The notes under the pieces were generated by a model. That model did not search any database and was not told where the DNA came from. It saw nothing but the letters and a program-made list of their open reading frames with translations. The position numbers and the translations under genes were made by a program. From a virus (taxonomy: Duplodnaviria > Heunggongvirae > Uroviricota > Caudoviricetes), in IMG/VR virus record IMGVR_UViG_2645727901_000008: a stretch of 64,000 bases of DNA. One strand, written 5' to 3'. The first letter of the stretch is position 1; the number at the start of each line of letters is the position of its first letter. This document shows, piece by piece, positions 1-64,000 of this stretch.

Positions 1-321
1 TTCTATCTCCGGTTCCGCGCTCGCGTAATCACGGATCTTGTTCCTCAGCCATGCCACATCAGGAAGAGTTAACGTGGTCCCGGCGGGCATTTCTTCCATT
101 TCTGACTCATGGCCCACCAGCACCCGGAATACCCAGCGCAAATCTGCATTGCCATACGCCCTGTAGGCTGCAAGGTCTGAACGATATACTTCATCAATCT
201 TTATCGTGTACTGGAAATTATCAGAGTGATACTCCGATACCCGCTTAATCATTTCCTGGTGAAACAGCGCACGAAAAATATCGTCTTCAATGTACCTATC
301 GTCGAGTCTGCTATAGCCCAT
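1..321 (-). CDS. hypothetical phage protein, N-terminal part only (gene runs off the window start)
   Basis: Minus-strand frame opens with ATG near 321 (MGYSRLDDRYIEDDIFRALFHQEMIK...) and has no stop before position 1; GAGAGG-like RBS upstream. Absent from ORF track because truncated by the window edge. Confidence 0.45.
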   Translation of the reverse strand, partial: MGYSRLDDRYIEDDIFRALFHQEMIKRVSEYHSDNFQYTIKIDEVYRSDLAAYRAYGNADLRWVFRVLVGHESEMEEMPAGTTLTLPDVAWLRNKIRDYASAEPEIE

Positions 322-514
322 AACAAAGCCTCTCAGTCATAACATGGGGGAAACTGTATGCAGGGTGTGAAATGCGAGAAACAGACAGGCCACCAGTTCA
401 GGGGGATGTGGTTCATAAATCCCCTCACTGGTGACAAGTGACTTTCATTAATCTTTATGCGGGGGCCAGCTTCATTTGCTGGCATTAGATTAAAAATTAA
501 ACGGAGTGAATGAC

Positions 515-649
515 ATGGATGTTATTCTAGAATTGTTAAAGCTTATTGATCTGTTTATGAACGCCTCATTGACCACTCAAATACTGGCGTCAATATTTTT
601 GTTACTCTTCTACCTGGTATTGAGGGAGTTAACAAAGCTACTAATGTGA
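515..649 (+). CDS. small hydrophobic protein (44 aa, one predicted TM helix)
   Basis: ATG preceded by GGAG; product MDVILELLKLIDLFMNASLTTQILASIFLLLFYLVLRELTKLLM; below track size cutoff. Confidence 0.25.
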   Translation: MDVILELLKLIDLFMNASLTTQILASIFLLLFYLVLRELTKLLM

Positions 650-1303
650 TCAAAGTATCACGGTATCTTCATCAACTTCTTTCCCAGCCAGTGACTTTGG
701 CTGGGAGGTGCCTGCTTTAACTTTTTCATGCCCAATAATGGAAAGGAACGAAGCGAGTATGCCTGTTTTTTGCTCTTTCTCGACTGTACCGGTCATCTGC
801 TCTACATAATCTGCACTGGCAACGTTGTGGTATACGGTCGCGTAGCAACACAGGATCATCAGAATATGCTCCGGCCTGATATCCTGCCAGTTCACCCTGT
901 AGACTTCTTCTCCGTTACCGTTGTATTCGGTATCAACGATAGAGTCGGGGATTTCGAAAGCACCTTTGTTATTTTGCGGCAGGGATAATAGTTTCTGGAG
1001 TTTTAACTCTCTGTATCTTTCCATCCCGACGATGATTGCTGCTCTTCCATCGGCATGACGGGTCTTGAGAGTCACCTGACTTGCTCCGGTGCCAGCGGAG
1101 ATCGTTGGCGTAATTTCGTCTACCAGTACCTTAAATTTGCTTTTCCGCAGGGCTGCTATAGCTGGAGGAATTTTTTGCTTTTGCTCCAATGCTGACGCGG
1201 GAAGGGGTTTTACTTCGTTAATAATGAGAGCACCGTCTTTCAGTATTGCAGTGAGCATTTGAGGCTTGCTGGTGGTCAGGCTGAATATTGCGATCTTTTC
1301 CAT
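650..1303 (-). CDS. hypothetical phage protein
   Basis: Track ORF 650..1345; start moved to MEKIAIF, which has a GGAGGAAGG RBS. The longer N-terminus would overlap a hairpin-terminator. Confidence 0.6.
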   Translation of the reverse strand: MEKIAIFSLTTSKPQMLTAILKDGALIINEVKPLPASALEQKQKIPPAIAALRKSKFKVLVDEITPTISAGTGASQVTLKTRHADGRAAIIVGMERYRELKLQKLLSLPQNNKGAFEIPDSIVDTEYNGNGEEVYRVNWQDIRPEHILMILCCYATVYHNVASADYVEQMTGTVEKEQKTGILASFLSIIGHEKVKAGTSQPKSLAGKEVDEDTVIL

Positions 1304-1330
1304 TGTCCTTCCTCCACGGATGACGGATAC

Positions 1331-1362
1331 AAAAAAAGGCCGCACATGGCGGCCTGCTTTGG
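1331..1362 (-). terminator. rho-independent terminator-like hairpin
   Basis: AGGCCGC-ACAT-GCGGCCT stem-loop followed on the minus strand by a run of 7 T. Confidence 0.45.
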
Positions 1363-1446
1363 CGTTATGACTCCCTACCGCGCTTCGGCTGAAAGTTAAT
1401 CGTCAAAAGAACCTTCAACGGGAGCCGTTAGCGCGATGGATTATGT

Positions 1447-1461
1447 GCAGTTTGTGATTTC
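1447..1461 (-). promoter_or_regulatory. candidate late-promoter element GGAAATCACAAACTG (copy 1) followed by CATAAT
   Basis: The 15-mer is identical to the copy at about 60724-60738 and one mismatch from the copy at about 55021-55038; each is followed within 3 nt by a -10-like hexamer. Confidence 0.35.
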
Positions 1462-1571
1462 CAAAATAGTGTCAACCACTTTTTGTGGATTTTATTTTTT
1501 GACCGAAATTTGGCCTAAATCATGTTGATGTAGTTAATTGTTTTTATAACATAAAACTTCATTTTGTTTAC

Positions 1572-2195
1572 ATGAAGGATGGTGTAGTGAAGTTAAGGGT
1601 TTTAGGGGCCGCGCTCGCGGCTATGTTGGGATGCGTATCTGCTAATACTGCCAATGCAACTGCGTTACCTGCACAATTCAGGGCAGGGCAGCAGGTTATG
1701 AATAATGCTGGTGGGGATCATTCACAAGCGGCCATTATGGACTTTTGCAAGAGGGAGGGCATTCCATTACGGCCTGTTGGAACTCAGTTTATTGGTAAAA
1801 CTGACTTTTGCGTTTTTGCATATACAGCATATCTGACGGACAAAGCTATAACAAAAACAGGTTATTCAACCAAAGATACTCTTTCCAGATTAAGTCAGGG
1901 ATGGCAGCAATTCGAAGTGTATCGCCAGCAAGGATTAGGTGAGTTATTGCAACCACTTTTTATGCTTGCGTTGGTGCCCGAGGGGCAGCAATTTTTGGTT
2001 AAAAAGGGAATGCTTCGCCAAAGTGATATTGCCGGGTTCGATAGCATGATGGCTTATGAGCGCAAACTAACCGAGCAGCGAAATAAAAAACCATCTGCTT
2101 CATGTGTGCAAAGTAAAACAGCAGAATACAGTGCAGTAGCCGGGCCTTTAGCCAAACAAATGGCAGAGCAATGGTGTAAAAAATACGGGCAATAA
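1572..2195 (+). CDS. secreted protein or lipoprotein, unknown function
   Basis: N-terminal signal peptide with MLGC lipobox-like motif (LGAALAAMLGCVSANTANA); RBS-like AGGATGG upstream. Confidence 0.6.
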   Translation: MKDGVVKLRVLGAALAAMLGCVSANTANATALPAQFRAGQQVMNNAGGDHSQAAIMDFCKREGIPLRPVGTQFIGKTDFCVFAYTAYLTDKAITKTGYSTKDTLSRLSQGWQQFEVYRQQGLGELLQPLFMLALVPEGQQFLVKKGMLRQSDIAGFDSMMAYERKLTEQRNKKPSASCVQSKTAEYSAVAGPLAKQMAEQWCKKYGQ

Positions 2196-2215
2196 GTTAC
2201 GCAGCGGAGGCAGAA

Positions 2216-2608
2216 TTGAAAAGATTGACTATTGCTTTACTGGCGTCTTTCCCTTTGATCGCGAGCGCCGGAAATTTACAAGTTAAGTGCGGTCGGTTTG
2301 ATATAAAAATCTATCCAGATGCCATATTTCTGAATGGGAATAAGGTTGATAACGTACACCGAAAAACTAAATCTGACGTAATGAGCTATGTGTTCCAGGA
2401 GTATGCGGAGATGGGGGGAACTTACACGCTGTACTCGCTGGATGTTCCTTCTCGCGGTGATATGACATTATCCCATCAATGGCAGAACGCCGATGGCGAA
2501 GCTCTGCGCGAAGTTAAAACAGAAAAATGCGGCACTTTCCATTCTTTTAAAGGGAAAGTGCCAAATGTTAAATCTGTGCTTGAAAAACAGCGCGCAGGTG
2601 ATTTTTAA
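2216..2608 (+). CDS. secreted protein, unknown function
   Basis: Signal peptide MKRLTIALLASFPLIASA; GGAGG RBS 7 nt upstream; 20 nt after the previous gene. Confidence 0.65.
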   Translation: MKRLTIALLASFPLIASAGNLQVKCGRFDIKIYPDAIFLNGNKVDNVHRKTKSDVMSYVFQEYAEMGGTYTLYSLDVPSRGDMTLSHQWQNADGEALREVKTEKCGTFHSFKGKVPNVKSVLEKQRAGDF

Positions 2609-2629
2609 ACTGCGTTAGCACTTTGAACA

Positions 2630-2680
2630 TGGCGACAACACATCTTGGTGGCTGCGTTGTCGCTGTATGTTTTTATAATA
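2630..2680 (+). terminator. terminator-like hairpin after the two secreted-protein genes
   Basis: GCGACAAC...GTTGTCGC stem followed by TGTATGTTTTTATAAT. Confidence 0.4.
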
Positions 2681-2696
2681 TAAAGCATTAAAGTTT

Positions 2697-3314
2697 TCAT
2701 TTTTGTCGGATCTTTTCCAGCATATTTAATTCATTATCACTTTCTGCTGCTGAGACGGTTGGCCTCACATTTCCGAAATATTTCCTGTGAGACTCATGAC
2801 TTATGTATTCACCGACAGTTTCATTCTTGAATATACGAATTTGACATATGCGAGATCCAACAATAAGTTCTACAGGGCTATTCCCATGATTAAATAACTC
2901 TAAAGATATACAGCCTCTGTACCCTGGTTGTATCATGGTATTTAATGAAAGACCAAGCCTTGTATAGCTGCTTCTGGACAATACATCAGCGTAGCAATCT
3001 GGTGGCAAACAAACATATTCTAATGTTGTTGCCAGTACCACTTGATTCGGGTAAACAATGAATCTATCCCCAAGATCTCTCCTTGTTTCCTGGAAAAATG
3101 TTCTGATTGGTTGATGAGTATCATTGTTTTTTGATGGAATTAACTCTATTGACGGCTTCCTTGTCATAATAGACACTAAAAAATCGTAACCAAGTCTAAG
3201 GTCTATGGTGAAGTTCCCAATTTGGTTTTTATTTAGAAGAGGTTCAATGAACAACGACTCAGGTTCTTCTGATTCATAATATTGCAGCAATTCAGCTTTG
3301 CTTAGGAGATTCAT
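2697..3314 (-). CDS. Dcd-type dCTP deaminase / dUTPase-fold protein (gene C of three-gene operon)
   Basis: Aligns by eye to E. coli Dcd across its conserved blocks: IDLRLG, SRSSYTRLGL (Ser/Arg motif), PGYRGCISLELFNHG (catalytic Glu context). Start ATG overlaps the stop of the upstream gene (ATGA); GGAG RBS. Confidence 0.85.
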   Translation of the reverse strand: MNLLSKAELLQYYESEEPESLFIEPLLNKNQIGNFTIDLRLGYDFLVSIMTRKPSIELIPSKNNDTHQPIRTFFQETRRDLGDRFIVYPNQVVLATTLEYVCLPPDCYADVLSRSSYTRLGLSLNTMIQPGYRGCISLELFNHGNSPVELIVGSRICQIRIFKNETVGEYISHESHRKYFGNVRPTVSAAESDNELNMLEKIRQK

Positions 3315-4384
3315 TGTGCACTCCATTTTTCAAGAATCATTACGTTTCGAATCGATTTTTCAACCAAATCATTTATAGTTTTTTCTATGGCTTCTTGTGA
3401 CAACCCAGACCATATACCCGTAGGTTTTTCCCATTCAGAGCATAAGTACTGCCAGCTGCTGTTAATAAAAGCATGCATTTCATTGTGGTCGCGAATAACA
3501 AAAGGACGCACATTATCAAAAGCTGATTTCACATCAAGCAAAGGTGTCGGCAATGTCAAACAAGGAGAAATAATCTGCCCACCATTATGTAAGGCTGATA
3601 TCACAGCATTGAACATGCCAACAACTGGATTTTCCACTTTGTTCAAAAAGTCGCTTACAATTTTAACTCTATCTTCTGTGGATGGGTGAGTATAGCTTGC
3701 AGGATGAGAGCCAGCTAATTTGTATAAGAAATCTACCCCACTTTTTCCAATAAATTGGGCACTAAATAGATCTGCAAAATATTCTCTGCAATGATTTATC
3801 CAAATAACATCAGGTAGATTACTCCATTCTGGTCCAGGAAGTGTGCCTTTGTCCTTGGAACGATAGTTAAGACAGGCAAGCTCAGAAATACCTTTGCTAA
3901 TATCAACGAAATGTCCCAATTCGTGATATAAAGGTATAGAGCATAATGGTCGTCTTCTGTACATTTCAGGTAATGAAATCTGAATTAATTCGACATCGAA
4001 TTTGACATTTAAAACTTCGTCAAATAAAGAATACAAATTCTTGTTTACAGACTTAAAATAAAACCCATGCATATCTGGAGATAGGGCTGTGGTTATAAGT
4101 GTTTTTTCACTTATCCATTTTTTACAGGCATCATTTAAGCAATAGACAATCTCGTAGGGAATTTTCTTTGTAGTACTGCCAGTGAAAAAATTAACTGCAT
4201 CGGTGATAAAAAAAGTACAATCCGCAATTATTTTATCAGCAACATTCACATGGTTTTCATAGAGCTTATCCACCGCTTCTTGTAGAACAGCAAGATATTC
4301 ATGCATGTCTTTAGAAAAATAGGGAGATTCTGATATCTCCCTTAGCTTATTTCGAACTAATGTAAGTTGTGTAAATGCAAGCAT
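3311..4384 (-). CDS. HExxH zinc metallopeptidase-like protein, ImmA/IrrE (M78)-like core (gene B)
   Basis: HELGH at residues 154-158 and downstream REYFADLFSAQF resembling the ImmA/IrrE E..AN.FA motif; N- and C-terminal regions have no recognisable domain. Start overlaps the upstream stop (TAATG). Confidence 0.8.
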   Translation of the reverse strand: MLAFTQLTLVRNKLREISESPYFSKDMHEYLAVLQEAVDKLYENHVNVADKIIADCTFFITDAVNFFTGSTTKKIPYEIVYCLNDACKKWISEKTLITTALSPDMHGFYFKSVNKNLYSLFDEVLNVKFDVELIQISLPEMYRRRPLCSIPLYHELGHFVDISKGISELACLNYRSKDKGTLPGPEWSNLPDVIWINHCREYFADLFSAQFIGKSGVDFLYKLAGSHPASYTHPSTEDRVKIVSDFLNKVENPVVGMFNAVISALHNGGQIISPCLTLPTPLLDVKSAFDNVRPFVIRDHNEMHAFINSSWQYLCSEWEKPTGIWSGLSQEAIEKTINDLVEKSIRNVMILEKWSAQ

Positions 4385-4689
4385 TAAATGTACTCTAATA
4401 CATTCCGGGCCATTACGGGTTCTAACATATCTTCGCTAGTTACTTTGGTTAGCACCTGGGCGAGCGCCTTAGTGTGGCGTATCTCTACCGCGAGCGAGAT
4501 GGACTCTCTGTGAGAAGGAATCTGTAATTGATCACCTTTATCTACACTTAAGTTTGAGGCTTCTCTGATCACCTCATAAACCCGTAACTTTAACTGCTGT
4601 GACACTTCTTGTTGAGATGCTATAAGCTGAAGTACAGTCTTGATCAACTTCAAAGAATCAGAAGCTTGCTGAGGAACCGCATAGAGCAT
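4384..4689 (-). CDS. small helical protein of unknown function (gene A, first in operon)
   Basis: 101 aa; strong AAGGAGG RBS 5 nt before the ATG; stop overlaps the start of gene B. Confidence 0.7.
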   Translation of the reverse strand: MLYAVPQQASDSLKLIKTVLQLIASQQEVSQQLKLRVYEVIREASNLSVDKGDQLQIPSHRESISLAVEIRHTKALAQVLTKVTSEDMLEPVMARNVLEYI

Positions 4690-4824
4690 AACCCCTCCTT
4701 TCCCTTATCTATAACCGCTTTCTTTTTTCTGTGTATGTTAAAAGTAGAAGCGGTTTTTACCTTTTGTAATATATATAGTGTCTAAAACTAACTTTGGCAC
4801 TATATATGGCATGATATCTATGTT

Positions 4825-4870
4825 TTAAAGACACAAAAGCTCTGTTAAAACAGAGCTTTTGTGTCTTTAA
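4825..4870. promoter_or_regulatory. perfect 22-bp inverted repeat (46-bp palindrome) in the operon's upstream region
   Basis: TTAAAGACACAAAAGCTCTGTT-AA-AACAGAGCTTTTGTGTCTTTAA, about 140-180 nt upstream of gene A; a second 10-bp inverted repeat (ATATATAGTG/CACTATATAT) lies at about 4771-4808. Confidence 0.5.
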
Positions 4871-5014
4871 CTTGATCATTTTCTCGCTGAAGTGTATGTC
4901 AGGCTTAGCTCATAATCAAGTTGCTTCCAAGCTAAAAATGAGCTAGCTCCCTGAAACACTAAGAGCGGGGTGTTTCATTTATTAGCGTTGGGCCTGACGG
5001 TGTGTAGGTGAATT

Positions 5015-5302
5015 TTAGCTCATTACTCGATAACGACGGGGAATGGAATTCTCCATCAGGCCACGAATTACTCCCGCCTCACGTAGTTCCTCTGTCTCCC
5101 AGTATCTGTTTGTCACCAGATCGAGGCTGGCTATGACCTTGTGCCGGTCATTCGGCATAGCTAATTTTTCTGCTATAACCATCAGTGAAAACTCTTCATC
5201 CAGTAGAATTTGATAGCAGTTTTTTGATAGTTCCACTTCCCTTATGAGACTGAAACGTCGCTGGATTGTGGCAGTAGAGTAAGTGAAATCTATTTTCTTC
5301 AT
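5015..5302 (-). CDS. hypothetical protein
   Basis: 95-aa ORF downstream of the Rha-like gene, same strand. Confidence 0.5.
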   Translation of the reverse strand: MKKIDFTYSTATIQRRFSLIREVELSKNCYQILLDEEFSLMVIAEKLAMPNDRHKVIASLDLVTNRYWETEELREAGVIRGLMENSIPRRYRVMS

Positions 5303-5361
5303 CGTGCGGAGAATCCGATTATTTAGCAGTTAAAGCCCCGGACAGGCCGGGGCAACAGTAA

Positions 5362-6288
5362 TTAACTAACAATCCAGTCCATAGCAACCATATCCTCTGG
5401 CGCTAAATCAATAGCATGGATTTTCCCATCCCGGATAGTGCGCCAGTGCTTCCTTGATCCGCCTTCGGGCCATACCCATACACCTTCAGACCATGAGGCG
5501 CGACGGCATACCGTTGCATATCCACTTCTGATCTTCTCTCTGGCGGTATGCAGTGACAGATTATCTTTTGGGATTTCCGGTAAAGGATGATGGATTGCCT
5601 GAAACAGCCCCATCTTGGGATGATACCAGCGTTTGTTGCGTGGTTCTGCCTCCGACATAACCTGCTTGAAGGCTTTCTGGAAGGGGGCCAGGGCCACAAT
5701 GGAGCGTCGCGCAAGCAAACCATCTGGAGTTAAAAACTCATGCGTATCGGTGGGAATCCGGAAAGCGTTAACCAGGTTGCGACATTTGGCTTCGGTCAGG
5801 CCACATTTCGCCGCCAGCTGGCGGTAGCCAATGTAGCCTTCCGGAATATTGCCTTTCTTTATTTGCTCGAGTGTTTCAGCGACCATCGATACTTGTGCTG
5901 ATACCTCGGCTACCTGGGCATTTACGGCGTTGATCCGGCGTTCATGCTCAAGATGCATTTGCGCCATTTCAGCCAGGATTTCGGCTTTTGATTTTAACTG
6001 TACCCGGGCATTCTCCAGTTCGCGCCAGCGGTCCACCAGCCGGGCGGTGAATTCGGGAGAGAGCTGCGCGACGACGACAATACTATCGCGCTTGCCTTGC
6101 TCGCCTTCGAAGACGTAATAGCTCGCCGGGCGGCCTGCGGTGGGCTTTTCCTCAATTTGAGGAAAAGATATTACGCCCCGTTCCGCCAGGTGTTCAATGG
6201 TGCGTTTAACGTTATCAGGGCGCTTACCTACCAGTTCCGCGATCTCAATGCTGGTCATTGTCGCTTTTTGAGAGATGGACAGATTCAT
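5362..6288 (-). CDS. Rha-family phage regulatory protein (antirepressor-like) fused in frame to a C-terminal DUF2829-like module
   Basis: N-terminal region matches the Rha-like protein at 43508..44215 (SIEIAELVGKR..DNVKRTIE, VFEGEQGKRDSI, YRIPTDTHEFLTP). The last ~70 aa match the separate 66-aa gene at 43311..43511 (CRR.SW..GVW.WP...DW). Confidence 0.8.
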   Translation of the reverse strand: MNLSISQKATMTSIEIAELVGKRPDNVKRTIEHLAERGVISFPQIEEKPTAGRPASYYVFEGEQGKRDSIVVVAQLSPEFTARLVDRWRELENARVQLKSKAEILAEMAQMHLEHERRINAVNAQVAEVSAQVSMVAETLEQIKKGNIPEGYIGYRQLAAKCGLTEAKCRNLVNAFRIPTDTHEFLTPDGLLARRSIVALAPFQKAFKQVMSEAEPRNKRWYHPKMGLFQAIHHPLPEIPKDNLSLHTAREKIRSGYATVCRRASWSEGVWVWPEGGSRKHWRTIRDGKIHAIDLAPEDMVAMDWIVS

Positions 6289-6503
6289 CAGTGCGCCTCC
6301 ACGCAGTTCATCGGCAGATTCCAGTAATTGAGGATCTCCATCGCATCAAGAGTGAAGCGAGCAGCAAAAATGCAGGGTTCTTCGGGAAGGTATGAGCGCG
6401 CCTCTGCTTCGGTAGCAGCCATGACGCAGATATACAGGTGTTTTTGGCAGGAATAGAAACGCCAGATAAATTCAGAATGAGTTGGGGTAGGGATAGTAGC
6501 CAT
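6288..6503 (-). CDS. small Icd-like protein upstream of the Rha-like gene
   Basis: 71 aa; paralog of 44215..44439 (shared EFIWRF.S.QKH and AATE.EARS); AAGGAGG RBS; stop overlaps Rha start. Confidence 0.6.
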   Translation of the reverse strand: MATIPTPTHSEFIWRFYSCQKHLYICVMAATEAEARSYLPEEPCIFAARFTLDAMEILNYWNLPMNCVEAH

Positions 6504-6700
6504 ATTGGCAGCCTCCTTTGACTAAGTTAAGGAGCTACCGCGTGAGGTTCCAATCTCAATGGCGGTAGCACTGACTGGGTTGGAACTACCGGCGTCAAAG
6601 GGAACCGGCCTGCCTTTCGGCAGCCCAGCCAGCACTACCATTGATCTCTGAGCTAAACGCTACGTATGGCTGTGCGATGGCATGACACAAAAAAAGACGC
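6504..6700 (-). ncRNA. candidate c4-like antisense/leader RNA region upstream of icd-like gene (copy 1)
   Basis: Minus-strand RNA contains CCCUUUGAC (about 6594-6602) complementary to GUCAAAGGAGG covering the icd-like SD (about 6512-6522); also a UAGCUCAG tRNA-like stretch. Confidence 0.3.
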
Positions 6701-6754
6701 TTTCGGCGTCTGTGTCGCCTTTGACATTATCCGGGGTTCCAATCCCGGCACCCG

Positions 6755-6777
6755 TTTTTCTAAGGTGCCGTAGAAAT
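6755..6777. promoter_or_regulatory. TTTCTA-N8-TAGAAA palindromic operator-like element upstream of immI-like copy 1
   Basis: cgTTTTTCTAAggtgccgTAGAAATAtacc; a related inverted arrangement sits upstream of copy 2 at about 44770-44800. Confidence 0.35.
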
Positions 6778-6815
6778 ATACCCCACGATAATGCCAGGGC
6801 GCAACAGTCAGTATT

Positions 6816-6983
6816 TTATGCTTTGGCGGATTTCTTCCGGGCTTGCTTGCAGGCGTAGGCCATTGCTTTAGCTTTCACTTCATCCAGCTTCCCGGTGATC
6901 GCTTCTTTTCCGAGAGTGACAAACCAGTCATAGCAACCGCCAGTGATGTTCTGGATTTGAAAGTTGAGGTAGCGAACGGTCAT
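6816..6983 (-). CDS. small basic protein (55 aa), unknown function
   Basis: ATG preceded by GGGGG; product MTVRYLNFQIQNITGGCYDWFVTLGKEAITGKLDEVKAKAMAYACKQARKKSAKA; below track size cutoff. Confidence 0.3.
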   Translation of the reverse strand: MTVRYLNFQIQNITGGCYDWFVTLGKEAITGKLDEVKAKAMAYACKQARKKSAKA

Positions 6984-7302
6984 TTTGACACCCCCAGCGC
7001 GAGTAAAGAATGCAGATTATCGCGTGAGTGGCGGACAACGAGTGATGGGAAAAGACAGTAGCTGTTCATAGTGTAGTGACTCCTTGCTTTCGGAGCCGCC
7101 ATCGACTGTTCCACGGTCTGGTGGCGGCGCAATAAAGGCTGGAACACCGTGAGTCAACGGGGGCTTTTCAGCCACCTATATTGCACCGCCATAGGTATAG
7201 CGGCGGCAATAATACGAAAAACTAAACAGTTTGTCTCAAAAAGTTGACCGGTGTGCCAATCGGTAGTGAATGTACATCGGAGAAATTTACAATTCAACTT
7301 AA

Positions 7303-7320
7303 AATGTTAGAAAACTAATT
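7303..7320 (+). promoter_or_regulatory. operator-like motif copy (AATGTTAGAAAACTAATT)
   Basis: Member of the dispersed TGTTAGAAA(A/T)(C/T)TAATTT family; abuts the stop of 7315..7893. Confidence 0.4.
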
Positions 7321-7893
7321 TATCAATTCAATCGCCATCTGATACAACGTCATTTCATCGGCATTGTGCCGCATGAAATCTGCTTTTCCGCCTATTTTTC
7401 CGTCAGCATGAACAGGGACCAGCCAGGGATATTGTTCTCGGACCTCGGCTGGCGCTGCGTACTGGTGGTGCCATTTACACAAAGGGAGGACATATTTATG
7501 CGCGTTCTCTGCCGTTCTCCCGAAGATATGGTGCAGGGATACTACTGGGCTATGTTGTCCGTGAATATGGCAGGCAATGCAGGGGAGAGTACCGATAGCG
7601 GTCTGTATCCGGCGTTCATCAGCTGTGAGTGATCTGCCCTTCAGGCCGCGTGACGTGCGTGTTTTTTTGGGCGGAGCGGATACAGCTTTATCTTTTCTCC
7701 GCTGTTCATATTGCTTTGCTTTTTCAATTTTCTTTTGCCGATATTCAGGCGATGCGGCTTTTTCTCTCGCTCGCTGCTGCTGGCGTTGAGCTTGTTGAAG
7801 GCGCTTTGCCCTTTGTTCCTCTCGCCAGGCCGGGTCAGCCAATTTTTGCATGGCTTTTTGTCTCTGTTTCTCCCAATAGCTCTGTTTCTGCAT
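7315..7893 (-). CDS. zinc-finger (Cys/His-rich) phage protein with basic coiled N-terminus, HNH/DUF968-C-terminal-like
   Basis: CIACHIHG...SLHHIFGRT...PLCKWHH cluster resembles the C-terminal Cys/His cluster of 11350..12345; flanked on both sides by operator-like motifs in inverted orientation. Confidence 0.65.
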   Translation of the reverse strand: MQKQSYWEKQRQKAMQKLADPAWREEQRAKRLQQAQRQQQRAREKAASPEYRQKKIEKAKQYEQRRKDKAVSAPPKKTRTSRGLKGRSLTADERRIQTAIGTLPCIACHIHGQHSPVVSLHHIFGRTAENAHKYVLPLCKWHHQYAAPAEVREQYPWLVPVHADGKIGGKADFMRHNADEMTLYQMAIELIN

Positions 7894-7952
7894 GATGGCA
7901 GTCTCTTACTTTTCAATGATTTTTCTATGATTGATCAAAACTGTTAGATATT

Positions 7953-7972
7953 CAAAATTGATTTTCTAACAC
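7953..7972 (-). promoter_or_regulatory. operator-like motif copy (TGTGTTAGAAAATCAATT on minus strand) with partner half-site TGTTAGA at about 7942
   Basis: About 65 nt upstream of the 7893 start codon; GTTAGA-N16-TCTAAC inverted arrangement. Confidence 0.4.
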
Positions 7973-8165
7973 AAAACATTAATATCATTCCTGATAACTG
8001 TTTGGAGGACATGATGCTTATAGCTTTAAGTGCGATCCACCAGCCATCTGTGAATGAAATTGGCCTGTTCTATGTGTTGTTTTTCGGGGCGTTGGCGCTA
8101 CTTGAGCTTGGTATTGAGCTTTTCGCAGTGCTTATGTTTTGCGTCACGATTTTGGGGAAATTTTG

Positions 8166-8789
8166 ATGGTGAAACGAGTTTTGAAAATTTACATCGCGGG
8201 GCCGATGACTGGTTATCCAGATTACAACCGTGCTGCGTTTAATGCGAAAGCGAGCGAGCTGATGGCTGAAGGGCATATCGTTCTGAATCCAGCTGTGTTA
8301 CCTGGTGGCCTTTGTCAGAGTGAATACATGGATATTTGCCTGGCAATGGTGCGTTCTGCTGATGCGATCTACTTGCTCAATCGATGGGAGGAATCGATTG
8401 GTGCTCGTGCAGAGCACGCGCTGGCTGAAAAGCTGGGGCTGACTGTAATTTATGAATCACCAACCAACATTGAATGCCAGGTTGCTCCGCATATTTACCG
8501 GGAACTGGTCAATGCGTTACGTGATGTTGCTATTGAATGTCACGGCACGGATCAGCTTCGCGCTCGCTTAAGCCAAACCCTTTCCAGTTACCTGTCTTTG
8601 GCTGAAGGATACAACCTCCGACAGCGAAGAATGGTCAAATTAATCACTCTTTTATCGCAATCCCTTGCAAATGCTGAACCAACCAATCCGCTACCTGGTG
8701 ACGCAATGAATTATCTGAAGTCATGCGGTGTTGTTTCTGAAGATGCAGTTCGTTTTGTGGAGTTTATGTCTCGGAGGATGTCGGCGTGA
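8166..8789 (+). CDS. DUF4406-like (nucleoside deoxyribosyltransferase-fold) phage protein
   Basis: KIYIAGPMTGYPDYN motif; start moved to MVKRVLK with GGGGA RBS. C-terminal ~35 aa resemble 16882..17505. Confidence 0.6.
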   Translation: MVKRVLKIYIAGPMTGYPDYNRAAFNAKASELMAEGHIVLNPAVLPGGLCQSEYMDICLAMVRSADAIYLLNRWEESIGARAEHALAEKLGLTVIYESPTNIECQVAPHIYRELVNALRDVAIECHGTDQLRARLSQTLSSYLSLAEGYNLRQRRMVKLITLLSQSLANAEPTNPLPGDAMNYLKSCGVVSEDAVRFVEFMSRRMSA

Positions 8790-9103
8790 GCTGGCGGGGA
8801 TGGGGAAGGGCAGAAATCATGATACTCCGCCAGTGCGCCGGAACTATGACGGTAGAGAGTATTGGGAAGCTGATCGGTCGTACCGGTGATGCCGTCAGGA
8901 CTAAAGCGCGGGAGCTGGGGATCAGCATGATTCTGAAAGGAGACTTTCATCCGTCAGCCAAATACCGGCAGAGCGATATAGAACTGGCACGGCAGCTTCA
9001 TCAGTGTGGTGTTCCCCGCCGTGAGATCGCGGAAAAACTCGAAATGCCCCTGGGCATGATTAATCAGTACGTTTATTTCGAAAGGAGAGTACATGAAGTC
9101 TGA
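8786..9103 (+). CDS. small helix-turn-helix-like protein
   Basis: Overlapping start/stop with neighbours; SIGKLIGRTGDAVRTKARELG HTH-like stretch. Confidence 0.5.
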   Translation: MSWRGWGRAEIMILRQCAGTMTVESIGKLIGRTGDAVRTKARELGISMILKGDFHPSAKYRQSDIELARQLHQCGVPRREIAEKLEMPLGMINQYVYFERRVHEV

Positions 9104-9518
9104 AGGTTTAACGCCAGAGCAACTGGCGGAGCGTAACGCTCAGTATGTGACGGAAATTTCCCGTCTTGAGAAAGAGCGCGCGGCGCTGGCGGCGGAGAAT
9201 GCAGGGCTAAAGGCGATATGTGATGACTGTCGCAGGTTCATCATGAATGGTGTGCAGATGGGTTATATCAAGGTGCCAACAGCGGAAACAGATCCAGACC
9301 TTGAGACAATACGTATTGCTATATCACCACAAAAGCCCATTCCAGCCACCGATGCTTTTCTGGCTGAAGTCCGGGCACAGGGATTGGAGATGTTTGCTCA
9401 GAAATGTAACTCAAAATCAGAACAGTCGATTGCATCTGATATACGCGATAACTGGAAACTACTCGGTGAACATGCCACTGACTTTGCCGCAGAGCTTCGC
9501 AAGGGAGGGAAACAGTGA
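9093..9518 (+). CDS. hypothetical phage early protein (coiled-coil N-terminus)
   Basis: 141-aa ORF in an operon of overlapping genes. Confidence 0.55.
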   Translation: MKSEGLTPEQLAERNAQYVTEISRLEKERAALAAENAGLKAICDDCRRFIMNGVQMGYIKVPTAETDPDLETIRIAISPQKPIPATDAFLAEVRAQGLEMFAQKCNSKSEQSIASDIRDNWKLLGEHATDFAAELRKGGKQ

Positions 9519-9763
9519 GTAATTCAGCACGACTACAGCTTGGTTTTTCACCGCTATCAAAAACCATCGTGTTGGCAAAAATGCGTGACTTAGGGGATGG
9601 AACAAAACGTCGTGTTGGCAATGATCGCGGTCGTGATGTAACCAACGAGGCCGCTCAACTCGTCTGGCATCTGGTCATGGCAGAAGGCGGTGAAATTAAT
9701 TGGGAGCTGGATGATGGTTCGCGCATGGTATTGAAGGCAGAAAAGCAGGAGCCACCACAGTGA
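9515..9763 (+). CDS. hypothetical protein
   Basis: 82 aa; 4-nt overlap with the upstream gene. Confidence 0.5.
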   Translation: MSNSARLQLGFSPLSKTIVLAKMRDLGDGTKRRVGNDRGRDVTNEAAQLVWHLVMAEGGEINWELDDGSRMVLKAEKQEPPQ

Positions 9764-10053
9764 ATATCGACACCACGATAACGATCGATACGGCCCTCAA
9801 CACAGGTTTGGCCCTGCTCGGTTGGTTTTACATCATGTTCAGTGCGGGGAAGTGGGCGGCCTCTGTTTTTCTAAAGCAGTGGGGAAAGCGCCGCAAACAG
9901 GAGATACGCCAGAAAGCGTTAGAGGCGTTCTATGACGCCTTTGAACTTAGCCGCATTGAGCCTGGCACAACAGCCAGGGTAGCAACAAAAGATGACCTGA
10001 TGATCGTGATGTTCCGACAGGAGAAAGCAAATGGCAGCAAAGCGAATGACTAA
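9760..10053 (+). CDS. hypothetical membrane protein
   Basis: 97 aa; hydrophobic segment LALLGWFYIMF; overlaps neighbours. Confidence 0.5.
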   Translation: MNIDTTITIDTALNTGLALLGWFYIMFSAGKWAASVFLKQWGKRRKQEIRQKALEAFYDAFELSRIEPGTTARVATKDDLMIVMFRQEKANGSKAND

Positions 10054-10255
10054 TCGCGAACTTGTTGATGCCGCGATTGAACTTGCTGGCGATTTTTATT
10101 CCATGATGGGGTACACGCATCGCCCAGGCTTCAAATATTGGGAGTCTCCGCACCCGCAAGAGCAACGGGTATTTCAAATGGCCTGTCGCGCTTTTGAAGT
10201 TATTCGCGGTTCTGATGTGATGGACGCGATTGCTGATTTGGAGGATGAAGAGTGA
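10031..10255 (+). CDS. hypothetical protein
   Basis: 74 aa; translationally coupled. Confidence 0.5.
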   Translation: MAAKRMTNRELVDAAIELAGDFYSMMGYTHRPGFKYWESPHPQEQRVFQMACRAFEVIRGSDVMDAIADLEDEE

Positions 10256-10563
10256 ACACAATTAAAGAAATGCCGGTAGAACGTGATGAATATGGCTGCT
10301 GGACACATCCGGAGTATGAGAAGTTTTGCGCAGGTCGTGAATATATTTCCACTGAGGAATTTGACGCCTGGATGAAGGAAAATAATCTTCAGTGGACTAT
10401 TCGCAGTATGGATGAAGATGATTTTGATCTGGACGCAGCTGGTCCCGATATTGCCGCCTGGGAACCGGAGCGACCAGAAGGTGAAGGCTGGTTTGTTGGC
10501 TCTATTCATGACACTGAAGATGGTCCAGTTTGTATCTGGCTGCGGGAGAAGGTTGCCGCATGA
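10252..10563 (+). CDS. hypothetical acidic protein
   Basis: 103 aa; stop overlaps the phosphatase start (ATGA). Confidence 0.5.
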
Positions 10564-11252
10564 TCCAAGCTATGCATGAAGTGAATTTATATAGCCGTAT
10601 TGATGGTTCTGGCTACAGAAACATATGGGTAGTTGGTGATCTGCATGGTTGCTACACCAGACTGATGTCCGAACTCCATCGTGTGGATTTTGACCCGGCG
10701 CAGGATTTACTGATATCGGTTGGCGACCTTATCGATCGCGGTACTGAAAATGTCGAATGTCTGGAACTATTACAGATGCCCTGGTTCAGGGCAGTAATGG
10801 GGAACCATGAGCGGTTGATGCTTGATGCGTTAAGTCCTGATGGCAACGTGAATAACTGGCTAATGAATGGCGGACAATGGTTCTTCATGCTGGACACTGA
10901 TCAGGAAATATTAGCCAAGGCGCTGGTGGAGCTGGTAAAGCGTCTGCCATATATCATTGAGTTGAACACCGGACATGAAACTATCGTTATAGCCCATGCC
11001 GACTATCCAGGTGGAGAGTACCAGTTCGGTAAGGATGTATCGCTTTTTGATGTTGTCTGGTCGCGCAGTCGCGTCGGTGATTCGATAGATGGCATTGGTG
11101 GAGAAATCACAGGCGCAGATCGCTTTATCTTTGGGCACACACCGGTACGAAGACCAAAAGCATACTGGAATCAGCACTACATAGACACGGGCGCGGTTTT
11201 TTGTGGAAATCTGACGCTAATGCAGGTGAAGGGAGGGCAGCTTAAAGTCTGA
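10560..11252 (+). CDS. serine/threonine protein phosphatase (lambda PPase / NinI-like calcineurin fold)
   Basis: Metallophosphatase motifs GDLHG, GDLIDRG, GNHE present; start moved to MIQAMHEV. Confidence 0.85.
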
Positions 11253-11292
11253 TCAAATCATTTACGCACTCAAAATGCGTTAGAACATTGAT

Positions 11293-11312
11293 TTTAGTTT
11301 TCTAACATATTA
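11293..11312 (-). promoter_or_regulatory. operator-like motif copy (ATGTTAGAAAACTAAAAT on minus strand) with GTTAGAA partner at about 11279
   Basis: Intergenic, between the phosphatase and DUF968-like genes; GTTAGAA-N14-TTCTAAC inverted repeat. Confidence 0.4.
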
Positions 11313-11349
11313 TTTTACCACTCGGAACAAAACAGAGTCGGTATGCATT

Positions 11350-12345
11350 ATGAGTGCAATAATCACCCCATATGTCGTAAATGAAACTGGTGTGGCTGTC
11401 TTTCCGGTAGACAAGCCCACCAGCAACTACATCGGCGCAGGTCGCCGTTTCATTATCTCACCACTTCCGCGAGAACAGGCTGAAAACACTCCAGATGGCG
11501 TAGTGGATCTGAATTATTCGCTGGTTGCCAACCAGTCGCTGAAACCATTTTTTCAAAGCGAGCGCGTATTTAACGCGTTAGGCGGTGAAGATTCGCTTGT
11601 TCATTGGGTAAGTTCCAATATCCACGATTGCCAGGCGCACGATAAGCGCGATTGCAGCCACCAGCTAACCACTCATTTCTATAACGGCTCTGCCGTTCGC
11701 CTGTGCTGGAAGCATGATGCGGAATACATGATGAAGGGGTACAGCAAGCTGGACGACCAGTTATCCCTGAATCGCGCCAACTGGGTTATGAACTGGGCTG
11801 CGAGCGAGTTAAAACTACCGCCAGAACGCGATCTGAGCATGGTTGAACTCACTTTTTGGGCCATTCGCCGGAATCTGAAAGATGAGCTGCCAGATGAAGC
11901 CGGGCGCATTGCATTTTGTCAGCCAAAAACTGAAATCCCTACCGGTACGCTGAAAGAATCAGATATCACCTGGGAGCACAGTACCCGCGAGCTGGTGGAC
12001 ATAACCGCAGAGCAGATCGTCAACCTGTCTGTAGATGAGGATTCCGGCCTGCTTTATATGCGCCGACCAAAAGCGGTCCTCGGTAAAAGCCCAGCTTATC
12101 TCCGGTTTGTGGTTTCTCGTCCGTGCATCGGATGCGGTGGCAAAGTTAACCACCCGTTCATGTACCGCGCCCGCTCGTTAAACGAACACGACCGCTGGGC
12201 TGTTCCTCTTTGTGATGACTGCGCCAGAAGCGCAGAACACGATGTCCGGGCATGGGAAAAAGCACATGGCATACGCCTTTATGTAGCCGCTAACCAGCTT
12301 TTCGACTTCGCCATCGAGCGCGGAGTGATCACGTTCAATAACTGA
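11350..12345 (+). CDS. DUF968-like phage protein with C-terminal Cys-rich zinc-binding region
   Basis: 331 aa; CIGCGG...HPFMYRARSLNEHDRWAVPLCDDC cluster. Confidence 0.65.
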   Translation: MSAIITPYVVNETGVAVFPVDKPTSNYIGAGRRFIISPLPREQAENTPDGVVDLNYSLVANQSLKPFFQSERVFNALGGEDSLVHWVSSNIHDCQAHDKRDCSHQLTTHFYNGSAVRLCWKHDAEYMMKGYSKLDDQLSLNRANWVMNWAASELKLPPERDLSMVELTFWAIRRNLKDELPDEAGRIAFCQPKTEIPTGTLKESDITWEHSTRELVDITAEQIVNLSVDEDSGLLYMRRPKAVLGKSPAYLRFVVSRPCIGCGGKVNHPFMYRARSLNEHDRWAVPLCDDCARSAEHDVRAWEKAHGIRLYVAANQLFDFAIERGVITFNN

Positions 12346-12358
12346 TGGGAACAACGCA

Positions 12359-12658
12359 ATGAGTCAAGGTAACGGTGGTGGAGCTGCAAAGTGCAGAATC
12401 TCCACTTGTTTGATTAATGGCAGAAAAATAGAACCGTGCGCGGCGCTGGCACAATCTCTGGAGCAGGATGCTGAATACACGACGCGAAAAGGCCTGCTGA
12501 AATACAAAGTCTATAACCATGAATTAATTCATTCACAGGACCTGATCATGCTGCGGTCTGGTGAATTTTCTAAATCGCCTATTCGAGTTTCATTTTGCCC
12601 ATTCTGTGGTGAAAGTCTGAAAACGTGGGAAGCGGAGGCAACCAGTGAGCAAAATTAA
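12359..12658 (+). CDS. small Cys-containing protein, paralog A1 (CPFCGESLKTW family)
   Basis: Shares C-terminal FCPFCGESLKTW and central IEPCA with 14151..14414. Confidence 0.6.
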   Translation: MSQGNGGGAAKCRISTCLINGRKIEPCAALAQSLEQDAEYTTRKGLLKYKVYNHELIHSQDLIMLRSGEFSKSPIRVSFCPFCGESLKTWEAEATSEQN

Positions 12659-13103
12659 CTATCAAGAACTGCGCGAGGCGGCGGAACAGGCAACGCAAGA
12701 TGAATGGGTAGCATATATTTTGCCGGGTCATAACGGCATTTATCCTGCGCGCACGTCTGAAGGTAGGCATTGCGGATACTTTATTGACTGGCCTGGCATT
12801 GATGGACAAAGGAATGCTGGTGCTAATGCCCGTTATATCGCGGCTATCCCACCAAAAGTTGCACTGTCACTCCTAGGCGAAATTAAGCGCCTGGAGGACA
12901 AAAATATTGATGCCATGTGCCAAATTGCAGAGCTGGAGAGCAATCGCGCGGCGCTGGCGGCGGAGCATGGTATTCAGATTGCAATAAATGAACTGCTTGC
13001 TCTGGCCCCGCGTCTGGATAAACGAGCGATGGATGCACTCTCTGTGGCTGTGGAGCACCTGTGTAAACTGATTAAGAAGGAGGCAGTCAGTGAGCAAAAT
13101 TAA
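12645..13103 (+). CDS. Ea22-like early protein, paralog B1
   Basis: GTG start; N-terminus MSKINYQELREAAE shared with 13090..13770 and 14407..14961. Confidence 0.6.
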   Translation: MSKINYQELREAAEQATQDEWVAYILPGHNGIYPARTSEGRHCGYFIDWPGIDGQRNAGANARYIAAIPPKVALSLLGEIKRLEDKNIDAMCQIAELESNRAALAAEHGIQIAINELLALAPRLDKRAMDALSVAVEHLCKLIKKEAVSEQN

Positions 13104-13770
13104 TTACCAGGCACTGCGTGAGGCGGCAGAAAAAGCACTACATGGTGAATGGGGTTACGAGGCAGGGGCAATCTGGAATACCTGTGATAGCGGCTATGTT
13201 CAGCACATGGCAGCGGTCGAGACTGGCGATGATGTTAGCGATGAAGAGCATATGAGCAATATGCGTTTTATCACGCTCGCCACGCCAACTGTTGTTCTTG
13301 GATTGCTTGATGAGCTTTCTGAAGCTAAAGCTGCCGAAGAGAATGAGTCCAGTTGTGCTAACAGCGTTATCGACATCGCTATCAACTGGCAGATGCGAGC
13401 CAAAGATGCAGAAGCCAAGCTGGAAGCCGCAGAGAAGCGCATTGCGGAACTGGAAACAAAAGCGAACCAGCAAACCAGAATAAGCGATAAGAATCTGACC
13501 AGGCTGATTGCCGATGCTGACAAAATGCTGGGTATGCGTTCGCCGGTTATAGACAGCGAGTGGTGGACGCTTTTACGGCAGTTCCTGATTGAACTTCAGG
13601 ATCGCCGCAGAAACAGCATTTCTGAATCTGGAATCCGTGCTGAAACCCTGAATGATTTAATCCGACATATTGACAGAAACCTGGATATTGACGCGATGAA
13701 ATCGCCGTTTGAACTGTCATCTGAAATTGTGGATTACGTTAATAGGCAACTGCACAAGGAGAATTCGTAA
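13090..13770 (+). CDS. Ea22-like early protein, paralog B2
   Basis: N-terminus MSKINYQALREAAE; internal NQQTRISDKNLTRLIADADKMLG segment repeated downstream at about 13990. Confidence 0.6.
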   Translation: MSKINYQALREAAEKALHGEWGYEAGAIWNTCDSGYVQHMAAVETGDDVSDEEHMSNMRFITLATPTVVLGLLDELSEAKAAEENESSCANSVIDIAINWQMRAKDAEAKLEAAEKRIAELETKANQQTRISDKNLTRLIADADKMLGMRSPVIDSEWWTLLRQFLIELQDRRRNSISESGIRAETLNDLIRHIDRNLDIDAMKSPFELSSEIVDYVNRQLHKENS

Positions 13771-13946
13771 TGCAGGTGGCATTTGTTGGCCTGTTACCGC
13801 ATCCGATCCGCCTTTGGGCGGATATGTCACTCATAAAAACGCATTTTTTTACTACTGATGGCGGCATTCCGGCACCAAAGCGCCGTCATACCGGTATTGC
13901 AGCGGCACGACGAGCAGCAAAGAGACGCAGGAGAGCAAAGCGATGA
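13770..13946 (+). CDS. small Arg/Lys-rich protein (58 aa)
   Basis: AAGGAG RBS; ATG overlaps upstream stop (TAATG); C-terminus RRAAKRRRRAKR; below track cutoff. Confidence 0.35.
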   Translation: MQVAFVGLLPHPIRLWADMSLIKTHFFTTDGGIPAPKRRHTGIAAARRAAKRRRRAKR

Positions 13947-13989
13947 AAAACCGTAAAGCAAATAAAGTGGCAAAACAGGAGGCGGCGCA

Positions 13990-14154
13990 GTGAACCAGCA
14001 AACCAGAATAAGCGATAAGAGCCTGACCAGACTGATTGCCGATGCGGACAAGGTGCTGGAGCGGAACACACCCGTTGCCGATGAGGAATGGTGGCAGGAT
14101 TTCCGGGCTGCAATGCTGGAACTTCAGGAACGTCGTCGGGAGGAGTTGAAGTGA
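13990..14154 (+). CDS. truncated Ea22-like paralog fragment (54 aa, GTG start)
   Basis: AGGAGG RBS 5 nt before GTG; product matches the central part of 13090..13770; stop overlaps the GTG start of the next gene. Confidence 0.4.
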   Translation: MNQQTRISDKSLTRLIADADKVLERNTPVADEEWWQDFRAAMLELQERRREELK

Positions 14155-14414
14155 GTGAATTAAAGTGTCGAATTAATGGCAATCAGATAGAACCGTGTGC
14201 GGTACTGGCAAAAGCACTCGAATATGGAAATCCAGCCTTTAAGAGTAAAGGCATATTTATCCCGGAACGCGTGAATATAAATACCGGCGAGCCAGGCTTA
14301 GACATTGCTCAAATTCACTCCGGCCAATATGTCGGTCGTGGTGTTGCCATGTGTTTTTGCCCGTTCTGTGGTGAAAGTCTGAAAACATGGAAAAAGGAGG
14401 CAACCAGTGAGTGA
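14151..14414 (+). CDS. small Cys-containing protein, paralog A2 (CPFCGESLKTW family)
   Basis: Start moved to GTG (VSELKCRINGN) with GGGAGGAG RBS; C-terminus matches 12359..12658. Confidence 0.6.
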   Translation: MSELKCRINGNQIEPCAVLAKALEYGNPAFKSKGIFIPERVNINTGEPGLDIAQIHSGQYVGRGVAMCFCPFCGESLKTWKKEATSE

Positions 14415-14961
14415 AGTTAACTATCAGGCACTGCGTGAGGTGGCAGAGGCCGCGAAGGGGGATACGACGTGGCAGAACCTACAGGCTTTTCATGCTGCGG
14501 CAACGCTGGAGGTTGTGCAGGCGTTGCTGGATGAAAACGAAAGACTGTGTCGCGATCTGATAGCTCGTAATGGTGAGATTGAAGGGCTTCGGGAGTGGGC
14601 AGAAGAACTGGAGGCACGGGAAGTGGCTTTGCCAGTAGCGTCATGCATTGTTGAAGATGGATGCATGTGTGTTGATGGGTTCAGTGAGTATGTAGGTCAC
14701 TCGCTACCTGATGGAATGCATGAGCTTTATGCTGCCCCACCAGCGTCGGTAGTGCCGGAAGGACTAGTTAAAGCAGTGCGTTTCTATGAACAGGTAAAGT
14801 GTGAGAATCCGCCAGTCGAAACCGGAGCATGGAAAGACGCTATTGACTGGGTGCTCAAAGAGGCTTGCCAGGCTGTAAACATTGGCATCAAAGGAGAGAG
14901 ATATGGCAACTTTAACAAAAAAAGAACAAGCATGGTTGAACGAATTACAGGACGTTCTTGA
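14407..14961 (+). CDS. Ea22-like early protein, paralog B3
   Basis: GTG start; N-terminus SEVNYQALREVAE. Confidence 0.6.
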   Translation: MSEVNYQALREVAEAAKGDTTWQNLQAFHAAATLEVVQALLDENERLCRDLIARNGEIEGLREWAEELEAREVALPVASCIVEDGCMCVDGFSEYVGHSLPDGMHELYAAPPASVVPEGLVKAVRFYEQVKCENPPVETGAWKDAIDWVLKEACQAVNIGIKGERYGNFNKKRTSMVERITGRS

Positions 14962-15166
14962 TCGCTGTCCGTCACCGAAAAAAATAGGCTTTTACACCAT
15001 TGGCGATAAAAACATTTACCTGTATGACCTACGCCGCATGGATGTAATCATGGAGGCTCTTGATAATCGTTCGTCGATGGATTGGTGTGCTGCTGTCCAT
15101 GATATGAATGCCGGATTTGATGAAACGATTTTGTTCCCCTCATCAGTTGAAAGCACTGCGGGTTAA
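14903..15166 (+). CDS. hypothetical protein
   Basis: Start moved to MATLTKKEQ with AAGGAGAG RBS; overlaps the 3' end of the previous gene in another frame. Confidence 0.4.
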   Translation: MATLTKKEQAWLNELQDVLDRCPSPKKIGFYTIGDKNIYLYDLRRMDVIMEALDNRSSMDWCAAVHDMNAGFDETILFPSSVESTAG

Positions 15167-15176
15167 GGAGTAACAC

Positions 15177-15560
15177 ATGACCACTATTACCAAAGAACGT
15201 ATTGAATTGTTCATTAAAAATCCGCTTGAAAACGGACTTACCCGTGGCGAACAAATGGAACTGGCACGAATTGCACTGGCCTCGCTTGAGGCAGAGCCAG
15301 TTGGTGCATTCCACATTGCTGAACAGCAAGTTGACGGCACAAGTGACTACATCAAGGATGGGGAGTGGCCTATTGATAATGGGACAATTGAAGTCTACGC
15401 CGCCCCGCCAGTACCGGTAGTACCTGCTGCATTACCTGAGAACGACGATGAGGACGGGCAGGACATTGATTATCTTGAGCCATCTGAAGTTTACGCGCTT
15501 GGGCGAACAGCTGGCTGGAACGCCTGCCGTGCTGCCATGCTTAAGGGAGATAAATCATGA
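15177..15560 (+). CDS. hypothetical phage protein
   Basis: 127 aa; AAGGAG RBS. Confidence 0.55.
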   Translation: MTTITKERIELFIKNPLENGLTRGEQMELARIALASLEAEPVGAFHIAEQQVDGTSDYIKDGEWPIDNGTIEVYAAPPVPVVPAALPENDDEDGQDIDYLEPSEVYALGRTAGWNACRAAMLKGDKS

Positions 15561-15928
15561 TTAATCGTACCAAGCTGGAGCACATCCTCGAATATGCCAG
15601 ACAGCAGAAGCGCTTTGGTCAGCATTGCAAAATTCCGCCAGGAGATATGGTTGAAATCGTGGAGATTGCCATGCGTAAGGCTGGCAACTATCCGGTAACT
15701 CCGGATAGTTGGATAAGCTGTAGTGATCGAATGCCTGAAAAGGGCCAGAACGTGCTTATTTCGGTGAATTTCGATAGCTCTCTGGTTGAACCGCTAATAT
15801 GCTCCGCACGCTATACCGGAAGCACCTTTCGGCGCGGAGATGCAACGATTAAGCCGGGTAATGGTATTGAGCAAGCAACTCACTGGATTCCGCTACCGGA
15901 ACCGCCGCAGGAGGTTAACCGTGGCTAA
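15557..15928 (+). CDS. DUF551-like phage protein
   Basis: 123 aa; WISCSDRMPE...THWIPLPEPP pattern typical of small DUF551 proteins (family assignment by memory). Confidence 0.5.
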   Translation: MINRTKLEHILEYARQQKRFGQHCKIPPGDMVEIVEIAMRKAGNYPVTPDSWISCSDRMPEKGQNVLISVNFDSSLVEPLICSARYTGSTFRRGDATIKPGNGIEQATHWIPLPEPPQEVNRG

Positions 15929-16202
15929 CCTGCAACTTGCCGTCAAAGGTGAATACTTCGATGCCATGATTCGCGGGGAGAAAACAGAAGAATATCGCCT
16001 GTGTAATGACTACTGGAATAAGCGAATTATGTTCCGGGAATATGACCGCCTGATTATCACAAAGGGATATCCGAAGCGCGACGATTCCAGTCGCAGAATA
16101 GACGTCCCGTATAACGGATATGAAATCAAGACAATCACACATCCGCACTTCGGTGATAAACCGGTAAAGGTGTTCGCGATAAAAGTGAAGATTAATAGCT
16201 AA
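15921..16202 (+). CDS. hypothetical protein (possible ASCH-like fold)
   Basis: GTG start with AGGAGG RBS, overlapping the previous stop. Confidence 0.5.
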   Translation: MANLQLAVKGEYFDAMIRGEKTEEYRLCNDYWNKRIMFREYDRLIITKGYPKRDDSSRRIDVPYNGYEIKTITHPHFGDKPVKVFAIKVKINS

Positions 16203-16225
16203 ATTTCAATTAACACGGAGTAATT

Positions 16226-16519
16226 ATGTGGCGCGGTAATAATCATGGCGGAAGCCAGATGATACTTACCGAATATACGTTCGACCCCAAAACCTATAAA
16301 TCACGTTCAGTATATTTGCTTCGGCACAATAGCCGCGTAAGGAATACCGTGCTGGAGCAAAATCTGACCGTTGAAATGGATAATTTTGGGAACTTCAAGC
16401 CAACAATTGCGCTTGATGATTTTCCGCGTGGTTTAAGCGAAAGAGAAGCAATGCTGAAATTAGCAGAATGGCTACAAAGATTAAGCATTGCTATTGAAGA
16501 TAACTGGTCTGAACCTTAA
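16226..16519 (+). CDS. hypothetical protein
   Basis: 97 aa; GGAG RBS. Confidence 0.5.
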   Translation: MWRGNNHGGSQMILTEYTFDPKTYKSRSVYLLRHNSRVRNTVLEQNLTVEMDNFGNFKPTIALDDFPRGLSEREAMLKLAEWLQRLSIAIEDNWSEP

Positions 16520-16525
16520 ATTTAT

Positions 16526-16900
16526 ATGATGACACTAAAACATTTTCTTGACCGCCCATTATGGGCGGCAGCCGCAGGCTATGATTTTAATTATATGGAT
16601 TGCATGTCTTATACTGCCAATGCATACGACCATTCGTTCAGCCTGCTGTTTAATTCTTTAAGAATATTGCCGGAAACAGAAGTTGGAGAGCTTCATTTAT
16701 GGCTATTGGGTTTTATCGCGGCTGTCGTTGGTATTGCTGTATGGCCTTTTATTTTCTGGCTGGTGGCTGTTGTAGTGTGGTTTAAGTGCAAGACATACCG
16801 GAAAAAGTATTTCTTAGGTGATGGAATGACTGATATTGCCAAAATGAACATTGAAAAATGGACTAAGGAATGTGAAAAGAAATGGCGCAAAAAGAAATGA
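16526..16900 (+). CDS. membrane protein (two TM helices)
   Basis: WLLGFIAAVVGIAVWPFIFWLVAVVVWF hydrophobic stretch. Confidence 0.5.
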   Translation: MMTLKHFLDRPLWAAAAGYDFNYMDCMSYTANAYDHSFSLLFNSLRILPETEVGELHLWLLGFIAAVVGIAVWPFIFWLVAVVVWFKCKTYRKKYFLGDGMTDIAKMNIEKWTKECEKKWRKKK

Positions 16901-17505
16901 CCAGAATCACTGAAGAGCGTATATCAGAGATTATTTCCCGTATCGAAATGTATGGTCACGGAGCTGGATATACGGCAGATGAAGTATTGGAAATAGCCCA
17001 GCAGATGCTGGCCTTGAGACAAAAAGAGCAACATGAAAGTAATACGTGTAGATTGAATTTTGAGCAGTGGCTGGAACAGCAACGCGGGAAAATCGATGTG
17101 GACTGTGGTTGTGTGTCCACTGAAACATTCATGCACTGGCTGCGGGTAGCTTACGAGGCTGGCAACTATCCGGATATTCCGGATAGTTCGGCGCAAGCAC
17201 CAGGGAAGGGGGGGTTCCCCGGAGAGCGGATCCGAATTAAGCCGCATGTTTACCGTGAACTGGTTAACCGCCTCCACGATACAGCGATCAAGTGTGCTGG
17301 CACCCAGCAATTACGGGAAAGAATTAGCCGCGTTTTGGGCGAAGTTATTACACCAGATCGTCATAAACAAGCCGAGAAAAGCGGCCTGGAAAGGAGTCAT
17401 CTTGAGGCGGCATTAAACATTAAACCGGGGCATACGCTAGGTGTCATTGATGCCATGTTGGTTCATGAAATGGCTAAGGCGTTATTGCCACTGGAGGCTG
17501 ATTAA
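16882..17505 (+). CDS. hypothetical phage protein sharing a C-terminal module with 8166..8789
   Basis: HVYRELVNRLHDTAIKCAGTQQLRERISRVLG versus HIYRELVNALRDVAIECHGTDQLRARLSQTLS. Confidence 0.55.
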   Translation: MAQKEMTRITEERISEIISRIEMYGHGAGYTADEVLEIAQQMLALRQKEQHESNTCRLNFEQWLEQQRGKIDVDCGCVSTETFMHWLRVAYEAGNYPDIPDSSAQAPGKGGFPGERIRIKPHVYRELVNRLHDTAIKCAGTQQLRERISRVLGEVITPDRHKQAEKSGLERSHLEAALNIKPGHTLGVIDAMLVHEMAKALLPLEAD

Positions 17506-17568
17506 ATTCCGGATAAAGCTGATATCTGATCACCATGCTAAAATCCCCTCAATTCACAGAGGGGATTT

Positions 17569-17841
17569 TTGTATATGTTGCGTAGATTTTTAGGTAAAAG
17601 CGTTATTGTCGGTGCGATGTTGGCTATGTCTGGGTGTGCTATGGTGCAATACAATGACGGAGAAAAGGTTAGCATCCAGTCAGATGGTTGGTATGGCCTG
17701 GATAGCCTGCAAAAAACAGCGGATAAAGCCTGCCAGCAATACGGAAAGTCTAAAGCCGTATATCAGCATAGCGCGAACGCTAACCCTCATCTTGCGCCCG
17801 GTTCGGGTGTTCAGAATACCATCTGGAAATGTGAGCCTTAA
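17569..17841 (+). CDS. small lipoprotein
   Basis: Signal peptide with lipobox AMSGC. Confidence 0.55.
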
Positions 17842-17843
17842 AC

Positions 17844-18092
17844 ATGAGCGACTGGAATATTGCAGCCAAAAGTCAGGAAGAACGGGATAAGGTTAACGTA
17901 GATCTGGCTGCCAGCGGTGTGGCGTACAAAGAGCGATTGAACATACCAGTCATAGCGGAACAGGTGGCCAGGGAACAACCTGAGCACTTGCGTGCATATT
18001 TCATGGAAAGACTACGTTATTACCGCGAGCAGAGCGTGAAACTACCAAAAGGAAGTGATCCGGTATATCAAAAGGCAGATCCACAAAAATAA
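17844..18092 (+). CDS. hypothetical protein
   Basis: 82 aa; 2 nt after the lipoprotein gene. Confidence 0.5.
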
Positions 18093-18203
18093 GCCTTTTC
18101 AATAAGCTATATCACCACCAGCTAAAAAATACATTCTGACTTGCATGAAATGCGCCCTTTAGCGATATACTGTATATAAACACAGTATTTAGGAGGGCGT
18201 ATA

Positions 18204-18596
18204 ATGGGATTCCCATCACCAGCAGCCGATTTTGCTGAAAGCAGAATTTCGCTTGACGCACAATTCATCAAACGACCAACCGCAACATATTTCATGCGGG
18301 CCGCCTGCTCACATCTCCGTGAGGGGATTTTGCAAGGTGCAATGCTGGTGGTTGATTCATCTCTTCCACCACTGGATGGTTCTCTACTCATATGTGCCGT
18401 AGAGGGAGAATTTCGCGTAAAGCGATACCGCAAGCATCCTCGCCCACACCTTGAGGATCTGGAAAGCGGAAGACGTGAGTCACTGCCAGATGATGATGAC
18501 AGCAGCTATTCCGGGAGTCAGGCCATATTCGGGGTAATCACATACATCATTAACGATGCCAGGAGTGGGGAATTTGATGATTGCCCGGTGATTTAA
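18204..18596 (+). CDS. humD: UmuD'-like protein beginning at the position of the UmuD autocleavage site (HumD-like)
   Basis: Starts MGFPSPAADF, matching UmuD residues from Gly25 (the Cys24-Gly25 cleavage site); the canonical SGDSM serine is replaced (AACSHL); sits immediately upstream of phd-doc as in P1. Confidence 0.75.
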   Translation: MGFPSPAADFAESRISLDAQFIKRPTATYFMRAACSHLREGILQGAMLVVDSSLPPLDGSLLICAVEGEFRVKRYRKHPRPHLEDLESGRRESLPDDDDSSYSGSQAIFGVITYIINDARSGEFDDCPVI

Positions 18597-18668
18597 GCTG
18601 CAAAGAGCTGGTGCTTTATGCTTGTGAAGTTTATACTTGTGTACACATAACGAGTACACGAGGTGTTT

Positions 18669-18890
18669 ATGCAATCCATTAACTTCCGTACCGCGCGTGG
18701 CAACCTTTCTGAAGTGCTCAACAATGTTGAAGCCGGGGAAGAGGTTGAAATCACCCGCAGAGGCCGTGAGCCAGCAGTAATTGTCAGCAAGGCTACTTTC
18801 GAAGCCTACAAAAAAGCGGCGCTGGATGCTGAATTTGCATCCCTGTTTGACACCCTGGACTCCACCAACAAGGAACTGGTTAACCGATAA
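18669..18890 (+). CDS. phd: Phd antitoxin
   Basis: Product [49 protein letters not shown]... recognised as Phd/YefM family, essentially P1 Phd; stop overlaps doc start. Confidence 0.9.
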
Positions 18891-19270
18891 TGAGGCATAT
18901 ATCACCGGAAGAACTTATTGCGCTTCATGATGCGAATATAAGCCGCTACGGCGGCCTGCCGGGAATGTCAGATCCGGGTAGGGCAGAGGCCATTATCGGG
19001 AGAGTTCAGGCCAGAGTTGCCTACGACGAGATCACCGACCTTTTCGAAGTCTCCGCCACCTACCTGGTGGCTACGGCGAGAGGGCATATATTCAATGATG
19101 CCAATAAGCGTACCGCGCTAAACAGTGCGCTGCTATTTCTACGCCGTAACGGTATACAGGTATATGATTCTCCCGTGCTGGTGGAACTTGCGGTGGGGGC
19201 CGCAACTGGTGAAATCCCCGTATCTTCAGTAGCGGAAAAACTACGTGAATTATTTGGTTCCAATATTTGA
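18890..19270 (+). CDS. doc: Doc toxin (Fic/Doc family kinase)
   Basis: 126 aa with Fic/Doc signature [11 protein letters not shown]; translationally coupled to phd. Confidence 0.9.
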
Positions 19271-19274
19271 AAAG

Positions 19275-19305
19275 AAGCCCGCTCAACCAGGCGGGCTTCC
19301 TACTA
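19275..19305 (-). terminator. terminator hairpin between doc and the convergent minus-strand operon
   Basis: GAAGCCCGC-loop-GCGGGCTTC followed on the minus strand by TTTTC. Confidence 0.45.
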
Positions 19306-19353
19306 TCACTCAATGATTTTTTCTGCTGTCAGCCAGCTAATTCGGTGATGTTT

Positions 19354-20160
19354 TTAGGCGTCAGCATCAGCATCCTCCGCTACCTCTGCTTCCACATCAG
19401 CCACGGCTTCATCGGACGGTTCTTCTTTGGCCTGATCTGCAATCGCCGCACGGCATTTCGCCCTGGCTGTAGCGATTGCTTCAGCTCGCACATCATCAGG
19501 AATCGTTGACGTGATATACATATCCACTTCTTCGGCGCGGAACACTGTTTGGTCCAGATATTCGCGTAGCATCCAGGTAAATTCGAAATCACACGCGATA
19601 ATCTCTGCGCTACCTTCTGCACCATTTGAGAAATGAATAAATGCCTGTTTAGCCAAACCGATAACACGACATGCGGTTGCCAAAACAGCGACAACTAGGT
19701 TTACATTTTCACACGCTACGGGCTGATTAACGCCGGAGATTACTCCATTTAACTGTCGGTTATATGGAAGGTAGTTTGAGATGCGTTCTACGCGCCATGT
19801 GCCAGTCAGGCTGCCATTTTTAAATATAATTGGTGTAACGGATAGCCCAAGCTCGCGTATAAGTCGTTGCGCTATAGCAGGATCATTAAACAGGTCTAAT
19901 GCTATACATTCGAAAGACTGCGCAAGGGCAAACAGTTCTTCCAGAGAGTAGTCTTTGCCCCTGGCGGTGATGTAACGACGAACGCCGCTGTCTGCATCAC
20001 TCCATATAGCTACGCCATGCTCTTCATTCAGCACTTCATTAAAGCCGAGATACGTCATGATAGTGCGTTCAATCGTGTCAAACGGCAGTGACATGTCGGC
20101 GTTAACAGCCACCAGCAGGCCATTACGCAAGCGGTATTGAATTGTTTTGGTGCTTTCCAT
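19354..20160 (-). CDS. hypothetical protein with acidic Ala/Glu/Asp-rich C-terminal tail
   Basis: 268 aa; last gene of a minus-strand operon starting near 22167. Confidence 0.6.
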   Translation of the reverse strand: MESTKTIQYRLRNGLLVAVNADMSLPFDTIERTIMTYLGFNEVLNEEHGVAIWSDADSGVRRYITARGKDYSLEELFALAQSFECIALDLFNDPAIAQRLIRELGLSVTPIIFKNGSLTGTWRVERISNYLPYNRQLNGVISGVNQPVACENVNLVVAVLATACRVIGLAKQAFIHFSNGAEGSAEIIACDFEFTWMLREYLDQTVFRAEEVDMYITSTIPDDVRAEAIATARAKCRAAIADQAKEEPSDEAVADVEAEVAEDADADA

Positions 20161-20166
20161 GTCAAA

Positions 20167-20844
20167 TCACTCCACTACAAACCAGTCACATGCCAGTAAG
20201 TCGCCTACAGAAGGAACCCACGGAACAACTACACCTTGTGCATTTTTTAAGGCGAAATAAGCACCATACGGAACGAGGTCGCCGGGGAAATATCCCTTAA
20301 TGGGTTCCATTCGTGCCGGGTACTGTCCTTCAGGAACCAGCCAGCAGAATTGGTTTTCGCCGTTCCACCCGCGTCGAGCAACTTTCTTGCCATCCTTCAG
20401 CCACATCAGCGCGTCAGAAAAGTCGGCTGCTTCAAGGTCGATTTCTTCTTGCTGGGTGGTGATGCCACCAGCAGAAATAGTTACGCTCCCGGTAAGATTA
20501 ATCATCACGCCGTTGTCATCCGTAATGATGACCGTGGTTCCATTTTTGGCGGCGTCGTTAACCAGGCCATAGCGTTCCTCAAATGGTTTCTCCGGGGCAT
20601 AGAACAAATAACCGTTTTCATAAACGATCAGATACCCGCCAGTTTTTGGTCGGTGTTTTTGTAAAAACATTGCGTCAACACAAACTGTTGCCCCTTTTGG
20701 CTCAACGAGTTCGATGCAGCCCCAAAGTGGGGCATCAGTTACTCCGAAAATAACAACATTTTTGATTTTCGATGCACTAACGTTTTTGTGAGCTTTGTAT
20801 TTGGGAAGGAACTTAAAAAGCTCTTTCGTTGCCATGTTATTCAT
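20167..20844 (-). CDS. phage protein with C-terminal DUF2829-like module
   Basis: C-terminus WLKDGKKVARRGWNG...WVPSVGDLLACDWFV matches the 66-aa proteins at 43311 and 34221. Confidence 0.6.
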   Translation of the reverse strand: MNNMATKELFKFLPKYKAHKNVSASKIKNVVIFGVTDAPLWGCIELVEPKGATVCVDAMFLQKHRPKTGGYLIVYENGYLFYAPEKPFEERYGLVNDAAKNGTTVIITDDNGVMINLTGSVTISAGGITTQQEEIDLEAADFSDALMWLKDGKKVARRGWNGENQFCWLVPEGQYPARMEPIKGYFPGDLVPYGAYFALKNAQGVVVPWVPSVGDLLACDWFVVE

Positions 20845-20858
20845 AGTCTTTTCTCTGC

Positions 20859-21353
20859 TTATAACTTTTCGTACTGAAGCGGTGAACGCTTAATTTCAAA
20901 GTGGCCTTCCGATGTGCTACCAAAGCCACCAGCACCACGTTCCGTTTCGTTGAGTTCCTCAACCTCGACTAGTGAGACTTGTTCAACACGCTCAAAAATG
21001 CCTTGCATGACAGCCATTCCTGGCTTGAGACAAACGCCTTCCCCGCCGGGATCAGTAATCAGTTTTGCCATGATTTCACCGCGATAATCGGAGTCGATAA
21101 TTCCTACGCAGTTAGCCAGGCGAGTATGTTTTTTGCAGCCCAATCCGGATCGCGGATAGAGTTTCAGACACCAGCCGGGCGGGATCTCCATAGCCAGTCC
21201 GGTATACACCCACCAGCTTGAGGAAATTGCACCATTGCTATCGACGCATGTTTTTATTTCAACAGCCTCAAAATCCATCGCCGCCGATCCGGAGGTGGCA
21301 TAAGCTGGAAGTTTTGCTGCCGGATGTAGGCGTTTCACTTTTACGTAAATCAT
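20859..21353 (-). CDS. dut: dUTP diphosphatase (dUTPase)
   Basis: All dUTPase motifs present: AAMDF, YPRSGL, GIIDSDYRGE, RGAGGFGSTS. Confidence 0.85.
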   Translation of the reverse strand: MIYVKVKRLHPAAKLPAYATSGSAAMDFEAVEIKTCVDSNGAISSSWWVYTGLAMEIPPGWCLKLYPRSGLGCKKHTRLANCVGIIDSDYRGEIMAKLITDPGGEGVCLKPGMAVMQGIFERVEQVSLVEVEELNETERGAGGFGSTSEGHFEIKRSPLQYEKL

Positions 21354-21826
21354 TGTTTTTTAGCTCTCTGCGTGAAGGTGTAAACCCGACGTTTGATATG
21401 TGGAACGGTAGGAACAGGAAGACAGGAACTTTCAATAACCCCTTGCTCCTCCAGCGATCGCACCGCCCGCAAGAACTGCGACGTGTCGCCGCCAAACTGG
21501 CGGGCATAGGTGCTGCCGTTAAGAAGTATTTGAGCTATTACCCGAGCTTTTGTCTGGCTGTCACGATATGCGAATAGCCGCACGGCCTCTTCTGGCGCAA
21601 TCGCTAACTGATAGCCTTTACCGGCACGGTGTCGAATGAATCCATGCGCCAGTAGGTTTTTGAGTTCGTTACGAGTGCGAACAGATCCGTAATCCAGGAA
21701 GTGCGGATTAATAACGACTGGCTTAAACCATTCCGTAGGTGCTTTAGCTAATAGAGCTAACAGCTTTCCGGACAATTCTGGATAGGAAGACGGGTAACAA
21801 TTCAGAGATGGGTAATAAGTTTTCAC
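21350..21826 (-). CDS. hypothetical protein (possible winged-helix DNA-binding)
   Basis: 158 aa; overlaps neighbours by 4 nt on both sides. Confidence 0.5.
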   Translation of the reverse strand: MKTYYPSLNCYPSSYPELSGKLLALLAKAPTEWFKPVVINPHFLDYGSVRTRNELKNLLAHGFIRHRAGKGYQLAIAPEEAVRLFAYRDSQTKARVIAQILLNGSTYARQFGGDTSQFLRAVRSLEEQGVIESSCLPVPTVPHIKRRVYTFTQRAKKQ

Positions 21827-22167
21827 CGACGCCCCCTTGCAGGATATCGACCTGCATCAGTATCCGGTGCGATAAAGCCGGTAGTGGGGCGAGTGAAAGC
21901 GAGATTAATCTTCTCGACCATAGTGCGATAATTTTCCTGATAGTGGGCCAGGAGTTTTTCGGCGGCAATGATGGTTACTTTCCGGACGTAGCTTTCTGCT
22001 TCCTCCAGATTTCGCCAGTTTTTTTCGAGGGTAAACACAGGGACGGCCTCAAGCCCGGTCATGATGCCGAATACAACGACAGCATGACTGTTCTTAACAC
22101 CAGCAGCGAAGGTTACGGTGTAACCATCCACCTTAAAGCGTCTTGATTCCGTGATTTGACTCTGCAA
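21823..22167 (-). CDS. hypothetical protein, first gene of the dut operon
   Basis: 114 aa; operator-like motif about 55 nt upstream. Confidence 0.5.
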   Translation of the reverse strand: MQSQITESRRFKVDGYTVTFAAGVKNSHAVVVFGIMTGLEAVPVFTLEKNWRNLEEAESYVRKVTIIAAEKLLAHYQENYRTMVEKINLAFTRPTTGFIAPDTDAGRYPARGRR

Positions 22168-22221
22168 AGCACCCTCCGAAATAGGCGAGGGTACTTTACA
22201 GCAAAGATAACAATCTAAAAA

Positions 22222-22241
22222 GATGTGTTAGAAATTTAATT
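22222..22241 (+). promoter_or_regulatory. operator-like motif copy (TGTGTTAGAAATTTAATTTA)
   Basis: Near-identical to the copy at 45988-46007; between the dut operon start and the recombinase stop. Confidence 0.4.
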
Positions 22242-23269
22242 TATGAATCCATCAGGCGGCTATTAGCCCCCACAGACACGCCGCCACGGCGCAGATACCG
22301 CATAAGTGTTTCCGGTTTCTTCCAGGTTCCTTCCTGCATGATCTCCACCATAGACACCTGCTTTTCAGCCATATCGATAGCGGCCCCGACACGAGCACTA
22401 TGCCCGGTCCACGTCCGGTATCTCCCTTTGTTTGGCGTGGCATCTCTTTTATTCAGCAACACCCAGGCGTCGCTGAATATTTTCTCCATTGCAGGTGCAG
22501 TAAGGGGAGTTGTCGTAATCCTGGCCTTATTGCTACGGTGTATCGGCGGGAACAGCACCGCGTCAGGATGTTCACGAAGCCCGGAAACATCCAGCCAGTC
22601 ATTCAGCACTGCGGTAGTGCGACGGGAAAGCACCTTATCAAGCCCGGCGGCGGTCGTTATTGTCTTCGTGTGTGAAATATGTAGCGTGACAGTGTCACCT
22701 GTTTGGTCCAGATCTCCTACACGAATACGCGAGATTTCAGACATTCGCATCAGCGTATTGTATGCAACGAAGAGGAAAGCCCGGTTACGCAGGTCCACCA
22801 GCCGTTCTGACCTGGACAACAGGACGTCGAGCAGTTTCAGATCGTCCCACCGCAGCGGTATAGCCTGGCCTGTTCGTTCGCCTTTTTCCGTTGCCGCTTC
22901 GCGCCGGATGCGCCGCATAGCCAGAGAAACACTTTTATCATCCGAAAGTGGCGGAAGGCCACAATGCGAAAGCAGCATGTTAAGCATGGCGTAGTGCTTA
23001 TCAATGGTGGTCGAAGCCAGATCAGCATCATGCAGCTGAAGAAAATACTCGCGGGCCATCTCTGGTGAGATCGGGAACCAAGCGAGCTGGCGAGCGTGGC
23101 ACCATCGCGCCCAGGAGTGAAACACTAACCGGAGATCGCGCAAAGTATTCGGCGCGTAAGCCCCCTGGTCATTCATGAACCGCATAAAGTTTTCTGCGGC
23201 CTCCTGGTACTCTTTGCCAATGTTGCGCAGAAAACCACCGGAGCTGCCAGAGATAATTAATTCACTCAT
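22241..23269 (-). CDS. dre: Cre-family tyrosine recombinase (Dre-like)
   Basis: 342 aa; C-terminal catalytic region RYRTWTGHSARVGAAIDMAEKQVSMVEIMQEGTWKKPETLMRYLRR aligns with Cre (...WSGHSARVGAARDMARAGVSIPEIMQAGGWTNVNIVMNYIR); a rox-type 14-4-14 site lies about 150 bp upstream. Confidence 0.85.
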   Translation of the reverse strand: MSELIISGSSGGFLRNIGKEYQEAAENFMRFMNDQGAYAPNTLRDLRLVFHSWARWCHARQLAWFPISPEMAREYFLQLHDADLASTTIDKHYAMLNMLLSHCGLPPLSDDKSVSLAMRRIRREAATEKGERTGQAIPLRWDDLKLLDVLLSRSERLVDLRNRAFLFVAYNTLMRMSEISRIRVGDLDQTGDTVTLHISHTKTITTAAGLDKVLSRRTTAVLNDWLDVSGLREHPDAVLFPPIHRSNKARITTTPLTAPAMEKIFSDAWVLLNKRDATPNKGRYRTWTGHSARVGAAIDMAEKQVSMVEIMQEGTWKKPETLMRYLRRGGVSVGANSRLMDS

Positions 23270-23420
23270 GAAACTATTTAACCTCTATATACAGATGACG
23301 CTACGCAAAAATATAAAAATGACAGGGTAGCTATAAGTTAATTTTCAAAATTCAAGCCTTTGATTCGAGGCACGTATTTTTAGTGATGTCAACACTGATC
23401 ATCTACCCATGATTATAGTC

Positions 23421-23452
23421 TAACTTTAAATAATGCCAATTATCTAAAGTTA
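23421..23452. other. lox/rox-type recombination site (14-bp inverted arms, 4-bp spacer)
   Basis: TAACTTTAAATAAT-GCCA-ATTATCTAAAGTTA; arms are inverted repeats with one mismatch; differs by one base from the rox site as I recall it. Confidence 0.8.
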
Positions 23453-23625
23453 GAAACTTAGGAATTTTTTTCCTTTCCCCGTAGATGGGCAATGCATTGC
23501 TGGCGTGGGCTTTAAGTTATGCCTGGCAGTTTTTAAGCAGAATTTTCTAAATTGGATGACAAAAAAATGCATCTTGATCCTTTACTCACCCTGTTATTCG
23601 GCATAGATTTGTCATAGTAATTTTA

Positions 23626-23645
23626 TGTTAGAAAACTAAATCGAG
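23626..23645 (+). promoter_or_regulatory. operator-like motif copy (TATGTTAGAAAACTAAATCG)
   Basis: About 12 nt upstream of the 23654 start codon. Confidence 0.4.
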
Positions 23646-23653
23646 TAGGAATA

Positions 23654-24691
23654 ATGAGTAAGAAGTCGATCGAGAAAGAGTACAAACGGTTCCTGCAAAC
23701 CGCTGAACGGTGGAAAGAGCTGGTGGTCGCAAACTCTGTTTTCCATGATACCAGTTATGCCGGCGAGGAATTCCGCCACGTTGCACTAACACATGATCAG
23801 AATGTACTAGAAGAAGCTGAAAAGTGCCTCACAGAATGGAAAGCCTTTGTTGACTTGTGCCGTAACGCTGACGGCAAAGCGTCCAACATTGTTGAGTCTG
23901 TATATTCTCCGATCCCATTCATTATTGAGGACACAAATCAAAGCACGCATATTGTTGTGCAAAGCGCGACCACCACCCGCTCATTTACGCGCGAAAATCT
24001 GCTCAAAAAATATGATGCAATTATAAAGAAAAGCCTGAAAAACAAGATATTTTCGCAGATTGTTGGTGCACTTGAAGAAGAGCGCCGTTTTTTCGCATCA
24101 GAACCTGAAGGGGAAGTTTACCGGGCGCGCAAAGATGGATACACAGATGTAGTGCTTACAACAAACATTGAAGGCAGCAATGCTCTGTCACGATTCAGGG
24201 TAGGCGCACACGGAGCCTTAGTGTTCGCAAAACTTCCGAACACCACAGTGCCCGTTGTTAATAATGTCGGCGAACGTCGCAGCATTACTATTTATTCTGG
24301 GGTTGAGTCGATACCTTGCGGCCTGCTTGGTGACTTTAGCCTCTATCGCGTTCGCGATCTGGAGAAACACCAACCAAGCTATGTTGCGAAGTCATATATC
24401 TTGCGAAACATCGACATCCGCAATGAGAGCTTAAAGAACAAATCAGCCAAAATGCTTGAGGAAGCCGATCCGGCTATTCGCCATATCATTGAGCGTAAAA
24501 TACAGACAGCACGCGAAGCGATGGCGAGACTGAATAAAATGGATCTGGAGTTGTTAGACGTAATGATGACATCCGGAGATGACCTGACAGGCATAAAACT
24601 GACAGACGCGCGGAAAAGATACGGTAAAACCATAGAAGAACGTTACGGGTTCACTTTCTCCCAAACACAGCACGCCGCTAAACTCTGGTAA
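23654..24691 (+). CDS. hypothetical protein at the c1-equivalent position between the recombinase and pac genes (candidate regulator)
   Basis: 345-aa ORF divergent from the recombinase; operator-like motif just upstream; no recognisable similarity to P1 C1 by eye. Confidence 0.55.
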   Translation: MSKKSIEKEYKRFLQTAERWKELVVANSVFHDTSYAGEEFRHVALTHDQNVLEEAEKCLTEWKAFVDLCRNADGKASNIVESVYSPIPFIIEDTNQSTHIVVQSATTTRSFTRENLLKKYDAIIKKSLKNKIFSQIVGALEEERRFFASEPEGEVYRARKDGYTDVVLTTNIEGSNALSRFRVGAHGALVFAKLPNTTVPVVNNVGERRSITIYSGVESIPCGLLGDFSLYRVRDLEKHQPSYVAKSYILRNIDIRNESLKNKSAKMLEEADPAIRHIIERKIQTAREAMARLNKMDLELLDVMMTSGDDLTGIKLTDARKRYGKTIEERYGFTFSQTQHAAKLW

Positions 24692-24716
24692 TCACAAGCC
24701 CCGCATTGCCGGGGCT

Positions 24717-26225
24717 TTATATATCCAGATCTGGCATTTCCACATCTGCAAGAACCTGATCGCGGAAGGTAGCCATTTCAGCGCCGATATCTTCATTAGC
24801 AGGAACATAGTCCACCAGCATTGTAAAGCAGTAGGTATCCCATCGGTCAGGTGATTTGATGTTCAGCTTTTGCCGCATGTGCTCCTTGCGCATCATCGCC
24901 ATCTTCCCTTCTTCATTAAGTAAAAAGGGGATTTTTGACGCTTGCTCTGCCGTTTTAGGGTCACTGTCTATTCGCATACGACCTGACTTTATGGCATCAC
25001 GAGCCATAATATTTGCGTAGGCACGTTGGTTAACAAAACGCTCCTTGTCTTTGTTCGAAAACATGGGTTTCCCCCACCGAATACGTACCGGATTAGCCCC
25101 ACGGCGCACCAGCTGCGCACAGGTATCTGAACCAAAACCGTCTGCGTCAACCGCGATTGTAATATTCGGGTATTTATCCGGCGTGCATTCGTTGTATATA
25201 AAGTCAGCAAAAGCCAGCGGGTCCATAGTCCCTGGCATTTCCATTATCTTAAAGTTAACAACGCGCCGCTTATTCCTGTGACCTGACACCTTGCAGATGT
25301 TAAGGACCGACTTGTCTCGCCCGTTCCCAACGTCAGCTGTCGCTACCCACCCCCAATTTTTCTCCAACAACACCTTGCGCCGCGCAGCGCGATCGCATTC
25401 ATCACGACCAAGCAAATAGCCGTTAATCTCCCGAGGGAACTGACCAAGCACCTTAACCATATACTCAATAGAATCGCGCCCGCCATATTCCAGGAGTTTC
25501 TGCCTGATGAATTGTGGTGTGACGAACGGTGATTCTTCTGAGTTAAGAACAATTGCTGTCCAGATCCCTTTCGGGTTGTCTGGGGTTTTAGCTTGAGAAT
25601 GGTGCGAATCGTAGAAATAACCACTTGGCCTTGTTGGCTGGGATAGCATCAACATTCGGTTATCTTCTTCAGTAAGAGCACCGGTCATTACGCCGATCGC
25701 CTTATCAGATATACCAGATGCTTCATCCAGAATTAGAAGCAAATGTGCCGCGTGTTCCCCCGCCAGCGCTTCTTCGTTGCCGAGTCGATAACCTTTGCAG
25801 AGAACTTCCCAAATCCCCTTACGGGAGCGCTCATAAAACATGGTGTCAGAGAGGACAAAATAGGTCTGCAACCACCCATGACGCTTAACTGCATTCGCCC
25901 AATACTGTTTAACGTATTTGAATACGCCTGTTTTTACCTGGCCTATCTTGTTAGCAACAATGATGACACGGGCATCGGGGAACAGGATCATAAAAATCAA
26001 CAGCAACATCGCGGTAAGGGACGACTTCCCCGTTCCGTGTCCGGACGTGACGGTAGTCCTACTCCCCGTTTCCTGCACTGACTGAATGATCTGCTGCTGC
26101 TGGTGGGAGGGGAACATCCCAAAAATATCGACAACAGCCTGGGTAAAGTTGTAGCGGTATTTGATTACCATATCGCGCCAGCGTGGATCGCTGGTGACGC
26201 ATTTAATCTTGCGCCCGCCAGCCAT
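24717..26225 (-). CDS. pacB: terminase large subunit (PacB-like)
   Basis: 502 aa; Walker A-like SGHGTGKSS; LILDEAS Walker B-like; position and size match P1 pacB. Confidence 0.75.
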   Translation of the reverse strand: MAGGRKIKCVTSDPRWRDMVIKYRYNFTQAVVDIFGMFPSHQQQQIIQSVQETGSRTTVTSGHGTGKSSLTAMLLLIFMILFPDARVIIVANKIGQVKTGVFKYVKQYWANAVKRHGWLQTYFVLSDTMFYERSRKGIWEVLCKGYRLGNEEALAGEHAAHLLLILDEASGISDKAIGVMTGALTEEDNRMLMLSQPTRPSGYFYDSHHSQAKTPDNPKGIWTAIVLNSEESPFVTPQFIRQKLLEYGGRDSIEYMVKVLGQFPREINGYLLGRDECDRAARRKVLLEKNWGWVATADVGNGRDKSVLNICKVSGHRNKRRVVNFKIMEMPGTMDPLAFADFIYNECTPDKYPNITIAVDADGFGSDTCAQLVRRGANPVRIRWGKPMFSNKDKERFVNQRAYANIMARDAIKSGRMRIDSDPKTAEQASKIPFLLNEEGKMAMMRKEHMRQKLNIKSPDRWDTYCFTMLVDYVPANEDIGAEMATFRDQVLADVEMPDLDI

Positions 26226-27589
26226 TAATCATCCTCCGGCGGTTCTATCGCGATATCATCATCTCCGGCGTCATACCCTGCATCAGATACATCATAATCA
26301 CCGTAAATTTCAGCCGTTGCCGAAGGGTCAATATCCAGCTCTTCGTCGTTGGCCTCGAATTCTCCAGCTTTACGCTCGCCATTGCGGTCGTAATCTCCGC
26401 ACCCCAATTCTTCAACAATGGTTGCCACATCCGCCCGGCGCTCTGCCAGCCATTGCGGATGGTTAGCCTGAAGCGTTGCAAACTCCCTTGCCTCTTTGTC
26501 CAGCTGTTCATCATCAACATCATTGACGTCAGAAACAGGTGGTTCGAGAAGAGTGATAGCTTTCGCCGCGCGCGCCGCGAGGATAGCCGGGACGCTGACC
26601 CCCTGGCGCTCGATGTATTCAGCAACACCGATATCATCCAGTTCCTCGCGCTCACGCATACGTATAGCGGCGGCGATAACTCTGGCTGCGCGTGCGTCAG
26701 CGCCAATGCGATATTCAATCTCTTTGCCACGCTGTTCGGCCTGTAGGCGTGCTAATTCGAGTTTTTCTCTGGCCTCAGCCTCTTTGAATGCTTGCTGGCG
26801 AGCGCTCTGACGAAGCTTTTCATCCCCCTGTCGCAGCTTTTGTTCGGACTGATATATAGCTGCCAACCTACTGATAAAATCATTCATGTAGTAGGCCGCG
26901 TCACTGATTAGACCGAGAAGACGCTGCCCAGGGTGCATTCCTTCTGGCTCTTTATCGCCCAAGGCGTCTATTTCCGCCTGTAGGCGTTCGGCCTCCTGAT
27001 CAACAATGCTTTGATACTGAAGTGCGCGCTCTTGCGCCATTTGAATTGCTAACCGCAGGTGTTCTTCTGCGCCGTTCTTCATCATATCGCGAGCCACATT
27101 CGTAGTGGGCAATGTGGCACGCTGCACAGCACCGTCAGGGATCATTGCAGAAGATCCCTCAATTTTTGGGGCGCTTTTATCTTCTTCGGGGATCATTTTC
27201 GCCATTTTTTCGCGCAATGATCTCCTGACAGATTCTTTTATCTCATTGTTATTATTTGCATTATTTTCATGATCCGAAGTTTTCTTTCTCGGCATACTTC
27301 GGAAAGAACCTGCGCCCTGCGAATTGTCAATTTCTGTAAATTTTGTTTTTTCTGCACCCTCTTCCAGCTTTTTTGTTGCTCTTCCCGCCCGTTTTTTTTC
27401 AGGTGATTTGGTGCTTTTTTTTGTTGTCTTTACCTGCGACCGCACCTCATTTTTTTTCATATTGAGATGCTTTCTGGCTGTATTGAAGCTAAGGCCATGC
27501 TCCTCACAGTATTCCTTTACAGTGATCCCTTTTTCTTCACGCAACGCTATAAAGCGGGCGCGGTGCTCCTCCCAATTAACCAGACTCAT
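26225..27589 (-). CDS. pacA: terminase small subunit (PacA-like) containing a candidate pac site
   Basis: 454 aa, highly charged; translationally coupled to the large subunit; cluster of 4 GATC within about 27140-27273. Confidence 0.65.
   Translation of the reverse strand: MSLVNWEEHRARFIALREEKGITVKEYCEEHGLSFNTARKHLNMKKNEVRSQVKTTKKSTKSPEKKRAGRATKKLEEGAEKTKFTEIDNSQGAGSFRSMPRKKTSDHENNANNNNEIKESVRRSLREKMAKMIPEEDKSAPKIEGSSAMIPDGAVQRATLPTTNVARDMMKNGAEEHLRLAIQMAQERALQYQSIVDQEAERLQAEIDALGDKEPEGMHPGQRLLGLISDAAYYMNDFISRLAAIYQSEQKLRQGDEKLRQSARQQAFKEAEAREKLELARLQAEQRGKEIEYRIGADARAARVIAAAIRMREREELDDIGVAEYIERQGVSVPAILAARAAKAITLLEPPVSDVNDVDDEQLDKEAREFATLQANHPQWLAERRADVATIVEELGCGDYDRNGERKAGEFEANDEELDIDPSATAEIYGDYDVSDAGYDAGDDDIAIEPPEDD
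27140..27273. other. candidate pac (packaging) site: GATC cluster inside the pacA-like gene
   Basis: Four GATC sites in about 130 bp (GGATCAT, AGATCC, GGATCAT, TGATCC). Confidence 0.3.
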
Positions 27590-27978
27590 AAAGCAACACC
27601 ACGCTTTTTAACGGCGGCATTCCACAGCTTATTCGCCATGTCCACCAGCTCTCGTTGCTCTTTTCGCGCCTGTTCGACTGATTTCCTGCTACAGTTTTTA
27701 ACCAGTAAGCTACCGTATTCAGGCGTGCGCCCGCGCACCTTGAACTGATATCCGTTCAGACCATGTAGCCAATATTTTCGTGGATACACACGATCATCCA
27801 GCTCACAGATTGCCCTGCTTGAACGAACAAAATGACGAATGATGTTAGTTACACTTACTCGTGAAACATGGAGATGAGGGTATTTTTCTTTGGCGAGAGT
27901 GGTAATTTCAGTGACTGTCAGATAGCAGTCAGCCCTGATCATGATATCCGCAATTTCTGCGCTGCTGATTTGTTCCAT
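27586..27978 (-). CDS. small regulatory-type protein upstream of the pac genes (Lpa-like position)
   Basis: 130 aa; first gene of the pac operon; weak operator-like motif at about 28056-28075. Confidence 0.5.
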   Translation of the reverse strand: MEQISSAEIADIMIRADCYLTVTEITTLAKEKYPHLHVSRVSVTNIIRHFVRSSRAICELDDRVYPRKYWLHGLNGYQFKVRGRTPEYGSLLVKNCSRKSVEQARKEQRELVDMANKLWNAAVKKRGVAL

Positions 27979-28055
27979 TAATCCCCCGGGCAGGAAATGA
28001 CCGAGGGGATGATAATGAGAATGTTAAAACTGTATAGACTGGTAAAAAGATGATT

Positions 28056-28075
28056 ATATTAGAAAATTAATATTA
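28056..28075 (+). promoter_or_regulatory. weak operator-like motif copy (ATTAGAAAATTAATATTAAA)
   Basis: Partial match to the dispersed motif, upstream of the pac operon. Confidence 0.25.
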
Positions 28076-28086
28076 AATACCTAACG

Positions 28087-28479
28087 CTACCAGCGAGACA
28101 AACGAACAACATGTTTCACTTTTGCGATCCACTTTCCGCGATAACTATTGATTACGGCCTGTGCCAGCTTCAAATTGGCTTCAAAATCAGCCTTACTACC
28201 ATCAGACTCCACCAGCATTCCTCCATCTATTTCTGGTAAACATAGATAATCCTGCTCAACCTGCAGCGGCATTGATGGCTCTCTGAATGGCGTTACTTGC
28301 TCTGCTTTCCAGCGAAATCTAACCCTCATCCCCCTGGTGGTCATTACTAGATAGCCTGTTATAGTGCTTTTATGGCCCACATCAGTACGCGTGGCATTGC
28401 ATGACACGATCTTACAGTTAGCGATAGACCACTCCATATTGGTGGCCTGTTGAGTGCTTAATTTGGTAGTCCCGTACAT
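28087..28479 (-). CDS. hypothetical protein
   Basis: 130 aa; coupled to the upstream gene. Confidence 0.5.
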   Translation of the reverse strand: MYGTTKLSTQQATNMEWSIANCKIVSCNATRTDVGHKSTITGYLVMTTRGMRVRFRWKAEQVTPFREPSMPLQVEQDYLCLPEIDGGMLVESDGSKADFEANLKLAQAVINSYRGKWIAKVKHVVRLSRW

Positions 28480-29054
28480 CAGAAAGCCTCCCAGTCAGTC
28501 GCGATAATATCCACACCAGTTGCAAACCAGTCTGTCTGCGCCTGTAAATCACCATTCATCATTACCAGGCGAGGCATCACCATCACATCGCACCCTTCCA
28601 CAATATCGAATGCCTCTTCCGGCAAGAATTCGAAGAGCTTTTCTTTGCTGCCAATGCTGCCACGGAACATCGATATATAGCTCCCTTTAGGCCATGATGT
28701 CCGCCGGGCATCAAGCCCTTTCATCATCCAGTAAAAAGCCGAGGAAAAAGGGATATTCTTTTTGCCAATGATTACATTATTCGCTTCTGTGTACTTCAGG
28801 AACTTAACTAACCTTACCATTGACTCGGATAACGCAACGTATGGCTCATGATTGATTGCTGACACGCTTACACCGTGCAATCCAACGCTTACCACTGTCA
28901 TATCGCCGCTTTGTGCGGTTTCGATATTGACGCCTTTGCGAACTAATGAGGCGTAAAGTTCCTCTCGCTTTTGGGTCCAGCGTTCACGCTTCCCTATGAA
29001 GTCACTCAAAATGAGATCTTCTTCTGCATATGCGTTATCGTTCGCCATTAACAT
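28479..29054 (-). CDS. phage protein with C-terminal DUF2829-like module
   Basis: C-terminus FYWMMKGLDARRTSWPKG...TDWFATGVDIIATDWEAF. Confidence 0.55.
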   Translation of the reverse strand: MLMANDNAYAEEDLILSDFIGKRERWTQKREELYASLVRKGVNIETAQSGDMTVVSVGLHGVSVSAINHEPYVALSESMVRLVKFLKYTEANNVIIGKKNIPFSSAFYWMMKGLDARRTSWPKGSYISMFRGSIGSKEKLFEFLPEEAFDIVEGCDVMVMPRLVMMNGDLQAQTDWFATGVDIIATDWEAF

Positions 29055-29508
29055 AACGTCTCCTTTTTTACACGCGCGACTATCCCCCGGAAGTACCGGT
29101 AGTGATGTCGTAACTTCGTATTAATTAAGGGGTACAGCCTGAGCGGCTATATGATGAATTGAAAGGAGTTGTGGCGGTGGTGCCTCCACCTGCCAGGTTA
29201 GCCACTCCCGGCGACGTCACTTATCAGAACGTAGTGAATGAAAATGGCTTCGTCACGAGCGCATAGCCGCAATTACCACAACGGAAACGGCGCTCACGCT
29301 AATTAAACGCCTTTTCCTGTTGTGCGCCGTACTCTTCCGGCTGTCACACCGAATCGCCAGGATGGTGAGTCCTCGGTCCGACGATATGAACGGGGCTTGC
29401 ACATTCCGGCTACCTGGTTTGTTGCCTGAGCTAGGGGAAAAGGTAACCCCTTTAACGTCACCAGACCGCTAACGACGCATGTGCCATACGCCGTGTTACA
29501 ACCAAATA

Positions 29509-29584
29509 TGGTGGCCCCTACCGGACTTGAACCGGTGACCGTGCGATTATGAGTCGCCAGCTCTAACCACTGAGCTAAAGGGCC
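29509..29584 (-). tRNA. tRNA with CAU anticodon (Ile2/lysidine-type, or Met)
   Basis: 76 nt with encoded CCA; sequence is very close to E. coli tRNA-Ile2 (ileX) as recalled. Confidence 0.85.
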
Positions 29585-29594
29585 AATTAGTGTT

Positions 29595-29708
29595 TTATTT
29601 TCGACGCCTGAGATTCTTCGCGACTTGTTCTACGCCGTATACGATCACAAGTAGAAACAGCAAAAACCATCCAGGGTTCTTATCGATATACGTCCAAAAA
29701 TCCATCAT
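29595..29708 (-). CDS. micro membrane protein (37 aa)
   Basis: MMDFWTYIDKNPGWFLLFLLVIVYGVEQVAKNLRRRK; start overlaps upstream stop (ATGA); below track cutoff. Confidence 0.3.
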   Translation of the reverse strand: MMDFWTYIDKNPGWFLLFLLVIVYGVEQVAKNLRRRK

Positions 29709-29869
29709 GAGTTCCTGAACGCACCTTCAATAATCGGCAATAGCAATACCACAGCTACTGAAACTAATGCCCCATCAGCCAACACCGACATCACTTTGCT
29801 GGTGAAATCCACCAGTACGGACAAAACGAGAAAGCCAATGGCGCCCGCAATACGCGCCTTGCCAATCAT
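29705..29869 (-). CDS. small membrane protein (54 aa)
   Basis: MIGKARIAGAIGFLVLSVLVDF...; start overlaps the TerB-like stop (TAATG). Confidence 0.35.
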   Translation of the reverse strand: MIGKARIAGAIGFLVLSVLVDFTSKVMSVLADGALVSVAVVLLLPIIEGAFRNS

Positions 29870-30324
29870 TACAGATAATCTTCCACACGAAGGCCAAGAC
29901 GGCGACCAACCTCTTCCAGAACCTTATGCTCCGCAGGTTCGATTTCACCATCTGCTTCAGCGATCGTGAGCATGTTCACGAAGACTTCTTCCGCTTCTTT
30001 GGGATCGTTTTTGATATCTTCAATTTCGCGGAGGATATTCATGCGACCAACACGGAAACCAGCTTCCAGTTGCTCAGTAAAACGGGTGATTGTTGCGGTA
30101 ATTTCGTTGCCAAAATGACTTAAGCGAGGATTAGAGCGGACAAGCTGATCAAGTTTCGCTGTTTCTTCCTTTTCGATTTCACCATCTGCGGCAGACACCA
30201 GCAAACAGCCACCGATGATGGCCTCCATCAGATCGCGATTCTCAACCCTTTTCAGCTCTACTTTTGCTGAAGCGACTTTCTTACCGAAAAATTTACCGAA
30301 CATTGGTTTTCCCTCAATAAACAT
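29869..30324 (-). CDS. TerB-like protein (tellurite-resistance TerB fold)
   Basis: Two AADGEIE/AEADGEIE repeats typical of TerB-like domains. Confidence 0.65.
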   Translation of the reverse strand: MFIEGKPMFGKFFGKKVASAKVELKRVENRDLMEAIIGGCLLVSAADGEIEKEETAKLDQLVRSNPRLSHFGNEITATITRFTEQLEAGFRVGRMNILREIEDIKNDPKEAEEVFVNMLTIAEADGEIEPAEHKVLEEVGRRLGLRVEDYL

Positions 30325-30570
30325 GACGTATTTATTAGGTTGCGGTGCCTGGTGCCTCCAGGTGACGTTAACCAGTTAACAATTAACGCCGGGATTTTTG
30401 TCTTCACAATTAAGGAGGATTGTTTTAACTGTTCCGCGTGCGCTTAGCCGCATTCACCGCAATGGTAAGAGCACTTGGCTGGCTGGGCGGCGATGACGCC
30501 TGTACGCATTTGGTGAACCGGTTCTGCTTCCGGCATTCGCTTAATTAGCCAAATACTCTTAACGTTGCAC

Positions 30571-30657
30571 TGGCGGAGAGTAATGGAATCGAACCATCAT
30601 CGCTTGCGCAATGGGACGGTTTTCAAGACCGCTTGAGCACCATGCTCCCTACTCTCC
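30571..30657 (-). tRNA. class II tRNA, anticodon UGA (Ser-like), atypical short D-arm
   Basis: Perfect 7-bp acceptor stem plus CCA; anticodon loop CUUGAAA; long variable arm; T-loop TTCGATT. Confidence 0.55.
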
Positions 30658-30794
30658 CGTTATTGTGGCGACCGGTGCTGATCTCCGGCTTGCGGTTATT
30701 TCAGACTCTCACGGGCGTTTAATTGCCCCGCCGAACAGCTCTTTTCCGCAATAGCTGCAATGTCTTTCGCGCATCAGCCTGCGCATTCACCACA

Positions 30795-30878
30795 ATGTTG
30801 AGAACACTGGTTGTCACGCTGCAACGCAACATTTATTCGTAGATTGGGATATGACCCCGTTACGCCAGTGTTCTCAAC
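30795..30878. repeat. 13-bp perfect inverted repeat pair (TTGAGAACACTGG / CCAGTGTTCTCAA) with about 58-nt spacer
   Basis: Lies between tRNA genes in noncoding sequence. Confidence 0.4.
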
Positions 30879-31028
30879 GTTGTAGTGCCGGTTACGGTTC
30901 CGGCCAGGCCTCTTCCTCAACGGGTTGTTCTCCATACGGACTACCGTTTATTGGTCGTTCCTGCGGTTTATGTTGTGAAGCCAGATGCTTATCTTCTGGT
31001 TGCTTCAAAGAGCTGCACTTCATCACAA

Positions 31029-31100
31029 CGGTAAGGGTACTTCGTAGGGATTCGAACCCTCTGCCAAGCACGGCGATCTCCGACGTCGCAAAATACCCTT
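31029..31100 (-). other. tRNA-like structured element or tRNA remnant
   Basis: Contains a GGTTCGAATCC T-arm-like segment enclosed by a perfect 10-bp inverted repeat (GGTAAGGGTA / TACCCTTACC); no canonical D-arm. Confidence 0.25.
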
Positions 31101-31111
31101 ACCTGTTGCGT

Positions 31112-31187
31112 TGGTGCCGATTAACGGGATCGAACCGCTGACCATTCGCTTACAAAGCGACTGCTCTACCAACTGAGCTAAACCGGC
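31112..31187 (-). tRNA. tRNA-Thr (anticodon UGU)
   Basis: 76 nt; canonical cloverleaf; anticodon loop TTTGTAA; T-loop GGTTCGATCC; CCA encoded. Confidence 0.85.
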
Positions 31188-31191
31188 AATT

Positions 31192-31278
31192 TGGTGGGGA
31201 GTGATGGAGTCGAACCACCCGAGTCGCAATGACAGTAGATTTACAGTCTACCCCGCTACCCCTACGGACTAACTCCCC
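31192..31278 (-). tRNA. tRNA-Tyr (anticodon GUA), class II
   Basis: 87 nt; acceptor GGGGAGT/ACTCCCC; anticodon loop CTGTAAA; long variable arm. Confidence 0.8.
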
Positions 31279-31283
31279 TAAAG

Positions 31284-31360
31284 TGGCGATGGTGGGTGGA
31301 TTCGAACCACCGACCGACAGCTTAGAAGGCTGCTGCTCTATCCTACTGAGCTACACCATC
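31284..31360 (-). tRNA. tRNA-Arg (anticodon UCU)
   Basis: 77 nt; anticodon loop CTTCTAA; T-loop GGTTCGAATCC; CCA encoded. Confidence 0.8.
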
Positions 31361-32429
31361 ACTTGCCGGGTACGTCTCCGGCGAGGGCTTCCACCTCCGT
31401 ATGCTTTTCGGCGCACCGCGCCCTGGCTGCAATTCAGTAACAGGGGATGCATAACCCTGGCTTCCAGCGTGATTAGCGCCTTCAGCATGACGGGATATAC
31501 CCGTAACCAACAAACTTTCCCATATACCATCAAACAATGGCTGTTACGCGGGAGGGACGTAACAGGTAAGGGCGCTGACCAGAAAGACCTGACCCTTCTC
31601 ATTCATCTGGTTAATCACACCAGCGCCCTTGCCTGTTATGTCTCCCCGTTCCCTAATACACAGACGGGGACACTCTGCGGTCGATTTTTTGACGGGGGAC
31701 GACTCATACCCCGTGGCGTCTGGCTTCTTAGGCCGCTACCATCATCAGATCATCGTTTGCATTTACTTTAATGGTCGGTTTCTAAACCGCCGCAAAGCCG
31801 CTAACCATGACGAAAACCCTAAAAAAGCCCACCCGAAGATGGGCAAATACGCTACATCTCACACAAGAAAGAAGCCGACTGCCTGAGCTGGATTCACTTT
31901 CAAATGCCCGCAGAAAGGGAACACAAGTCGGCTTCTTTCTTGATGCGGCACTCTCTCCGCCCGTCACCGTTCTGTCTCGGTTGTCGCGTTTGCCACGCCA
32001 GCCGTAACGAGGTTTAAAGTCTTTGCACGTTTCCATCACTCGACTGCCGTCTGTGGCTGTTCGTTGCAGCGGGGGTGCCTCCCCCTGGGGATATCCCCGG
32101 CCTTACCCCATTCTTTCAAGACACAATGCAAGGCCGCATCCGCATAGGTGCATTACCGCAACATTAAGGAGACTTAGGGCAAAAGGTAATCGCCACAAAA
32201 AAAATCCCTATGCCTCCTTAATGTTGAGGATGTGCATTGATGATGATTCGATGCGGCGAGTCCCGTTACTCTCTGCCGGACCATCATCAATGAACATCTT
32301 AAAAAGACCTTCCGTGGCTCAACATGTCTTGTCGTTTACTCCGTAAAGTGCTCTCTCTGAAACCACTTTACGCACTAAACCTGCTGAACTTTGGCTTGCT
32401 CGGTGCCAAAGCGAGTCCCTGTATGTATG

Positions 32430-32450
32430 TAATTTTCTAACACTTTAATT
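32430..32450 (-). promoter_or_regulatory. operator-like motif copy
   Basis: taattTTCTAACActttaat on the plus strand. Confidence 0.35.
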
Positions 32451-32585
32451 TGTTATTTGCTGGTGGGCGAACAACAACCAATAAGTGACTATCAAGCCCA
32501 GCAAGCGAAATGTGGCAACGCTCCACCAGCAAGGAAAATTCTAAGTTAAGTTACTCTCACAATCAATACGTTCGTTTAGTGAAAT

Positions 32586-32605
32586 TAGATTTCTAACATT
32601 TTATT
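32586..32605 (-). promoter_or_regulatory. operator-like motif copy abutting the stop of 32601..33809
   Basis: agatTTCTAACAttttattt on the plus strand. Confidence 0.35.
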
Positions 32606-33809
32606 TCCCATAAAGATCTTCTACGCCCCCATTCTTCTTGTCCCATTCGTTAGCCCACACCCGGCAGGCATCAATAATTTCTTGACGACGGTCGCCCTGC
32701 ATAAAGGGGATGCTTTCATGAAAACTACTTGGGATACAGGCCACGCTGAATACGGTATCAAACGCAGTCTGTTTGATAGCTTCCAACGTCTCTGGGCGCA
32801 TTTTCAATTCATCGATCGGCGCATCCTTAGAGTCCATAATCCGGCGATGCAGGCGCGGGAAATCAGTCTCCAGGTACGCCATAATTTTATCTGCCAGGCA
32901 TTCGTCTATATCGGTATTCCAGTCCGTTTCGAAGCCGGGCAGGCGATAGTAAAGCGGCGTTCCCCATACTGATGGGATCACATCCATCGTCAGCAGGCGG
33001 TTGGTTCTAATTTGTTGATGGTAATTAGCCGTCAACAGAGCTTCACCACGCTGACCAGTCTCCGCAACCAGACCATGCGGGTACTCATGGATATAGGCAA
33101 TAGCATCCACCCCGTCATACATGAGCGGGAATGTCTCTGGCCTTTGTCCCATACCACAAGCGCGGTTCAGATCATGACCAAGCTGTGAGCACTCTCGTTT
33201 CAGCGTTTCAATAATGTTCTGCGCTGTTGCTAACTTTTTACGCAGTGTGACGCCTTCGCCTTGATACTTAATGCATTGCTGATTCAGCTCTGTTAAACGC
33301 TCTTTTAGTTCCCGACGCTCTCTTTTCAGCGCACGGTTATCCTTCTCCGCAACATCCAGTCGTTTTGACAGACTGGCTGGATAGTCTTTTTTGTAACGAC
33401 TCAAATCGGCTTCTGCGGATTTGCGCAGTGTGTTTGCCTGTTCAAGACGCGCTTCCAGATTACCGATCTCACTACGCATATTCGCGGCAAATTGATTAAC
33501 AGCATTGCCAAGACTTTCAACTGTCGCTGATACGCCTGTGACTTGTGAAAAACGGATCAAGCCATCATTAACGGCTTGTTGATATCCCTCAAACTGATCC
33601 ACCAGCTTGTTGTAATCAACCGTCCCTTCCTCAAGTAGCTGGTTGATCTCCGCGACCAGGTTATCAGTAGTGGCAATGACGCTCTCATGTAACCGTCTGG
33701 ACAGGTCATCCCCCGGATTCCGCTTTTGAATAAGGGCGATCTGTGTCCGCAGCGTTTCAATCGCGGCTGAGATGATTTCCAGATTAGAAGTATCAGTTTG
33801 TTGACTCAT
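32601..33809 (-). CDS. hypothetical phage protein with coiled-coil N-terminal half
   Basis: Track ORF 32601..33893; start moved to MSQQTD (GGGAA RBS) because the first 28 codons overlap the operator/promoter region. Confidence 0.6.
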   Translation of the reverse strand: MSQQTDTSNLEIISAAIETLRTQIALIQKRNPGDDLSRRLHESVIATTDNLVAEINQLLEEGTVDYNKLVDQFEGYQQAVNDGLIRFSQVTGVSATVESLGNAVNQFAANMRSEIGNLEARLEQANTLRKSAEADLSRYKKDYPASLSKRLDVAEKDNRALKRERRELKERLTELNQQCIKYQGEGVTLRKKLATAQNIIETLKRECSQLGHDLNRACGMGQRPETFPLMYDGVDAIAYIHEYPHGLVAETGQRGEALLTANYHQQIRTNRLLTMDVIPSVWGTPLYYRLPGFETDWNTDIDECLADKIMAYLETDFPRLHRRIMDSKDAPIDELKMRPETLEAIKQTAFDTVFSVACIPSSFHESIPFMQGDRRQEIIDACRVWANEWDKKNGGVEDLYGK

Positions 33810-33835
33810 TGCAGTTCCCATTGTTTTTTGCAAGA

Positions 33836-33855
33836 TTAGTTTTCTAACATATTTT
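33836..33855 (-). promoter_or_regulatory. operator-like motif copy (AAATATGTTAGAAAACTAAT on minus strand)
   Basis: About 30-45 nt upstream of the 33809 start; identical core to the copy at 11293-11312. Confidence 0.4.
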
Positions 33856-33892
33856 ATTAGTATGAGAACAAGAGCGAAAGATGTGATAAACA

Positions 33893-33920
33893 AAAAACCC
33901 GCTAATCGGCGGGTTTTTGA
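33893..33920. terminator. bidirectional rho-independent terminator
   Basis: AAAAAACCCGC-TAAT-CGGCGGGTTTTT. Confidence 0.5.
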
Positions 33921-33924
33921 GCGG

Positions 33925-34239
33925 TTATTGTGTCATTGCCTGGTAGATAAAATACACGATGCATACCGGTACGATAGCCCATTGCAGCAATGAAAGCAGC
34001 CTCATGGCTGTCATGGGAGTAACTCCATCTACGTATTCCTTCTCTGACATTTTCCCTAACCAACTAACCGACAAAAGGGTCGAGTTCTCCCCCATTTCCA
34101 GCTCCCTGAGGGCTTCCCGGATTAAAGGCGCTGTTACCACCTTGCGGGCAGTGTTGAGCGTAATGCTCCGCGTCCTCCCGGCGTCATCGGCAAACGCCAG
34201 GTTCACATGATATTTTTTGCTCAATGTACAAACTCCCAA
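33925..34239 (-). CDS. small membrane protein
   Basis: 104 aa; C-terminal TM helix LSLLQWAIVPVCIVYFIY. Confidence 0.5.
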   Translation of the reverse strand: MGVCTLSKKYHVNLAFADDAGRTRSITLNTARKVVTAPLIREALRELEMGENSTLLSVSWLGKMSEKEYVDGVTPMTAMRLLSLLQWAIVPVCIVYFIYQAMTQ

Positions 34240-34421
34240 TCATTGGCTTTCGCGCTTTCCGGGGTAATGCATACCTTGTCGCCGGTAACTATGTTTCGGG
34301 CTTCTAATGCCCCATCATCCATCTTTTTAAGCTCTATACAGAAAGAATGAGGCCATGAGCAGCGACGAGCAACAACGTTAGCACCAGCAGGGATAAGTTC
34401 AGCCACGTTAAGTAAACGCAA
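34221..34421 (-). CDS. DUF2829-like small protein
   Basis: 66 aa; VARRCSWPHS...ANDWEFV matches the other DUF2829-like copies. Confidence 0.5.
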   Translation of the reverse strand: MRLLNVAELIPAGANVVARRCSWPHSFCIELKKMDDGALEARNIVTGDKVCITPESAKANDWEFVH

Positions 34422-34435
34422 AACGATTTCTCCGT

Positions 34436-34879
34436 TTAATCAAGACAAACATATTCCGTGATAGCTTTTATGGCTTCATCGGCACTGCGCGCCTCAAAGC
34501 AGTAATAGCCTGCTTCCGTGAGGCGAGTCATCCAGACGAGCTGTTCGGGAGTCAGACGGTTTCTCCCGTGCTTCATCTCAATGCGCATTCCGTGATACCC
34601 ACCACGAGCAAGGTCAATAGAAAGGTCCGGATAGCCCTTCTTCTGACCTTCTGCCACCATCTTAATGGCTGTCCTTTTGCCTCTCAGGCCGCCGTTCGGT
34701 GTTGAGTGTGTGTGCTCATACACGTATCGCATGTTGCGATACAGCCAATCCAGAACGCGAACCTGTTCGTAATGTTCGTAATTCCGTTTTAATAAGTCAG
34801 GATTTCTTTCTAACTCTCTCAGTGCAGCAGCGTGCGGGGATATTTCAGAATACGCACTATGATGCCTGCGTCTTCGCAT
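34436..34879 (-). CDS. VRR-NUC domain nuclease-like protein (PD-(D/E)xK fold)
   Basis: KKGYPDLSIDLARGGYHGMRIEMKHG carries the PD...E.K motif; operator-like motif directly upstream. Confidence 0.6.
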   Translation of the reverse strand: MRRRRHHSAYSEISPHAAALRELERNPDLLKRNYEHYEQVRVLDWLYRNMRYVYEHTHSTPNGGLRGKRTAIKMVAEGQKKGYPDLSIDLARGGYHGMRIEMKHGRNRLTPEQLVWMTRLTEAGYYCFEARSADEAIKAITEYVCLD

Positions 34880-34880
34880 C

Positions 34881-34900
34881 AAATTTCTAACACAAACTTA
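34881..34900 (-). promoter_or_regulatory. operator-like motif copy (TGTGTTAGAAATTT on minus strand)
   Basis: aaaTTTCTAACACAaactta on the plus strand; immediately 5' of the VRR-NUC start. Confidence 0.35.
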
Positions 34901-35067
34901 CTGAATTCATGAACACGATAATAACAAGAGCGTTAGTTTTATCAAACCGAGGGGAATACTACTGAAGAGATAGGCGGATGCAACAGGTCGGACTTGTTTT
35001 TAGAGTAAATGGTGATGCGGGTCAACAAGCCGGGTAAATTGTATGTCATTTACCCAACTTGTTATTT

Positions 35068-35328
35068 TTAATGGTTTATTTTATCAGGTTCGTTAATTTC
35101 CGTAACCGCCTTGTCGATAGCAATCATCCATCCTTCATAGGATAAATCATCAACAAGTCCCACCAGCTTATCGTCAGTGTGCGGAAAATAAATCCATCCC
35201 CATTTCGAAGGGTTTCCTATATGCCGCAGGGTAAATACCCGCTTATAACGGTGGTATTCAAGGGCGTATCCCTTCCCTTGTGAGTACGCTTTTAAGTCGT
35301 CGATCGTAAACCTACGATTCTTCCGCAT
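35068..35328 (-). CDS. hypothetical protein
   Basis: 86 aa; coupled to the upstream gene. Confidence 0.5.
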   Translation of the reverse strand: MRKNRRFTIDDLKAYSQGKGYALEYHRYKRVFTLRHIGNPSKWGWIYFPHTDDKLVGLVDDLSYEGWMIAIDKAVTEINEPDKINH

Positions 35329-35330
35329 GG

Positions 35331-35765
35331 CTACCCCACGATTCGATATTTCTCTATAGACTCGTCGTAACTTGTGTATACGTATGGCTCTGTATCATCA
35401 GCATAAGGCGCGACTTCCAGAGCATGAACGGGATTGTATACCGCGTCATTTTCCAGGCGATCGCTCGAATACAGATGCCCGGCTAAAACCGTAAGCGCCG
35501 GGCGACTCATTTTGTAGATTTCTGCCACATCACTATCTACAACTTGTCCAAATGATATGTCGCCACGCTCCAGCAATAACGTTTTAAGCGCAGGCCACCA
35601 CGGCCCATAAAGATGATAAAGCTGTGGATCTCTTTTCAGCCTTTCCGCCATGCCATCCAGATATGCATCCAGAAACGCCTCTTCACTCCTGCCATTGAGC
35701 GCCTGCGGCAAAATGTCCTCAAGGTAGGATTCCGTCGGTTTTACAGTGTCAATTAATGTCGTCAT
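35331..35765 (-). CDS. hypothetical protein
   Basis: 144 aa; follows the giant gene after a GC-rich hairpin (about 35773-35790). Confidence 0.5.
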   Translation of the reverse strand: MTTLIDTVKPTESYLEDILPQALNGRSEEAFLDAYLDGMAERLKRDPQLYHLYGPWWPALKTLLLERGDISFGQVVDSDVAEIYKMSRPALTVLAGHLYSSDRLENDAVYNPVHALEVAPYADDTEPYVYTSYDESIEKYRIVG

Positions 35766-35801
35766 TCAAATTCGGCCCCGGTTGGGGCCGCTCCTTATCT
35801 G

Positions 35802-38800
35802 TTAGGCCGCATCGGCGATTATTTTACGCAATTCATCTACCGAGTAACGCGTAGATACCATCCATGCAGGACGGTCAAAGTTCACATCAGCAACCGGGTT
35901 TGCTTCAAAATTCCAGAAACGCCCGCCAATCTTCTTAATCGCGTCTTTGGCGTTCCGTATTGTCGAGGAACCAGGTTGGTCGGCAATGAGATAAACCGCA
36001 CCGACGTCCTCGCTGACACTCCACCAGCGCCCGCGAACACGCGCCTTAGCGCGAATCGGCTTATCATTAACCACAATGATATAGTCATCATTCGCCGCTT
36101 CATCAGCTCTGGCTTCAGCCACTGCCGCCTGCTCTTCTCTTTTGCTTTCAGCCTGTTCAAGCCTTTCCGCGATCTCTGATTCGGTGGCCCCGCCGTTTTT
36201 CAGCGATACATAGTCTTGCCACGTTGCTGATTTGAGCGCATCCGGCAACTCATTCACATAGTCACCGTCTTTCAACTCACGGGCGCGGCGGGTAGCCATT
36301 TCTACCAGGCGATTAACAGAAACAGCATCAGCAAAATCGTCCTTACTAATGTGTTTTTCATCAAATGCATTGATGACAGCCCCCACCTTAATCCACTGCG
36401 CTGCTGGCGAATCCAGAGGATTATCGGCCTGAACAATGGCTAATTTCGCTCCATCGACACCATTATTAGCCAGCTGCTCCAATGCCGACCAGCCATCGGC
36501 ATCGCTGAGTGATTTATATTGCTCAAACAATGCATCGCGCCAGGCCACCAGCGCAGCTCGTGTTTTCTCAATTTTCGCCGTAATTTTCGCGGCCTTCACC
36601 TGATTAAACATCCGTTCAATGTCATCAGTGTTGCTAAAGGCTTTCATCCTGCCCTGGAATAAACGGTATGCCACCACGGTCTTCCAGAAAGATTCCAGCC
36701 CTTCTCCGGACGGTTTACGGAACAGGCTAAGAATATCTTCAGAAGTAACTTTATTAAGTGAGCGACCGGACAAACCACGCCCTGCCATCCAGTTTTCAAA
36801 CTCCTGGGAAACATCATCCATCGTGGCCTGTGACCCCCATGCCTGCATTCCCTGGATGTAATCATATCCATACAATGCCTGGAGGAATCCCTCGCCGTCC
36901 ACGACATTCAGCGGGTTATCACTGGCTTGTATTTTTGCCACTTCACGCTTCAGCGCCTCATCGTTGCCATCAGGGTAAATCCACCGCTCAGGCGCTATAT
37001 CCGATGCTCGCCCGATTTTTTGACCTATTACGCCATCATAAGCCGATGACAGTGCAATCTGACCATCATCGGTGCGATAAGCCCAGTATTTAATAGCTGA
37101 ACCACCGCCCCATACTCTACTAGGCTTCCCGGCAGTGACATTCATTACCCCATTGCGAATAGCATCATAGAACTGATCGCGCGTAAGTGTTGTTGATAGC
37201 TGGTGGCATTGAACACCACGTGCAGCTGTTTCACGCGATTCTGCAACTCCCTCTTCAAAGGTTACCGATTCAATTATCAGGTTAAAGGGCAAAAATAATG
37301 CCGTCCCCGGAGAACGAGAGTAACGACTAGCCACATCCAGCCAGGATATGCGGCACGTACACCCGCCCCTTTCCGCATCAATGGCGGTAACACGAACAAT
37401 TGCTGTCGTATTGTGATTCTCATCGATGATCGCGCGATAATGGCTGCCCTTGTGCAACAAGATATTTTTCTCAGTGCGTACATACTCCTGTGGGTTCTGC
37501 AATACATCGGCATCAAGCTCCAGAACCCCGGCTTTAATCGCACGTTCCAGATCACCACGAGAACGTTTCATAACGGTGTCAGCGTCTTTAGCTCTGGTGA
37601 TCGCAAAGCGTAGCTCCCGCACACGTTTTCTGTAGTCTCGCAACTGTTCCAGAACATATTTCTGCCCGTTCCTGTTCGTCCCCGCTTTAATCAGGTCGTC
37701 AAGATTGCGCTGGTAATGCTCTACCTGCTCCATCGCGCTTTTCAGTTCTGTCTCCATCATGCCGATATCTTTCCCGGCAGCATTCGCCGCTTTCAGGTAG
37801 TTATCGAGAGCATTATTGGCTTCGCGTAGGGCTTTCAGTTTCAGACGTTCTTCACGCTCTTGCGCCTGACGACTCATGATTGCACGGCGTTCTTCCGGAT
37901 TTGCCGCCAGCATAATGGCGCGTTCATCTGCGTCATCCGCATCACCATTGGCGATCTCTGACATGTCGGAGGTCATCACCATATTGATCCAGTCCTTCTT
38001 ACGTTTCAGCGTATCCAGACGGAAGTCATCAAATGTGCCTTTGCCACAATAGTAGTGAACATTGACCTTTTCTTGTGGTGAGCCTACCCGAGCGCCGCGC
38101 CCATTACGTTGGTCGATACTGGCAGGAGTCCAGGGTAGTGTCAGATGGTGGATATCGGTTGTCCCGATGTGCAAGTTAATACCTACTTCAGCCTTCTTGT
38201 TACAGATTATGATGCGCGTGCGACCTTCGTTATAGTCGGCGGCAATACCTTCCATGCCCTCAAGGCCAGCATCATTTTTAGCTGAGAGATAATCCTCATA
38301 TTGGGCAAGTTTGCTGTAGTAGGTTTCCCATGCACCTTCTTTGTATTCACCGTTTTTATTTGGCGTAGGTTCAGTCGGCTTATTCACCTTCTTCAGCTTG
38401 ACGCCGCCAGCCTGGCTAACTGTCGTCGCATTGATAATGCCTATCTCCTGCTCCGGCATTTGCAGTGCACTGGCAATAATACGGCGCAGCTTCTGGTGCT
38501 GGGCTTTTTCATCAATGAAGACGATTTGTTTACCGTTCTTCAGACCTTCACGAAGGTTTTCGATCAGCGCGGCATACTTCGGCGGGATGGGGTGTGATAC
38601 CTGCTGCATATCAATACCGGCAGCCGCAATGGCCTTCAGTATTTCAGCTTCCAGTTCAATGCCAGCACGTATTTCAACATGCGACGGATGTTCGCTAAAG
38701 GTGGTCTTCACTACCTTGCTGGCACGCGTACTGACCAGCCCACCAGCGCCATCTTCTTCGGCCTCGTCTACATCATCTGCCACTTTACCGCCAGCTACTT

Positions 38801-41800
38801 TTGGCAGGGCATCAGCAATAGCTTTTACCTTGTCTGCAAGCTCAACGGGGAACTGGAATGTAATCGCACTGGCATACAGATCAGGATCTATAGCAACCTT
38901 ATCCATGTCGCGGATGATGGAGAAGATGAAATCATCCGGTTTTTCGTTTGTGATATGCCCGTTTTCATCGACCGTCAGCGCATCTTTACTACTTAACTCC
39001 TGTGCACGCTTACGAAGTTCTTCGTAAATGGCCTCTTGCTCTCCTGTCATCGGGATCTGCAAGGTATTCTCGACAATATCAGGGATTTTTACCGTCGCCC
39101 CGACGTCCGCAGCAGTCTTCAGAGTAGTCCAGCGATGGAAAATACCACGCAGACCATCCAGGTTCTGGAAGCCCACCAGTCCCTGCTTCTCTTCCACCTC
39201 ACCGGAAATTTTCTGAACCTGAACTGTGGCTGTTTTACCGAACACGCGAACGAAATCATCCGGCGTAACAATACCCATGCGCATCCACTCTTCCTGCGGA
39301 ATGACAGTAGACAGCATGTTGAAAGCATCAATCGGGCTGTTCACCAGCGGTGTTGCCGTCAGCATAACCACACCACGCCCGTTGTTGCGTTTCATCATGT
39401 ACGCAGCTTTTACAGCCATGTCGCGGGCCATTTTGGATACTGCCGGGTTAGGCAAATATGCCAGTTGCCCCGCTTCGCGCCCGGCGCTAAAGGAGTTGCG
39501 GTAGTTATGCCCTTCGTCGGCAATTACGCTATCGAAGTTCATATCCTCAAAGTACGGGATATTCTGCTTCTTCGTTGTACCGGTATTTGCGGCCTGGTCC
39601 TTAATCTTGTTCTTCTTCTGCGCGTCACGGTGTTTGCCAGATGCCAGGTCAAGACGCCCCATTTCCACAGCATTAAAGACCGCTTGCTGTGAGTTTTCCT
39701 CAATGGTTTCTTCTCGTAGCGGGATAGACGCGAATTGCTCTTTTGTCATGATGACCGTTCGCCAATTTGACGACGGGATCATGTTCATGCGCTGAACGAT
39801 AACGGCGCTGGCGGACTCTTTCACAACATTTCTGGTAAGAGCCTGCCCGTTACTGTCGAGGCGTGGTTCGCCATTTTCATCAAGCACCGGCGCGGTCAGA
39901 ATATTTCCGCTGTCATCACGAACTTCATCCAAACCGATAAACATCATATTGGCGAAGGCATCAGAACTGTAGAAACTCTGTGCCTCGTGATACCAGTTCT
40001 GATAAACCGCCTTCGGAACAACAATACACGTGCGTTTAGTGCGACCTGTTTCGAAGTTATACGCCTCAAGCGCAAGCGCGGTCGTGGTTTTACCCAGCCC
40101 GGTGCCAAATCCCATGATGCCGCGCCCATCTTCTGATAAGCGACGAACTTCTTCATTCTGATAAGTCAGAGGAATGCGCTTCCCACTAATCCCCTCCAGG
40201 CCAAGCGGTGCGTCAGAATGCGTAAACGGGATGAAGCCATTAAATGCGTCGTTATAGTCGCGGGCTATCTGATCAGCCTGCGGGTGAGTGCGTAACCAGT
40301 CGTTGAAGCTAATTTCCAGTTGAGCAATCTTATCCAGGTACTCGTTAGCGTTCTGCCCACGCGGTTTAATGCCGTTCAGGTAGTTTTCTAACTGGTTCAG
40401 GAAGCCGTCTTTATTGTTGGCCTTCTTGAACTCATTCCCGTTTTTGCCGTTTACGGTTCGTAGTTGATAGCCAGTAAATACCCCGTCCTTACCTTCGTAA
40501 TCGTCCGGAGATACCAGAATGCCGTCCTCAACCTTAAGGTCGGGTTCTGTATACTTAAACTCGTCATAGCCCTGCTCTGCCAGGAACTCTTTTATCAAGC
40601 GGCGATCCAGCCAGCGGGCGTTCAGATTAACGGTGACTTTATTTAGTGGCGTGAAAATGCGTTTCTCTTCGATTTTCGCCAACTGACGCTCAAAGTTCGC
40701 TTTCTGCTCACCTGTTGACGCATCACGCCAGCCCACCAGCAATGCTGTTTTGGTTGCAATATCGCCGCTGGTGGCGCGGTCCATCGGCAGCAGGCAGCCA
40801 TACCCATCAATAGCGATATCATCAAATTTCGCCAGGTATTCCAGAGCAGCATCGTCGTCTCCTGGCAGTTCGCCAGCAAACGCCTCACGAAAATCGTCCA
40901 GTGTGATTGGATTAAGTGCCACGTCACTGAAAAGGTGGGTTACAACTTGTTCCGGGCGTGTAAAGTCAATACCGGCAGCACCATCCGTTACATCAAGTCG
41001 TCCAGCAAGGAGGTCAGAAGCAGAGCCGTCCTGTTTCACGTTGCCAGTGAAAGTCATCCAGTTTTTAGCGCCAGCTTCAGCAATCCCATTCAGCTTAATC
41101 GCGTGCGGCGGACCATACTTCGCAATTTCGGCTTCCGCCAGGCGCGCGGCATCAGCAAGTACATCATCAACATTTTCCCCCAGATTACGCTTATCAAGCG
41201 CCTTGTTGATCAACTGCCCTATCAGTGCGCCGCGCATAACGCGTTCTCTGTCTTTTTCTCTCTGCTTGCCAGCAAAGCGAATCATTGCCGCTACTTCATC
41301 ACTGATAACCGATGGATAGTCGGACGCGATCGCCGATATCTGGTCCCATGACAACGCCAGAATGCCATTTGTTGACTGAAACGCGATCTGCAGATCACCA
41401 AACGTCGTAACACCATATCGATTTACATCAAGCGCGGAGGATTTGGTTGTCGCGTCCTTGACCCATTTCAGACCATCAAACTCATGCCAGATGCCGCCTA
41501 CAAGGCGTTTATCGCCCACTTTCGCGCCCTGCCATGCCTGAGTAGTTACGCCAAGCAAATCCCAATTAATGCGGCTTTCAAAGCGGCGCGATAGAGCGGT
41601 TTTCATCGACTCATTGGATACACGACCGTCCTTTTTCACCACCAGGGTATTGCGGAAGCTGGTACGCTCCATATCGCCGTAAACAAATCGCTTCCCTTCG
41701 GTTGTAAACCATTTTCCTTTGAGGAAGGTATCCCAAAGGACGTTTGCCGATTTGAGCGTTGCATCATCCGTGTCGGGGATCATCTCCAGGAAGGTTTCCG

Positions 41801-42641
41801 GGTGTTTACGCAATACCCATACGTCCACCACGGTATCTGTACCGGATTCGCTGAACGTACCAGAAGGCATACGATGTGCGCCCAAAAATTCCGCTTTACG
41901 GCTGACTTTATCGCGCAATTTTTTGTATTTCGTACCATCGGTCATGCCATTCGGCACCACCAATACAATTAGTCCACCAGGTTTAACCTTGTCGATCGTG
42001 CGCAACACAAAGTAATTGCCAACGTTCTTCTCGTTTGCATATGCCGGATCAAGCCCGGCAACGCCGGAACGCCCTTCACCAAACGGTACGTTACCAACAG
42101 CGTGGTCATACATTGCGTCTTTCGCCGCCAGCGCCTCAAACGCCCCGATATTCACATCGTCTTCCGGGTGCAAAAGCTGGTTTATTCGACCGGAAATCGG
42201 AGACAGTTCGGCGCTGGTCATTATCATGCCCTGCCGTTTTGTCTCCTGGAAAATACCTGTGCCCGCTGATGGTTCCAGTACGTGCCCACCATCAATACCG
42301 TAGTCAGCAAACAGATCCCATATACCTTCAGCCATAAACTGTGGCGTGTAGTATTCGTATTGGCTGCCCTCACCATCTGTCAGGCCGCCTTCACCGGTAT
42401 ACCCGGCAAGAATCTGACGTTGTTCGTCAGTTAATTTCGCCCCATCGAAGCCGGGCGGAAGGGAATTAAGAAGATTTACTGCGGCATTGTTTGCTGCCCG
42501 GCGTGTTTTCTGAATACTGACGCCATCGGCTTTCCTGACGCCAAAGGTCGCAACAGCACGTAATTTATGCAACCGACTAACAATTTCAATCAGTTCGCCT
42601 AAGCTGGAGGCTTCACTGATTGAATGAAGTAGTTTGTCCAA
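35802..42641 (-). CDS. darB: giant DarB-like protein: N-terminal SAM-dependent DNA methyltransferase domain plus SF2 (DExH) helicase domain
   Basis: 2279 aa; MTase motif I VLEPSAGTGIF and NVPFG; helicase Walker A GFGTGLGKTT, motif II VIADEGHNYRN, motif VI RNGRGARVG; size and architecture match P1 DarB. Confidence 0.8.
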   Translation of the reverse strand: MDKLLHSISEASSLGELIEIVSRLHKLRAVATFGVRKADGVSIQKTRRAANNAAVNLLNSLPPGFDGAKLTDEQRQILAGYTGEGGLTDGEGSQYEYYTPQFMAEGIWDLFADYGIDGGHVLEPSAGTGIFQETKRQGMIMTSAELSPISGRINQLLHPEDDVNIGAFEALAAKDAMYDHAVGNVPFGEGRSGVAGLDPAYANEKNVGNYFVLRTIDKVKPGGLIVLVVPNGMTDGTKYKKLRDKVSRKAEFLGAHRMPSGTFSESGTDTVVDVWVLRKHPETFLEMIPDTDDATLKSANVLWDTFLKGKWFTTEGKRFVYGDMERTSFRNTLVVKKDGRVSNESMKTALSRRFESRINWDLLGVTTQAWQGAKVGDKRLVGGIWHEFDGLKWVKDATTKSSALDVNRYGVTTFGDLQIAFQSTNGILALSWDQISAIASDYPSVISDEVAAMIRFAGKQREKDRERVMRGALIGQLINKALDKRNLGENVDDVLADAARLAEAEIAKYGPPHAIKLNGIAEAGAKNWMTFTGNVKQDGSASDLLAGRLDVTDGAAGIDFTRPEQVVTHLFSDVALNPITLDDFREAFAGELPGDDDAALEYLAKFDDIAIDGYGCLLPMDRATSGDIATKTALLVGWRDASTGEQKANFERQLAKIEEKRIFTPLNKVTVNLNARWLDRRLIKEFLAEQGYDEFKYTEPDLKVEDGILVSPDDYEGKDGVFTGYQLRTVNGKNGNEFKKANNKDGFLNQLENYLNGIKPRGQNANEYLDKIAQLEISFNDWLRTHPQADQIARDYNDAFNGFIPFTHSDAPLGLEGISGKRIPLTYQNEEVRRLSEDGRGIMGFGTGLGKTTTALALEAYNFETGRTKRTCIVVPKAVYQNWYHEAQSFYSSDAFANMMFIGLDEVRDDSGNILTAPVLDENGEPRLDSNGQALTRNVVKESASAVIVQRMNMIPSSNWRTVIMTKEQFASIPLREETIEENSQQAVFNAVEMGRLDLASGKHRDAQKKNKIKDQAANTGTTKKQNIPYFEDMNFDSVIADEGHNYRNSFSAGREAGQLAYLPNPAVSKMARDMAVKAAYMMKRNNGRGVVMLTATPLVNSPIDAFNMLSTVIPQEEWMRMGIVTPDDFVRVFGKTATVQVQKISGEVEEKQGLVGFQNLDGLRGIFHRWTTLKTAADVGATVKIPDIVENTLQIPMTGEQEAIYEELRKRAQELSSKDALTVDENGHITNEKPDDFIFSIIRDMDKVAIDPDLYASAITFQFPVELADKVKAIADALPKVAGGKVADDVDEAEEDGAGGLVSTRASKVVKTTFSEHPSHVEIRAGIELEAEILKAIAAAGIDMQQVSHPIPPKYAALIENLREGLKNGKQIVFIDEKAQHQKLRRIIASALQMPEQEIGIINATTVSQAGGVKLKKVNKPTEPTPNKNGEYKEGAWETYYSKLAQYEDYLSAKNDAGLEGMEGIAADYNEGRTRIIICNKKAEVGINLHIGTTDIHHLTLPWTPASIDQRNGRGARVGSPQEKVNVHYYCGKGTFDDFRLDTLKRKKDWINMVMTSDMSEIANGDADDADERAIMLAANPEERRAIMSRQAQEREERLKLKALREANNALDNYLKAANAAGKDIGMMETELKSAMEQVEHYQRNLDDLIKAGTNRNGQKYVLEQLRDYRKRVRELRFAITRAKDADTVMKRSRGDLERAIKAGVLELDADVLQNPQEYVRTEKNILLHKGSHYRAIIDENHNTTAIVRVTAIDAERGGCTCRISWLDVASRYSRSPGTALFLPFNLIIESVTFEEGVAESRETAARGVQCHQLSTTLTRDQFYDAIRNGVMNVTAGKPSRVWGGGSAIKYWAYRTDDGQIALSSAYDGVIGQKIGRASDIAPERWIYPDGNDEALKREVAKIQASDNPLNVVDGEGFLQALYGYDYIQGMQAWGSQATMDDVSQEFENWMAGRGLSGRSLNKVTSEDILSLFRKPSGEGLESFWKTVVAYRLFQGRMKAFSNTDDIERMFNQVKAAKITAKIEKTRAALVAWRDALFEQYKSLSDADGWSALEQLANNGVDGAKLAIVQADNPLDSPAAQWIKVGAVINAFDEKHISKDDFADAVSVNRLVEMATRRARELKDGDYVNELPDALKSATWQDYVSLKNGGATESEIAERLEQAESKREEQAAVAEARADEAANDDYIIVVNDKPIRAKARVRGRWWSVSEDVGAVYLIADQPGSSTIRNAKDAIKKIGGRFWNFEANPVADVNFDRPAWMVSTRYSVDELRKIIADAA

Positions 42642-42792
42642 AGGATTTCCCCCTCTAAACCGTAAAAAATTCCGCTATGCGGTACGGTTGAGAGGGTATG
42701 GAGAATGTTATTTTCAGGGGGACGATACTACCGTCAAAATCACATACTCCCCATAGTTTGCCTACTTATTAACCCATGACCGGGAGAAAAAT

Positions 42793-43278
42793 ATGGCAAA
42801 CATTGAACCTCGCTGGCTAATTGAAGCCCGTAAGCACATTGGCCTGACTGAAATAAAAGGCGCTAAACACAACCCTGAAATCGTTCAGTTCTGGCGCGAC
42901 ATCAAGCGCGGCGGAATTAAAGACGATGAAACGCCGTGGTGCGCAGCATTTGTCGGTGCAATGCTGGAACGTGTAGGCATCCGCTCAACAAGATTTGAGT
43001 CGGCAAAATCCTATCTGGATTGGGGCGAGAAATTAGATACACCGGCATACGGATGTATCGTTGTATTTACCCGCGTAGGCGGTGGGCACGTAGGCTTCGT
43101 TGTCGGACGCCGTGCCAATGGCGATCTGCTTGTCCTGGGTGGGAACCAGGGGGATGCTGTTAATATTCGCGCATTCCCAACATCAAGAGTGTCTGGCTAT
43201 CGCTGGCCTGCTGGCGAACCACGCAATACCGCTCTGTTACCAGTCGGAGACGCAGCAACCTCAACTAATGAGGCATGA
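42793..43278 (+). CDS. cell-wall hydrolase-like protein (CHAP / NlpC-P60-like, TIGR02594-type)
   Basis: Cys...His pattern (ETPWCAAFVGA ... GGGHVGFVV); GGAG-type RBS. Confidence 0.55.
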   Translation: MANIEPRWLIEARKHIGLTEIKGAKHNPEIVQFWRDIKRGGIKDDETPWCAAFVGAMLERVGIRSTRFESAKSYLDWGEKLDTPAYGCIVVFTRVGGGHVGFVVGRRANGDLLVLGGNQGDAVNIRAFPTSRVSGYRWPAGEPRNTALLPVGDAATSTNEA

Positions 43279-43281
43279 AAA

Positions 43282-43305
43282 AAGCCCCGGCCAGGCCGGG
43301 GCATC
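43282..43305 (-). terminator. rho-independent terminator
   Basis: GCCCCGGCC-loop-GGCCGGGGC followed on the minus strand by TTTTTT. Confidence 0.5.
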
Positions 43306-43310
43306 ACGCT

Positions 43311-43511
43311 TCAATTCACGATCCAATCATTACCGACTATATCAGCCGTCGATAAATCAACTTCCCGGATCTGGAGTCCATTAATACAAAACCATCCGGT
43401 AGTAGAGTAATTATCAGGCCAGGCCCATACACCAACACTCCATGCTTTACGGCGGCACACTTCAGCCTGTCCTTCCCTGATTTTTTTTACCGCCTGCATG
43501 ATGTCCATCAC
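43311..43511 (-). CDS. DUF2829-like small protein
   Basis: 66 aa; start overlaps the Rha stop (ATGA); CRRKAWSVGVWAWP...GNDWIV. Confidence 0.6.
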   Translation of the reverse strand: MMDIMQAVKKIREGQAEVCRRKAWSVGVWAWPDNYSTTGWFCINGLQIREVDLSTADIVGNDWIVN

Positions 43512-44215
43512 TCACCTCCCCAACCGATCACCTGGAATTGCCCCATTTTGGGGTGATACCAGCGTTTTCCTCGGTGTTCAGCCTCCGACATCATCCGGTT
43601 AAAAGCATTCATGAAGGGAGATAAGGCCACGATGGAACGACGCGACAATACCCCCTCTGGAGTTAAAAACTCATGTGTATCGGTGGGGATCCGGTAAGCG
43701 TTAACCAGGTTGCGACATTTGGCTTCGGTCAGGCCGCATTTTGCCGCCAGCTGGCGGTAGCCAATGTAACCTTCCGGCATGTTGCCCTTCTTGATTTGCT
43801 CGACGGTTTCTACCACCTGGCTAACCTTTGACTCAACAACATGAAGCCGCTTTTGCTGCTGAACTGCATTTGCAGCCATTGCGGCGATCATCTCTATTTC
43901 GGTCAACGGCTGGCGTGCTTGTTCTTCCAGTTCGCGCCAGCGGTCCACCAGCCGGGCGGTGAATTCGGGAGAGAGCTGCGCGACGACGATAATGCTATCG
44001 CGCTTGCCTTGCTCGCCTTCGAAGACGTAAGCCTCAACACTACGTCGTAGTCCTAAGTTATTGATTTTTTCGAAAACCTCAATTTGAGGACGAACAATAA
44101 CGCCACCTTTGTCTAATGTCTCAATAGTGCGTTTCACATTGTCATGACGTTTTCCCACCAGCTCCGCGATCTCAATGCTGGTCATTGATGGCTTTTCGAG
44201 AATGCAGATATCCAT
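43508..44215 (-). CDS. Rha-family phage regulatory protein (antirepressor-like), copy 2
   Basis: 235 aa; shares segments of 90-98% nucleotide identity with 5362..6288. Confidence 0.8.
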   Translation of the reverse strand: MDICILEKPSMTSIEIAELVGKRHDNVKRTIETLDKGGVIVRPQIEVFEKINNLGLRRSVEAYVFEGEQGKRDSIIVVAQLSPEFTARLVDRWRELEEQARQPLTEIEMIAAMAANAVQQQKRLHVVESKVSQVVETVEQIKKGNMPEGYIGYRQLAAKCGLTEAKCRNLVNAYRIPTDTHEFLTPEGVLSRRSIVALSPFMNAFNRMMSEAEHRGKRWYHPKMGQFQVIGWGGE

Positions 44216-44439
44216 CAGTGAGCCTCCGCAATGCCGGGATTGGTAATATTGCGATACCAGGGATTGGTGTTTGGTTGTGGGGAAGTGGAGAAACGACCAG
44301 TGAGAACGCCATACTGATCAGGGATCAGAGAACGGGCTTCTTTTTCAGTTGCGGCAATTGCGAAGTGATCGCAGTGTTTTTGCAGGGAGTGAAAACGCCA
44401 GATGAATTCTGGACGTGAGCAAGGATTGGCATTAACCAT
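44215..44439 (-). CDS. small Icd-like protein, copy 2
   Basis: 74 aa; paralog of 6288..6503; stop overlaps Rha start. Confidence 0.6.
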   Translation of the reverse strand: MVNANPCSRPEFIWRFHSLQKHCDHFAIAATEKEARSLIPDQYGVLTGRFSTSPQPNTNPWYRNITNPGIAEAH

Positions 44440-44570
44440 AGTTACGGCCTCACTAACAGGTTTAACAACCTGCTACCCGCTGCTAAACAGGTGGCAGGAC
44501 GTGACGGGGTTAGCAGACTGGCGTTAGTGAAACCAGCAGGCCGAAGCCTCCCCATCACGCCCCACCATAA
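44440..44570 (-). ncRNA. candidate c4-like antisense/leader RNA region (copy 2)
   Basis: Minus-strand RNA has UUCACUAAC (about 44523-44531) complementary to GUUAGUGAGG spanning the icd-like SD (about 44448-44457), and CUGCUAACC pairing with GUUUAGCAG. Confidence 0.3.
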
Positions 44571-44785
44571 TTTGGGCGTAACGCGGTTTTACGGACACAA
44601 AAATACCGCAATATCGGATATCTGCGGTTGTCCGCACTAACATTCAGGCTGCTAAACCCGGTCGCAGAATTTGCTACGACGACATGAATATAAGCCTGAA
44701 AACATGGAAGATCAACTAAAAATTTCAGCAATAGATGACTTCAGTCGATGATGCAGATCATACATTCCGATTTAGAAACGGCAAA

Positions 44786-44805
44786 TTAATTTTCTAACAC
44801 AAAAT
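44786..44805 (-). promoter_or_regulatory. operator-like motif copy with inverted partner (TTAGAAA-N12-TTTCTAA)
   Basis: atTTAGAAAcggcaaattaaTTTTCTAACACaaaatg. Confidence 0.4.
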
Positions 44806-44853
44806 GTCGAGCGAGCATTTTCCGATCATTGGGATGTTTTGTAGACGCACAGG

Positions 44854-45816
44854 TCACCCCCTAAAGCCAGCCGGGATTGACCAATCCTCACGGTCAAATT
44901 CAGACCGATAGCCACGCTGTTTCATCAGGTCAAAGGCTTCACCAATGGTTGCACACCCCTGGGAGCCAGAATAATCCATTGAGAAATCCAGGGCACTGGA
45001 TTGTTTAGGCTTATTCACTGCGGTAGCGGCACTACGTATCCATGCAAATTTTTTTGCCAGCTTTTCAGCGGTACGATACAGAGCCTGCCGTTTTGTGTGC
45101 CCCTCGTCTGAACGACGCTTTGCAGCTCTCGCTTTTGCCGCCGCCAGGCAGTGGTTGGTCTGTTCTTCCCTGATTACTGTTTTTTTATCCAGCACCCCGT
45201 TATCCGTTTGAGAACTATCTGCTGGTGAAGCCTTTGGCTGAACCGCGCATGATCTTTCTCTTCTTTTGGCTATAGAGTGACTCTTATTTTCTATTGGCTG
45301 TTCATTTTGAACATGGGGGGACTTGTTCAATTTGAACAGGGGGTTCCCAGTTTCAAAAAAATAACGAACCTTTGAAATCAACTGCTTAACCAGTTTTGTG
45401 GCGTTGGCAAATTTGATGCCCTGCTTACCCCCTATCTCCATTGCTACATGAATGAAGTGGAGAAATTGTGTCGTAAACCGATATACGTTACACACCTGGG
45501 CATTGTTATTCGCTACCTGATGTTGCTTAACAAGCATTCCGCACTTCGTCGCTTCAGCAAATGCCCGGCGTACAGTAGAAATACTGCGTCCTGTAATCTC
45601 GGACATATCAGCATATGAGCGACGGATCATGTATTCATCGGTAGACCCTGCCAGGTTGGCGAACTCGGCAATAATGGCGCTATGTGAAGGGGAAAGAAGA
45701 CCGCTATGACGAGCAAAAAAACTCAACTGATGACCTTTGATTTTTTTGTGGTATTCAGTGTTGTTTTTATACTCAGAAGTGTTGAAAGTTACTGAAACTG
45801 AATTTAAAATATTCAT
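44854..45816 (-). CDS. hypothetical DNA-binding protein (possible replication/regulatory protein)
   Basis: 320 aa; HTH-like stretch SISTVRRAFAEATKCGMLV; basic C-terminal half. Confidence 0.55.
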   Translation of the reverse strand: MNILNSVSVTFNTSEYKNNTEYHKKIKGHQLSFFARHSGLLSPSHSAIIAEFANLAGSTDEYMIRRSYADMSEITGRSISTVRRAFAEATKCGMLVKQHQVANNNAQVCNVYRFTTQFLHFIHVAMEIGGKQGIKFANATKLVKQLISKVRYFFETGNPLFKLNKSPHVQNEQPIENKSHSIAKRRERSCAVQPKASPADSSQTDNGVLDKKTVIREEQTNHCLAAAKARAAKRRSDEGHTKRQALYRTAEKLAKKFAWIRSAATAVNKPKQSSALDFSMDYSGSQGCATIGEAFDLMKQRGYRSEFDREDWSIPAGFRG

Positions 45817-45879
45817 CAGATAGTTCCGTGCAAAAATCTATCTACCGTATAAATCTATGCCAGTGGATTTATACACCAA

Positions 45880-45912
45880 AAAGCCGCTTCTCAGCGGCTT
45901 TTGCTTTTTTTG
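45880..45912. terminator. bidirectional rho-independent terminator
   Basis: AAAAAGCCGC-TTCTCA-GCGGCTTTTGCTTTTTTT. Confidence 0.5.
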
Positions 45913-45987
45913 GCAGTCGCTACCGGAGCAGTGACCGCGATCCTACTCAATCACATCGGACAGGATCAACAGTGTATATAAATACAC

Positions 45988-46007
45988 TATGTTAGAAATT
46001 TAATTTC
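45988..46007 (+). promoter_or_regulatory. operator-like motif copy (TATGTTAGAAATTTAATTTC) next to palindrome AGTGTATATAAATACACT
   Basis: Near-identical to the copy at 22222-22241. Confidence 0.4.
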
Positions 46008-46016
46008 ATGCAGCGG

Positions 46017-47015
46017 TTATCCCCGTCGCGAAACGAAGAGTAATGGGGTAGTATTTTTGCTCTCCTTCGGCGATAACTCCGGCTCTTTCTTGCCTGATAT
46101 CGGCAAGCCATAAGTCGCATTTGCCCCCAGAGATTCAAGCATCGCAGCCACTATGCGAGCATCATCTTCAGACTGCATACGGCAGAGCGCCCGACGCTGT
46201 TCTGCGCTGATAAAAACAGGCAGCTCCTGGATAGCATCACGCAAAATCCTACGGCATTTCTTCGCATCTTCGCCCTGGCTTTCCATCATTGCGGCCTGGT
46301 TGCGTAATTCGTCGCGAAGTTGCATATTTTCCACTTCAAGGAGCATCAATTCTGACTCAAGGGCTTCACGCTGTGCTGACTCGAAAATAGCCTGCTGATT
46401 CTTCATTGCTGAAAAGTGGTGAACAAGATCCGTAGCCGCGTTATCGGTAAAACCTTGTTCGATAAGTGCCGCATGAATAGCCGCGTCGCGCTCTTCTGCT
46501 GATTCCAGCATCAGACTTTTCTTGTCGAGGCTGATATAGTTAGGCACAGTTACGTAATCAAAGCCGTGGAAAGACTTTACCAGGGATACCGATGAATCTG
46601 GACCAGATGTAGCCCACGACCAACCACCAGCACCAGAGTTAATCATGCCCTGAACAATACGCCCGGTGTCTGTATCCAGTATTTCCTGCGTATGAGTAAC
46701 AATGCCGTTGTCGTCAATCGAAATGTCGATAGTCCTGTTTGACGGCACGTTCTCCAATACAACAGGCTTCCCATCTACCATCACAACAGAGACTTCCGGC
46801 AAGTTCAGGCTTTTCGTTTTGTTATAGTGCATCGCCCGGCGACCATGACCGTAATAACCATACATCTCACCCAGCGCGATACGCTCTTTTGTTTCTGGCG
46901 AGTTGAATGTGTCTCGTACCGACTGAATGACGTAATTTCGGTTGTTCTGCGGTGTGTGTTTGCGGATTTTCTCTACCAGGGAGAAGCGATCCGTAACAGT
47001 ATTCAGTGATTGCAT
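46017..47015 (-). CDS. head morphogenesis protein (possible prohead protease/scaffold)
   Basis: 332 aa; directly downstream of the portal-like gene; coiled-coil C-terminal half. Function inferred from position only. Confidence 0.5.
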   Translation of the reverse strand: MQSLNTVTDRFSLVEKIRKHTPQNNRNYVIQSVRDTFNSPETKERIALGEMYGYYGHGRRAMHYNKTKSLNLPEVSVVMVDGKPVVLENVPSNRTIDISIDDNGIVTHTQEILDTDTGRIVQGMINSGAGGWSWATSGPDSSVSLVKSFHGFDYVTVPNYISLDKKSLMLESAEERDAAIHAALIEQGFTDNAATDLVHHFSAMKNQQAIFESAQREALESELMLLEVENMQLRDELRNQAAMMESQGEDAKKCRRILRDAIQELPVFISAEQRRALCRMQSEDDARIVAAMLESLGANATYGLPISGKKEPELSPKESKNTTPLLFVSRRG

Positions 47016-47028
47016 TATTTCCCTCCGG

Positions 47029-48711
47029 TTAATTGCTCATCACAAATTTTGCAAAGTTTATTAACTGTTCTGGCGTCCAGTTTTCCGGATCGTCACCGGA
47101 CGACAACGGCGCGGATTCGTACATACCATGCTCGTTGTTTTGCTCTGATTCATTCGCCTTAAACTCTTTGATCATGGTGTTGAGAGTGTCATCGTCGATG
47201 TGCAACTGCTCAGTGAACAGATAACGCATAAACGCGTCGCTACCAGCCAGTTTCGGGTTGTTCTGGATCTGGTCCATAATTTGGGAGATGACAGCAACAA
47301 AGTTGGCGCGTGCATCCAGTTCTCGGTTTTCCTCTTCCTGGATAGCAGTGTTCATTGAGTTGAATTGCACGTCATAAGGGCGGTTTGTTTCGGTGTAAAC
47401 CTTGCCGTATTTATAAGCGAGGTGAATGTCCAGAAGCCGATAAATAGTTCGCTGGGCGGCCTGTCTGATCCAGTTCGCACGCAATGCAGCCTGGATAGCA
47501 GTTTGCTGCCAGCCGCCTTCTCCAAGCCCTCCGCTCATCTGATCAGCCCAGCCAAGCATTGTTGCGTCAATGCCGAGGCTTGCAGCAAGCTGCCGGAGGT
47601 GAAACATAACGTCTTCGATACCACTGATATCTGCGGGTATGGATTGCGTATCAATGGTGATGCCGTTCTTCCCGTCTCCCATAACAGGTATCAGATGGTT
47701 AAGCACAGTCGGAATAGCGTTGGCATTAATCGACCTTTGCGCCACCAGGTCACTATGACGCTTCAATGCCTGGCTGACGCCACGCGTATAGTTCGCCGCA
47801 TTAACCGGGTCCAGTGTGTTCGTCGTAAGAGCAATCAGGCGGTCAATTTTGGCTGCATTATTTCGCGTTGATTTCAGCGCGGCGAGCGAAGCACATAAAT
47901 TAAGGTAAGGTTCATAGCTGTATTCCAGGAATGAAGTTCCGTAATTCTGCGTCTCCATTAACGGCTTATCAGCCTGATCACTTAACAGTGAATACCCTTT
48001 TGTACCGTAGCTAACCGGAATAACCTTATGCTGCGGCGTCCAATACGGGTTTTTCATGGAAACAAGATTCCACGGTTCGGTTATTACCCTGCGCAAACTA
48101 TGCGTATCCAGAATGTAATCACCACTAAAACCGACCAGCTGGCTACCGCGATAAAATTCCTGGACGAAGTGTGGAAGAGTGTAATAACTGGATTCAATGC
48201 CAGTTATCCCTCTGCCCTGTTCAGCATAAGGTCGGACATAAGACACCCCAAAGATCGCCATAATCATGGCCCATGAAGGAAGTCCGTCATTAATCATTGC
48301 CCCCAAATCAGCTGTTAACTCTTCACACCTACTTACCGCCTCGGCATCGGAACCATCTTTTGGCGAAAGCATGAATGCCAGCCCGGTTTTCTTTGAAGGC
48401 GCAAGCGCATGTGCAATATGAATGTTTAAAGCCGTTGAGATAGTCGGGCTTTTAGCCATCGTTTCCAGGATGTTGTACTTTTGCAGGCGCTCGCCGGGCA
48501 GTTCAGCGGATAAAGAAATTGAATCTGCTGCACTCGTCATGCCATCGCTGTTGCTACCCAGGATGCCTGGACGTAAAGCGGACAGGCCGGAACGAGCAAC
48601 GACACTATGCCCGCTCGTAAAAACGACCGGATCGGCGGGCGTAACATCACCACCGTTGAAGGCTTTCTTCAATGCCGACAGAAAGCCTTTGTTTTTGTCT
48701 TTCGTTGCCAT
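47029..48711 (-). CDS. large virion protein, putative portal
   Basis: 560 aa; first gene of a head operon; function inferred from size and position. Confidence 0.5.
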   Translation of the reverse strand: MATKDKNKGFLSALKKAFNGGDVTPADPVVFTSGHSVVARSGLSALRPGILGSNSDGMTSAADSISLSAELPGERLQKYNILETMAKSPTISTALNIHIAHALAPSKKTGLAFMLSPKDGSDAEAVSRCEELTADLGAMINDGLPSWAMIMAIFGVSYVRPYAEQGRGITGIESSYYTLPHFVQEFYRGSQLVGFSGDYILDTHSLRRVITEPWNLVSMKNPYWTPQHKVIPVSYGTKGYSLLSDQADKPLMETQNYGTSFLEYSYEPYLNLCASLAALKSTRNNAAKIDRLIALTTNTLDPVNAANYTRGVSQALKRHSDLVAQRSINANAIPTVLNHLIPVMGDGKNGITIDTQSIPADISGIEDVMFHLRQLAASLGIDATMLGWADQMSGGLGEGGWQQTAIQAALRANWIRQAAQRTIYRLLDIHLAYKYGKVYTETNRPYDVQFNSMNTAIQEEENRELDARANFVAVISQIMDQIQNNPKLAGSDAFMRYLFTEQLHIDDDTLNTMIKEFKANESEQNNEHGMYESAPLSSGDDPENWTPEQLINFAKFVMSN

Positions 48712-48795
48712 GAATCACCGCGAATTGTTTCCAGTTTCGCGGCAGCATAATCAGTATGTGATTTGATAGGAGAGTTTTATTGGTGCTGTTAATGA

Positions 48796-49128
48796 TTACT
48801 TACACGCTTCCCTGCCCACATAGTCAGCGATGGAACCACTTACAATCCCCCCCATTTTGGGATCAGGTTTTGAATTTTTCATCTGTTCAAGCGTCTCCCC
48901 AGAACCAAGATACTTCACTTCATTTGTCATGCAATTATATATTCTCTTCGAATATGCTGTCCCAGATGGGCCTTCCCTTTTTGTAATGATAGTTTTATAT
49001 TCACCTTCACGACCAATATCCAGCACTGTATAAGTAGCTTTTGGATCAGAAGGGATTTTTATCTTATAGGGCGCAGCACAAACTGATGCAGAAGCTAATA
49101 AAGCACAAACCAGGATTATATTTCTCAT
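48796..49128 (-). CDS. secreted protein, unknown function (AT-rich island)
   Basis: Signal peptide MRNIILVCALLASASVCAAP; low GC. Confidence 0.55.
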   Translation of the reverse strand: MRNIILVCALLASASVCAAPYKIKIPSDPKATYTVLDIGREGEYKTIITKREGPSGTAYSKRIYNCMTNEVKYLGSGETLEQMKNSKPDPKMGGIVSGSIADYVGREACK

Positions 49129-49172
49129 AACTATACTCCATGTTATAAATTATCAAAGCTAAGTAAGTAAAA

Positions 49173-49730
49173 CTAATCTGGATCAACAATAAGTTGTGAA
49201 ACCTTCGCTGCAAGTCTTATATAGCGTTCAGCTTCATTTCTGGTGATTTCAAAATCCAGAAAGTGCGCGGCTTCATTTCTTAGCGAGCGAAGCCGTTTTA
49301 ACAGCAAAGCAGCGGAATCTTCAAGTTTTCCTTCTTGAATCAACCAGTCAATGAATAGTTCTGGATTCCGTTTCGGCTTTAACCCTCCCTGTATAAAACC
49401 AGAGCGCCCGGCAGCCTCCTCTACCATCAACCATGACTCCATAATAGCAGCTCTAGGTGAAAAATCAGCAATTCTCTCTAATTGTGCGATTTTATTTATA
49501 TATTCAGAGTTATTATTACCATTGTTAATATTTTTATTCCCAACTGATGCATCTGTTGCTAATACTTCTGCTGCGGTTAGTCCCGCATTAAACTCAGCTT
49601 CAGCTGCTCCAATCTTGAATCTACTCAGACGTACTATTAACTCCTTAATATCAACCCCATACTTATTAACAAACCACACAAACACCAATGGCCATGCAAG
49701 AGCTGAAACCAAATCTGTAAATGATGACAT
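49173..49730 (-). CDS. membrane-anchored protein with HEPN-like R-x4-H motif
   Basis: N-terminal TM helix (LVSALAWPLVFVWFV); C-terminal LRSLRNEAAHF fits the HEPN Rx4-6H signature; AT-rich gene. Confidence 0.55.
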   Translation of the reverse strand: MSSFTDLVSALAWPLVFVWFVNKYGVDIKELIVRLSRFKIGAAEAEFNAGLTAAEVLATDASVGNKNINNGNNNSEYINKIAQLERIADFSPRAAIMESWLMVEEAAGRSGFIQGGLKPKRNPELFIDWLIQEGKLEDSAALLLKRLRSLRNEAAHFLDFEITRNEAERYIRLAAKVSQLIVDPD

Positions 49731-49855
49731 CGGTTATCCTCATTCATTATATTCTCAGCTAGTTTACATATTATTAAACAGGAACAAAAATGAATTATGC
49801 GCCCATCTTCAGATATGTTATGAACGCACAGAAAGAGCATTAAGTTACATTGATG

Positions 49856-51232
49856 TTACCCAACAGAGGTTGACTCAAACATAGAAAAAATTAACCCTTT
49901 ACCTTCGCCAAACTCAGTCTCAATTTCATCAGAAACGGCAGATAAAATGCTACGCAGATCGACATCTCCGCCGCCGAACATATCGCCTAACGCTTGTTGT
50001 TGGTGAATAAGTTCATCGTTAATTTTTTGCGCCAGTTTCTTGAAAGCGGCCCCCATTCGCTTAGCGCTTCGGTTGTTGGCAACAATAAACAGAGCAAGCG
50101 CTTCTGCTTCCGGAGTGCTATCTCCAAACAATCCACGCTGTGCGATCACCTCTTCTACTGCCTGACCGTTATCTTTTGCTTCACGAACAAGGTTAATTGC
50201 TTCCTGGAGTGCTGCTATCGCCTGTGTATCCAGGCCATTAACCTGCTCTATACCGTCCACTAAGCCTGTTACTGCGTCATGGTGAGCGTCGCCAGACAGC
50301 GACTGCATTTGCGCAAAATCGCTGGCTGCCGTATTTAATGCGGTCAGGATATTACGCATTTCCGGATCTGGCTCTTCCGACACTAGCCGAACAAGCCTTT
50401 CATCCTTGTACGCTTTGGCAAAAATTGCATTCTGGATGCGATCGATAAGCTGTTTCGTGGGACGCCCATCGGCAGTAAGCAAGCCTGCCGTCGCTGTATC
50501 GCCAATTTCGCGCAAAAACGCACGAATAAACGCATCATTGGACCGCGCCAGCAGATTTCCATCATCTGAAGGATTAAATAGCGCCATGACGCTCTCAGTG
50601 AGAAATTGCGCATCCGCATACGCTTTTTCACTTGCTGCCATCTCTTGCAGATCGCTAATGTTTGAATCGCGGGCAAATTGAGCGCGGTCTACATCTGTGA
50701 GTCTTTCTCGCACTAGTACGGGCATAGACATTTGCGAAATTTCGTCAGGATTCAGACCAAACTCTTTCGCATGGTCGATCAGGTACTGGCGATACTCATC
50801 CGCCTGTCCTTGCTCATAGGCACGCCAGATACCCATACTCCTTCCGTTGCCGGATTCAACAACGTTGTCCGGACCAACTATCGGCGCTCCGTGGCTGCTC
50901 ATACCGGAATCCGTTAATTGTGCCGGGCGTAAATTGGAGGCAATACGGTTAACCTGGAGTTTGCTGGATAGCCGGGTACGATCTCGTGGTTGGAGTTCTT
51001 CCGGGAAGGCCGGGTTAATCATACCGTCAAGGTTGTTCGAAATGATCAGACTGCTGGCATCAACGACCTTAAAAGCCGTCTTTACCTCTGCACCTTTGCT
51101 GGTGACTACGTAGCTACTTCGCCCCAGGCGTGTTTCTTTCCTCTCTAATGAAGAAACCAGAGCAATGACGCTGTTAATATCTGCGGCCTCGGAAAGCGCA
51201 GAAGTAACTGATTTGTTCAAAATACACTCCAA
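49856..51232 (-). CDS. hypothetical virion-associated protein (Dar-operon-like region)
   Basis: 458 aa; start uncertain; no motif recognised. Confidence 0.55.
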   Translation of the reverse strand: MECILNKSVTSALSEAADINSVIALVSSLERKETRLGRSSYVVTSKGAEVKTAFKVVDASSLIISNNLDGMINPAFPEELQPRDRTRLSSKLQVNRIASNLRPAQLTDSGMSSHGAPIVGPDNVVESGNGRSMGIWRAYEQGQADEYRQYLIDHAKEFGLNPDEISQMSMPVLVRERLTDVDRAQFARDSNISDLQEMAASEKAYADAQFLTESVMALFNPSDDGNLLARSNDAFIRAFLREIGDTATAGLLTADGRPTKQLIDRIQNAIFAKAYKDERLVRLVSEEPDPEMRNILTALNTAASDFAQMQSLSGDAHHDAVTGLVDGIEQVNGLDTQAIAALQEAINLVREAKDNGQAVEEVIAQRGLFGDSTPEAEALALFIVANNRSAKRMGAAFKKLAQKINDELIHQQQALGDMFGGGDVDLRSILSAVSDEIETEFGEGKGLIFSMFESTSVG

Positions 51233-51288
51233 CTATAGAGAAAGCTGTGAGTGTAAAAAGAGTGTGATTTATGTGAGAACAGAGAAGT

Positions 51289-51313
51289 GAAAGGGGCATT
51301 TCGCCCCCTTTTG
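51289..51313. terminator. terminator-like hairpin
   Basis: AAAGGGGC-ATTT-CGCCCCCTTTTGA. Confidence 0.4.
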
Positions 51314-51314
51314 A

Positions 51315-51683
51315 TTACCCGGCATAACCGTTGGCTTTCACCCAGCTTATGGTCTGTTCTTTAGCCTGCTCCAACGTAAGGAACTCGCCAACATAGTTTG
51401 AGATCCCACGCAGCGCATCAATAAATTCCATTTGTGTGGACTTTGTGAACACACCGCCCAGGAAGTCAGTCACTATCTTAGGGACTTCATCTACAACAGG
51501 ATCAGTCTGTTGTTGCGGTTCCGCTGCCGGTTGCGCGGCAGTCCCCAGGCCCAATTTCAGCATCACATCAACAATCTGCTTACCAATGGTGACGCGTTGC
51601 AATACTGGCGCAGTTTTCTGCGCCTGCATTAGATCTGATAGCTCTTTACCTAATTTCAGGCGGTCTAAAACAGAGATGGTCAT
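51315..51683 (-). CDS. hypothetical protein
   Basis: 122 aa; stop/start overlap with the upstream gene. Confidence 0.55.
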   Translation of the reverse strand: MTISVLDRLKLGKELSDLMQAQKTAPVLQRVTIGKQIVDVMLKLGLGTAAQPAAEPQQQTDPVVDEVPKIVTDFLGGVFTKSTQMEFIDALRGISNYVGEFLTLEQAKEQTISWVKANGYAG

Positions 51684-53608
51684 TAAGCACCTCCCTGCTG
51701 AATTTCAGCCAGAATGTTGATCAGGTAGTCAACTGCTGCACCCACAGTGGCTTCGTTCTCGTCGTATCGACCTGCACTGATTAGAGCATTTGCTGCTTCC
51801 TGTACATGATCAAGTTCAGTACTGATGACCGTCAGATCGCGGGGTGTAAACTGCTCCGGAACGGATTTCAGGTACTCCAGCGCTTTATCTGCCTCCTGAT
51901 CAGCTTCACTTGCTGATTCACCAGCTTCTTCTGGCTCCGGCTCCTGTTCTGTTGCTGGTTGTGGTTGTGATTCCGGATCAACCACATGCTCTGTTTTTAC
52001 TTCGATTGAATGATTTTGAAGGGCGTTATACACGTCCATAATGAAAAGGTTCTCCCCATCACCAAGTGGATACGCCACGTTTGGAAACGCTTTGCGGAAA
52101 AGAATTTTCACTTGCGCCTTGAATGTTTTCAGGTCACTGCCAAACAGGTCTACATAGCCATCAATATGTTTCGACATGCTGGACACAACCAATTGGCCTG
52201 CAAAATCTTTCAGCTCATCTTCATCAGGAAGATAGAGCAACTCGTACTGGCTGACTTCTTCATCTGTCAGTTTACGGTCATACGTAATGATACCGTGACG
52301 AGCATATTCGTAATACTGATCAGCCTGGTCAGGACGATCAATCACGGCTTTATTTCCATCCGGCACAGCACCAACACCAGCCGGGCGAGATTGAAGTGCA
52401 TAGTGGTATTTACCTACATCCTGGCTCTCTTGTTGTGATACTGGGTTCGTCTCGGGGTCTGTCTGTGGTGGTTCGGAGTCTTCCTGCTGGCCTGGTAACA
52501 CATCAACTTTATATTTATCTGCGTTATGCTCTCGGTAGGCTTTAAGTAATTTGGTTGCAGCATCTGCCAAACTGCCTCCTTTGACAGCACTGGCATCAAT
52601 ACTGAATTTACCTTCAGGTGCTACTATCGTAACGAAATTGTCACTGCCGGACGTGACATAATTAACTTCAGCGCCATTATCCAGCACTGTTTTTCCGTCA
52701 ATGGCAAGATTATGTTTTACATGTCGCAGCTGGTCACTAAACGCTCGCTCTTTCGTTTTTTCACCTTTAGCAGACAACAATTTATCGCGTTTTGCTTGTA
52801 ATTCCTCGTTGATGGCTTTCTGGGCATCAAGTTTTTTTTGCATCTCCGTAAGAGCAGCACGCTTTTCAGTCAGCCCACGTTGCGCAACTTCCACCTGATC
52901 AATCATTATTGACCGTTCTTCTGCCAGTTTATCTGCTTCATTGAGATAACTCTCAATATCTGCCTTCATTTTGTCCTGGCGCTCTTTTGCTTTCTTAAAT
53001 TTTTCGCTGTTACGCTCAATCAAATTAGATAGCGCCTGGCATACCTGGCTTAAAGAAACATCTCTCCCACCAATCGGGGCGACAACGTGAGTTACGTTAC
53101 GTTTATTAAGTAAAAACTGAAATGCAACAAGCTCGTCGTTACTCTTTATTTTTGCCCCGTCAGATGTTGGAGAGTGGAAAATTATGCTTGTACTCTGCCC
53201 GTCAGTAAGCGGTATCTGCGCGGTCAAAACAGGGATATTAGCTACCCGACGTACACGACCGATAATCGCACCACCAATACAATTACGTCCATTTTCATCG
53301 GCCCCGGCTTCATCAGTCCCTGCCATAATATTCGTACCATTCAGGCCACGATTCAGCGCACGGACGAAAGCTCGCATTGTTTGAGCTAACCGAATTCTGG
53401 TTGTAGTTATGGACTCAAACATAGCTTCGTCAGACACAACCAGAATTTCATTGCCCATATAGGCAAGCTCAATATCTTCTAAGGTCGCCGCCTCAAAAAT
53501 CAGGTCATCTTCGCTTAATTCTTCTGAAGACCAGCGACTTGGCATATAGCCGGGGATCGTATCAGCAAAAGTAGACTGAATATTAATTCGTAAAGGATTG
53601 TTAATCAT
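51683..53608 (-). CDS. large hypothetical protein, candidate DarA-like internal head/antirestriction protein
   Basis: Start moved to MINNPLR (GGAGG RBS 6 nt upstream); 641 aa with coiled-coil centre and acidic C-terminus; downstream of the lysis-like genes as in the P1 darA operon. Assignment is by context only. Confidence 0.55.
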   Translation of the reverse strand: MINNPLRINIQSTFADTIPGYMPSRWSSEELSEDDLIFEAATLEDIELAYMGNEILVVSDEAMFESITTTRIRLAQTMRAFVRALNRGLNGTNIMAGTDEAGADENGRNCIGGAIIGRVRRVANIPVLTAQIPLTDGQSTSIIFHSPTSDGAKIKSNDELVAFQFLLNKRNVTHVVAPIGGRDVSLSQVCQALSNLIERNSEKFKKAKERQDKMKADIESYLNEADKLAEERSIMIDQVEVAQRGLTEKRAALTEMQKKLDAQKAINEELQAKRDKLLSAKGEKTKERAFSDQLRHVKHNLAIDGKTVLDNGAEVNYVTSGSDNFVTIVAPEGKFSIDASAVKGGSLADAATKLLKAYREHNADKYKVDVLPGQQEDSEPPQTDPETNPVSQQESQDVGKYHYALQSRPAGVGAVPDGNKAVIDRPDQADQYYEYARHGIITYDRKLTDEEVSQYELLYLPDEDELKDFAGQLVVSSMSKHIDGYVDLFGSDLKTFKAQVKILFRKAFPNVAYPLGDGENLFIMDVYNALQNHSIEVKTEHVVDPESQPQPATEQEPEPEEAGESASEADQEADKALEYLKSVPEQFTPRDLTVISTELDHVQEAANALISAGRYDENEATVGAAVDYLINILAEIQQGGA

Positions 53609-54236
53609 GCTCATCCTCCAGGCGCGCGATTTCTTCTTTAAGAGCACGTGTCTTAGCTACTTCCTGAGACAAGGCAGCTTTAACGTTACCCGTATCTTGC
53701 ATTACTTTGTCTGACTTGCTCTGGAGTTTAGACAGTTTGTCGTTAGCATTAGCGATATCTTCACGGAGTGCATCACGTGATTCTTTCGCTTCAGCTAATT
53801 TCTGAGCGTTAGATTTAACTCCCTGCCGCTTCTTATTTCCGTCATCAATATTTTTTGCTGCACGAGCAAGTTTTCGAGCTAATGACTTCTGGAAAGAAGT
53901 TGCTCCGCGATTAAATAAAGCCGCAAGAGATTGCCCCAAAGCCGACATTGTTTTTACTGGCTTGAACGGTACTGTTTTACCATTCAGTTTGATCCCAGAT
54001 ATATCACCGGTATCGTTAACCTGAACTTCCATTGTCTGTTCATCAATACCAATAAGGGTAAACGTGCGCGTCATGATCCCATCTTTCTTCCTGCCATTAC
54101 TTGCAGGGATCACCCTCGCTATCTTGTAACCACCTTTGCTGATTTCTTTGACGAGTTTTGCCAGCCCCTTTTCGTTTAACTCATCATAATTAAGAAGAAC
54201 ATAATTATTCTTATTTGACATCCCAGTCTCCTTCAC
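53601..54236 (-). CDS. hypothetical protein with coiled-coil C-terminus
   Basis: 211 aa; likely GTG or internal ATG (MSNKNNYV) start. Confidence 0.5.
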   Translation of the reverse strand: MKETGMSNKNNYVLLNYDELNEKGLAKLVKEISKGGYKIARVIPASNGRKKDGIMTRTFTLIGIDEQTMEVQVNDTGDISGIKLNGKTVPFKPVKTMSALGQSLAALFNRGATSFQKSLARKLARAAKNIDDGNKKRQGVKSNAQKLAEAKESRDALREDIANANDKLSKLQSKSDKVMQDTGNVKAALSQEVAKTRALKEEIARLEDEHD

Positions 54237-54657
54237 GCTTTTCGATCGTAAACTGGCGCTCTATGCAGTCATTGATAGGGAAAATGCGATAAAGCGGATT
54301 CAGTCGACAGTTACCGTTAGTCAATGTGACTTTCAGATCCCACTTCGTTGGCTCAAGATATTTCGTATCGATGAGCAAATACTCTTCTCTCTCACCGCGT
54401 TTTGAGGCGTCAACTGGTCGCGTTTTCCCTGAAATAACCACAGATGGATTTTTCAGGTCTTGCAACCAATATTCGATTTGAGCATTGCTGACCCAGCTTC
54501 GCTTAACACGTAGCGAAACAGGAAATGCTATAGCGGATTCTTTCACTACAGCGTCACCAATACTCAAAATCTCAACACTCTTGCGACGAAAAATGAAACG
54601 GTCAATGATGGCAACAAATGCCATGATAAAAATGAAATAATTTCCAAAGTTACCCAT
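54211..54657 (-). CDS. membrane protein, possible antiholin/lysis regulator (LydB-like position)
   Basis: 148 aa; N-terminal TM helix YFIFIMAFVAIIDRFIF. Confidence 0.5.
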   Translation of the reverse strand: MGNFGNYFIFIMAFVAIIDRFIFRRKSVEILSIGDAVVKESAIAFPVSLRVKRSWVSNAQIEYWLQDLKNPSVVISGKTRPVDASKRGEREEYLLIDTKYLEPTKWDLKVTLTNGNCRLNPLYRIFPINDCIERQFTIEKREGDWDVK

Positions 54658-54983
54658 TATTTCTCTCCACCTTTTCCCCCATTCGCTATTACGCTTAAGA
54701 GATTCAAGACGTTACTAGCTCTGGACTTCAAGCCCTGTAAAATTTCACTACCGTTGTTACTGGCAATCAGAACAACGCAGAAAATGATACCTTCAGGCCA
54801 TTCTTGGCTAACCGCCACCCCATACCCCGCAAGCCCGGCTGTTACCGCAGTAAACAATTCACTCGCAAGATTGAGCAGGGACGCAGAAATGCGCCCGTCT
54901 CTAACTCCGAGAAGGAATACGCCGGTTCCACTTAGTAGGGATGTTATGACTACTACAGCCAGATTTTCATAATCTGCAAACAT
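54657..54983 (-). CDS. holin-like small membrane protein (LydA-like position)
   Basis: 108 aa with two or three hydrophobic helices; first gene of the operon; preceded by a late-promoter-like element. Confidence 0.5.
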   Translation of the reverse strand: MFADYENLAVVVITSLLSGTGVFLLGVRDGRISASLLNLASELFTAVTAGLAGYGVAVSQEWPEGIIFCVVLIASNNGSEILQGLKSRASNVLNLLSVIANGGKGGEK

Positions 54984-55020
54984 ACCCCTCCAGAAATAAC
55001 ATCTAATGCGCCACTAACTT

Positions 55021-55038
55021 AGTCAGTTTGTTATTTCC
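55021..55038 (-). promoter_or_regulatory. candidate late-promoter element (GGAAATAACAAACTG, one mismatch to the 15-mer)
   Basis: About 40 nt upstream of the holin-like start. Confidence 0.3.
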
Positions 55039-55088
55039 TTACAGGACATCTTCTAGAATCTCCCCCCTTAACATACAAGGGGGGACAT

Positions 55089-55649
55089 ATGCTTATTGGA
55101 TACATTCGCGTATCAACTAATGACCAAAACACCGCTTTACAACGAAACGCCCTTGAAAGCGCAGGATGTGAGCTAATTTTTGAGGATAAGGCGAGCGGCA
55201 AAAAGGCTGAACGCCCAGGGTTAAAAAAGGTTCTGCGTATTCTTTCCAGAGGTGACACCCTGGTCGTATGGAAGTTAGATCGTCTTGGGCGCAGCATGCG
55301 TCACTTGGTTGTGCTGGTGGAAGAGCTGCGTGACAGAGGCATTAACTTCCGGAGTCTCACTGACTCCATCGACACCAGTACACCAATGGGGCGCTTTTTC
55401 TTTCACGTAATGGGGGCGCTGGCAGAAATGGAACGTGAGCTTATCATTGAACGTACACGCGCTGGACTTGATGCAGCTCGCGCAGAAGGTCGTATAGGTG
55501 GGCGTCGGCCTAAATACCAAGAAGAAACATGGCAGCAAATGCGGCGATTGCTGGAGAAGGGCATCCCTCGTAAGCAAGTTGCAATCATCTATGATGTGGC
55601 TGTTTCCACGCTTTATAAGAAGTTTCCGGCATCATCATTTCAATCCTAA
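55089..55649 (+). CDS. cin: serine-recombinase DNA invertase (Cin/Gin/Hin/Pin family)
   Basis: MLIGYIRVSTNDQ with catalytic Ser; resolvase/invertase N-domain motifs; C-terminal HTH; adjacent to the invertible segment. Confidence 0.9.
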   Translation: MLIGYIRVSTNDQNTALQRNALESAGCELIFEDKASGKKAERPGLKKVLRILSRGDTLVVWKLDRLGRSMRHLVVLVEELRDRGINFRSLTDSIDTSTPMGRFFFHVMGALAEMERELIIERTRAGLDAARAEGRIGGRRPKYQEETWQQMRRLLEKGIPRKQVAIIYDVAVSTLYKKFPASSFQS

Positions 55650-55668
55650 ACCTTGGTTTAAGAGAACT
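55641..55668. other. cix/gix-type inversion crossover site (left)
   Basis: caatcctAAACCTTGGTTTaagagaa imperfect palindrome at the outer edge of the left inverted repeat. Confidence 0.6.
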
Positions 55669-55696
55669 CGGTACCAGCGGTGAAAAGATCCCCCTG

Positions 55697-56761
55697 TTGA
55701 GTACGGCTAACACATGGAGTGCGCGCCAGACTTTCAACGGCGGGATCACCGGGGCGCTGACAGGGAACGCCGACACCGCGACGAAATTGAAAACAGCTCG
55801 AACAATCAACGGGGTGGGATTTGATGGTTCTAAAGATATTACACTGACTCCTGAAAATCTTGGCTTGACGGATATCGTGTCTCAAGCTGGTAACGCCGTT
55901 CAGCGTTCCGGCGATAAAATGACCGGAGAACTGAAAATTGGTACGGTGAATGCGCTTCGGATATTTGATGAAGCATTCGGTCTTATTTTCCGTCGTTCAG
56001 AAGATTTTCTTCATTTCATTCCGACGGCTGAAGGACAAGGCGAAAACGGTGATATCGGCCCATTAAGGCCATTCGCTATAAATCTGAGAACAGGTGCTAT
56101 ATCTGTCAGCCACGGGGCCAAAATTGAAGGAGGTCTAGCTATTGGTGCTACTGATAACGCACTGGGTGAAAACTCCATTGTTCTGGGAGATAACGACACC
56201 GGATTTAGGCAAGATGGAGATGGTATTATTAGCTTCTATTCAAATGGTTCGCGCATCGGACATATTGATGGGTTAGGATTATATCTTTATAAAGATATTG
56301 AATCTAATGGCAGCAATTTTAGATTAAAAAGTAATTACCGCCACCACATTACATTCGCCAACGAAGACGGAAGTATTCGTATGTTTTTGTGGAAAGATAA
56401 CGGTGGTGATGGTGTTCATATTAATAACGGTTCAGATGGTGGTGGTGACTTCATCTTTAAAAGGGATGGCGGTTTCACTCTGGGAAGTGGTGCGCAAGTC
56501 GCGTCTAGTGGCGATATTTATGGTTCAGTGTGGGAAAACAACTGGTTAAGCACATGGCTGCATAATCATGTCGTTCGGGATATTCGTCTTGGCAGCATTG
56601 AACATAAAAACGTATGGCGCGACTACGGCTTTGGCGATGCGTCAGGTTATGTTTTAACAGCCGCAATTAACAGCAATGCGGATGATATTGTCGACACTGT
56701 TGCCAGAAGGCCAATTCAGAAATTGATTGGGGGAATATGGTACAACGTGGGGAGTGTTTAA
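55697..56761 (+). CDS. alternative tail-fibre C-terminal cassette (Sv'-type, currently in the silent orientation)
   Basis: N-terminal 45 aa identical to the internal segment of 57855..60239; the listed start is inside the inverted repeat, so this is a cassette not an independent gene. Confidence 0.7.
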
Positions 56762-56762
56762 G

Positions 56763-57290
56763 ATGATGCACCTGAAAAATATTAAGGCCGGGAATCCGAA
56801 AACACCGGAACAATACCAGCTAACTAAAAAAGCGGGCGTGGTATGGCTCTTTTGCGAAGATGGCAAGAACTGGTATGAGGAACAAAAGAATTTTCAGCCA
56901 GACACCATAAAAATTGCTTACGATGAGAACAACATCATCGTTGCTGTCAGTAAAGACGTTTCAACTATTAATCCTGAAGGGCTAAGCATAGTTGAAGTTC
57001 CTGATATTACGGCAAATCGTCGCGCAGACAATAACGGAAAATGGATGTTTCTGGATGGTAAAGTAGTAAAGAGGGAATATACAGAACAGGAACTGCAACA
57101 ACAGGCCGAATCACAAAAGGCCGCGTTACTTTCCGAAGCAGAAAGCGTTATTCAGCCACTGGAACGCGCCGTCAGGCTGAATATGGCGACGGATGAGGAA
57201 CGCGCACGACTGGAGTCATGGGAACGCTACAGTGTTCTGGTCAGCCGTGTGGATACGGCAAATCCTGAATGGCCACAAAAGCCTGAATAA
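56763..57290 (+). CDS. tail fibre assembly protein (U'-type, alternative)
   Basis: [22 protein letters not shown]...; paralog of 57319..57852. Confidence 0.8.
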
Positions 57291-57318
57291 AAATTAAGGC
57301 CCGATATCGGGCCTTGTC

Positions 57319-57852
57319 TCATTCAGGTTGTTCGGGAAACGTTACTGGCAGGCAGGAGGTGTCTGTGGATTCGACTTTCTGCGCATAGAGCATCCACTCT
57401 GTTAATTTTTGTTTATTCTCGTCGGAAATGATGCCCAGCCGTAGCTGTGAGTCCCATAGCTGGGTTTTATCCCTGACGAGCTGTAGCAGGCTTTGCTTTT
57501 CATTTTCCGCCTGCTGCCTCTGCTCTTCCTCGGTATAAGTTCGCTTTACCACTACGCCATCTTTGAACATCCATTTACCAGAAATATCAGCCCGGCGATT
57601 TGCTGTAATATCAGGAACCTCAACGACGCTTGCGCCTTCTGGATTAATTGCTGAAACATCCTTTTCAATACAAATAATAACGCCGTTGTGGTCATAGACC
57701 ATTTTCAACGTATCAGACTGGAAATTCTTTTGTTCCTCATACCAGTTTTTTCCATCCTCTGTATAAAGCCATTTGATGTTAAATTGTTTCGTTAGCTGGT
57801 ATTGCTCTTTTGTTTTAGGGTTGCCCGCTGTAATATTTTTTAAGTGCATCAT
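57319..57852 (-). CDS. tail fibre assembly protein (U-type, currently expressed orientation)
   Basis: MMHLKNITAGNPKTKEQYQLTK...; follows the tail-fibre gene. Confidence 0.8.
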   Translation of the reverse strand: MMHLKNITAGNPKTKEQYQLTKQFNIKWLYTEDGKNWYEEQKNFQSDTLKMVYDHNGVIICIEKDVSAINPEGASVVEVPDITANRRADISGKWMFKDGVVVKRTYTEEEQRQQAENEKQSLLQLVRDKTQLWDSQLRLGIISDENKQKLTEWMLYAQKVESTDTSCLPVTFPEQPE

Positions 57853-57854
57853 AA

Positions 57855-60239
57855 TTAAATGCTCCCCGCGTTATACCACGTCCCATTAATACAATACTGA
57901 ATTGGCCTTGCCTGTGTTGTATCAATTAATTCATCACGGTTTCCATTAACTGAACCCGTAACGACATAACCTGACCTGTCAGACCAGCCGGGACCATTCC
58001 ATGTCTGAACAGATGACAGACCGCCCAGGCGAATACCTGTAATAAACCTTGAGTTACATTCTGCCTGTGTATATGCACCAACATCCCCCGCAGAGGGTTT
58101 GCGGGTTGTGGTGTAAAACTCTGACCAGTTAGCTTCAAAGCCATAACCATCACGCGCTGAACGATAAAAGATACCGCCGTTCTTATAATTCACGCGGAAC
58201 TGTACAGCAGGGCAACTCCCCGCATTCATATTAAAGTGGAGGATTAATGTCGATGCACCACTGATATCTGCATCATAAACGCCGCTATTCCAGTTCCAGC
58301 CAACAGCTTTATCATGTGCAACCCTGCTTCCTGTTTGCCCTAAAGCAAATGCAGGCTGCTGGTTTTTCGTATTGTAGTCTCTTCGCCAGCCAGGAGCATA
58401 AGCATCACCATGATTAATATAAGTGAATTGAGCGTTAGTGATTCCGCCGCCGCTGGACGTACTCGGAGTAGTAACGCGTATGGTCATTGCGCCGCGAGTG
58501 CCAATAACTTCCACCACAGCACCTGCAAGACAAATATTTCCGCAACCTGTATCTGTAATGACCTTATTATTTGCATAAGCCCATGAGCCTTTGCACATCC
58601 AGTAAGGATGGTTAAATGCCCCCTGACTCTCCAGCCACGAAATAAATTGCGCAGTTGTCCAGATCTGACTATCGCCACCAATATCCACCCATGCGCTATA
58701 TGCGCGGCAGGCACCAATATTTTTGGTGAAGGTATCTTTTCCCGGAATATCTGCGCCGTTCTGGTTTTTCTGTAATGCTCCTGCGGCTAATTCTACGGTT
58801 TGTTCAAGATTTAAATCTTCCGCCGTTAGCTCAATGTTTTTAGAACCATCAAATCCCACCCCGTTGATTGTTCGAGCTGTTTTCAATTTCGTCGCGGTGT
58901 CGGCGTTCCCTGTCAGCGCCCCGGTGATCCCGCCGTTGAAAGTCTGGCGCGCACTCCATGTGTTAGCCGTACTCAACAGGGGGATCTTTTCACCGCTGGT
59001 ACCGAGTTCTCTTAAACCAAGGTATTGGATAACGGCCAGTGTGCTTGTTTTAGCCAGAATATCGCGACCGACTGACGTTAAATCAGTCTGCGCTACCGTA
59101 TCCTTATCAATGAAATAAGGCAGTTTGTTTGCACCAGTCGCAAGACCAGCAAGCGCGGTTAAAGTTGCATCCAGAGGCTGTTTGCCTGCCAGCGCATTTG
59201 TCATTGTTGTCGCAAAGTTCGGGTCATTGCCCAGTGCTGCTGCAAGCTCATTCAGGGTATCAAGAGCTTCAGGTGATGAGCCGATCAATGCAGAGATAGC
59301 AGCTCTTACATAAGCGGTCGTAGCAATCTGCGTGTTATTCGTACCCTGTGCAGCGGTAGGCGCAGTAGGTATTCCCGTTAATGCAGGGCTTGCTAAAGGC
59401 GCTTTGAGAGCCAGGGCATTGTTGATAGTTGTGCTGAAATTCGGGTCGTTATTGATCGCAGCCGCTATTTCTTTCAGCGTGTCCATCGTTCCCGGAGCAC
59501 CATTGATAAGCGCATTTATAGCAGCATAGACAAAGGCCGCATTTGCGATCTGTGTGTTGTTTGTACCGGGTTCAGGTGTTGGCGAAGTCGGCGTACCTGA
59601 CAGATGCGGACTATCGAGCGGAGCTTTTGTATCAACCAAATCATGGAGAGTTTTGACAGCCAGAGGTGTAGCCGCTTTTCTTTCTTCTGTACTGCTTATT
59701 TCATTAGAGAATTCGACACCAACAGCACGGTTAACTCGGTATTTAAGCACAATCATTTCTTTAGTCACAGCCGTTGCGCCGCTAGGCACGATAACTCGAC
59801 ATAATTCAATTTGATTCTGCCCAATAGTATTGTCCGTACGCACGTAAATTCTTGCAGCGCTGACAGAAGATGCGCTATCTACCTGTGTCGTTTTTACACC
59901 ATGTTCAAAATTGGCTTCCAGCACAATAATGTTGGTAGCCCCAGCCTTTACCGAGACAGTCACATCTTCTATTTGCTGAACGGATATCTGAACATTATTT
60001 ACATCTACTGAAGCAGCCCCTTTACCTTCTGAGTTTTCAGAAGTTATACGGACGCTCAACCCTGTGCCGGGAACTGGTTCAAATCCACAGTAAAAGCCAG
60101 GCAAAACAATATTTTTAAGTTTTCTGTTAAGAGCCGAACTACTATAGAGTTCGAAATATTGAACATCAGCAAGCAACGGCTGTGAGACACCAGAGGATAG
60201 TGTCATTATGTTGTTCGTTTTATCAGCCCCCATAATCAA
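57855..60239 (-). CDS. tail fibre protein (constant N-terminal part outside, variable C-terminal part inside the invertible segment)
   Basis: 794 aa; Ala/Thr-rich repeats (NTQIANAAFVYAAINALI / NTQIATTAYVRAAISALI) typical of myovirus fibres; crosses the right inverted repeat. Confidence 0.85.
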   Translation of the reverse strand: MIMGADKTNNIMTLSSGVSQPLLADVQYFELYSSSALNRKLKNIVLPGFYCGFEPVPGTGLSVRITSENSEGKGAASVDVNNVQISVQQIEDVTVSVKAGATNIIVLEANFEHGVKTTQVDSASSVSAARIYVRTDNTIGQNQIELCRVIVPSGATAVTKEMIVLKYRVNRAVGVEFSNEISSTEERKAATPLAVKTLHDLVDTKAPLDSPHLSGTPTSPTPEPGTNNTQIANAAFVYAAINALINGAPGTMDTLKEIAAAINNDPNFSTTINNALALKAPLASPALTGIPTAPTAAQGTNNTQIATTAYVRAAISALIGSSPEALDTLNELAAALGNDPNFATTMTNALAGKQPLDATLTALAGLATGANKLPYFIDKDTVAQTDLTSVGRDILAKTSTLAVIQYLGLRELGTSGEKIPLLSTANTWSARQTFNGGITGALTGNADTATKLKTARTINGVGFDGSKNIELTAEDLNLEQTVELAAGALQKNQNGADIPGKDTFTKNIGACRAYSAWVDIGGDSQIWTTAQFISWLESQGAFNHPYWMCKGSWAYANNKVITDTGCGNICLAGAVVEVIGTRGAMTIRVTTPSTSSGGGITNAQFTYINHGDAYAPGWRRDYNTKNQQPAFALGQTGSRVAHDKAVGWNWNSGVYDADISGASTLILHFNMNAGSCPAVQFRVNYKNGGIFYRSARDGYGFEANWSEFYTTTRKPSAGDVGAYTQAECNSRFITGIRLGGLSSVQTWNGPGWSDRSGYVVTGSVNGNRDELIDTTQARPIQYCINGTWYNAGSI
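59000..59027. other. cix/gix-type inversion crossover site (right)
   Basis: ttctctTAAACCAAGGTattggataa, mirror of the left site. Confidence 0.55.
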
Positions 60240-60682
60240 CCCTCAACTTGCTCGATTGTCATGAGAATACTGTAACGTTTACCTTTATAGAGGGTATCTT
60301 GCTGGGTGCAAAGCACACCAAAAGCCTGTTCCTCAGCATCAACAAGCACAAGCGTGTTAAAGTCGTAAGGCGTGTTATCCGGCATTCTTTCTTGAGGGAA
60401 GGCTGCATTGATAGTGATAATCCCATCCACACTGGACAATATCAGATCGGACACTGCAAACTGTTGAGCATCACTCAATTTAAAATCGAGTGGAATGTCA
60501 GCTATATTCCAGCCTCCTGCACCATTAGCAGTTACCAGACTAGATTTGCACCAATACGCCTTAGAGATAACAAAACGCGCACCTTTGCCGATCGCCGACT
60601 CAGCGCGGCGTGAATAATAGTAGGAAAGCAATTGCGCCTTATACAGGCGGTTACCATCTCTTGCCTTTAAATTTTCAGCCAT
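60236..60682 (-). CDS. tail protein upstream of the fibre gene
   Basis: 148 aa; stop overlaps the fibre start; late-promoter-like 15-mer about 45 nt upstream. Confidence 0.55.
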   Translation of the reverse strand: MAENLKARDGNRLYKAQLLSYYYSRRAESAIGKGARFVISKAYWCKSSLVTANGAGGWNIADIPLDFKLSDAQQFAVSDLILSSVDGIITINAAFPQERMPDNTPYDFNTLVLVDAEEQAFGVLCTQQDTLYKGKRYSILMTIEQVEG

Positions 60683-60723
60683 ACGAACATAGCCCCTTCA
60701 TAAGCAATGAACCAAAGGAGAGT

Positions 60724-60738
60724 ATGCTCAGTTTGTGA
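60724..60738 (-). promoter_or_regulatory. candidate late-promoter element GGAAATCACAAACTG (copy 2) followed by CATACT
   Basis: Identical 15-mer to the copy at 1447-1461; adjacent 10-bp GC hairpin (TTCTTCCCCC/GGGGGAAGAA) at about 60738-60765. Confidence 0.35.
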
Positions 60739-60776
60739 TTTCCGTTGTTCTTCCCCCAAATGCGGGGGAAGAATTA

Positions 60777-61622
60777 TTAAACAGGTTGAAGGTGGTAATC
60801 CAAAGGCCACGCATCGAGTGGGGTTACATCAAGATGTAATTGCTTTTCTGCCGTTCGGTTCGGTATGGCGTTAAGAGAAATATTGTCTACCTGGCAGGAG
60901 GTATCACTACGGGATAGCATATCAGCCATACTCTCAGTAACATAAACACCTTCAATTACCGAAACATCCGTAGACAAGCAATTTAGTATTTCTGCCACTT
61001 CAGGGAATACAGCACTAAGCCGAAACGAGACGCCATCAAAAACAATATGCAATGGCAACAAAGGGGCTATTACTGTTTCGAAGTCAGATAACAATTTCTG
61101 CACAGCGGCTTCTTTATCCTGCTCTCCATATGAGCGATATAGCTTGTTCTGATCAACAACGACCAGCCCCCTTGATGTCAGGAAGAACTCACCGAATTGA
61201 GCCTGTGCCGTAGGTATTTCTATTTCGGTCGCAAAATATGAACCATAGGGGTGTTTTTCTATATTTACAGGTGCATATAGCGGTTCCCAACTAACAGGAA
61301 TACAACCGAATTCACGCCAGAATGTCTGCTCAATAGGCAAGATAGTGCCTTTAAAGTGCACTTCATCTAAACGTTGCGCCAGCAGCATTGGCCTACGGGC
61401 CTTATCTTTTTCAGTGATAACGAAAAAACGCCCGTATTCAGCAATGCGGGCATCCATATCCTCACTGTCCATAGTGAAGAAGGATTTTCTGTTACTTATT
61501 CTTGTTAATATTGGTTCTACTGCCTCATTCCAGACATCTTGCAAAGCGTCTATAAAGGCACTCCAGAGATGGGAATCCTGTTTTACTTTAGTTAATCGTT
61601 CCTTAAGCCAATTATCTTTCAT
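60777..61622 (-). CDS. baseplate/tail protein
   Basis: 281 aa; between the baseplate J-like gene and the fibre operon. Confidence 0.6.
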   Translation of the reverse strand: MKDNWLKERLTKVKQDSHLWSAFIDALQDVWNEAVEPILTRISNRKSFFTMDSEDMDARIAEYGRFFVITEKDKARRPMLLAQRLDEVHFKGTILPIEQTFWREFGCIPVSWEPLYAPVNIEKHPYGSYFATEIEIPTAQAQFGEFFLTSRGLVVVDQNKLYRSYGEQDKEAAVQKLLSDFETVIAPLLPLHIVFDGVSFRLSAVFPEVAEILNCLSTDVSVIEGVYVTESMADMLSRSDTSCQVDNISLNAIPNRTAEKQLHLDVTPLDAWPLDYHLQPV

Positions 61623-61632
61623 GCTAACCTCA

Positions 61633-63063
61633 TTACGGGTAAGAAATGCTGAACGTTGAAGATTTCACGTCAAGATAAATGAAGTCATTAAAGTAAACAG
61701 CATCTTTCATATTTTGTATTGTTATGTCGTAAGACAGAAACATGTCCAGAGACTCTATTACTCGCCAAATATCTTTAACTTTTACCTGTGCATAACATTG
61801 CTGGGAATCATCATCACTCTGTAGTAATAAACTGAATGATGACGAATCACGGCCAAAATTATCTTCCAACGCTGCTTTAATAGCATTTTGAGCATCGTCT
61901 ATCAGAACATTTTTACGTGCAATACCTATAAAATTTATAGTAAATGGCTGTTCATTTGTATCTACATACTCGAACCGCTTGTTCAACTCATTTGGAACAT
62001 TCTCTAGAGCTTTCAGTATTTCTGATTTTAGCTGAGCCTGGCTTACACCCGGCTTATGTCCGCAAAAGAAAATTTTGTTGATGTTTCGAACGTCAAACCC
62101 AGTTATTTTCTCTTGTAACGCTTCGCCCCAAACGTTCAACCATGAAGTTCCATGAACAACATTCTGAATGAATTGGCGATAATCACCGCCCCATATCACT
62201 TGTTCATCGTATGCAACATAATACTGAGCACGATTTCGAGTTTCTTCTGTAGTTTCCATACCACTACCACCGGTAATGATCGAATCTGTTTTAAACTCTA
62301 GTGACTCCACATATTGAGCGATATTTCCAGCCGGTTCTAACTTTTGTCCTTCAGCCAAAGTATAGTCGCCAAGGCTAGCCATAACATCGATTCGAACCTG
62401 ACAGCCTGCTGGAGGCATCATACCCATAGAACCATCACCAAACTTGACTCCAAGTTGTTCTGTAGGTTTATATGCCAATGAATAGTGCTTACTCTTGTCT
62501 CTGGACATTCTAAATAATGGGTTATATGTCCATTTTTCTTCTACGCCATCTGTAATAATATAAACATCCAGGCTAGAGACTTCTTTTGTTAACTCTCTGG
62601 AAAGCAACAATGTCAGAAATAAAGTTTCCTTCTCAATATCAAATGTAACGCTAACAGCTTCATGCTGTTTAGTTTCTACGCCAGAAACAGTTCCTCCAGC
62701 AGGAATTACAACACTGTTAATAATTGCCAAAGGTGTTTGGTCATTGGCAAGCAATTCAGCCCCGGCTGGCAACGTAATATCCCGATCAGTTTTATTGGTT
62801 ATAGACGTTGTTCCGTATGAAGCACTAACAAATCGCCCTACGTAGCTACGGTCTTCAGCAACCGCTAAAATACTTGAGCGGCGCGTAGCCGTTGAAATAA
62901 GTCCCTCAGTGAGGCCGCGGCTTGCAAATGTACGGGCAATATAAATAAGCTGTGATCCGAATATAGCGTGCATCTGCACAAACTGACTATTTACAAATCG
63001 TGACCACCATGTGTTTTCATTTAACTTGGCATTAAATTTGTCCAGTAATTCTGTAATCGTCAC
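61633..63063 (-). CDS. baseplate J-like protein
   Basis: 476 aa; size and position (after the gp25/W-like gene) typical of myovirus baseplate J/gp47. Confidence 0.6.
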   Translation of the reverse strand: MTITELLDKFNAKLNENTWWSRFVNSQFVQMHAIFGSQLIYIARTFASRGLTEGLISTATRRSSILAVAEDRSYVGRFVSASYGTTSITNKTDRDITLPAGAELLANDQTPLAIINSVVIPAGGTVSGVETKQHEAVSVTFDIEKETLFLTLLLSRELTKEVSSLDVYIITDGVEEKWTYNPLFRMSRDKSKHYSLAYKPTEQLGVKFGDGSMGMMPPAGCQVRIDVMASLGDYTLAEGQKLEPAGNIAQYVESLEFKTDSIITGGSGMETTEETRNRAQYYVAYDEQVIWGGDYRQFIQNVVHGTSWLNVWGEALQEKITGFDVRNINKIFFCGHKPGVSQAQLKSEILKALENVPNELNKRFEYVDTNEQPFTINFIGIARKNVLIDDAQNAIKAALEDNFGRDSSSFSLLLQSDDDSQQCYAQVKVKDIWRVIESLDMFLSYDITIQNMKDAVYFNDFIYLDVKSSTFSISYP

Positions 63064-63434
63064 GCGCCCACCCCACTTGATTTCTGCATAACAATATCCA
63101 TGCTCCCACCTTTCGCATAAAAACTAATTAATAAAGAATCTTCAGAAATTGATGTGCAACGAATCCCCTGCACATCCAAACCTGGCAAGTCTTGTCGTAG
63201 TTTTTTCATCATTCTCCCTTCAATAGCCACTTCAACTATGTGCGAAGTTTCAGAGCCGAATGGTTCATGCTTAAATTCTTCCATTGGATTCCCCCAAGAG
63301 GGTAAACCATAAACACTCCCTTCAGGGGTTCGTAGCCACTCGTCAAGTCGGGCCATCCATGCTGCGGTACTTCCTTCTGCAATAATGACACCGCTCTCAT
63401 TCGTTTGAAGTCTTGCGTCTATTTCATAAAGCAT
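63060..63434 (-). CDS. baseplate wedge protein (gp25/W-like)
   Basis: 124 aa; coupled to the J-like gene. Confidence 0.55.
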   Translation of the reverse strand: MLYEIDARLQTNESGVIIAEGSTAAWMARLDEWLRTPEGSVYGLPSWGNPMEEFKHEPFGSETSHIVEVAIEGRMMKKLRQDLPGLDVQGIRCTSISEDSLLISFYAKGGSMDIVMQKSSGVGA

Positions 63435-63439
63435 CTGTA

Positions 63440-63961
63440 TTAATCCTCAAGCAGAGCATCCAGCGACGGGTCATTAATAGTTGTGCTAGCACGTGGTCGC
63501 GGTTGCGGCTGCGATGTTTTGACAACCTTATCCGGATCGCCTTTTGTATTGTTCTTGTTCACATTCAGAAGATCGTTCAGGATAGAGCAGATGTTATCCA
63601 GCGCCTTCAACATAGCAGGATCGTTATTTATAGTGTCAGTAGTTAATGGTTGTCTTATTCCGCTTCGTGCGAGATCTGTTACAGTAGGAAGCTGTGGTGG
63701 CAAAGCAAGAAAAGGTTCTTGCACGGCTGACGCAGAGCCAAATATGGCATTATTGGCTTCGTTTGATATACCTCTAATGCTATCTGCGGTTTGTTGAATA
63801 CCATTATTCAGCCAACTACCGGCGCTCTTGGTAAGCGGGCTAATAGCCCTGGCAATTGTTGAGTTCTGCCCAGTAGCCTGATAAACCAAATCATTAACAA
63901 TACCTGTGCCATCTACCCCACCAATAAGTTGTGAAACGTTATCGCCAATTGCAGGTAACAC
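63440..63961 (-). CDS. tail/baseplate protein (may extend beyond the annotated start toward the window end)
   Basis: 173-aa ORF in the same operon; Gly/Asn-rich. Confidence 0.5.
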   Translation of the reverse strand: MLPAIGDNVSQLIGGVDGTGIVNDLVYQATGQNSTIARAISPLTKSAGSWLNNGIQQTADSIRGISNEANNAIFGSASAVQEPFLALPPQLPTVTDLARSGIRQPLTTDTINNDPAMLKALDNICSILNDLLNVNKNNTKGDPDKVVKTSQPQPRPRASTTINDPSLDALLED

Positions 63962-64000
63962 AGCAGAGCTAATACGTTTCAGACCTGTTAATGACGAGTC

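Follow-up and report, generated by a model that had tools for sequence, protein, structure and literature searches.

The 64-kb window analyzed here (the whole stretch of 64,000 nucleotides) is a D6-like plasmid prophage, a member of the P1 family of phage-plasmids, and its late-type genes are preceded by a common element consisting of a box and a -10-like hexamer at a fixed distance from it. By comparison with phage P1, these elements are probably activator-dependent late promoters, with the box read by a homolog of P1 Lpa. In P1, 11 late promoters carry a box to which Lpa binds, acting in concert with SspA (PMC10695390, PMC1891329, PMC8198154). The class found in the window is a variant of this known Lpa/late promoter system rather than a wholly new one, although the sequence of its box is different. 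An activator-dependent class of late promoters had been suggested in the initial annotation, and in silico the suggestion is supported by the P1 late-gene homologs downstream of the boxes (26, mat, darB, a lysozyme-like gene, prt, ddrB, lydA, and R), by a -10 hexamer at fixed spacing, by the lack of a -35, and by the presence of an open reading frame of the Lpa family. Promoter annotation is absent from the GenBank record of phage D6, as well as from the GenBank and RefSeq records of D6-like phage-plasmids. [quoted passage not shown]

The initial annotation had reported identical 15-mers upstream of the tail gene at 60682 and of the open reading frame 650..1303, a one-mismatch copy upstream of the holin-like gene at 54983, and related cores upstream of the portal-like gene and of 49856..51232. 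All of these sites are present, with coordinates that had been off by a few bases: the exact 15-mer GGAAATCACAAACTG at 1448-1462(-) and 60729-60743(-) (expected number 0 in 100 shuffles), the one-mismatch copy GGAAATAACAAACTG at 55024-55038(-), and AAATCACA cores at 48757-48764(-) and 51263-51270(-), together with a three-mismatch copy of the 15-mer at 48752-48766(-). That list was nevertheless incomplete, missing the sites at 353-373(-), 42693-42713(-), and 42737-42757(+). The functional unit is not the 15-mer but a 12-nt box, AAATCACAaaCT, which is asymmetric and non-palindromic and ends 3 nt upstream of the hexamer. The refined element can be written as AAAT(C/A)ACA-nnCT-N3 followed by the -10 hexamer, with positions A1, T4, A6, C7, A8, and T12 of the box invariant.

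The bare 8-mer AAATCACA alone is not significant in the window (7 observed versus 3.4 expected). A motif search with the whole element, which the initial annotation had recommended, gave a clear enrichment, with 7 matches to the strict composite AAATMACA-N3-T-N3-BANNNT against 0.11 expected and 8 matches to the looser AWWTMACA-N7-BANNNT, which admits ATTTCACA, against 1.05 expected, both patterns being partly post hoc, as they were derived after the sites had been seen. All eight loose matches lie upstream of late-type genes. In the part of the D6 genome that the window does not cover (27 kb), which served as a hold-out, four matches were found against 0.05 expected, and all of them are located upstream of late operons, namely before pmgB/sit, gene 23 (capsid), upfC, and gene 7. 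The eight window sites are intergenic, co-oriented with the downstream gene, and positioned 29-51 nt before its start codon, with the exception of the mat site, where this distance is 136 nt.

The -10-like hexamers CATAAT, CATACT, and TAAGTT, said earlier to follow the 15-mers closely, stand exactly 2 nt after each of them, and the same spacing is kept by TATGCT at the portal site and TACACT at the site at 51263. Position 2 of the hexamer is A and position 6 is T in all 12 D6-type sites, as well as in all 10 of their orthologs on a plasmid of E. coli CH468, and several hexamers are weak (TACCCT, TAAGTT, GAAAAT). The proposal that these promoters lack a -35 also holds, because the best match to TTGACA at a spacing of 16-19 nt reaches only one to four of six positions, which is equal to random positions. 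With a transcription start assumed some 7 nt beyond the hexamer, the box would span roughly -27 to -16, with its center near -22.

Starting from the left of the window, the first candidate promoter (353..373, minus strand; ATTTCACA ccctgca TACAGT) precedes the gene 26 homolog (ATG at 321); it is the positional analog of P1 LP26 and its CH468 ortholog reads AAATCACAgaccactGACAAT. The mat candidate (1440..1462, minus strand; GGAAATCACAAACTG ca CATAAT) is the analog of P1 LPmat, and its orthologs are kept in CP085065, in the CH468 plasmid, and in a Pantoea plasmid. Between 42693 and 42757 two divergent candidates are found, each with its own box. The one for darB (42693..42713, minus strand; AAATAACA ttctcca TACCCT; darB start at 42641) has the CH468 ortholog AAATAACAcactcaaTACCCT, and the other (42737..42757, plus strand; AAATCACA tactccc CATAGT; ATG at 42793), placed before a lysozyme-like peptidoglycan hydrolase gene, has the CH468 ortholog AAATCACAacctcggCAACAT and is a functional analog of P1 LPlyz. 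The candidate for the portal gene prt (48744..48766, minus strand; AAATCACA tactgat TATGCT; ATG at 48711) corresponds to P1 LPpro, with the CH468 ortholog AAATCACAgactaacTACGAT, and that for the ddrB-like gene (51250..51270, minus strand; AAATCACA ctctttt TACACT; TTG at 51220) has the L025 ortholog AAATCACAcacttttTACACT, the flanks of which have diverged. The lydA holin operon follows a candidate (55016..55038, minus strand; GGAAATAACAAACTG ac TAAGTT; ATG at 54983) analogous to P1 LPdar, and orthologs of it exist in L025 and Pantoea as well as in the CH468 plasmid. The last candidate, that of the R-S-U tail-fiber operon (60721..60743, minus strand; GGAAATCACAAACTG ag CATACT; ATG at 60682), is the analog of P1 LPs. 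A terminator hairpin directly precedes it. One more site, upstream of a pmgM-like gene (35047..35067, minus strand; AAATAACA agttggg TAAATG), is doubtful and was downgraded: the hexamer has no T at its end and is located within a hairpin, and the CH468 plasmid does not conserve the site.

The box and the -10 hexamer are retained, while their flanks are randomized, in relatives with Lpa proteins 82%, 60%, and 40% identical to that of the window. The first of these distances is represented by IMG/VR relatives that keep the architecture. The second is that of the CH468 plasmid, where in 10 orthologous promoter pairs (window/D6 versus CH468) identity amounts to 86% in the 8-nt core, about 100% in the CT, and 75% in the hexamer, compared with 28% in the 30 nt upstream and 35% in the 30 nt downstream. 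In the third, Pantoea pPSP-26e, the architecture is the same and the box reads AAATTACA. The R-S-U site is invariant across 21 IMG/VR loci despite diverged flanks.

The open reading frame 27586..27978 (minus strand), singled out earlier as a candidate late activator, does belong to the Lpa family over its full length. It matches Pfam PF25716 (BPP1_LPA; E=5e-57, 192.3 bits against a cut-off of 35) at 27589-27978(-), covering profile positions 1-130 of 131, as well as PHROG 1704 (E=2.8e-60), and is 100% identical to D6 gp4 (D6_4), annotated as "late gene transcriptional activator"; its identity to P1 Lpa is 27-31%. The gene order lpa-pacA-pacB next to c1 (27586..27978, 26225..27589, 24717..26225, and 23654..24691, corresponding to D6_4, D6_3, D6_2, and D6_1) is that of P1. 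The protein is predicted to consist of an N-terminal winged helix and a long C-terminal helix, with the AlphaFold2 model (mean pLDDT 84.7) having H-H-H-beta-beta winged-helix topology followed by the C-terminal helix. Foldseek matches of this model in the PDB are weak (E 0.01-0.1) and are winged-helix regulators (Fur, PadR/LmrR, MecI, and forkhead). The predicted recognition helix is (T/N/A)NI(I/L)R in all lineages with the D6-type box, as opposed to YLRLK in P1.

By analogy with P1, the binding of Lpa to the D6-type box, the dependence on SspA, the start sites, and the timing of transcription would fit together in the following way. Derepression of the prophage would lead to early expression of the Lpa homolog, which would bind the box through its winged-helix domain and, together with host SspA, recruit sigma-70 RNA polymerase to promoters otherwise unusable for it. 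As a result, the lysis, head, tail, and anti-restriction operons would be switched on.

A different reader of the box, with Lpa acting elsewhere or indirectly, is an unlikely arrangement, although it is the strongest of the alternatives; the elements would still be late promoters, recognized by another phage protein such as Mat, a host factor, or SspA-RNA polymerase itself. It draws on P1-like phages with a P1-type Lpa, in which P1-type boxes stand at R and lydA and a D6-type box with its hexamer is conserved upstream of the holin-like lydC, both as a pattern and across three diverged sequence variants. This lydC box is either read by a factor other than a D6-type Lpa or represents a cross-talk site. 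Mat homologs, 33% identical, are present in both lineages; however, Mat has neither a detectable DNA-binding domain nor a Pfam match, and for lack of domain evidence it was set aside as an alternative regulator. Moreover, the D6 late promoters, with their random flanks, offer Lpa no other conserved element, the box is placed at -22, just where P1 has the box bound by its Lpa, and in four lineages the type of box tracks the type of the Lpa recognition helix.

Operators of the prophage repressor (of the asymmetric C1 type) or of some other repressor, which are very improbable here, would share with these boxes some features of P1, where the C1 operators are also asymmetric, lie at scattered places, and overlap with promoters, among them the promoters of mat and gene 26. 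The 17-bp asymmetric C1 operator of P1, ATTGCTCTAATAAATTT, has no match in the window at up to three mismatches, and a different 17-nt asymmetric motif, aTGTTAGAAAAcTAAttt, which occurs 11 times there and adjoins early or immunity-type genes (ref, c1, cre, pdcB, pmgR/pmgS, and the repL region), fits the role of an operator. The AAATCACA box, by contrast, is found before structural and lysis operons only, at a fixed spacing from a -10 with no -35, where repression would be unneeded. The operator reading was rejected on the absence of P1-type operators and the presence of the separate repeated motif, TGTTAGAAA. Least probable of all is that the 15-mer is a chance repeat, is left over from a duplication, or is a host site of the IHF type (WATCAANNNNTTR) unconnected with a promoter. 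In favor of this, the 8-mer by itself is not significantly enriched, and the box bears a loose similarity (two mismatches) to the core of the IHF site. Against it, the composite shows strong enrichment and is promoter-proximal in every case, the flanks have nothing in common that would indicate duplication, the invariant AAAT...ACA...T positions are not those of IHF, the Pantoea box is further still from IHF, and orthologous positions are conserved within randomized flanks.

Returning to the candidate late promoters, the mat site differs from the others in that a conserved, structured leader of about 100 nt, ending in an intrinsic terminator, separates the 15-mer from mat (650..1303, ATG at 1303). 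The terminator is strong, and the direct product of this promoter may therefore be a short RNA; that is, the candidate at 1440-1462 may drive the conserved structured RNA instead of mat directly. A comparison of the leader with known RNA families gave only a match to the isrK terminator, which at 14.7 bits is below the gathering score of 50.

A single P1-type box is present in the window, at 436-454(+); it is a separate element that forms a perfect P1-type promoter upstream of an open reading frame for a 44-residue hydrophobic protein, which shows no homology to PmgL and was not accepted as its homolog. Taking this promoter and that of lydC together, we can speculate, with little confidence, that D6-type and P1-type phage-plasmids might have evolved mutually orthogonal Lpa/box pairs, each type keeping one "foreign" late promoter before a gene for a small membrane protein. 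If functional, such a promoter could make a resident prophage responsive to the late activator of the other type of phage, whether superinfecting or co-resident, with premature lysis or exclusion as examples of a response.

D6-like phage-plasmids are common (of 5426 complete E. coli genomes, 101 have a plasmid with the region upstream of mat), and the definition of the box gives a late transcription map of the group. It also points to a second, clearly different DNA specificity within the Lpa family, which helps in studying how Lpa and SspA recruit polymerase without a -35. The activator and its promoters are a candidate pair orthogonal to that of P1 for use in synthetic circuits, and they make it possible to ask if P1-type and D6-type prophages that share a host react to the late switch of one another or are insulated from it.

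Comparison with P1, which belongs to the same phage family, reveals a -10 with no -35, a box centered near -22, and an Lpa-family gene beside pacA-pacB in both systems. The P1 late promoters activated by Lpa (gp10) and host SspA include LPs/Ps, LPdar, LPpro, LPmat, LPlyz, LPsit, LP23, LP26, LPpmgL, and LPhot. In the window, six sites out of eight (those of 26, mat, the lysozyme-like gene, prt, lydA, and R) match the genes of LP26, LPmat, LPlyz, LPpro, LPdar, and LPs, and of the four further D6 sites, two (pmgB/sit and gene 23) match those of LPsit and LP23, all of them annotated in AF234172, so that 8 of 12 D6-type sites serve genes of named P1 late promoters. The P1 box is a 9-bp inverted repeat, AAGTNACTT, followed by N4-TAnAAT, whereas the D6-type box is an asymmetric 12-mer placed 3 nt before the hexamer. 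None of the eight window sites contains the inverted repeat, and the asymmetric box is located at about the same position. Aligned by eye as 12-mers in several registers, the two boxes agree in at most 4 of 12 positions, no better than chance, and we therefore treat them as unrelated in sequence. In P1, LP26 and LPpmgL share a single palindromic box, whereas divergent promoters of the D6 type need two. Given this asymmetry, the binding mode of P1 Lpa is not simply transferable to the D6-type protein, which also differs from it in the recognition helix and is only 27-31% identical to it.

The late promoters of phage Mu (Plys, PI, PP, and Pmom), activated by protein C, are similar in that they use sigma-70 and have a -10 that is usable but a -35 that is poor, and in being switched on by a small DNA-binding protein of the phage whose site overlaps the -35 region or lies just upstream of it. 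C, however, binds as a dimer to a dyad-symmetric site at about -30 to -55 and is unrelated in sequence to Lpa, and SspA is not known to be involved at the Mu late promoters. The late operons controlled by P2 Ogr and P4 delta likewise each carry a conserved activator site and no good -35, but Ogr and delta are zinc-finger proteins that contact the alpha subunit of RNA polymerase and recognize a dyad near -55. The D6-type promoters differ from these in the position of the activator site, in its symmetry, and in the family of the activator protein.

The window belongs to the P1-family phage-plasmids, within the phage D6 group. It is 96–98% identical to D6 (MF356679) in long Megablast patches, with positions 1 to ~20500 corresponding to D6 70661–91159 and the remainder to D6 1 to ~43500. 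The genes downstream of the sites in the initial annotation were named from the D6 annotation, which uses the names of P1 counterparts; all on the minus strand, they are mat (650..1303), R (60236..60682), lydA, a holin gene (54657..54983), prt, the portal gene (47029..48711), and a ddrB-like gene (49856..51220). The D6 annotation labels 27586..27978(-) 'late gene transcriptional activator, similar to P1 lpa'. Rfam hits at the gathering threshold (6558–6645, 6690–6768, 44487–44572, 44641–44693 and 29512–31360, minus strand) comprise four tRNA genes and two genes for C4 antisense RNA. An isrK-like element lies upstream of one C4 gene and a c4-a1b1 target element upstream of the other, which implies two immI-like modules. 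CCACCAGCA (17 copies) and GCTGGTGGA (14 copies), the most frequent 9-mers of the window, each include the Chi octamer of E. coli, GCTGGTGG.

The initial annotation described a 15-mer shared by late-type genes. Identical copies of GGAAATCACAAACTG do precede mat (1448–1462(-)) and R (60729–60743(-)), with none in 100 shuffles; the one-mismatch copy reported before lydA was located at 55024–55038(-), and a three-mismatch copy lies at 48752–48766(-). The related cores proposed near the portal and ddrB-like genes were likewise found, as AAATCACA at 48757 and 51263, and each motif is followed by a -10-like hexamer in a constant layout of an 8-nt core, 7 nt and the hexamer. The elements were also said to lack a -35, and the best -35 match at the sites indeed does not exceed the level at random positions. 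In a position matrix built from 12 sites of the window and D6, the core reads A (12 of 12), A (11), A (11), T (12), C (9) or A (3), A (12), C (12), A (12); it is followed by a, a, C (10) and T (12), a variable spacer of 3 nt, and a hexamer composed of T/C/G, A (12), t, a, n and T (12). Thus, the 15-mer is real, but the functional unit combines AAATCACAaaCT, 3 nt and the -10, of which the 15-mer is only the best-matching version.

The pattern AAATMACA-N3-T-N3-BANNNT has seven matches in the window against 0.11 expected, and a looser one, allowing A/T at core positions 2–3, has eight against 1.05, adding 353–373(-) before gene 26. This site had been overlooked, as had 42693–42713(-) before darB and 42737–42757(+) before a divergent gene for a lysozyme-like hydrolase. 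The boxes of the latter two are distinct, point in opposite directions and are spaced by 23 bp (42693–42757), an arrangement consistent with an asymmetric box. All eight matches are intergenic and oriented as the gene that follows, 29–51 nt from the start codon at seven sites and 136 nt at the mat site. Because the patterns were derived from these same sites, the 27 kb of D6 that the window lacks served as a hold-out, which yielded four matches against 0.05 expected, before pmgB/sit, gene 23 (capsid), upfC and gene 7. At 35030–35067(-), a AAATAACA core immediately past the stop of an orf13 homolog is followed by an 8-bp hairpin (GGGTAAAT...ATTTACCC) enclosing the would-be hexamer TAAATG; this core is unlikely to function as a late promoter.

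Among IMG/VR loci retrieved with gpR, the R promoter is identical in 16 D6-like loci, with the loop of the adjoining terminator varying. The same promoter sequence (GGAAATCACAAACTGaaCATACT) recurs in a group whose R and Lpa are 81% and 82% identical and whose upstream flank is unrelated; the pmgB, lydA and ddrB sites are retained there as well. In the complete E. coli plasmid NZ_JBRBPZ010000006 (CH468 plasmid), whose Lpa is 60% identical, the element is present at ten positions orthologous to those of the window or D6. Mean identity over these ten promoter pairs is 28% in the upstream 30 nt, 86% in the 8-nt core, about 100% in the spacer CT, 75% in the hexamer and 35% in the downstream 30 nt, a profile that reads as a clean phylogenetic footprint. 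In the Pantoea plasmid pPSP-26e (Lpa 40% identical), the element takes the form cgcAAATTACAaaCyGCtTAnnnT and precedes pro, lysozyme, lydA, R, capsid, the mat leader and others. P1-like loci carry ACAAGTNACTT-N4-TACAAT instead of the D6-type box, and a further subgroup carries ACAACGNACTT-N4-TAnAAT. Upstream of the R homolog in a P1-like subgroup (L036–L039, L044), we observed the late-promoter box variant ACAACG(G/C)ACTT-tcca-TA(G/A)AAT, with no cognate Lpa recovered.

The ORF at 27586..27978, previously put forward as the candidate late activator, gives a full-length match to Pfam PF25716, 'late promoter-activating protein' (192 bits, cut-off 35), and also matches PHROG 1704; its product has the same sequence as D6 gp4 (100% identity) and shares 27–31% identity with P1 Lpa. 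AlphaFold2 modelling with 11 homologs (mean pLDDT 84.7) arranges helices 6–16, 22–32 and 40–52 and strands 56–61 and 68–74 into a predicted winged helix, with a long C-terminal helix at 98–129. Foldseek against the PDB returned winged-helix regulators (Fur, PadR/LmrR, MecI, forkhead) with weak E-values of 0.01–0.1. The predicted recognition helix contains (T/N/A)NI(I/L)R in all lineages with the AAAT-ACA box; P1 has YLRLK there, so that box type and Lpa type change together.

The one serious complication for assigning the box to Lpa is that P1 and P1-like phages keep a D6-type box and hexamer, in three diverged variants, upstream of lydC. This unannotated candidate late promoter (GGAAATCACAAAGTAcaTACCGT or cagAAATAACAatctgaaTAGGTT) lies ~35–40 nt upstream of the holin-like lydC, with pattern matches at 11572–11592(-) in L002 (31571–31591 in P1, AF234172), 9642–9662 in L034, 16132–16152 in L042 and 17162–17182 in L060; downstream of it, before lydA, stands a normal P1-type LPdar. 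Either the box can be read by something besides a D6-type Lpa, or the lydC site serves cross-talk. That the box is instead a repressor operator is unlikely: P1-type operators are absent from the window, and a separate asymmetric motif, aTGTTAGAAAAcTAAttt, in full (a/t)TGTTAGAAA(a/t)(c/t)TAAttt, occurs in 11 copies (7305, 7963, 11299, 22226, 23626, 32434, 32590, 33841, 34884, 44791 and 45990) adjoining the early or immunity-type genes ref, pdcB-like, cre, c1, pmgR/pmgS and the repL region; it is a likely operator for a D6-type C1 repressor. Chance, duplication and IHF sites are at odds with the statistics, the unrelated flanks and the invariant positions.

Motif, placement, conservation and the Lpa-family ORF, all in silico, thus support the proposed class of activator-dependent late promoters, and the D6-type elements are best interpreted as late promoters of the D6 lineage. 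We found no open-access papers linking D6 with late promoters or Lpa, although the D6 genome paper may describe these promoters, and database records carry no annotated features of this type.

Between the candidate late promoter at 1440–1462 and the mat ATG (1303) lies a structured, conserved element of ~100 nt (1330–1433(-)), either a leader or a small RNA, ending in a strong intrinsic terminator (stem 1355–1337 plus T7). It is conserved above its surroundings in CP085065 and the CH468 and Pantoea plasmids, one compensatory change and two one-sided ones fall in its outer stem, and it matched no Rfam family.

In P1, late genes require Lpa (PMC8198154), which acts together with SspA, a host protein bound to RNA polymerase (PMC1891329), and the 9-bp inverted repeat present at the phage's 11 late promoters is the Lpa-binding site (PMC10695390). 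AF234172 annotates Lpa-dependent late promoters as a 9-bp '-22 region', 4 nt and a -10, extracted here as aAC-AAGTNACTT-N4-TAnAAT, preceding mat, prt, lyz, lydA, R, pmgC-sit, 23, 26, pmgL and hot. A single perfect promoter of this type occurs in the window or D6, at 436–454(+) (gacAAGTGACTT tcat TAATCT), upstream of ORF 515..649(+), which encodes a hydrophobic protein of 44 aa (phrog_38362) and is convergent with mat; homology of plasmid pEC361_3 to the window starts exactly at this box, with a different upstream context, and the promoter is absent from the CH468 and Pantoea plasmids. Six of the eight window sites serve the same genes as in P1 (26, mat, lysozyme-like, prt, lydA and R), as do the D6 sites outside the window at pmgB/sit and 23, and a terminator hairpin upstream of R is common to both. 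D6-type promoters would work like their P1 counterparts, and their binding by Lpa, SspA dependence and start sites are inferred. However, the window box has another, non-palindromic sequence; LP26 and LPpmgL share a single palindrome in P1, whereas the darB/lysozyme-like pair uses two boxes; and P1, with LPmat ~20 nt from mat, has no counterpart of the mat leader. The D6-type promoters do not carry the defining P1 box and would thus represent a sequence variant of the P1-type Lpa-dependent promoters.

Follow-up and report, generated by a model that had tools for sequence, protein, structure and literature searches.

The locus examined here raises the question of why three tightly coupled genes should be carried by an E. 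coli P1-like phage-plasmid, and of what their products might do together. In the window (the whole stretch of 64,000 nucleotides that was analysed), all three genes lie on the minus strand: gene A (4384..4689, an ORF of 101 aa), gene B (3311..4384, 357 aa) and gene C (2697..3314, 205 aa). The ORF list also contains an alternative upstream ATG for gene C at 3326, giving a protein of 209 aa, and RefSeq annotates the 205-aa form. On inspection of the sequence, genes A and B meet at TAATG with the single base 4384 in common, genes B and C meet at ATGA (if gene C starts at 3314), and a Shine-Dalgarno AAGGAGG (4694..4700, minus strand) can be read four bases 5' of the gene A ATG. The initial annotation had described three translationally coupled genes with these junctions and this ribosome binding site, and that description holds in every part. 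Moreover, the order A-B-C with overlapping junctions is found again at about 60 loci distributed over two phyla (Proteobacteria and Bacteroidota), and because both order and overlaps are repeated in this way, the three-gene arrangement is far more than chance would be expected to produce.

The trio does not sit alone, but forms part of an AT-rich cassette of 2,417 bp (2611..5027) that includes non-coding DNA of its own on either side of the genes. Positions 1-2610 and 5028-9000 of the window are collinear with positions 6502-9111 and 9143-13118 of the sister plasmid L017, and the 2,417 bp therefore stand in place of 31 bp. The GC content of the cassette is 0.374 (0.34-0.41 along the block), compared to 0.449 in the left flank, 0.494 in the right flank (0.43-0.54 along the flanks) and 0.473 in the window as a whole. 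Carriage is sparse, with the cassette present in 8 of 53 related P1-like plasmids, and the trio in 8 of 5,426 E. coli genomes and 17 of 72,556 plasmids. The suggestion that the block is horizontally acquired, AT-rich cargo is consequently borne out, since the insertion is clean and is missing from most sister plasmids. We detected neither a target-site duplication nor terminal repeats at the cassette edges, and an Rfam scan of the cassette returned no match near gathering scores.

Several elements can be recognised in the non-coding DNA of the cassette. A perfect palindrome (4825..4870; inverted repeat I1, with arms of 22+22 nt that are 100% complementary) sits about 135-180 nt upstream of gene A and moves with the cassette; the Dickeya copy matches it exactly in both arms, and Aeromonas preserves its core stem. 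It looks like a putative bidirectional intrinsic terminator or operator. A second inverted repeat, ATATATAGTG...CACTATATAT (4771..4807), was identified in an inverted-repeat search; Dickeya and Aeromonas also have it, and a compensatory change preserves the complementarity of its arms. This second repeat overlaps a promoter-like TTAAAA-18-TATAGT (4828..4799), and a further promoter-like CTGACA-16-AATGAT (4875..4902, minus strand) lies upstream of the palindrome, its -35 block CTTGACATA being kept in both Dickeya and Aeromonas; the two sites derive from a consensus scan in which promoter-like sites are no commoner than in shuffled sequence, such that a scan match alone is weak. At the other end of the cassette, a terminator-like hairpin (2646..2665, reported on the plus strand by consensus scan) falls within the 86 bp that separate the gene C stop codon from the left edge.

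An indication of what the trio may do is provided by gene C. Its product matches PF22769 DCD in Pfam (E 1.3e-30; 107 bits against a cut-off of 27) and TIGR02274 dCTP_deam (113.3 bits, curated cut-off 92.8), finds Dcd structures 4xjc and 1xs1 in the PDB, and matches the PHROGs phage dCTP deaminase family phrog_1663. When aligned to E. coli Dcd (P28248; 1xs1), the RSS..R motif and the catalytic Glu are in register, and the window protein has equivalents of all three catalytic residues, Ser111, Arg115 and Glu138, the last being E139 in its own numbering. Across the subfamily (E. coli numbering), S111 is retained in 117 of 118 members and R115 and E138 in 118 of 118, with the equivalents of R110, S112 and K178 likewise invariant. 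The proposal of a Dcd-type protein with catalytic Ser, Arg and Glu is thus confirmed and, judged from its sequence, C is a real Dcd-family (dUTPase-fold), dCTP-deaminase-like enzyme.

C shares fold and family with housekeeping Dcd by sequence, yet the two are only about 25-30% identical, and C differs in being extended by about 15-20 residues at its C-terminus and in having a remodelled central region. Here, Gln takes the place of the motif-3 residue D128 in 117 of 118 family members (as Q129 in the window protein), and all 118 share a 3-residue deletion in the 120-126 loop (the exact gap position within the loop being uncertain). The canonical loop (H121, V122, A124, H125, R126) is not kept, with H121 changed to Asn and V122 to Thr, and the W131 position retains an aromatic residue as Phe or Tyr. 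The motif-3 Asp is used by dUTPase-fold enzymes for pyrophosphate hydrolysis, and the loop in the 120-126 region mediates dTTP feedback in E. coli Dcd. Dcd-type enzymes are characterised by dCTP-to-dUTP activity, a homotrimeric form and feedback inhibition by dTTP. The D128Q change and loop deletion could indicate that C acts on another substrate or has a role other than deamination, and may reveal how the Dcd family sets feedback control or base specificity.

Housekeeping Dcd is moreover a solitary core gene, whereas the gene for C is accessory and mobile, and always shares its operon with A and B. This bears on an alternative already raised by the initial annotation, whereby C would be a nucleotide-metabolism enzyme for the replication of the element (dCTP -> dUTP -> dUMP -> dTTP supply) under regulation by a protease. 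C does beat the curated cut-off of a housekeeping dCTP deaminase model and match a phage family, and its carrier in the window is a temperate phage-plasmid. However, most sister P1-like plasmids do without the cassette, and we found no match to the cassette DNA (megablast) or to the B protein (tblastn) among 50,697 GenBank phage records, while only 3 IMG/VR contigs contain the cassette. Furthermore, most copies of the trio are chromosomal, in islands with RM, toxin-antitoxin (TA) and Bub genes rather than replication genes; enzyme C was not seen apart from A and B, with 49 of the 50 species-representative loci retaining B-C and, wherever flank exists, having either A or its positional equivalent upstream; and the hosts examined have their own dcd, as does E. 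coli. A dUMP-supply role is disfavoured by these observations, and we consider it very improbable.

Gene B encodes a soluble protein with no transmembrane segments, in which the motifs HELGH (154-158), REYFAD (200-205) and THPSTEDR (232-239) together supply the whole M48 motif set of HExxH, ExxAD and C-terminal (S/T)HPxxxxR. The residues H154, E155, H158, E201, D205, H233, P234 and R239 are invariant in the family, and B appears to be an active-looking HExxH zinc peptidase with an intact active site. While the HELGH and downstream E..FA motif (EYFAD) that had been noted previously are indeed present, the ImmA/IrrE identity attached to them is not supported. HExxH with a downstream Glu is not diagnostic of ImmA/IrrE because it is common to all gluzincins, PF06114 (M78) has no match in window B at E up to 1 or, at E up to 0.1, in any of the 67 members of the B family, and no helix-turn-helix partner was recognised; true M78 neighbours in trio loci, by comparison, match PF06114 at 1e-15 to 1e-21. 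Motifs and weak fold matches instead point to M48, with the PF01435 match of window B (16.1) lying below the Pfam gathering score of 20.3. Besides this score and its solubility, B differs from the M48 peptidases HtpX, BepA and Ste24/ZMPSTE24 (PF01435) in possessing extra helical parts at both ends, the M48-like core being preceded by an N-terminal bundle of three helices and followed by a C-terminal helix, NDLVEKSIRN, that is strongly conserved. Among solved structures, Foldseek against the PDB found nothing significant for B, as was the case for PDB sequence and profile searches. Apparently short B homologues (292-308 aa) were considered as an N-terminally truncated subfamily and rejected as gene-calling artefacts, given that their ORFs are open back to the A stop codon and encode the conserved N-terminal helices.

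The presence of two enzymes in one operon leaves room for their roles to be reversed, with B as the effector (a Lit-like protease toxin cleaving a host target), C as a sensor or regulator of phage-altered dCTP, dUTP, dTTP or modified dNTP pools, and A as an inhibitor. The fully conserved active site of B and its large extra helical domains are compatible with this, as is the family-wide remodelling of the base-recognition loop of C, which would be expected for a different ligand, and one natural B-C fusion protein demonstrates direct coupling of the two. Against this, no Lit (U49) or other effector-protease PADLOC model matches B, and the near-complete conservation of the catalytic residues of C argues for turnover rather than binding alone. 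We therefore view an effector role for B, with C as its sensor, as distinctly unlikely.

Gene A encodes an acidic, all-helical protein and is the fastest-evolving member of the trio (mean pairwise identity 33%, net charge 0 to -8). Its homologues hold an identical position in all proteobacterial loci, and a positional equivalent of 95-105 aa is found in Bacteroidota loci. The N-terminus of A bears a conserved ML[AY]A.P motif. No Pfam, NCBIfam or PADLOC family was found for A, nor any significant match to a helix-turn-helix family (the best being LacI, with E 0.092 and 13 bits against a cut-off of 27), and an AF2 model comprises five helices with a pLDDT of only 55 from a 7-sequence alignment, leaving it still compatible with a cryptic fold. 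Given the lack of a helix-turn-helix and its acidic character, A is unlikely to be an ImmR/CapH-type repressor. Over the operon as a whole, conservation is lowest in A (33%), intermediate in B (40%) and highest in C (57%), a gradient that fits a constrained effector and a fast-evolving sensor or inhibitor.

The initial annotation had reasoned that homologues found mainly in housekeeping contexts would speak against a defence or nucleotide-depletion module. In ten contexts inspected by hand, and among the nearest three genes to the left and right of the trio at 49 loci, for which enrichment is qualitative except in the case of Bub, the homologues adjoin integrases, IS/Tn7 transposons, type I/II/III RM, MADS, HerA, PD-Lambda-2, AbiE, a CBASS cyclase with TIR, caspase-nSTAND-WD40 (NLR-like) genes, TA pairs and Bub, and often CapH/CapP pairs. 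The trio is thus repeatedly located by known defence genes or on mobile elements, as is generally looked for in candidate defence systems. Defence-island context also fits addiction modules, however, and several of the loci lie among classical TA pairs (MazE-PIN, Phd-ParE, VapBC). From the sequences and their contexts, we suggest that the trio is a probable anti-phage or addiction module of an undescribed type.

Under an addiction or TA-type reading, C would be a toxin acting through dCTP depletion and dUTP poisoning, A a labile antitoxin, and B would degrade A or neutralise C, such that cells losing the element are killed or arrested and the benefit is maintenance of the element rather than phage exclusion. 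Carriage of the trio on plasmids, phage-plasmids and integrase-bounded islands would accord with this, as would its location among TA pairs, its small and fast-evolving first gene, its tight operon coupling, and the HigBA-type TA genes that lie nearby on the P1-like backbone. On the other hand, many loci adjoin dedicated anti-phage systems and CapH/CapP, and a simple TA pair needs no protease subunit. Stabilisation of this kind is, in our assessment, unlikely as the main function, but a TA role would not preclude one in defence.

Comparison with known systems offers precedents for parts of the trio. The proposal that no described system has this architecture agrees with our searches, in which PADLOC v2 gave no match for any of the three proteins (for C, at E up to 1) and we found no description of the architecture in the literature searched. 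Literature matches to 'DCD' were rejected, as those that we examined refer to the unrelated EVE/DCD modified-base-binding domain. In the DefensePredictor paper, a 'dUTPase' predicted defence domain was rejected since it belongs to a different MazG-C/aGPT-Pplase system, 'dCTP deaminase' rows of the SHAP table were set aside as too ambiguous, and RefSeq accessions of the trio were not among the table rows listed. The defensive dCTP deaminase of Tal et al. (bioRxiv 10.1101/2021.04.26.441389) and AvcD of AvcD/AvcI (DcdV; PMC10511110) join an N-terminal kinase/P-loop to a zinc cytidine-deaminase fold in a single protein (576 aa), and AvcD/AvcI is a type III TA in which the AvcD toxin is restrained by a small partner, AvcI, which is an RNA. 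The proposed outcome is alike in all cases, namely deamination of deoxycytidine nucleotides during infection and starvation of phage replication, and a restraining arrangement analogous to that of AvcD is proposed for C. However, C is a protein of 205 aa with a metal-independent dUTPase fold, accompanied by a zinc peptidase and a small protein. The pairing of an HExxH zinc peptidase with a small partner and an effector recalls ImmA/ImmR, IrrE/DdrO, CapP/CapH and RosmerTA (M78, PF06114), and by analogy B and its partner likely act as a proteolytic switch, even though B differs from these modules in its family and A in its acidity and lack of a helix-turn-helix.

Taken together, we tentatively propose as the most likely reading that the trio is a self-contained, horizontally mobile conflict module, acting as a protease-gated, dCTP-deaminating anti-phage system (of abortive-infection type) that attacks the deoxycytidine pool. 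The three proteins would be co-produced from one translationally coupled operon and would assemble into a complex, within which C, as the effector, would retain the chemistry for deamination of (d)CTP to (d)UTP. In resting cells, C would be restrained by the small acidic A and/or by B, until an infection-linked cue switched on the zinc peptidase B, which would release the deaminase activity by cutting either A or the C-terminal tail of C. Lacking the motif-3 Asp for pyrophosphate hydrolysis, and with its dTTP-feedback loop remodelled, freed C would be unregulated, draining dCTP and producing a flood of dUTP, and would thereby starve and uracilate phage DNA as it replicates. Within the window, this module would constitute lysogenic-conversion cargo of the P1-like phage-plasmid. 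Support for this defence reading comes from the conservation of the trio operon across two phyla, the B-C fusion and the invariant catalytic residues in both enzymes, from the accessory and mobile nature of the trio and its defence-gene neighbours, and from the existing precedent for dCTP deamination in defence by an unrelated fold. If the trio does defend against phages, dCTP deamination would have been reached twice as a bacterial immune effector, the second version employing an unrelated dUTPase fold and a protease-based switch as opposed to a kinase fusion or RNA antitoxin, and a compact three-gene system, moved between enterobacteria by P1-like phage-plasmids, would be added to those described.

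In many other genomes, the module is paired with a Type I Bub operon and CapH/CapP regulators. Type I Bub operons are the 6E.1 / DUF6527 bacterial ubiquitination-like operons (Ye et al., bioRxiv 10.1101/2024.11.21.623953), whose targets and biological role are stated to be unknown in the Bub literature. Such an operon lies within about 5 kb of the trio in 22 of 49 species-representative loci and, in nine alphaproteobacterial loci, the genes form a single-strand, gapless six-gene array, bubAB-bubCD-bubE-A-B-C, an example being the Rhizobium aethiopicum locus. CapH/CapP-type regulators and mobile or defence contexts are common to Bub and the trio, and this frequent linkage may mean that, where Bub is present, the trio does not work on its own. 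It could, for example, be an accessory arm of the Bub pathway, either an effector or regulator under Bub conjugation or a controller of Bub, with stand-alone copies being degenerate or using a host pathway, and the stated lack of known Bub targets and function would accommodate such a partner. Nevertheless, Bub is missing from 27 of the 49 loci, no Bub components were found in the 64-kb window (including the cassette), the trio is non-homologous to BubAB, BubCD and BubE, and it does not feature in the published architecture of 544 Bub operons or receive mention in the Bub papers. Additionally, the orientation of the trio relative to Bub varies (co-directional, divergent or downstream), as is typical of two separable modules. 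A place for the trio as an accessory arm of Bub consequently seems rather improbable.

The preferred reading of a protease-gated deaminase could also be extended to Bub, in a form that we offer as speculation and think unlikely to be correct in full. The trio would then form an immune module whose dUTPase-fold deaminase has an M48-like protease dedicated to licensing it, and would at the same time supply the functional partner missing from Type I Bub operons, with Bub conjugation or CapH/CapP-controlled induction coupled to destroying or corrupting the deoxycytidine pool. In that case, the enzyme might act on modified dCTPs made by phages (5-methyl- or 5-hydroxymethyl-dCTP) by virtue of its remodelled base-recognition loop. 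The strong linkage to Bub, in multiple arrangements, represents a concrete lead for examining what Type I Bub operons do.

A minor observation concerns PHROGs, which contains exact-length families for all three proteins. This is surprising beside the lack of any match to the cassette DNA or the B protein among GenBank phage records, and the PHROGs families presumably derive from prophages.

The trio is a real, conserved and mobile three-gene operon. Its minus-strand ORFs lie exactly where the initial annotation had placed them: gene A at 4689..4384 (101 aa), gene B at 4384..3311 (357 aa) and gene C at 3314..2697 (205 aa as annotated in RefSeq, or 209 aa from an alternative in-frame ATG at 3326). 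The overlapping junctions described there, TAATG between A and B and ATGA between B and C, can be read from the sequence, as can an AAGGAGG motif four bases 5' of the gene A ATG, and the block is indeed richer in AT than its neighbours (GC 0.34-0.41 vs 0.43-0.54 in the surroundings). The order small ORF-B-DCD is kept in all ten contexts fetched via homologues of B or C (Dickeya, Aeromonas, Rhizobium, Dechloromonas, Geobacter, Methylotuvimicrobium, Nitrosomonas and three metagenomic contigs). Moreover, when each species was represented by a single genome, 50 loci were recovered, from Alpha-, Beta-, Gamma- and Deltaproteobacteria and Bacteroidota, with a C-family gene overlapping the 3' end of B in 49 of them. 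Compared pairwise over the same 24 loci, A proteins are on average 33% identical, B proteins 40% and C proteins 57%. A single representative protein, P0334 (631 aa), joins a B peptidase (residues 12-397) to a C deaminase (residues 425-624) and is apparently a natural B-C fusion, although in this lone case a frameshift or assembly artefact is possible.

Gene A is a fast-evolving acidic partner of B and C. Profile scans against Pfam, NCBIfam and PADLOC assigned it to no family, and only ten homologues were recovered by word index; small ORFs 5' of B in other loci align with it over their full length, and an HMM built from them detects A in every proteobacterial locus with sufficient flank. In Bacteroidota, the A position is taken by an ORF of 95-105 aa whose N-terminus (MLYSH or MYLAQ) resembles that of A. 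The protein is acidic family-wide (net charge 0 to -8) and is predicted to be all-helical in a low-confidence model.

Judged by its motifs, the gene B product is a zincin of M48-like type whose metal site is intact. An alignment of 67 sequences reveals invariant H154, E155, G157, H158, D161, E201, F203, D205, H233, P234 and R239, together with a likewise invariant C-terminal N..L.EK..RN helix; HExxH, ExxAD and THPxxxxR make up the M48 motif set. No family match of the window's own B protein is significant: the best is Pfam M48 (E 0.01, below the gathering score), with no match in PADLOC or NCBIfam, and when members were scanned singly 32 of 67 matched M48 and 22 of 67 the anthrax-lethal-factor family (M34). 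The initial annotation was right to propose an HExxH metallopeptidase, yet its assignment to ImmA/IrrE must be abandoned, as none of the 67 members matches M78. The product is soluble, and the invariant motifs and family scans point to a divergent, probably active gluzincin with M48 as its nearest family. In the confident AlphaFold2 model (pLDDT 94.3, pTM 0.92), a mixed core follows a bundle of three helices at the N-terminus and is succeeded by helices at the C-terminus; a Foldseek fold search with it returned no solved relative. The B family is small, with 554 cluster representatives at E <= 1e-3 and 218 at E <= 1e-30 among 1.84 billion. In four loci (L007, L009, L012, L014) B is called at 292-308 aa, and public calls drop ~55-75 residues in many genomes. 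We rejected these short forms as real variants: the frame is open back to the A stop codon and the dropped stretch encodes the conserved N-terminal helices, so that B in such loci probably begins at a non-ATG codon overlapping A.

The Dcd-type identity proposed for gene C is borne out by Pfam DCD (E 1.3e-30), by the NCBIfam dCTP deaminase equivalog (113.3 bits, curated cut-off 92.8) and by matches to the solved Dcd structures 4xjc and 1xs1. In enzymes of this fold, S111, R115 and E138 perform deamination. The 3'-OH is contacted by the motif-3 Asp, which in dUTPases and bifunctional enzymes is also the general base when pyrophosphate is hydrolysed, and the 120-126 loop of E. coli Dcd changes conformation in dTTP feedback inhibition. 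When 118 subfamily members were aligned with E. coli Dcd (whose numbering is used here), the equivalents of R110, S111, S112, R115, E138 and K178 were invariant, including the catalytic Ser, Arg and Glu reported earlier; D128 is replaced by Gln in 117 members, H121 by Asn and V122 by Thr, and the 120-126 loop is short by three residues in all 118. By these residues, C belongs to the Dcd family and keeps the deaminase catalytic set intact but departs in fixed ways from housekeeping Dcd, and we infer a monofunctional deaminase in which regulation or base recognition is altered. The match of PHROGs family phrog_23419 (79 aa) to C is confined to residues 131-209 (window 2697-2936, the C-terminal 79 residues), indicating that a split or truncated gene C occurs in one or more phage or prophage records.

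Our preferred reading, advanced tentatively, is that C would act as an effector, by dCTP depletion or dUTP production, that A and/or B would keep it inactive, and that B would be a proteolytic switch responding to an infection cue. A reversal of roles, in which B with its intact metal site would be the effector, seems improbable, and a Dcd-family enzyme serving as nucleotide supply for the element is very improbable. Known defensive dCTP deaminases are either fusions of a kinase and a zinc-deaminase or AvcD with an RNA antitoxin (PMC10511110), from which the trio differs in fold and architecture. If defensive, the putative function of the trio would represent another form of nucleotide-pool defence, an already known kind. 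In agreement with the earlier view that the architecture lacks a described precedent, no description of it was found in PADLOC v2 or the full-text literature searched.

The trio is associated with defence islands and with Bub, the Type I bacterial ubiquitination-like operon (Ye et al., bioRxiv 10.1101/2024.11.21.623953). Neighbours inspected by hand include integrases, IS, Tn7, type I and II restriction-modification, TIR and MazG-C genes, as well as the pairs MazE-PIN, Phd-ParE, VapBC and HTH with M78. Given such toxin-antitoxin neighbours, the trio could itself be an addiction module, which we regard as unlikely. Among the three closest genes per side in 49 loci, a scan that supports a qualitative association, PADLOC identified capP (6), capH (2), MADS mad2 (4), RM types I/II/III, a CBASS cyclase with TIR effector, AbiE, HerA and PD-Lambda-2; in one locus a caspase-nSTAND1-WD40 protein abuts the trio. 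The housekeeping synteny set beforehand as evidence against the initial proposal was not found, since the neighbours are mobile, RM, TA and defence genes and the trio is rare. Just beyond the trio-flanking integrase of a Nitrosomonas-related contig (L013 1-2246) lie TIR-domain, MazG-C kinase-like and UDG-like proteins, a set resembling the predicted nucleotide-centric conflict systems of the DefensePredictor paper.

The commonest neighbour domains are ThiF with Prok-JAB (10 genes), Multiubiquitin (10), Prok-E2_E and DUF6527. Profiles built from one locus detected a Type I Bub operon (BubAB, BubCD, BubE), with its Ubl-E2, JAB-E1 and DUF6527 protease, at ~5 kb or less from the trio in 22 of 49 species-representative loci. 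Nine alphaproteobacterial loci carry a gap-free, same-strand bubAB-bubCD-bubE-A-B-C array (L031 6909-11634; also L032, L034, L036-L040, L053); elsewhere the trio and Bub are divergent and separated by a CapH/CapP-like pair, or Bub lies downstream (L009, L018, L042, L043, L049, L051, L054-L056, L058, L060, L066). No Bub gene occurs within the 64-kb window. Bub operons are uncommon, with 544 identified in IMG, and the Bub literature states that their targets and role are unknown and phage protection so far not shown; we found no mention of a deaminase trio in the part searched, and the link was unexpected. That the trio is an accessory arm of Bub, as the arrays might suggest, seems improbable.

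The 338 bp upstream of A are part of the cassette and are conserved in the Dickeya and Aeromonas copies. Comparison of window 4771-4902 with two fetched loci (L002 7426-7695, L004 7421-7690) reveals a -35-like block, CTTGACATA, conserved across the Escherichia, Dickeya and Aeromonas copies, a perfect 22+22-nt palindrome (46 bp, 4825-4870) resembling a bidirectional terminator, and a further inverted repeat (4771-4807), overlapping a promoter-like site, whose arms stay complementary owing to a compensatory change. With a terminator-like hairpin directly behind a promoter, the region could, by analogy with the RNA antitoxin AvcI, hold a tiny RNA gene; Rfam gave no match to the cassette DNA.

The block forms a discrete insertion, a cassette lying downstream of an immI-type icd-ant region. 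Window 1-2610 and 5028-9000 align to contiguous DNA in a cassette-free sister plasmid, and consequently 2611-5027 (2,417 bp, GC 0.374) replaces 31 bp; its edges show neither target duplication nor terminal repeats. Just upstream, a 95-aa ORF (5015-5302, minus strand) has a 3' end unlike that of its counterpart in cassette-free sisters, apparently replaced by the insertion. Searched against complete E. coli genomes, a 2.5-kb query spanning the block hit 53 plasmids of 89-109 kb and no chromosomes; 8 of the 53 contain the block, the others matching positions 1-111 of the query alone. The annotated neighbours (Icd-like inhibitor, Rha-family antirepressor, Ref nuclease, tail and baseplate genes, HigB/HigA) identify the host element as a P1-like phage-plasmid. 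The trio occurs in 8 of 5,426 E. coli complete genomes, on 17 of 72,556 plasmids (enterobacterial P1-like plasmids, rhizobial megaplasmids and one Emticicia plasmid), on three IMG/VR contigs and in none of 50,697 GenBank phage records. The P1-like backbone carries another nucleotide-related accessory gene, of DUF4406 (nucleoside 2-deoxyribosyltransferase-like; 8139-8789, plus strand), which adjoins the Ref nuclease gene and is kept in sister plasmids. Finally, window 43531-44227 shares ~82% identity with the Rha/antirepressor-type region that lies close to the cassette in a related IMG/VR element (L068 3139-3856; window ~5360-6060), which suggests a second, paralogous antirepressor-like gene elsewhere on the plasmid.

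What the first reader, a model, noticed from the sequence alone, without database searches (positions are those of the whole stretch)
4771..4870. Perfect 46-bp palindrome plus a second inverted repeat upstream of the three-gene operon
A 22-bp perfect inverted repeat with a 2-nt centre, and ATATATAGTG/CACTATATAT nearby, sit 100-180 nt upstream of gene A. This is too long and AT-rich for a typical terminator and could be an operator for a dimeric regulator or a bidirectional control element.
Basis: seen in the sequence. Interest (0 to 1): 0.45.

Follow-up and report, generated by a model that had tools for sequence, protein, structure and literature searches.

The report
Conserved perfect-palindrome leader of accessory operon
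The 46-bp perfect palindrome is real. It is the first of three conserved hairpins between a conserved promoter-like motif and a mobile three-gene cassette (small protein, zinc-peptidase-like protein, dCTP-deaminase-like protein) on a D6/P1-like phage-plasmid, and related cassettes in other genera keep a perfect palindrome at the same spot even where its sequence has changed, so it is a structure-based control element rather than chance, a plain terminator or a classical operator.

Summary
Arms 4825-4846 and 4849-4870 are 22/22 complementary around a 2-nt centre, with 3e-8 such repeats expected per window. The second repeat, ATATATAGTG-N17-CACTATATAT, lies at 4771-4807.

Both repeats lie inside a 2.4-kb accessory cassette (window 2611-5027). 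The cassette sits between the pmgF-like gene and a phage gene of unknown function on a D6-like phage-plasmid, and only about 12 sequenced plasmids carry it.

The same operon (about 101 aa, an HExxH protein, a DCD-family protein) occurs in Dickeya, Pantoea, Proteus, Shewanella, Aeromonas and metagenomes. In eight distinct sequence variants a perfect 21-28-bp-arm palindrome sits 5-21 nt after the -10 of a conserved promoter-like motif (TTGATT-17-TACACT). Base changes are always mirrored in both arms, and one variant has an unrelated sequence.

The second repeat and a third hairpin also covary. Palindrome sequence does not track divergence of the operon proteins, which argues against a classical repressor/operator pair. 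A U-tract is missing in two variants, which argues against a plain terminator.

Best reading, about 45%: a cis-acting RNA hairpin at the 5' end of a roughly 195-nt structured leader that limits expression, kept perfect by DNA template switching. No transcript data exist, so the mechanism is inferred.

The parts
4825..4870 (-). Hairpin 1: the perfect palindrome, 22+2+22 nt (TTAAAGACACAAAAGCTCTGTT tt AACAGAGCTTTTGTGTCTTTAA on the operon strand). On the promoter reading it covers about +15 to +60 of the transcript.
   Evidence: Conserved as a perfect palindrome in eight distinct sequence variants, with mirrored changes.
4771..4807 (-). Hairpin 2: the second inverted repeat. Arms ATATATAGTG and CACTATATAT, 17-nt variable loop.
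   Evidence: Compensatory A-T to G-C and T-A to C-G changes occur in relatives, with G.U pairs on the operon strand. It folds better in the sense orientation in 8 of 10 lineages.
4713..4755 (-). Hairpin 3: AACCGCTT at 4748-4755 pairs with AAGCGGTT at 4713-4720, just upstream of the ribosome-binding site.
   Evidence: pair I19; z = -3.1. The metagenome relative L018 has CCGCCT/AGGCGG, a compensatory change. It is predicted in the minimum-energy fold of every leader.
4891..4919 (-). Conserved promoter-like motif: -35 TTGATT (4914-4919), 17-nt spacer, -10 TACACT (4891-4896). The inferred transcription start is near 4884-4885. An overlapping alternative is CTGACA (4897-4902), 16 nt, AATGAT (4875-4880).
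   Evidence: Hexamers with 17-nt spacing are found in all nine leaders that carry the palindrome. The alternative comes from the promoter scan. No transcript data exist, so the start site is inferred.
4692..4700 (-). Shine-Dalgarno sequence AAGGAGGGG of gene A.
   Evidence: Sequence read. Conserved as a purine-rich GG(A/G)GG core in the alignment. RNAalifold proposes an alternative pairing of this region with an upstream pyrimidine stretch.
4384..4689 (-). Gene A, 101 aa, function unknown. It is helical with pI 6.1.
   Evidence: (phrog_27938).
3311..4384 (-). Gene B, 357 aa, with an invariant HELGH motif (zinc-peptidase-like). It matches no Pfam, NCBIfam or PADLOC family.
2697..3326 (-). Gene C, 209 aa, dCTP deaminase-like (dUTPase fold family).
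   Evidence: PF22769, E = 1.3e-30. TIGR02274, 113 bits against a cut-off of 92.8.
2611..5027 (.). The accessory cassette: operon, leader and promoter-like motif, plus about 95 nt further upstream. It replaces 31 nt of the empty site found in related D6-like plasmids.
   Evidence: Homology to plasmid p98222 covers window 1500-2610 and 5028-5998 only.

Best explanation
The palindrome is the first of three conserved hairpins in a roughly 195-nt leader that the cassette carries with its own promoter-like motif. It begins 5-21 nt after the -10 hexamer, so on that reading it is transcribed at the very start of the operon RNA.

What has been selected is self-complementarity, not sequence. It most likely acts in cis as an RNA hairpin that limits productive expression of a potentially toxic nucleotide-depleting operon. 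Two ways are plausible:
- In the E. coli, Dickeya, Pantoea, Shewanella and Aeromonas versions, an apical GC-containing stem followed by a U-rich 3' arm gives a partial, attenuator-like terminator.
- In all long versions, an uninterrupted helix of at least 21 bp is the kind of substrate RNase III cuts.

Its perfection (no mismatch, no G.T) is best explained by DNA-level template switching between the arms. That process homogenises arms and flips the central spacer.

Shown: the repeat exists, it is conserved, its changes are mirrored, and its position relative to conserved promoter-like hexamers is fixed. Inferred: that it is transcribed, where transcription starts, and the molecular mode of action.
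For: 1. **Perfect palindromes recur at one position.** Eight distinct sequence variants have arms of 21-28 nt and loops of 0-5 nt at the same position, -196 to -104 relative to the gene A ATG. Changes at the base, the apex and, in Proteus, the interior are all mirrored. On alignment A4, 99.2% of cells are paired and 10 pairs changed on both sides, against 2.8 +/- 1.3 in shuffles (0 of 500 shuffles reach it). Slid controls give 27-64% paired.
2. **The sequence can be replaced.** Relative L099 has an unrelated 28+2+28 palindrome at the same place, while the second repeat keeps its motif.
3. **A promoter-like motif lies just upstream.** A -35/17-nt/-10 motif is present in all nine palindrome-bearing leaders.
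4. **The second repeat looks like sense-strand RNA.** It carries G.U pairs on the operon strand and folds better in sense in 8 of 10 lineages, which fits sense transcription of this region.
5. **All leaders fold alike.** Every minimum-energy fold gives the same three-hairpin layout.
6. **The Aeromonas relative keeps a plain terminator shape here.** Only an 8-bp stem plus UUUUUGCUCUUU remains at this leader position.
7. **The central spacer flips between close relatives.** The window has tt where L089, L090 and L018 have aa. L022 has AAAAA where L100 has TTTT(T). This matches the arm homogenisation and spacer inversion described for template switching (PMC8604942, PMC7202029).
8. **It is not a dispersed repeat.** The leader occurs only together with the cassette.
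9. **There is precedent.** The rnc 5' UTR hairpin is cleaved by RNase III to down-regulate its own message (PMC5371410).
Against: - No RNA data exist. The promoter-like motif is weak: 8 of 12 consensus positions in the window, below the scan's threshold of 9. The transcription start is inferred.
- No single RNA mechanism fits every lineage. Proteus and L099 lack a good U-tract, which goes against termination. The Aeromonas stem is only 8 bp, which goes against RNase III.
- The eight distinct palindromes together hold about 190 base pairs with no G.U pair at all. Pure RNA-level selection would not predict that. It needs the extra template-switching assumption, or it points to a DNA-level role.
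- About 50 more distant loci encoding the A-B gene pair have no such palindrome, so the system does not require it.
Confidence: 0.45

Rival explanations
1. DNA-level operator. The palindrome is bound by a symmetric dimer or tetramer, either a protein of the cassette or a host factor. It would block the promoter or act as a roadblock between about -1 and +60.
For: - The two-fold symmetry is perfect, and there is no G.T pair on either strand in any variant.
- The location, directly downstream of and adjacent to the conserved promoter-like motif, suits a repressor.
- Toxin-like operons are often autoregulated through palindromic operators. This is general knowledge recalled from memory, for example the long 'alternating palindrome' of the mazEF promoter.
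- The motif AAAGACAC occurs in the palindrome arm and again next to the second repeat in several lineages.
Against: - Symmetry is kept at every one of the 21-28 arm positions, including positions a protein would not contact.
- The sequence is replaced wholesale in L099.
- Arm divergence is decoupled from divergence of proteins A and B.
- No protein of the cassette matches a DNA-binding family in Pfam or NCBIfam, and A has pI 6.1.
- The cassette works in hosts from Escherichia to Shewanella, so a host-specific factor is unlikely.
Confidence: 0.22
2. Insulating bidirectional intrinsic terminator. Its main role would be to stop read-through from the upstream antirepressor/pmgF-like operon, and antisense transcription, so that the cassette is expressed only from its own signals.
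For: - The architecture is an A-tract, a stem and a U-rich tract: AAAAGCUCUG...CAGAGCUUUUGUGUCUUU.
- The Aeromonas homologue is a canonical terminator shape.
- Two distant relatives, from Hymenobacter and Janthinobacterium, have textbook bidirectional terminators at a similar distance upstream.
- No other terminator-like site on the operon strand lies between the pmgF-like stop codon (5015) and the operon.
Against: - It lies downstream of the conserved promoter-like motif, so it would also terminate the cassette's own transcripts. In that case the idea merges with the attenuator version of the main explanation.
- The terminator scan does not call it.
- The full stem is only about 32% G+C and is followed by AACAUAG.
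- The L099 and Proteus variants lack a U-tract.
- A terminator does not need 22-28 perfect pairs.
Confidence: 0.15
3. Cruciform or supercoiling-sensitive DNA switch. The perfect, AT-centred palindrome extrudes as a cruciform next to the promoter, and its state gates transcription.
For: - Watson-Crick-only perfection, loops of 0-5 nt and AT-rich centres (TTTTAA, TATATA, AAAAA) are what cruciform extrusion needs.
- The DNA hairpin energy is -22.4 kcal/mol.
- The spacer flips show that the arms interact at the DNA level.
Against: - There is no direct evidence.
- Palindromes of about 46 bp extrude poorly in vivo at normal superhelicity (general knowledge).
- Template switching alone explains the perfection.
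Confidence: 0.08
4. No function. The palindrome would be a self-perpetuating by-product of template switching that happens to sit in the leader.
For: - Template switching can create, extend and homogenise inverted repeats without selection (PMC8604942, PMC13100816).
- Most distant relatives of the operon lack it.
Against: - It persists at one position through divergence down to 56% identity in protein B across Escherichia, Dickeya, Pantoea, Proteus and Shewanella.
- It was replaced by an unrelated palindrome at the same site in L099.
- Palindromes of this length are prone to deletion, so keeping one implies selection.
Confidence: 0.07

Closest known systems
Bidirectional intrinsic (Rho-independent) terminators and leader attenuators
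   Same: An A-tract, a stem-loop and a U-rich 3' arm, identical on both strands. The element sits in a leader between a promoter-like motif and the first gene. The Aeromonas homologue has the plain terminator form.
   Different: The stem is 21-28 perfect pairs and AT-rich, and the complete hairpin is not followed by a U-tract. The L099 and Proteus variants have no usable U-tract. No alternative antiterminator pairing is evident.
RNase III-processed 5' leader hairpins (rnc and pnp leaders, lambda N leader; PMC5371410 for rnc)
   Same: A long, uninterrupted double-stranded RNA helix of about two turns or more sits at the 5' end of an mRNA. This would allow post-transcriptional down-regulation. 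The requirement is structural rather than for a particular sequence.
   Different: Known sites are usually imperfect helices with internal loops. Cleavage was not tested here. The Aeromonas relative has only 8 bp.
Palindromic operators of autoregulated toxin-antitoxin and defence operons (recalled from memory: mazEF 'alternating palindrome', CapW, BrxR and CapH sites)
   Same: An inverted repeat next to the promoter of an operon that encodes a potentially toxic effector together with a small first gene and a peptidase-like protein.
   Different: No DNA-binding domain was found in the cassette. The sequence is not conserved where the proteins are. Symmetry extends over the whole arm.
PeSL promoter/stem-loop cassettes of T4-type phages (PMC2839356, PMC4122927)
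   Same: A compact unit of promoter and stem-loop travels with accessory genes in a variable region of a phage genome.
   Different: PeSLs are short, repeated many times per genome and thought to mediate recombination. This leader is single-copy and found only with its own operon.
Quasi-palindrome template-switch mutagenesis (PMC7202029, PMC8604942)
   Same: It explains the mirrored substitutions, the absence of any mismatch and the inversion of the central spacer between close relatives.
   Different: It is a mutational mechanism, not a function. It does not explain why a palindrome is retained at this site.

Membership tests
Intrinsic (Rho-independent) terminator | A G+C-rich stem of about 5-14 bp with a short loop | tested here: inconclusive
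   The apical part, AGCUCUGU-UUUA-ACAGAGCU, has 8 bp with 4 G-C pairs. The whole 21-bp stem is about one-third G+C.
Intrinsic (Rho-independent) terminator | A run of U immediately 3' of the hairpin | tested here: not met
   The full hairpin is followed by AACAUAG, and the scan does not report the site. Only if the lower stem is left open is there UUUUGUGUCUUU. The L099 variant is followed by GGGUCAAUAU and the Proteus variant has UUAAUGCUUU.
Sequence-specific operator of a dimeric regulator | Two-fold symmetric half-sites | tested here: met
   Perfect inverted repeat.
Sequence-specific operator of a dimeric regulator | A recognition sequence that is conserved, or co-varies with the cognate protein, among homologous systems | tested here: not met
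   L099 has an unrelated palindrome with proteins A and B 51% and 57% identical. Dickeya and Proteus share 88% identity in A but 73% in the arm. The window and Dickeya share 64% in A but 95% in the arm.
Sequence-specific operator of a dimeric regulator | A cognate DNA-binding protein encoded nearby | tested here: inconclusive
   A, B and C give no match to any DNA-binding family in Pfam, NCBIfam or PADLOC. The model of A is low-confidence (pLDDT 55). Binding itself was not tested.
RNase III substrate | An uninterrupted double-stranded RNA helix of about 20-22 bp or more | tested here: met
   Arms of 21, 22, 22, 22, 22, 24, 24, 25 and 28 bp without a mismatch in the nine leaders. Not met in Aeromonas, which has 8 bp.
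RNase III substrate | Transcribed, and cleaved in vivo in an rnc-dependent way | not testable with these tools
   Only a conserved promoter-like motif upstream supports transcription.
Dispersed repeat (REP/BIME or MITE) | Many copies per genome in unrelated contexts | tested here: not met
   The leader is found only with the cassette, in 12 plasmids and 8 E. coli genomes. It occurs once in the window.
Integron attC site | At the 3' end of a promoterless cassette; an imperfect palindrome with extrahelical bases and a conserved core site | tested here: not met
   The element is 5' of the genes, downstream of a promoter-like motif, about 157 bp inside the cassette boundary and perfectly paired.
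Retron msr-msd | A reverse transcriptase gene directly downstream of the structured non-coding region | tested here: not met
   The downstream genes give no reverse-transcriptase hit. B is an HExxH protein and C is DCD-like.
Any Rfam family | A match at the curated score | tested here: not met
   Only chance-level matches cover 4759-4887 (E = 0.57 and 0.87, far below the gathering scores).

The most novel reading that the evidence does not exclude
The perfect palindrome is a protein-independent structural sensor. Its RNA form would be a substrate of at least 21 bp for RNase III. Its DNA form would be a cruciform or hairpin whose state depends on supercoiling or single-strandedness. Either form would change on phage infection and so switch on a previously undescribed nucleotide-depleting defence operon (small protein, new-fold HExxH protein, DCD-family deaminase) that rides a phage-plasmid hotspot.
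Probability: 0.1. Interest if true: 0.75.

Novelty: new member of a known kind. Interest (0 to 1): 0.42.

Why it matters
The cassette looks like an uncharacterised accessory system, probably for defence or addiction. It has moved between phage-plasmids and chromosomal islands of several genera.

Its effector is a dCTP-deaminase-like enzyme, so expression must be tightly set. The leader is the only control region that travels with the genes.

A hairpin whose pairing is conserved while its sequence turns over gives a clean, cheap experimental handle: compensatory arm mutants tested in wild-type and rnc backgrounds. That handle can show how such cassettes are kept silent or induced.

It is also a clear natural example of a palindrome kept perfect, with spacer flips, over long evolutionary distances.

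Tried and rejected
- **Known RNA family.** Rfam at E up to 1 gave only chance hits over the region.
- **Dispersed repeat (REP or MITE).** The leader occurs only with the cassette.
- **A leader peptide.** A 40-codon ORF at 4757-4879 on the minus strand spans both repeats, but its ATG is absent in the closest divergent relative L018 (AAAGGTC). Rejected.
- **The second repeat as a -10 element (TATAGT).** Relatives have TGTAGT, with the partner arm changed in step, so pairing rather than promoter function is conserved. The scan's TTAAAA-18-TATAGT site is therefore not supported.
- **TTGACA as the -35.** It is perfectly conserved in six enterobacterial variants, but it has no conserved -10 at 16-18 nt and is absent in Shewanella and L099. 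The TTGATT-17-TACACT reading fits all of them.
- **Retron, integron attC.** See the membership tests.
- **Conservation among close plasmids.** The palindrome is invariant in nine good assemblies, which is uninformative. The two pSa1423 records are riddled with indels and were not used.
- **Structure of the 101-aa protein.** pLDDT 55, so it is unusable for fold search.
- **Fold searches with the confident model of protein B.** No full-length relative in the PDB.
- **Defence-system libraries and literature.** PADLOC gave no hit. Paper searches did not find this three-gene system.
- **Scans for more relatives.** The metagenome and viral scans added only one new close variant.

Full report
**What the window is.** The region around the finding is the immunity region of a D6-like (P1-related) phage-plasmid of E. 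coli.
- A C4 antisense RNA lies at 6558-6645.
- An icd-like gene, a Rha-type antirepressor (5362-6288) and a pmgF-like gene (5015-5302) all lie on the minus strand.
- The 'three-gene operon' is also on the minus strand: gene A (101 aa, 4384-4689), gene B (357 aa, 3311-4384) and gene C (209 aa, 2697-3326).
- C is a dCTP-deaminase-like protein of the dUTPase fold family (PF22769, E = 1.3e-30; TIGR02274 above its cut-off).
- B has an invariant HELGH motif and matches no Pfam, NCBIfam or PADLOC family.
- A has no family beyond a PHROG of unknown function.

**The observation.**
- The palindrome is exactly as described: arms 4825-4846 and 4849-4870, 22 of 22 complementary, 2-nt centre.
- It is the best inverted repeat in the 64 kb. 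Chance expectation is 3e-8 per window, shuffles never exceed 11-nt arms, and the next perfect arm in the real window is 11 nt.
- It folds at -31 kcal/mol as RNA on either strand (z = -8.3 and -9.3) and at -22.4 kcal/mol as DNA.
- The second repeat, ATATATAGTG-N17-CACTATATAT at 4771-4807, is exact. It would not be remarkable alone, since about 1.3 such 10-nt pairs are expected per window. Its significance comes from conservation.

**The repeats belong to a mobile cassette.**
- Only about 12 of 99 related plasmids, and 8 of 5,426 complete E. coli genomes, carry the operon.
- Compared with a plasmid that has an empty site (p98222), window 2611-5027 replaces 31 nt between two convergent backbone genes.
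- The leader is never found without the cassette.
- Within nine good plasmid assemblies both repeats are invariant, which says nothing either way. Two error-laden records were set aside.

**Distant relatives are the informative ones.**
- Protein B has hundreds of relatives.
- The A-B-C gene order recurs in Dickeya, Proteus, Pantoea, Shewanella, Aeromonas and metagenomic contigs. Neighbours include integrases, AlpA, TniQ and HTH/M78 genes, so these are islands.
- Upstream of gene A, a perfect palindrome sits at the same distance in every member of the enterobacterial/Shewanella clade:

| Source | Arm + loop + arm (nt) | Left arm, or difference from the window |
|---|---|---|
| Window | 22+2+22 | TTAAAGACACAAAAGCTCTGTT |
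| L089, L090 | 22+2+22 | centre aa instead of tt |
| L018 | 24+2+24 | window arm extended by AG at the base; centre aa |
| Dickeya | 22+0+22 | apex TATATA |
| Pantoea L022 | 21+5+21 | base GATAAAG |
| L100 | 22+4+22 | same base as L022 |
| Proteus | 24+2+24 | TTTTTAAAGCATTAAGGCTCTATA |
| Shewanella | 25+4+25 | TATTATTAAGACATAAAAGCACTGT |
| L099 | 28+2+28 | CTCTGCCTGCATTATGATATAACGGCTA (unrelated sequence) |

- Not one mismatch or G.T pair occurs in any of them.
- On an alignment of eight leaders, 99.2% of cells pair and 10 pairs changed on both sides, against 2.8 +/- 1.3 in shuffles (0 of 500). Slid controls give 27-64% paired.
- Aeromonas keeps only an 8-bp stem plus UUUUUGCUCUUU, a plain terminator shape.
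- About 50 more distant loci with the A-B gene pair have no palindrome. One Nitrosomonas locus has an independent near-perfect one. Two loci have textbook bidirectional terminators at a similar distance.

**The surrounding architecture is conserved too.**
- Immediately 5' of the palindrome all nine leaders have a -35/17-nt/-10 motif: TTGATT-17-TACACT in the window (4919-4914 and 4896-4891), TAAACT in Dickeya, TTGTCA-17-TACACT in Shewanella and TTGTCT-17-TAAGCT in L099.
- The palindrome starts 5-21 nt after the -10, that is, at about -1 to +15 of the inferred transcript.
- The scan's CTGACA-16-AATGAT site overlaps this motif and would put the start at the first bases of the palindrome.
- The second repeat covaries (A-T to G-C in Dickeya and Pantoea, T-A to C-G in L100). 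It has G.U pairs on the operon strand and a loop that varies in sequence. It is more stable in sense than antisense in 8 of 10 lineages.
- A third hairpin before the ribosome-binding site also covaries.
- Every leader folds into the same three-hairpin layout.

**Weighing the readings.**
- *Classical operator.* It should keep a recognition sequence or change it together with its protein. Here arm divergence and protein divergence are decoupled:

| Comparison | Protein A identity | Protein B identity | Palindrome arm identity |
|---|---|---|---|
| Dickeya vs Proteus | 88% | 80% | 73% |
| Window vs Dickeya | 64% | 66% | 95% |
| L099 vs window | 51% | 57% | unrelated |

  Symmetry also holds at every arm position, and no DNA-binding domain is detectable.
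- *Plain terminator.* It is contradicted by the missing U-tract after the full stem, by the Proteus and L099 variants, and by the position downstream of the promoter-like motif.
- *What remains.* The common denominator is a long, perfect helix at the very start of the leader. I therefore favour a cis-acting RNA hairpin that limits expression, by partial termination where a U-rich 3' arm exists and/or as an RNase III-type substrate of at least 21 bp. The rnc leader is a precedent (PMC5371410).
- *The perfection.* The total absence of G.U pairs and the flips of the central spacer between close relatives are what template switching between inverted-repeat arms produces (PMC8604942, PMC7202029). 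They are also the main argument for a DNA-level role, as an operator or a cruciform, and I keep those as rivals.

**Comparison with known elements and novelty.** The element works like a leader hairpin or attenuator, and partly like a bidirectional terminator. It fails the defining tests for a terminator (U-tract), a conserved operator, a dispersed repeat, an attC site, a retron and any Rfam family. It is best filed as a new member of the broad class of structured 5' leaders, attached to an apparently undescribed three-gene system.

**Verdict.** Interest is moderate, at 0.42. The conservation pattern is striking and easy to test, but the kind of element is familiar and the mechanism is not shown.

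Noticed in passing
window 2697-4689 (minus strand): The three genes form a conserved module: an approximately 101-110-aa protein, an HExxH protein and, in the loci with gene calls that extend past gene B, a DCD-like protein. An A-like ORF precedes gene B in about 57 loci across Proteobacteria and Bacteroidota. The module is often in islands, it is absent from PADLOC 2.0, and paper searches did not find it. It is a candidate new defence or addiction system in a phage-plasmid hotspot.
   Followed up: partly
[not shown]
   Followed up: partly
IMG/VR loci L101-L217, for example L105 10800-10836 and L157 1643-1679 and 3542-3579: The exact arms of the second repeat (ATATRTAGTG ... CACTAYATAT) occur at least 120 times in viral contigs, mostly low-GC (about 33%) phage contigs; the two tested by BLAST resemble human-gut phages. 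The gap is 17-18 nt in 108 of 121 cases, there are 30 distinct loop sequences, the flanks are again complementary, 109 of 121 are intergenic, and many lie 11 nt after a gene end. This is a widespread hairpin element of unknown role that shares sequence and geometry with the cassette's second hairpin.
   Followed up: partly
window 4902-5024: Three copies of ATGAGCTAA or its complement TAGCTCAT flank and overlap the promoter-like motif, at 5015-5024, 4937-4945 and 4906-4913. A GAGCTAGCTC palindrome lies near 4941-4950. These are specific to the D6-like plasmids and are not conserved in other genera.
   Followed up: no
window 4778-4788 with 4822-4832, and 4860-4867: The loop of the second hairpin (GTGTCTAAAAC on the plus strand) is complementary to the end of the palindrome. 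The motif AAAGACAC recurs in the palindrome arm and next to the right arm of the second repeat in several genera. This could be an alternative pairing or a repeated protein site.
   Followed up: no
alignment A4 columns 135-141 with 205-211 (window about 4745-4753 with 4692-4699): RNAalifold proposes that a pyrimidine stretch (CCGCTTC or CTTTCTC) pairs with the Shine-Dalgarno sequence, as an alternative to hairpin 3. This hints at translational control.
   Followed up: no
window 6558-6645, 6690-6768 and 7117-7196 (minus strand): A C4 antisense RNA scores 77 bits and an isrK-like RNA scores 63 bits. A second, weaker C4-like match scores 40 bits, below the gathering score. This suggests a duplicated or degenerate immunity RNA.
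   Followed up: no
L097 324-542: In a more distant relative that lacks the palindrome, an Xre-type HTH gene sits directly upstream of gene A in the same orientation. Different lineages may use a protein regulator in place of the hairpin leader.
   Followed up: no
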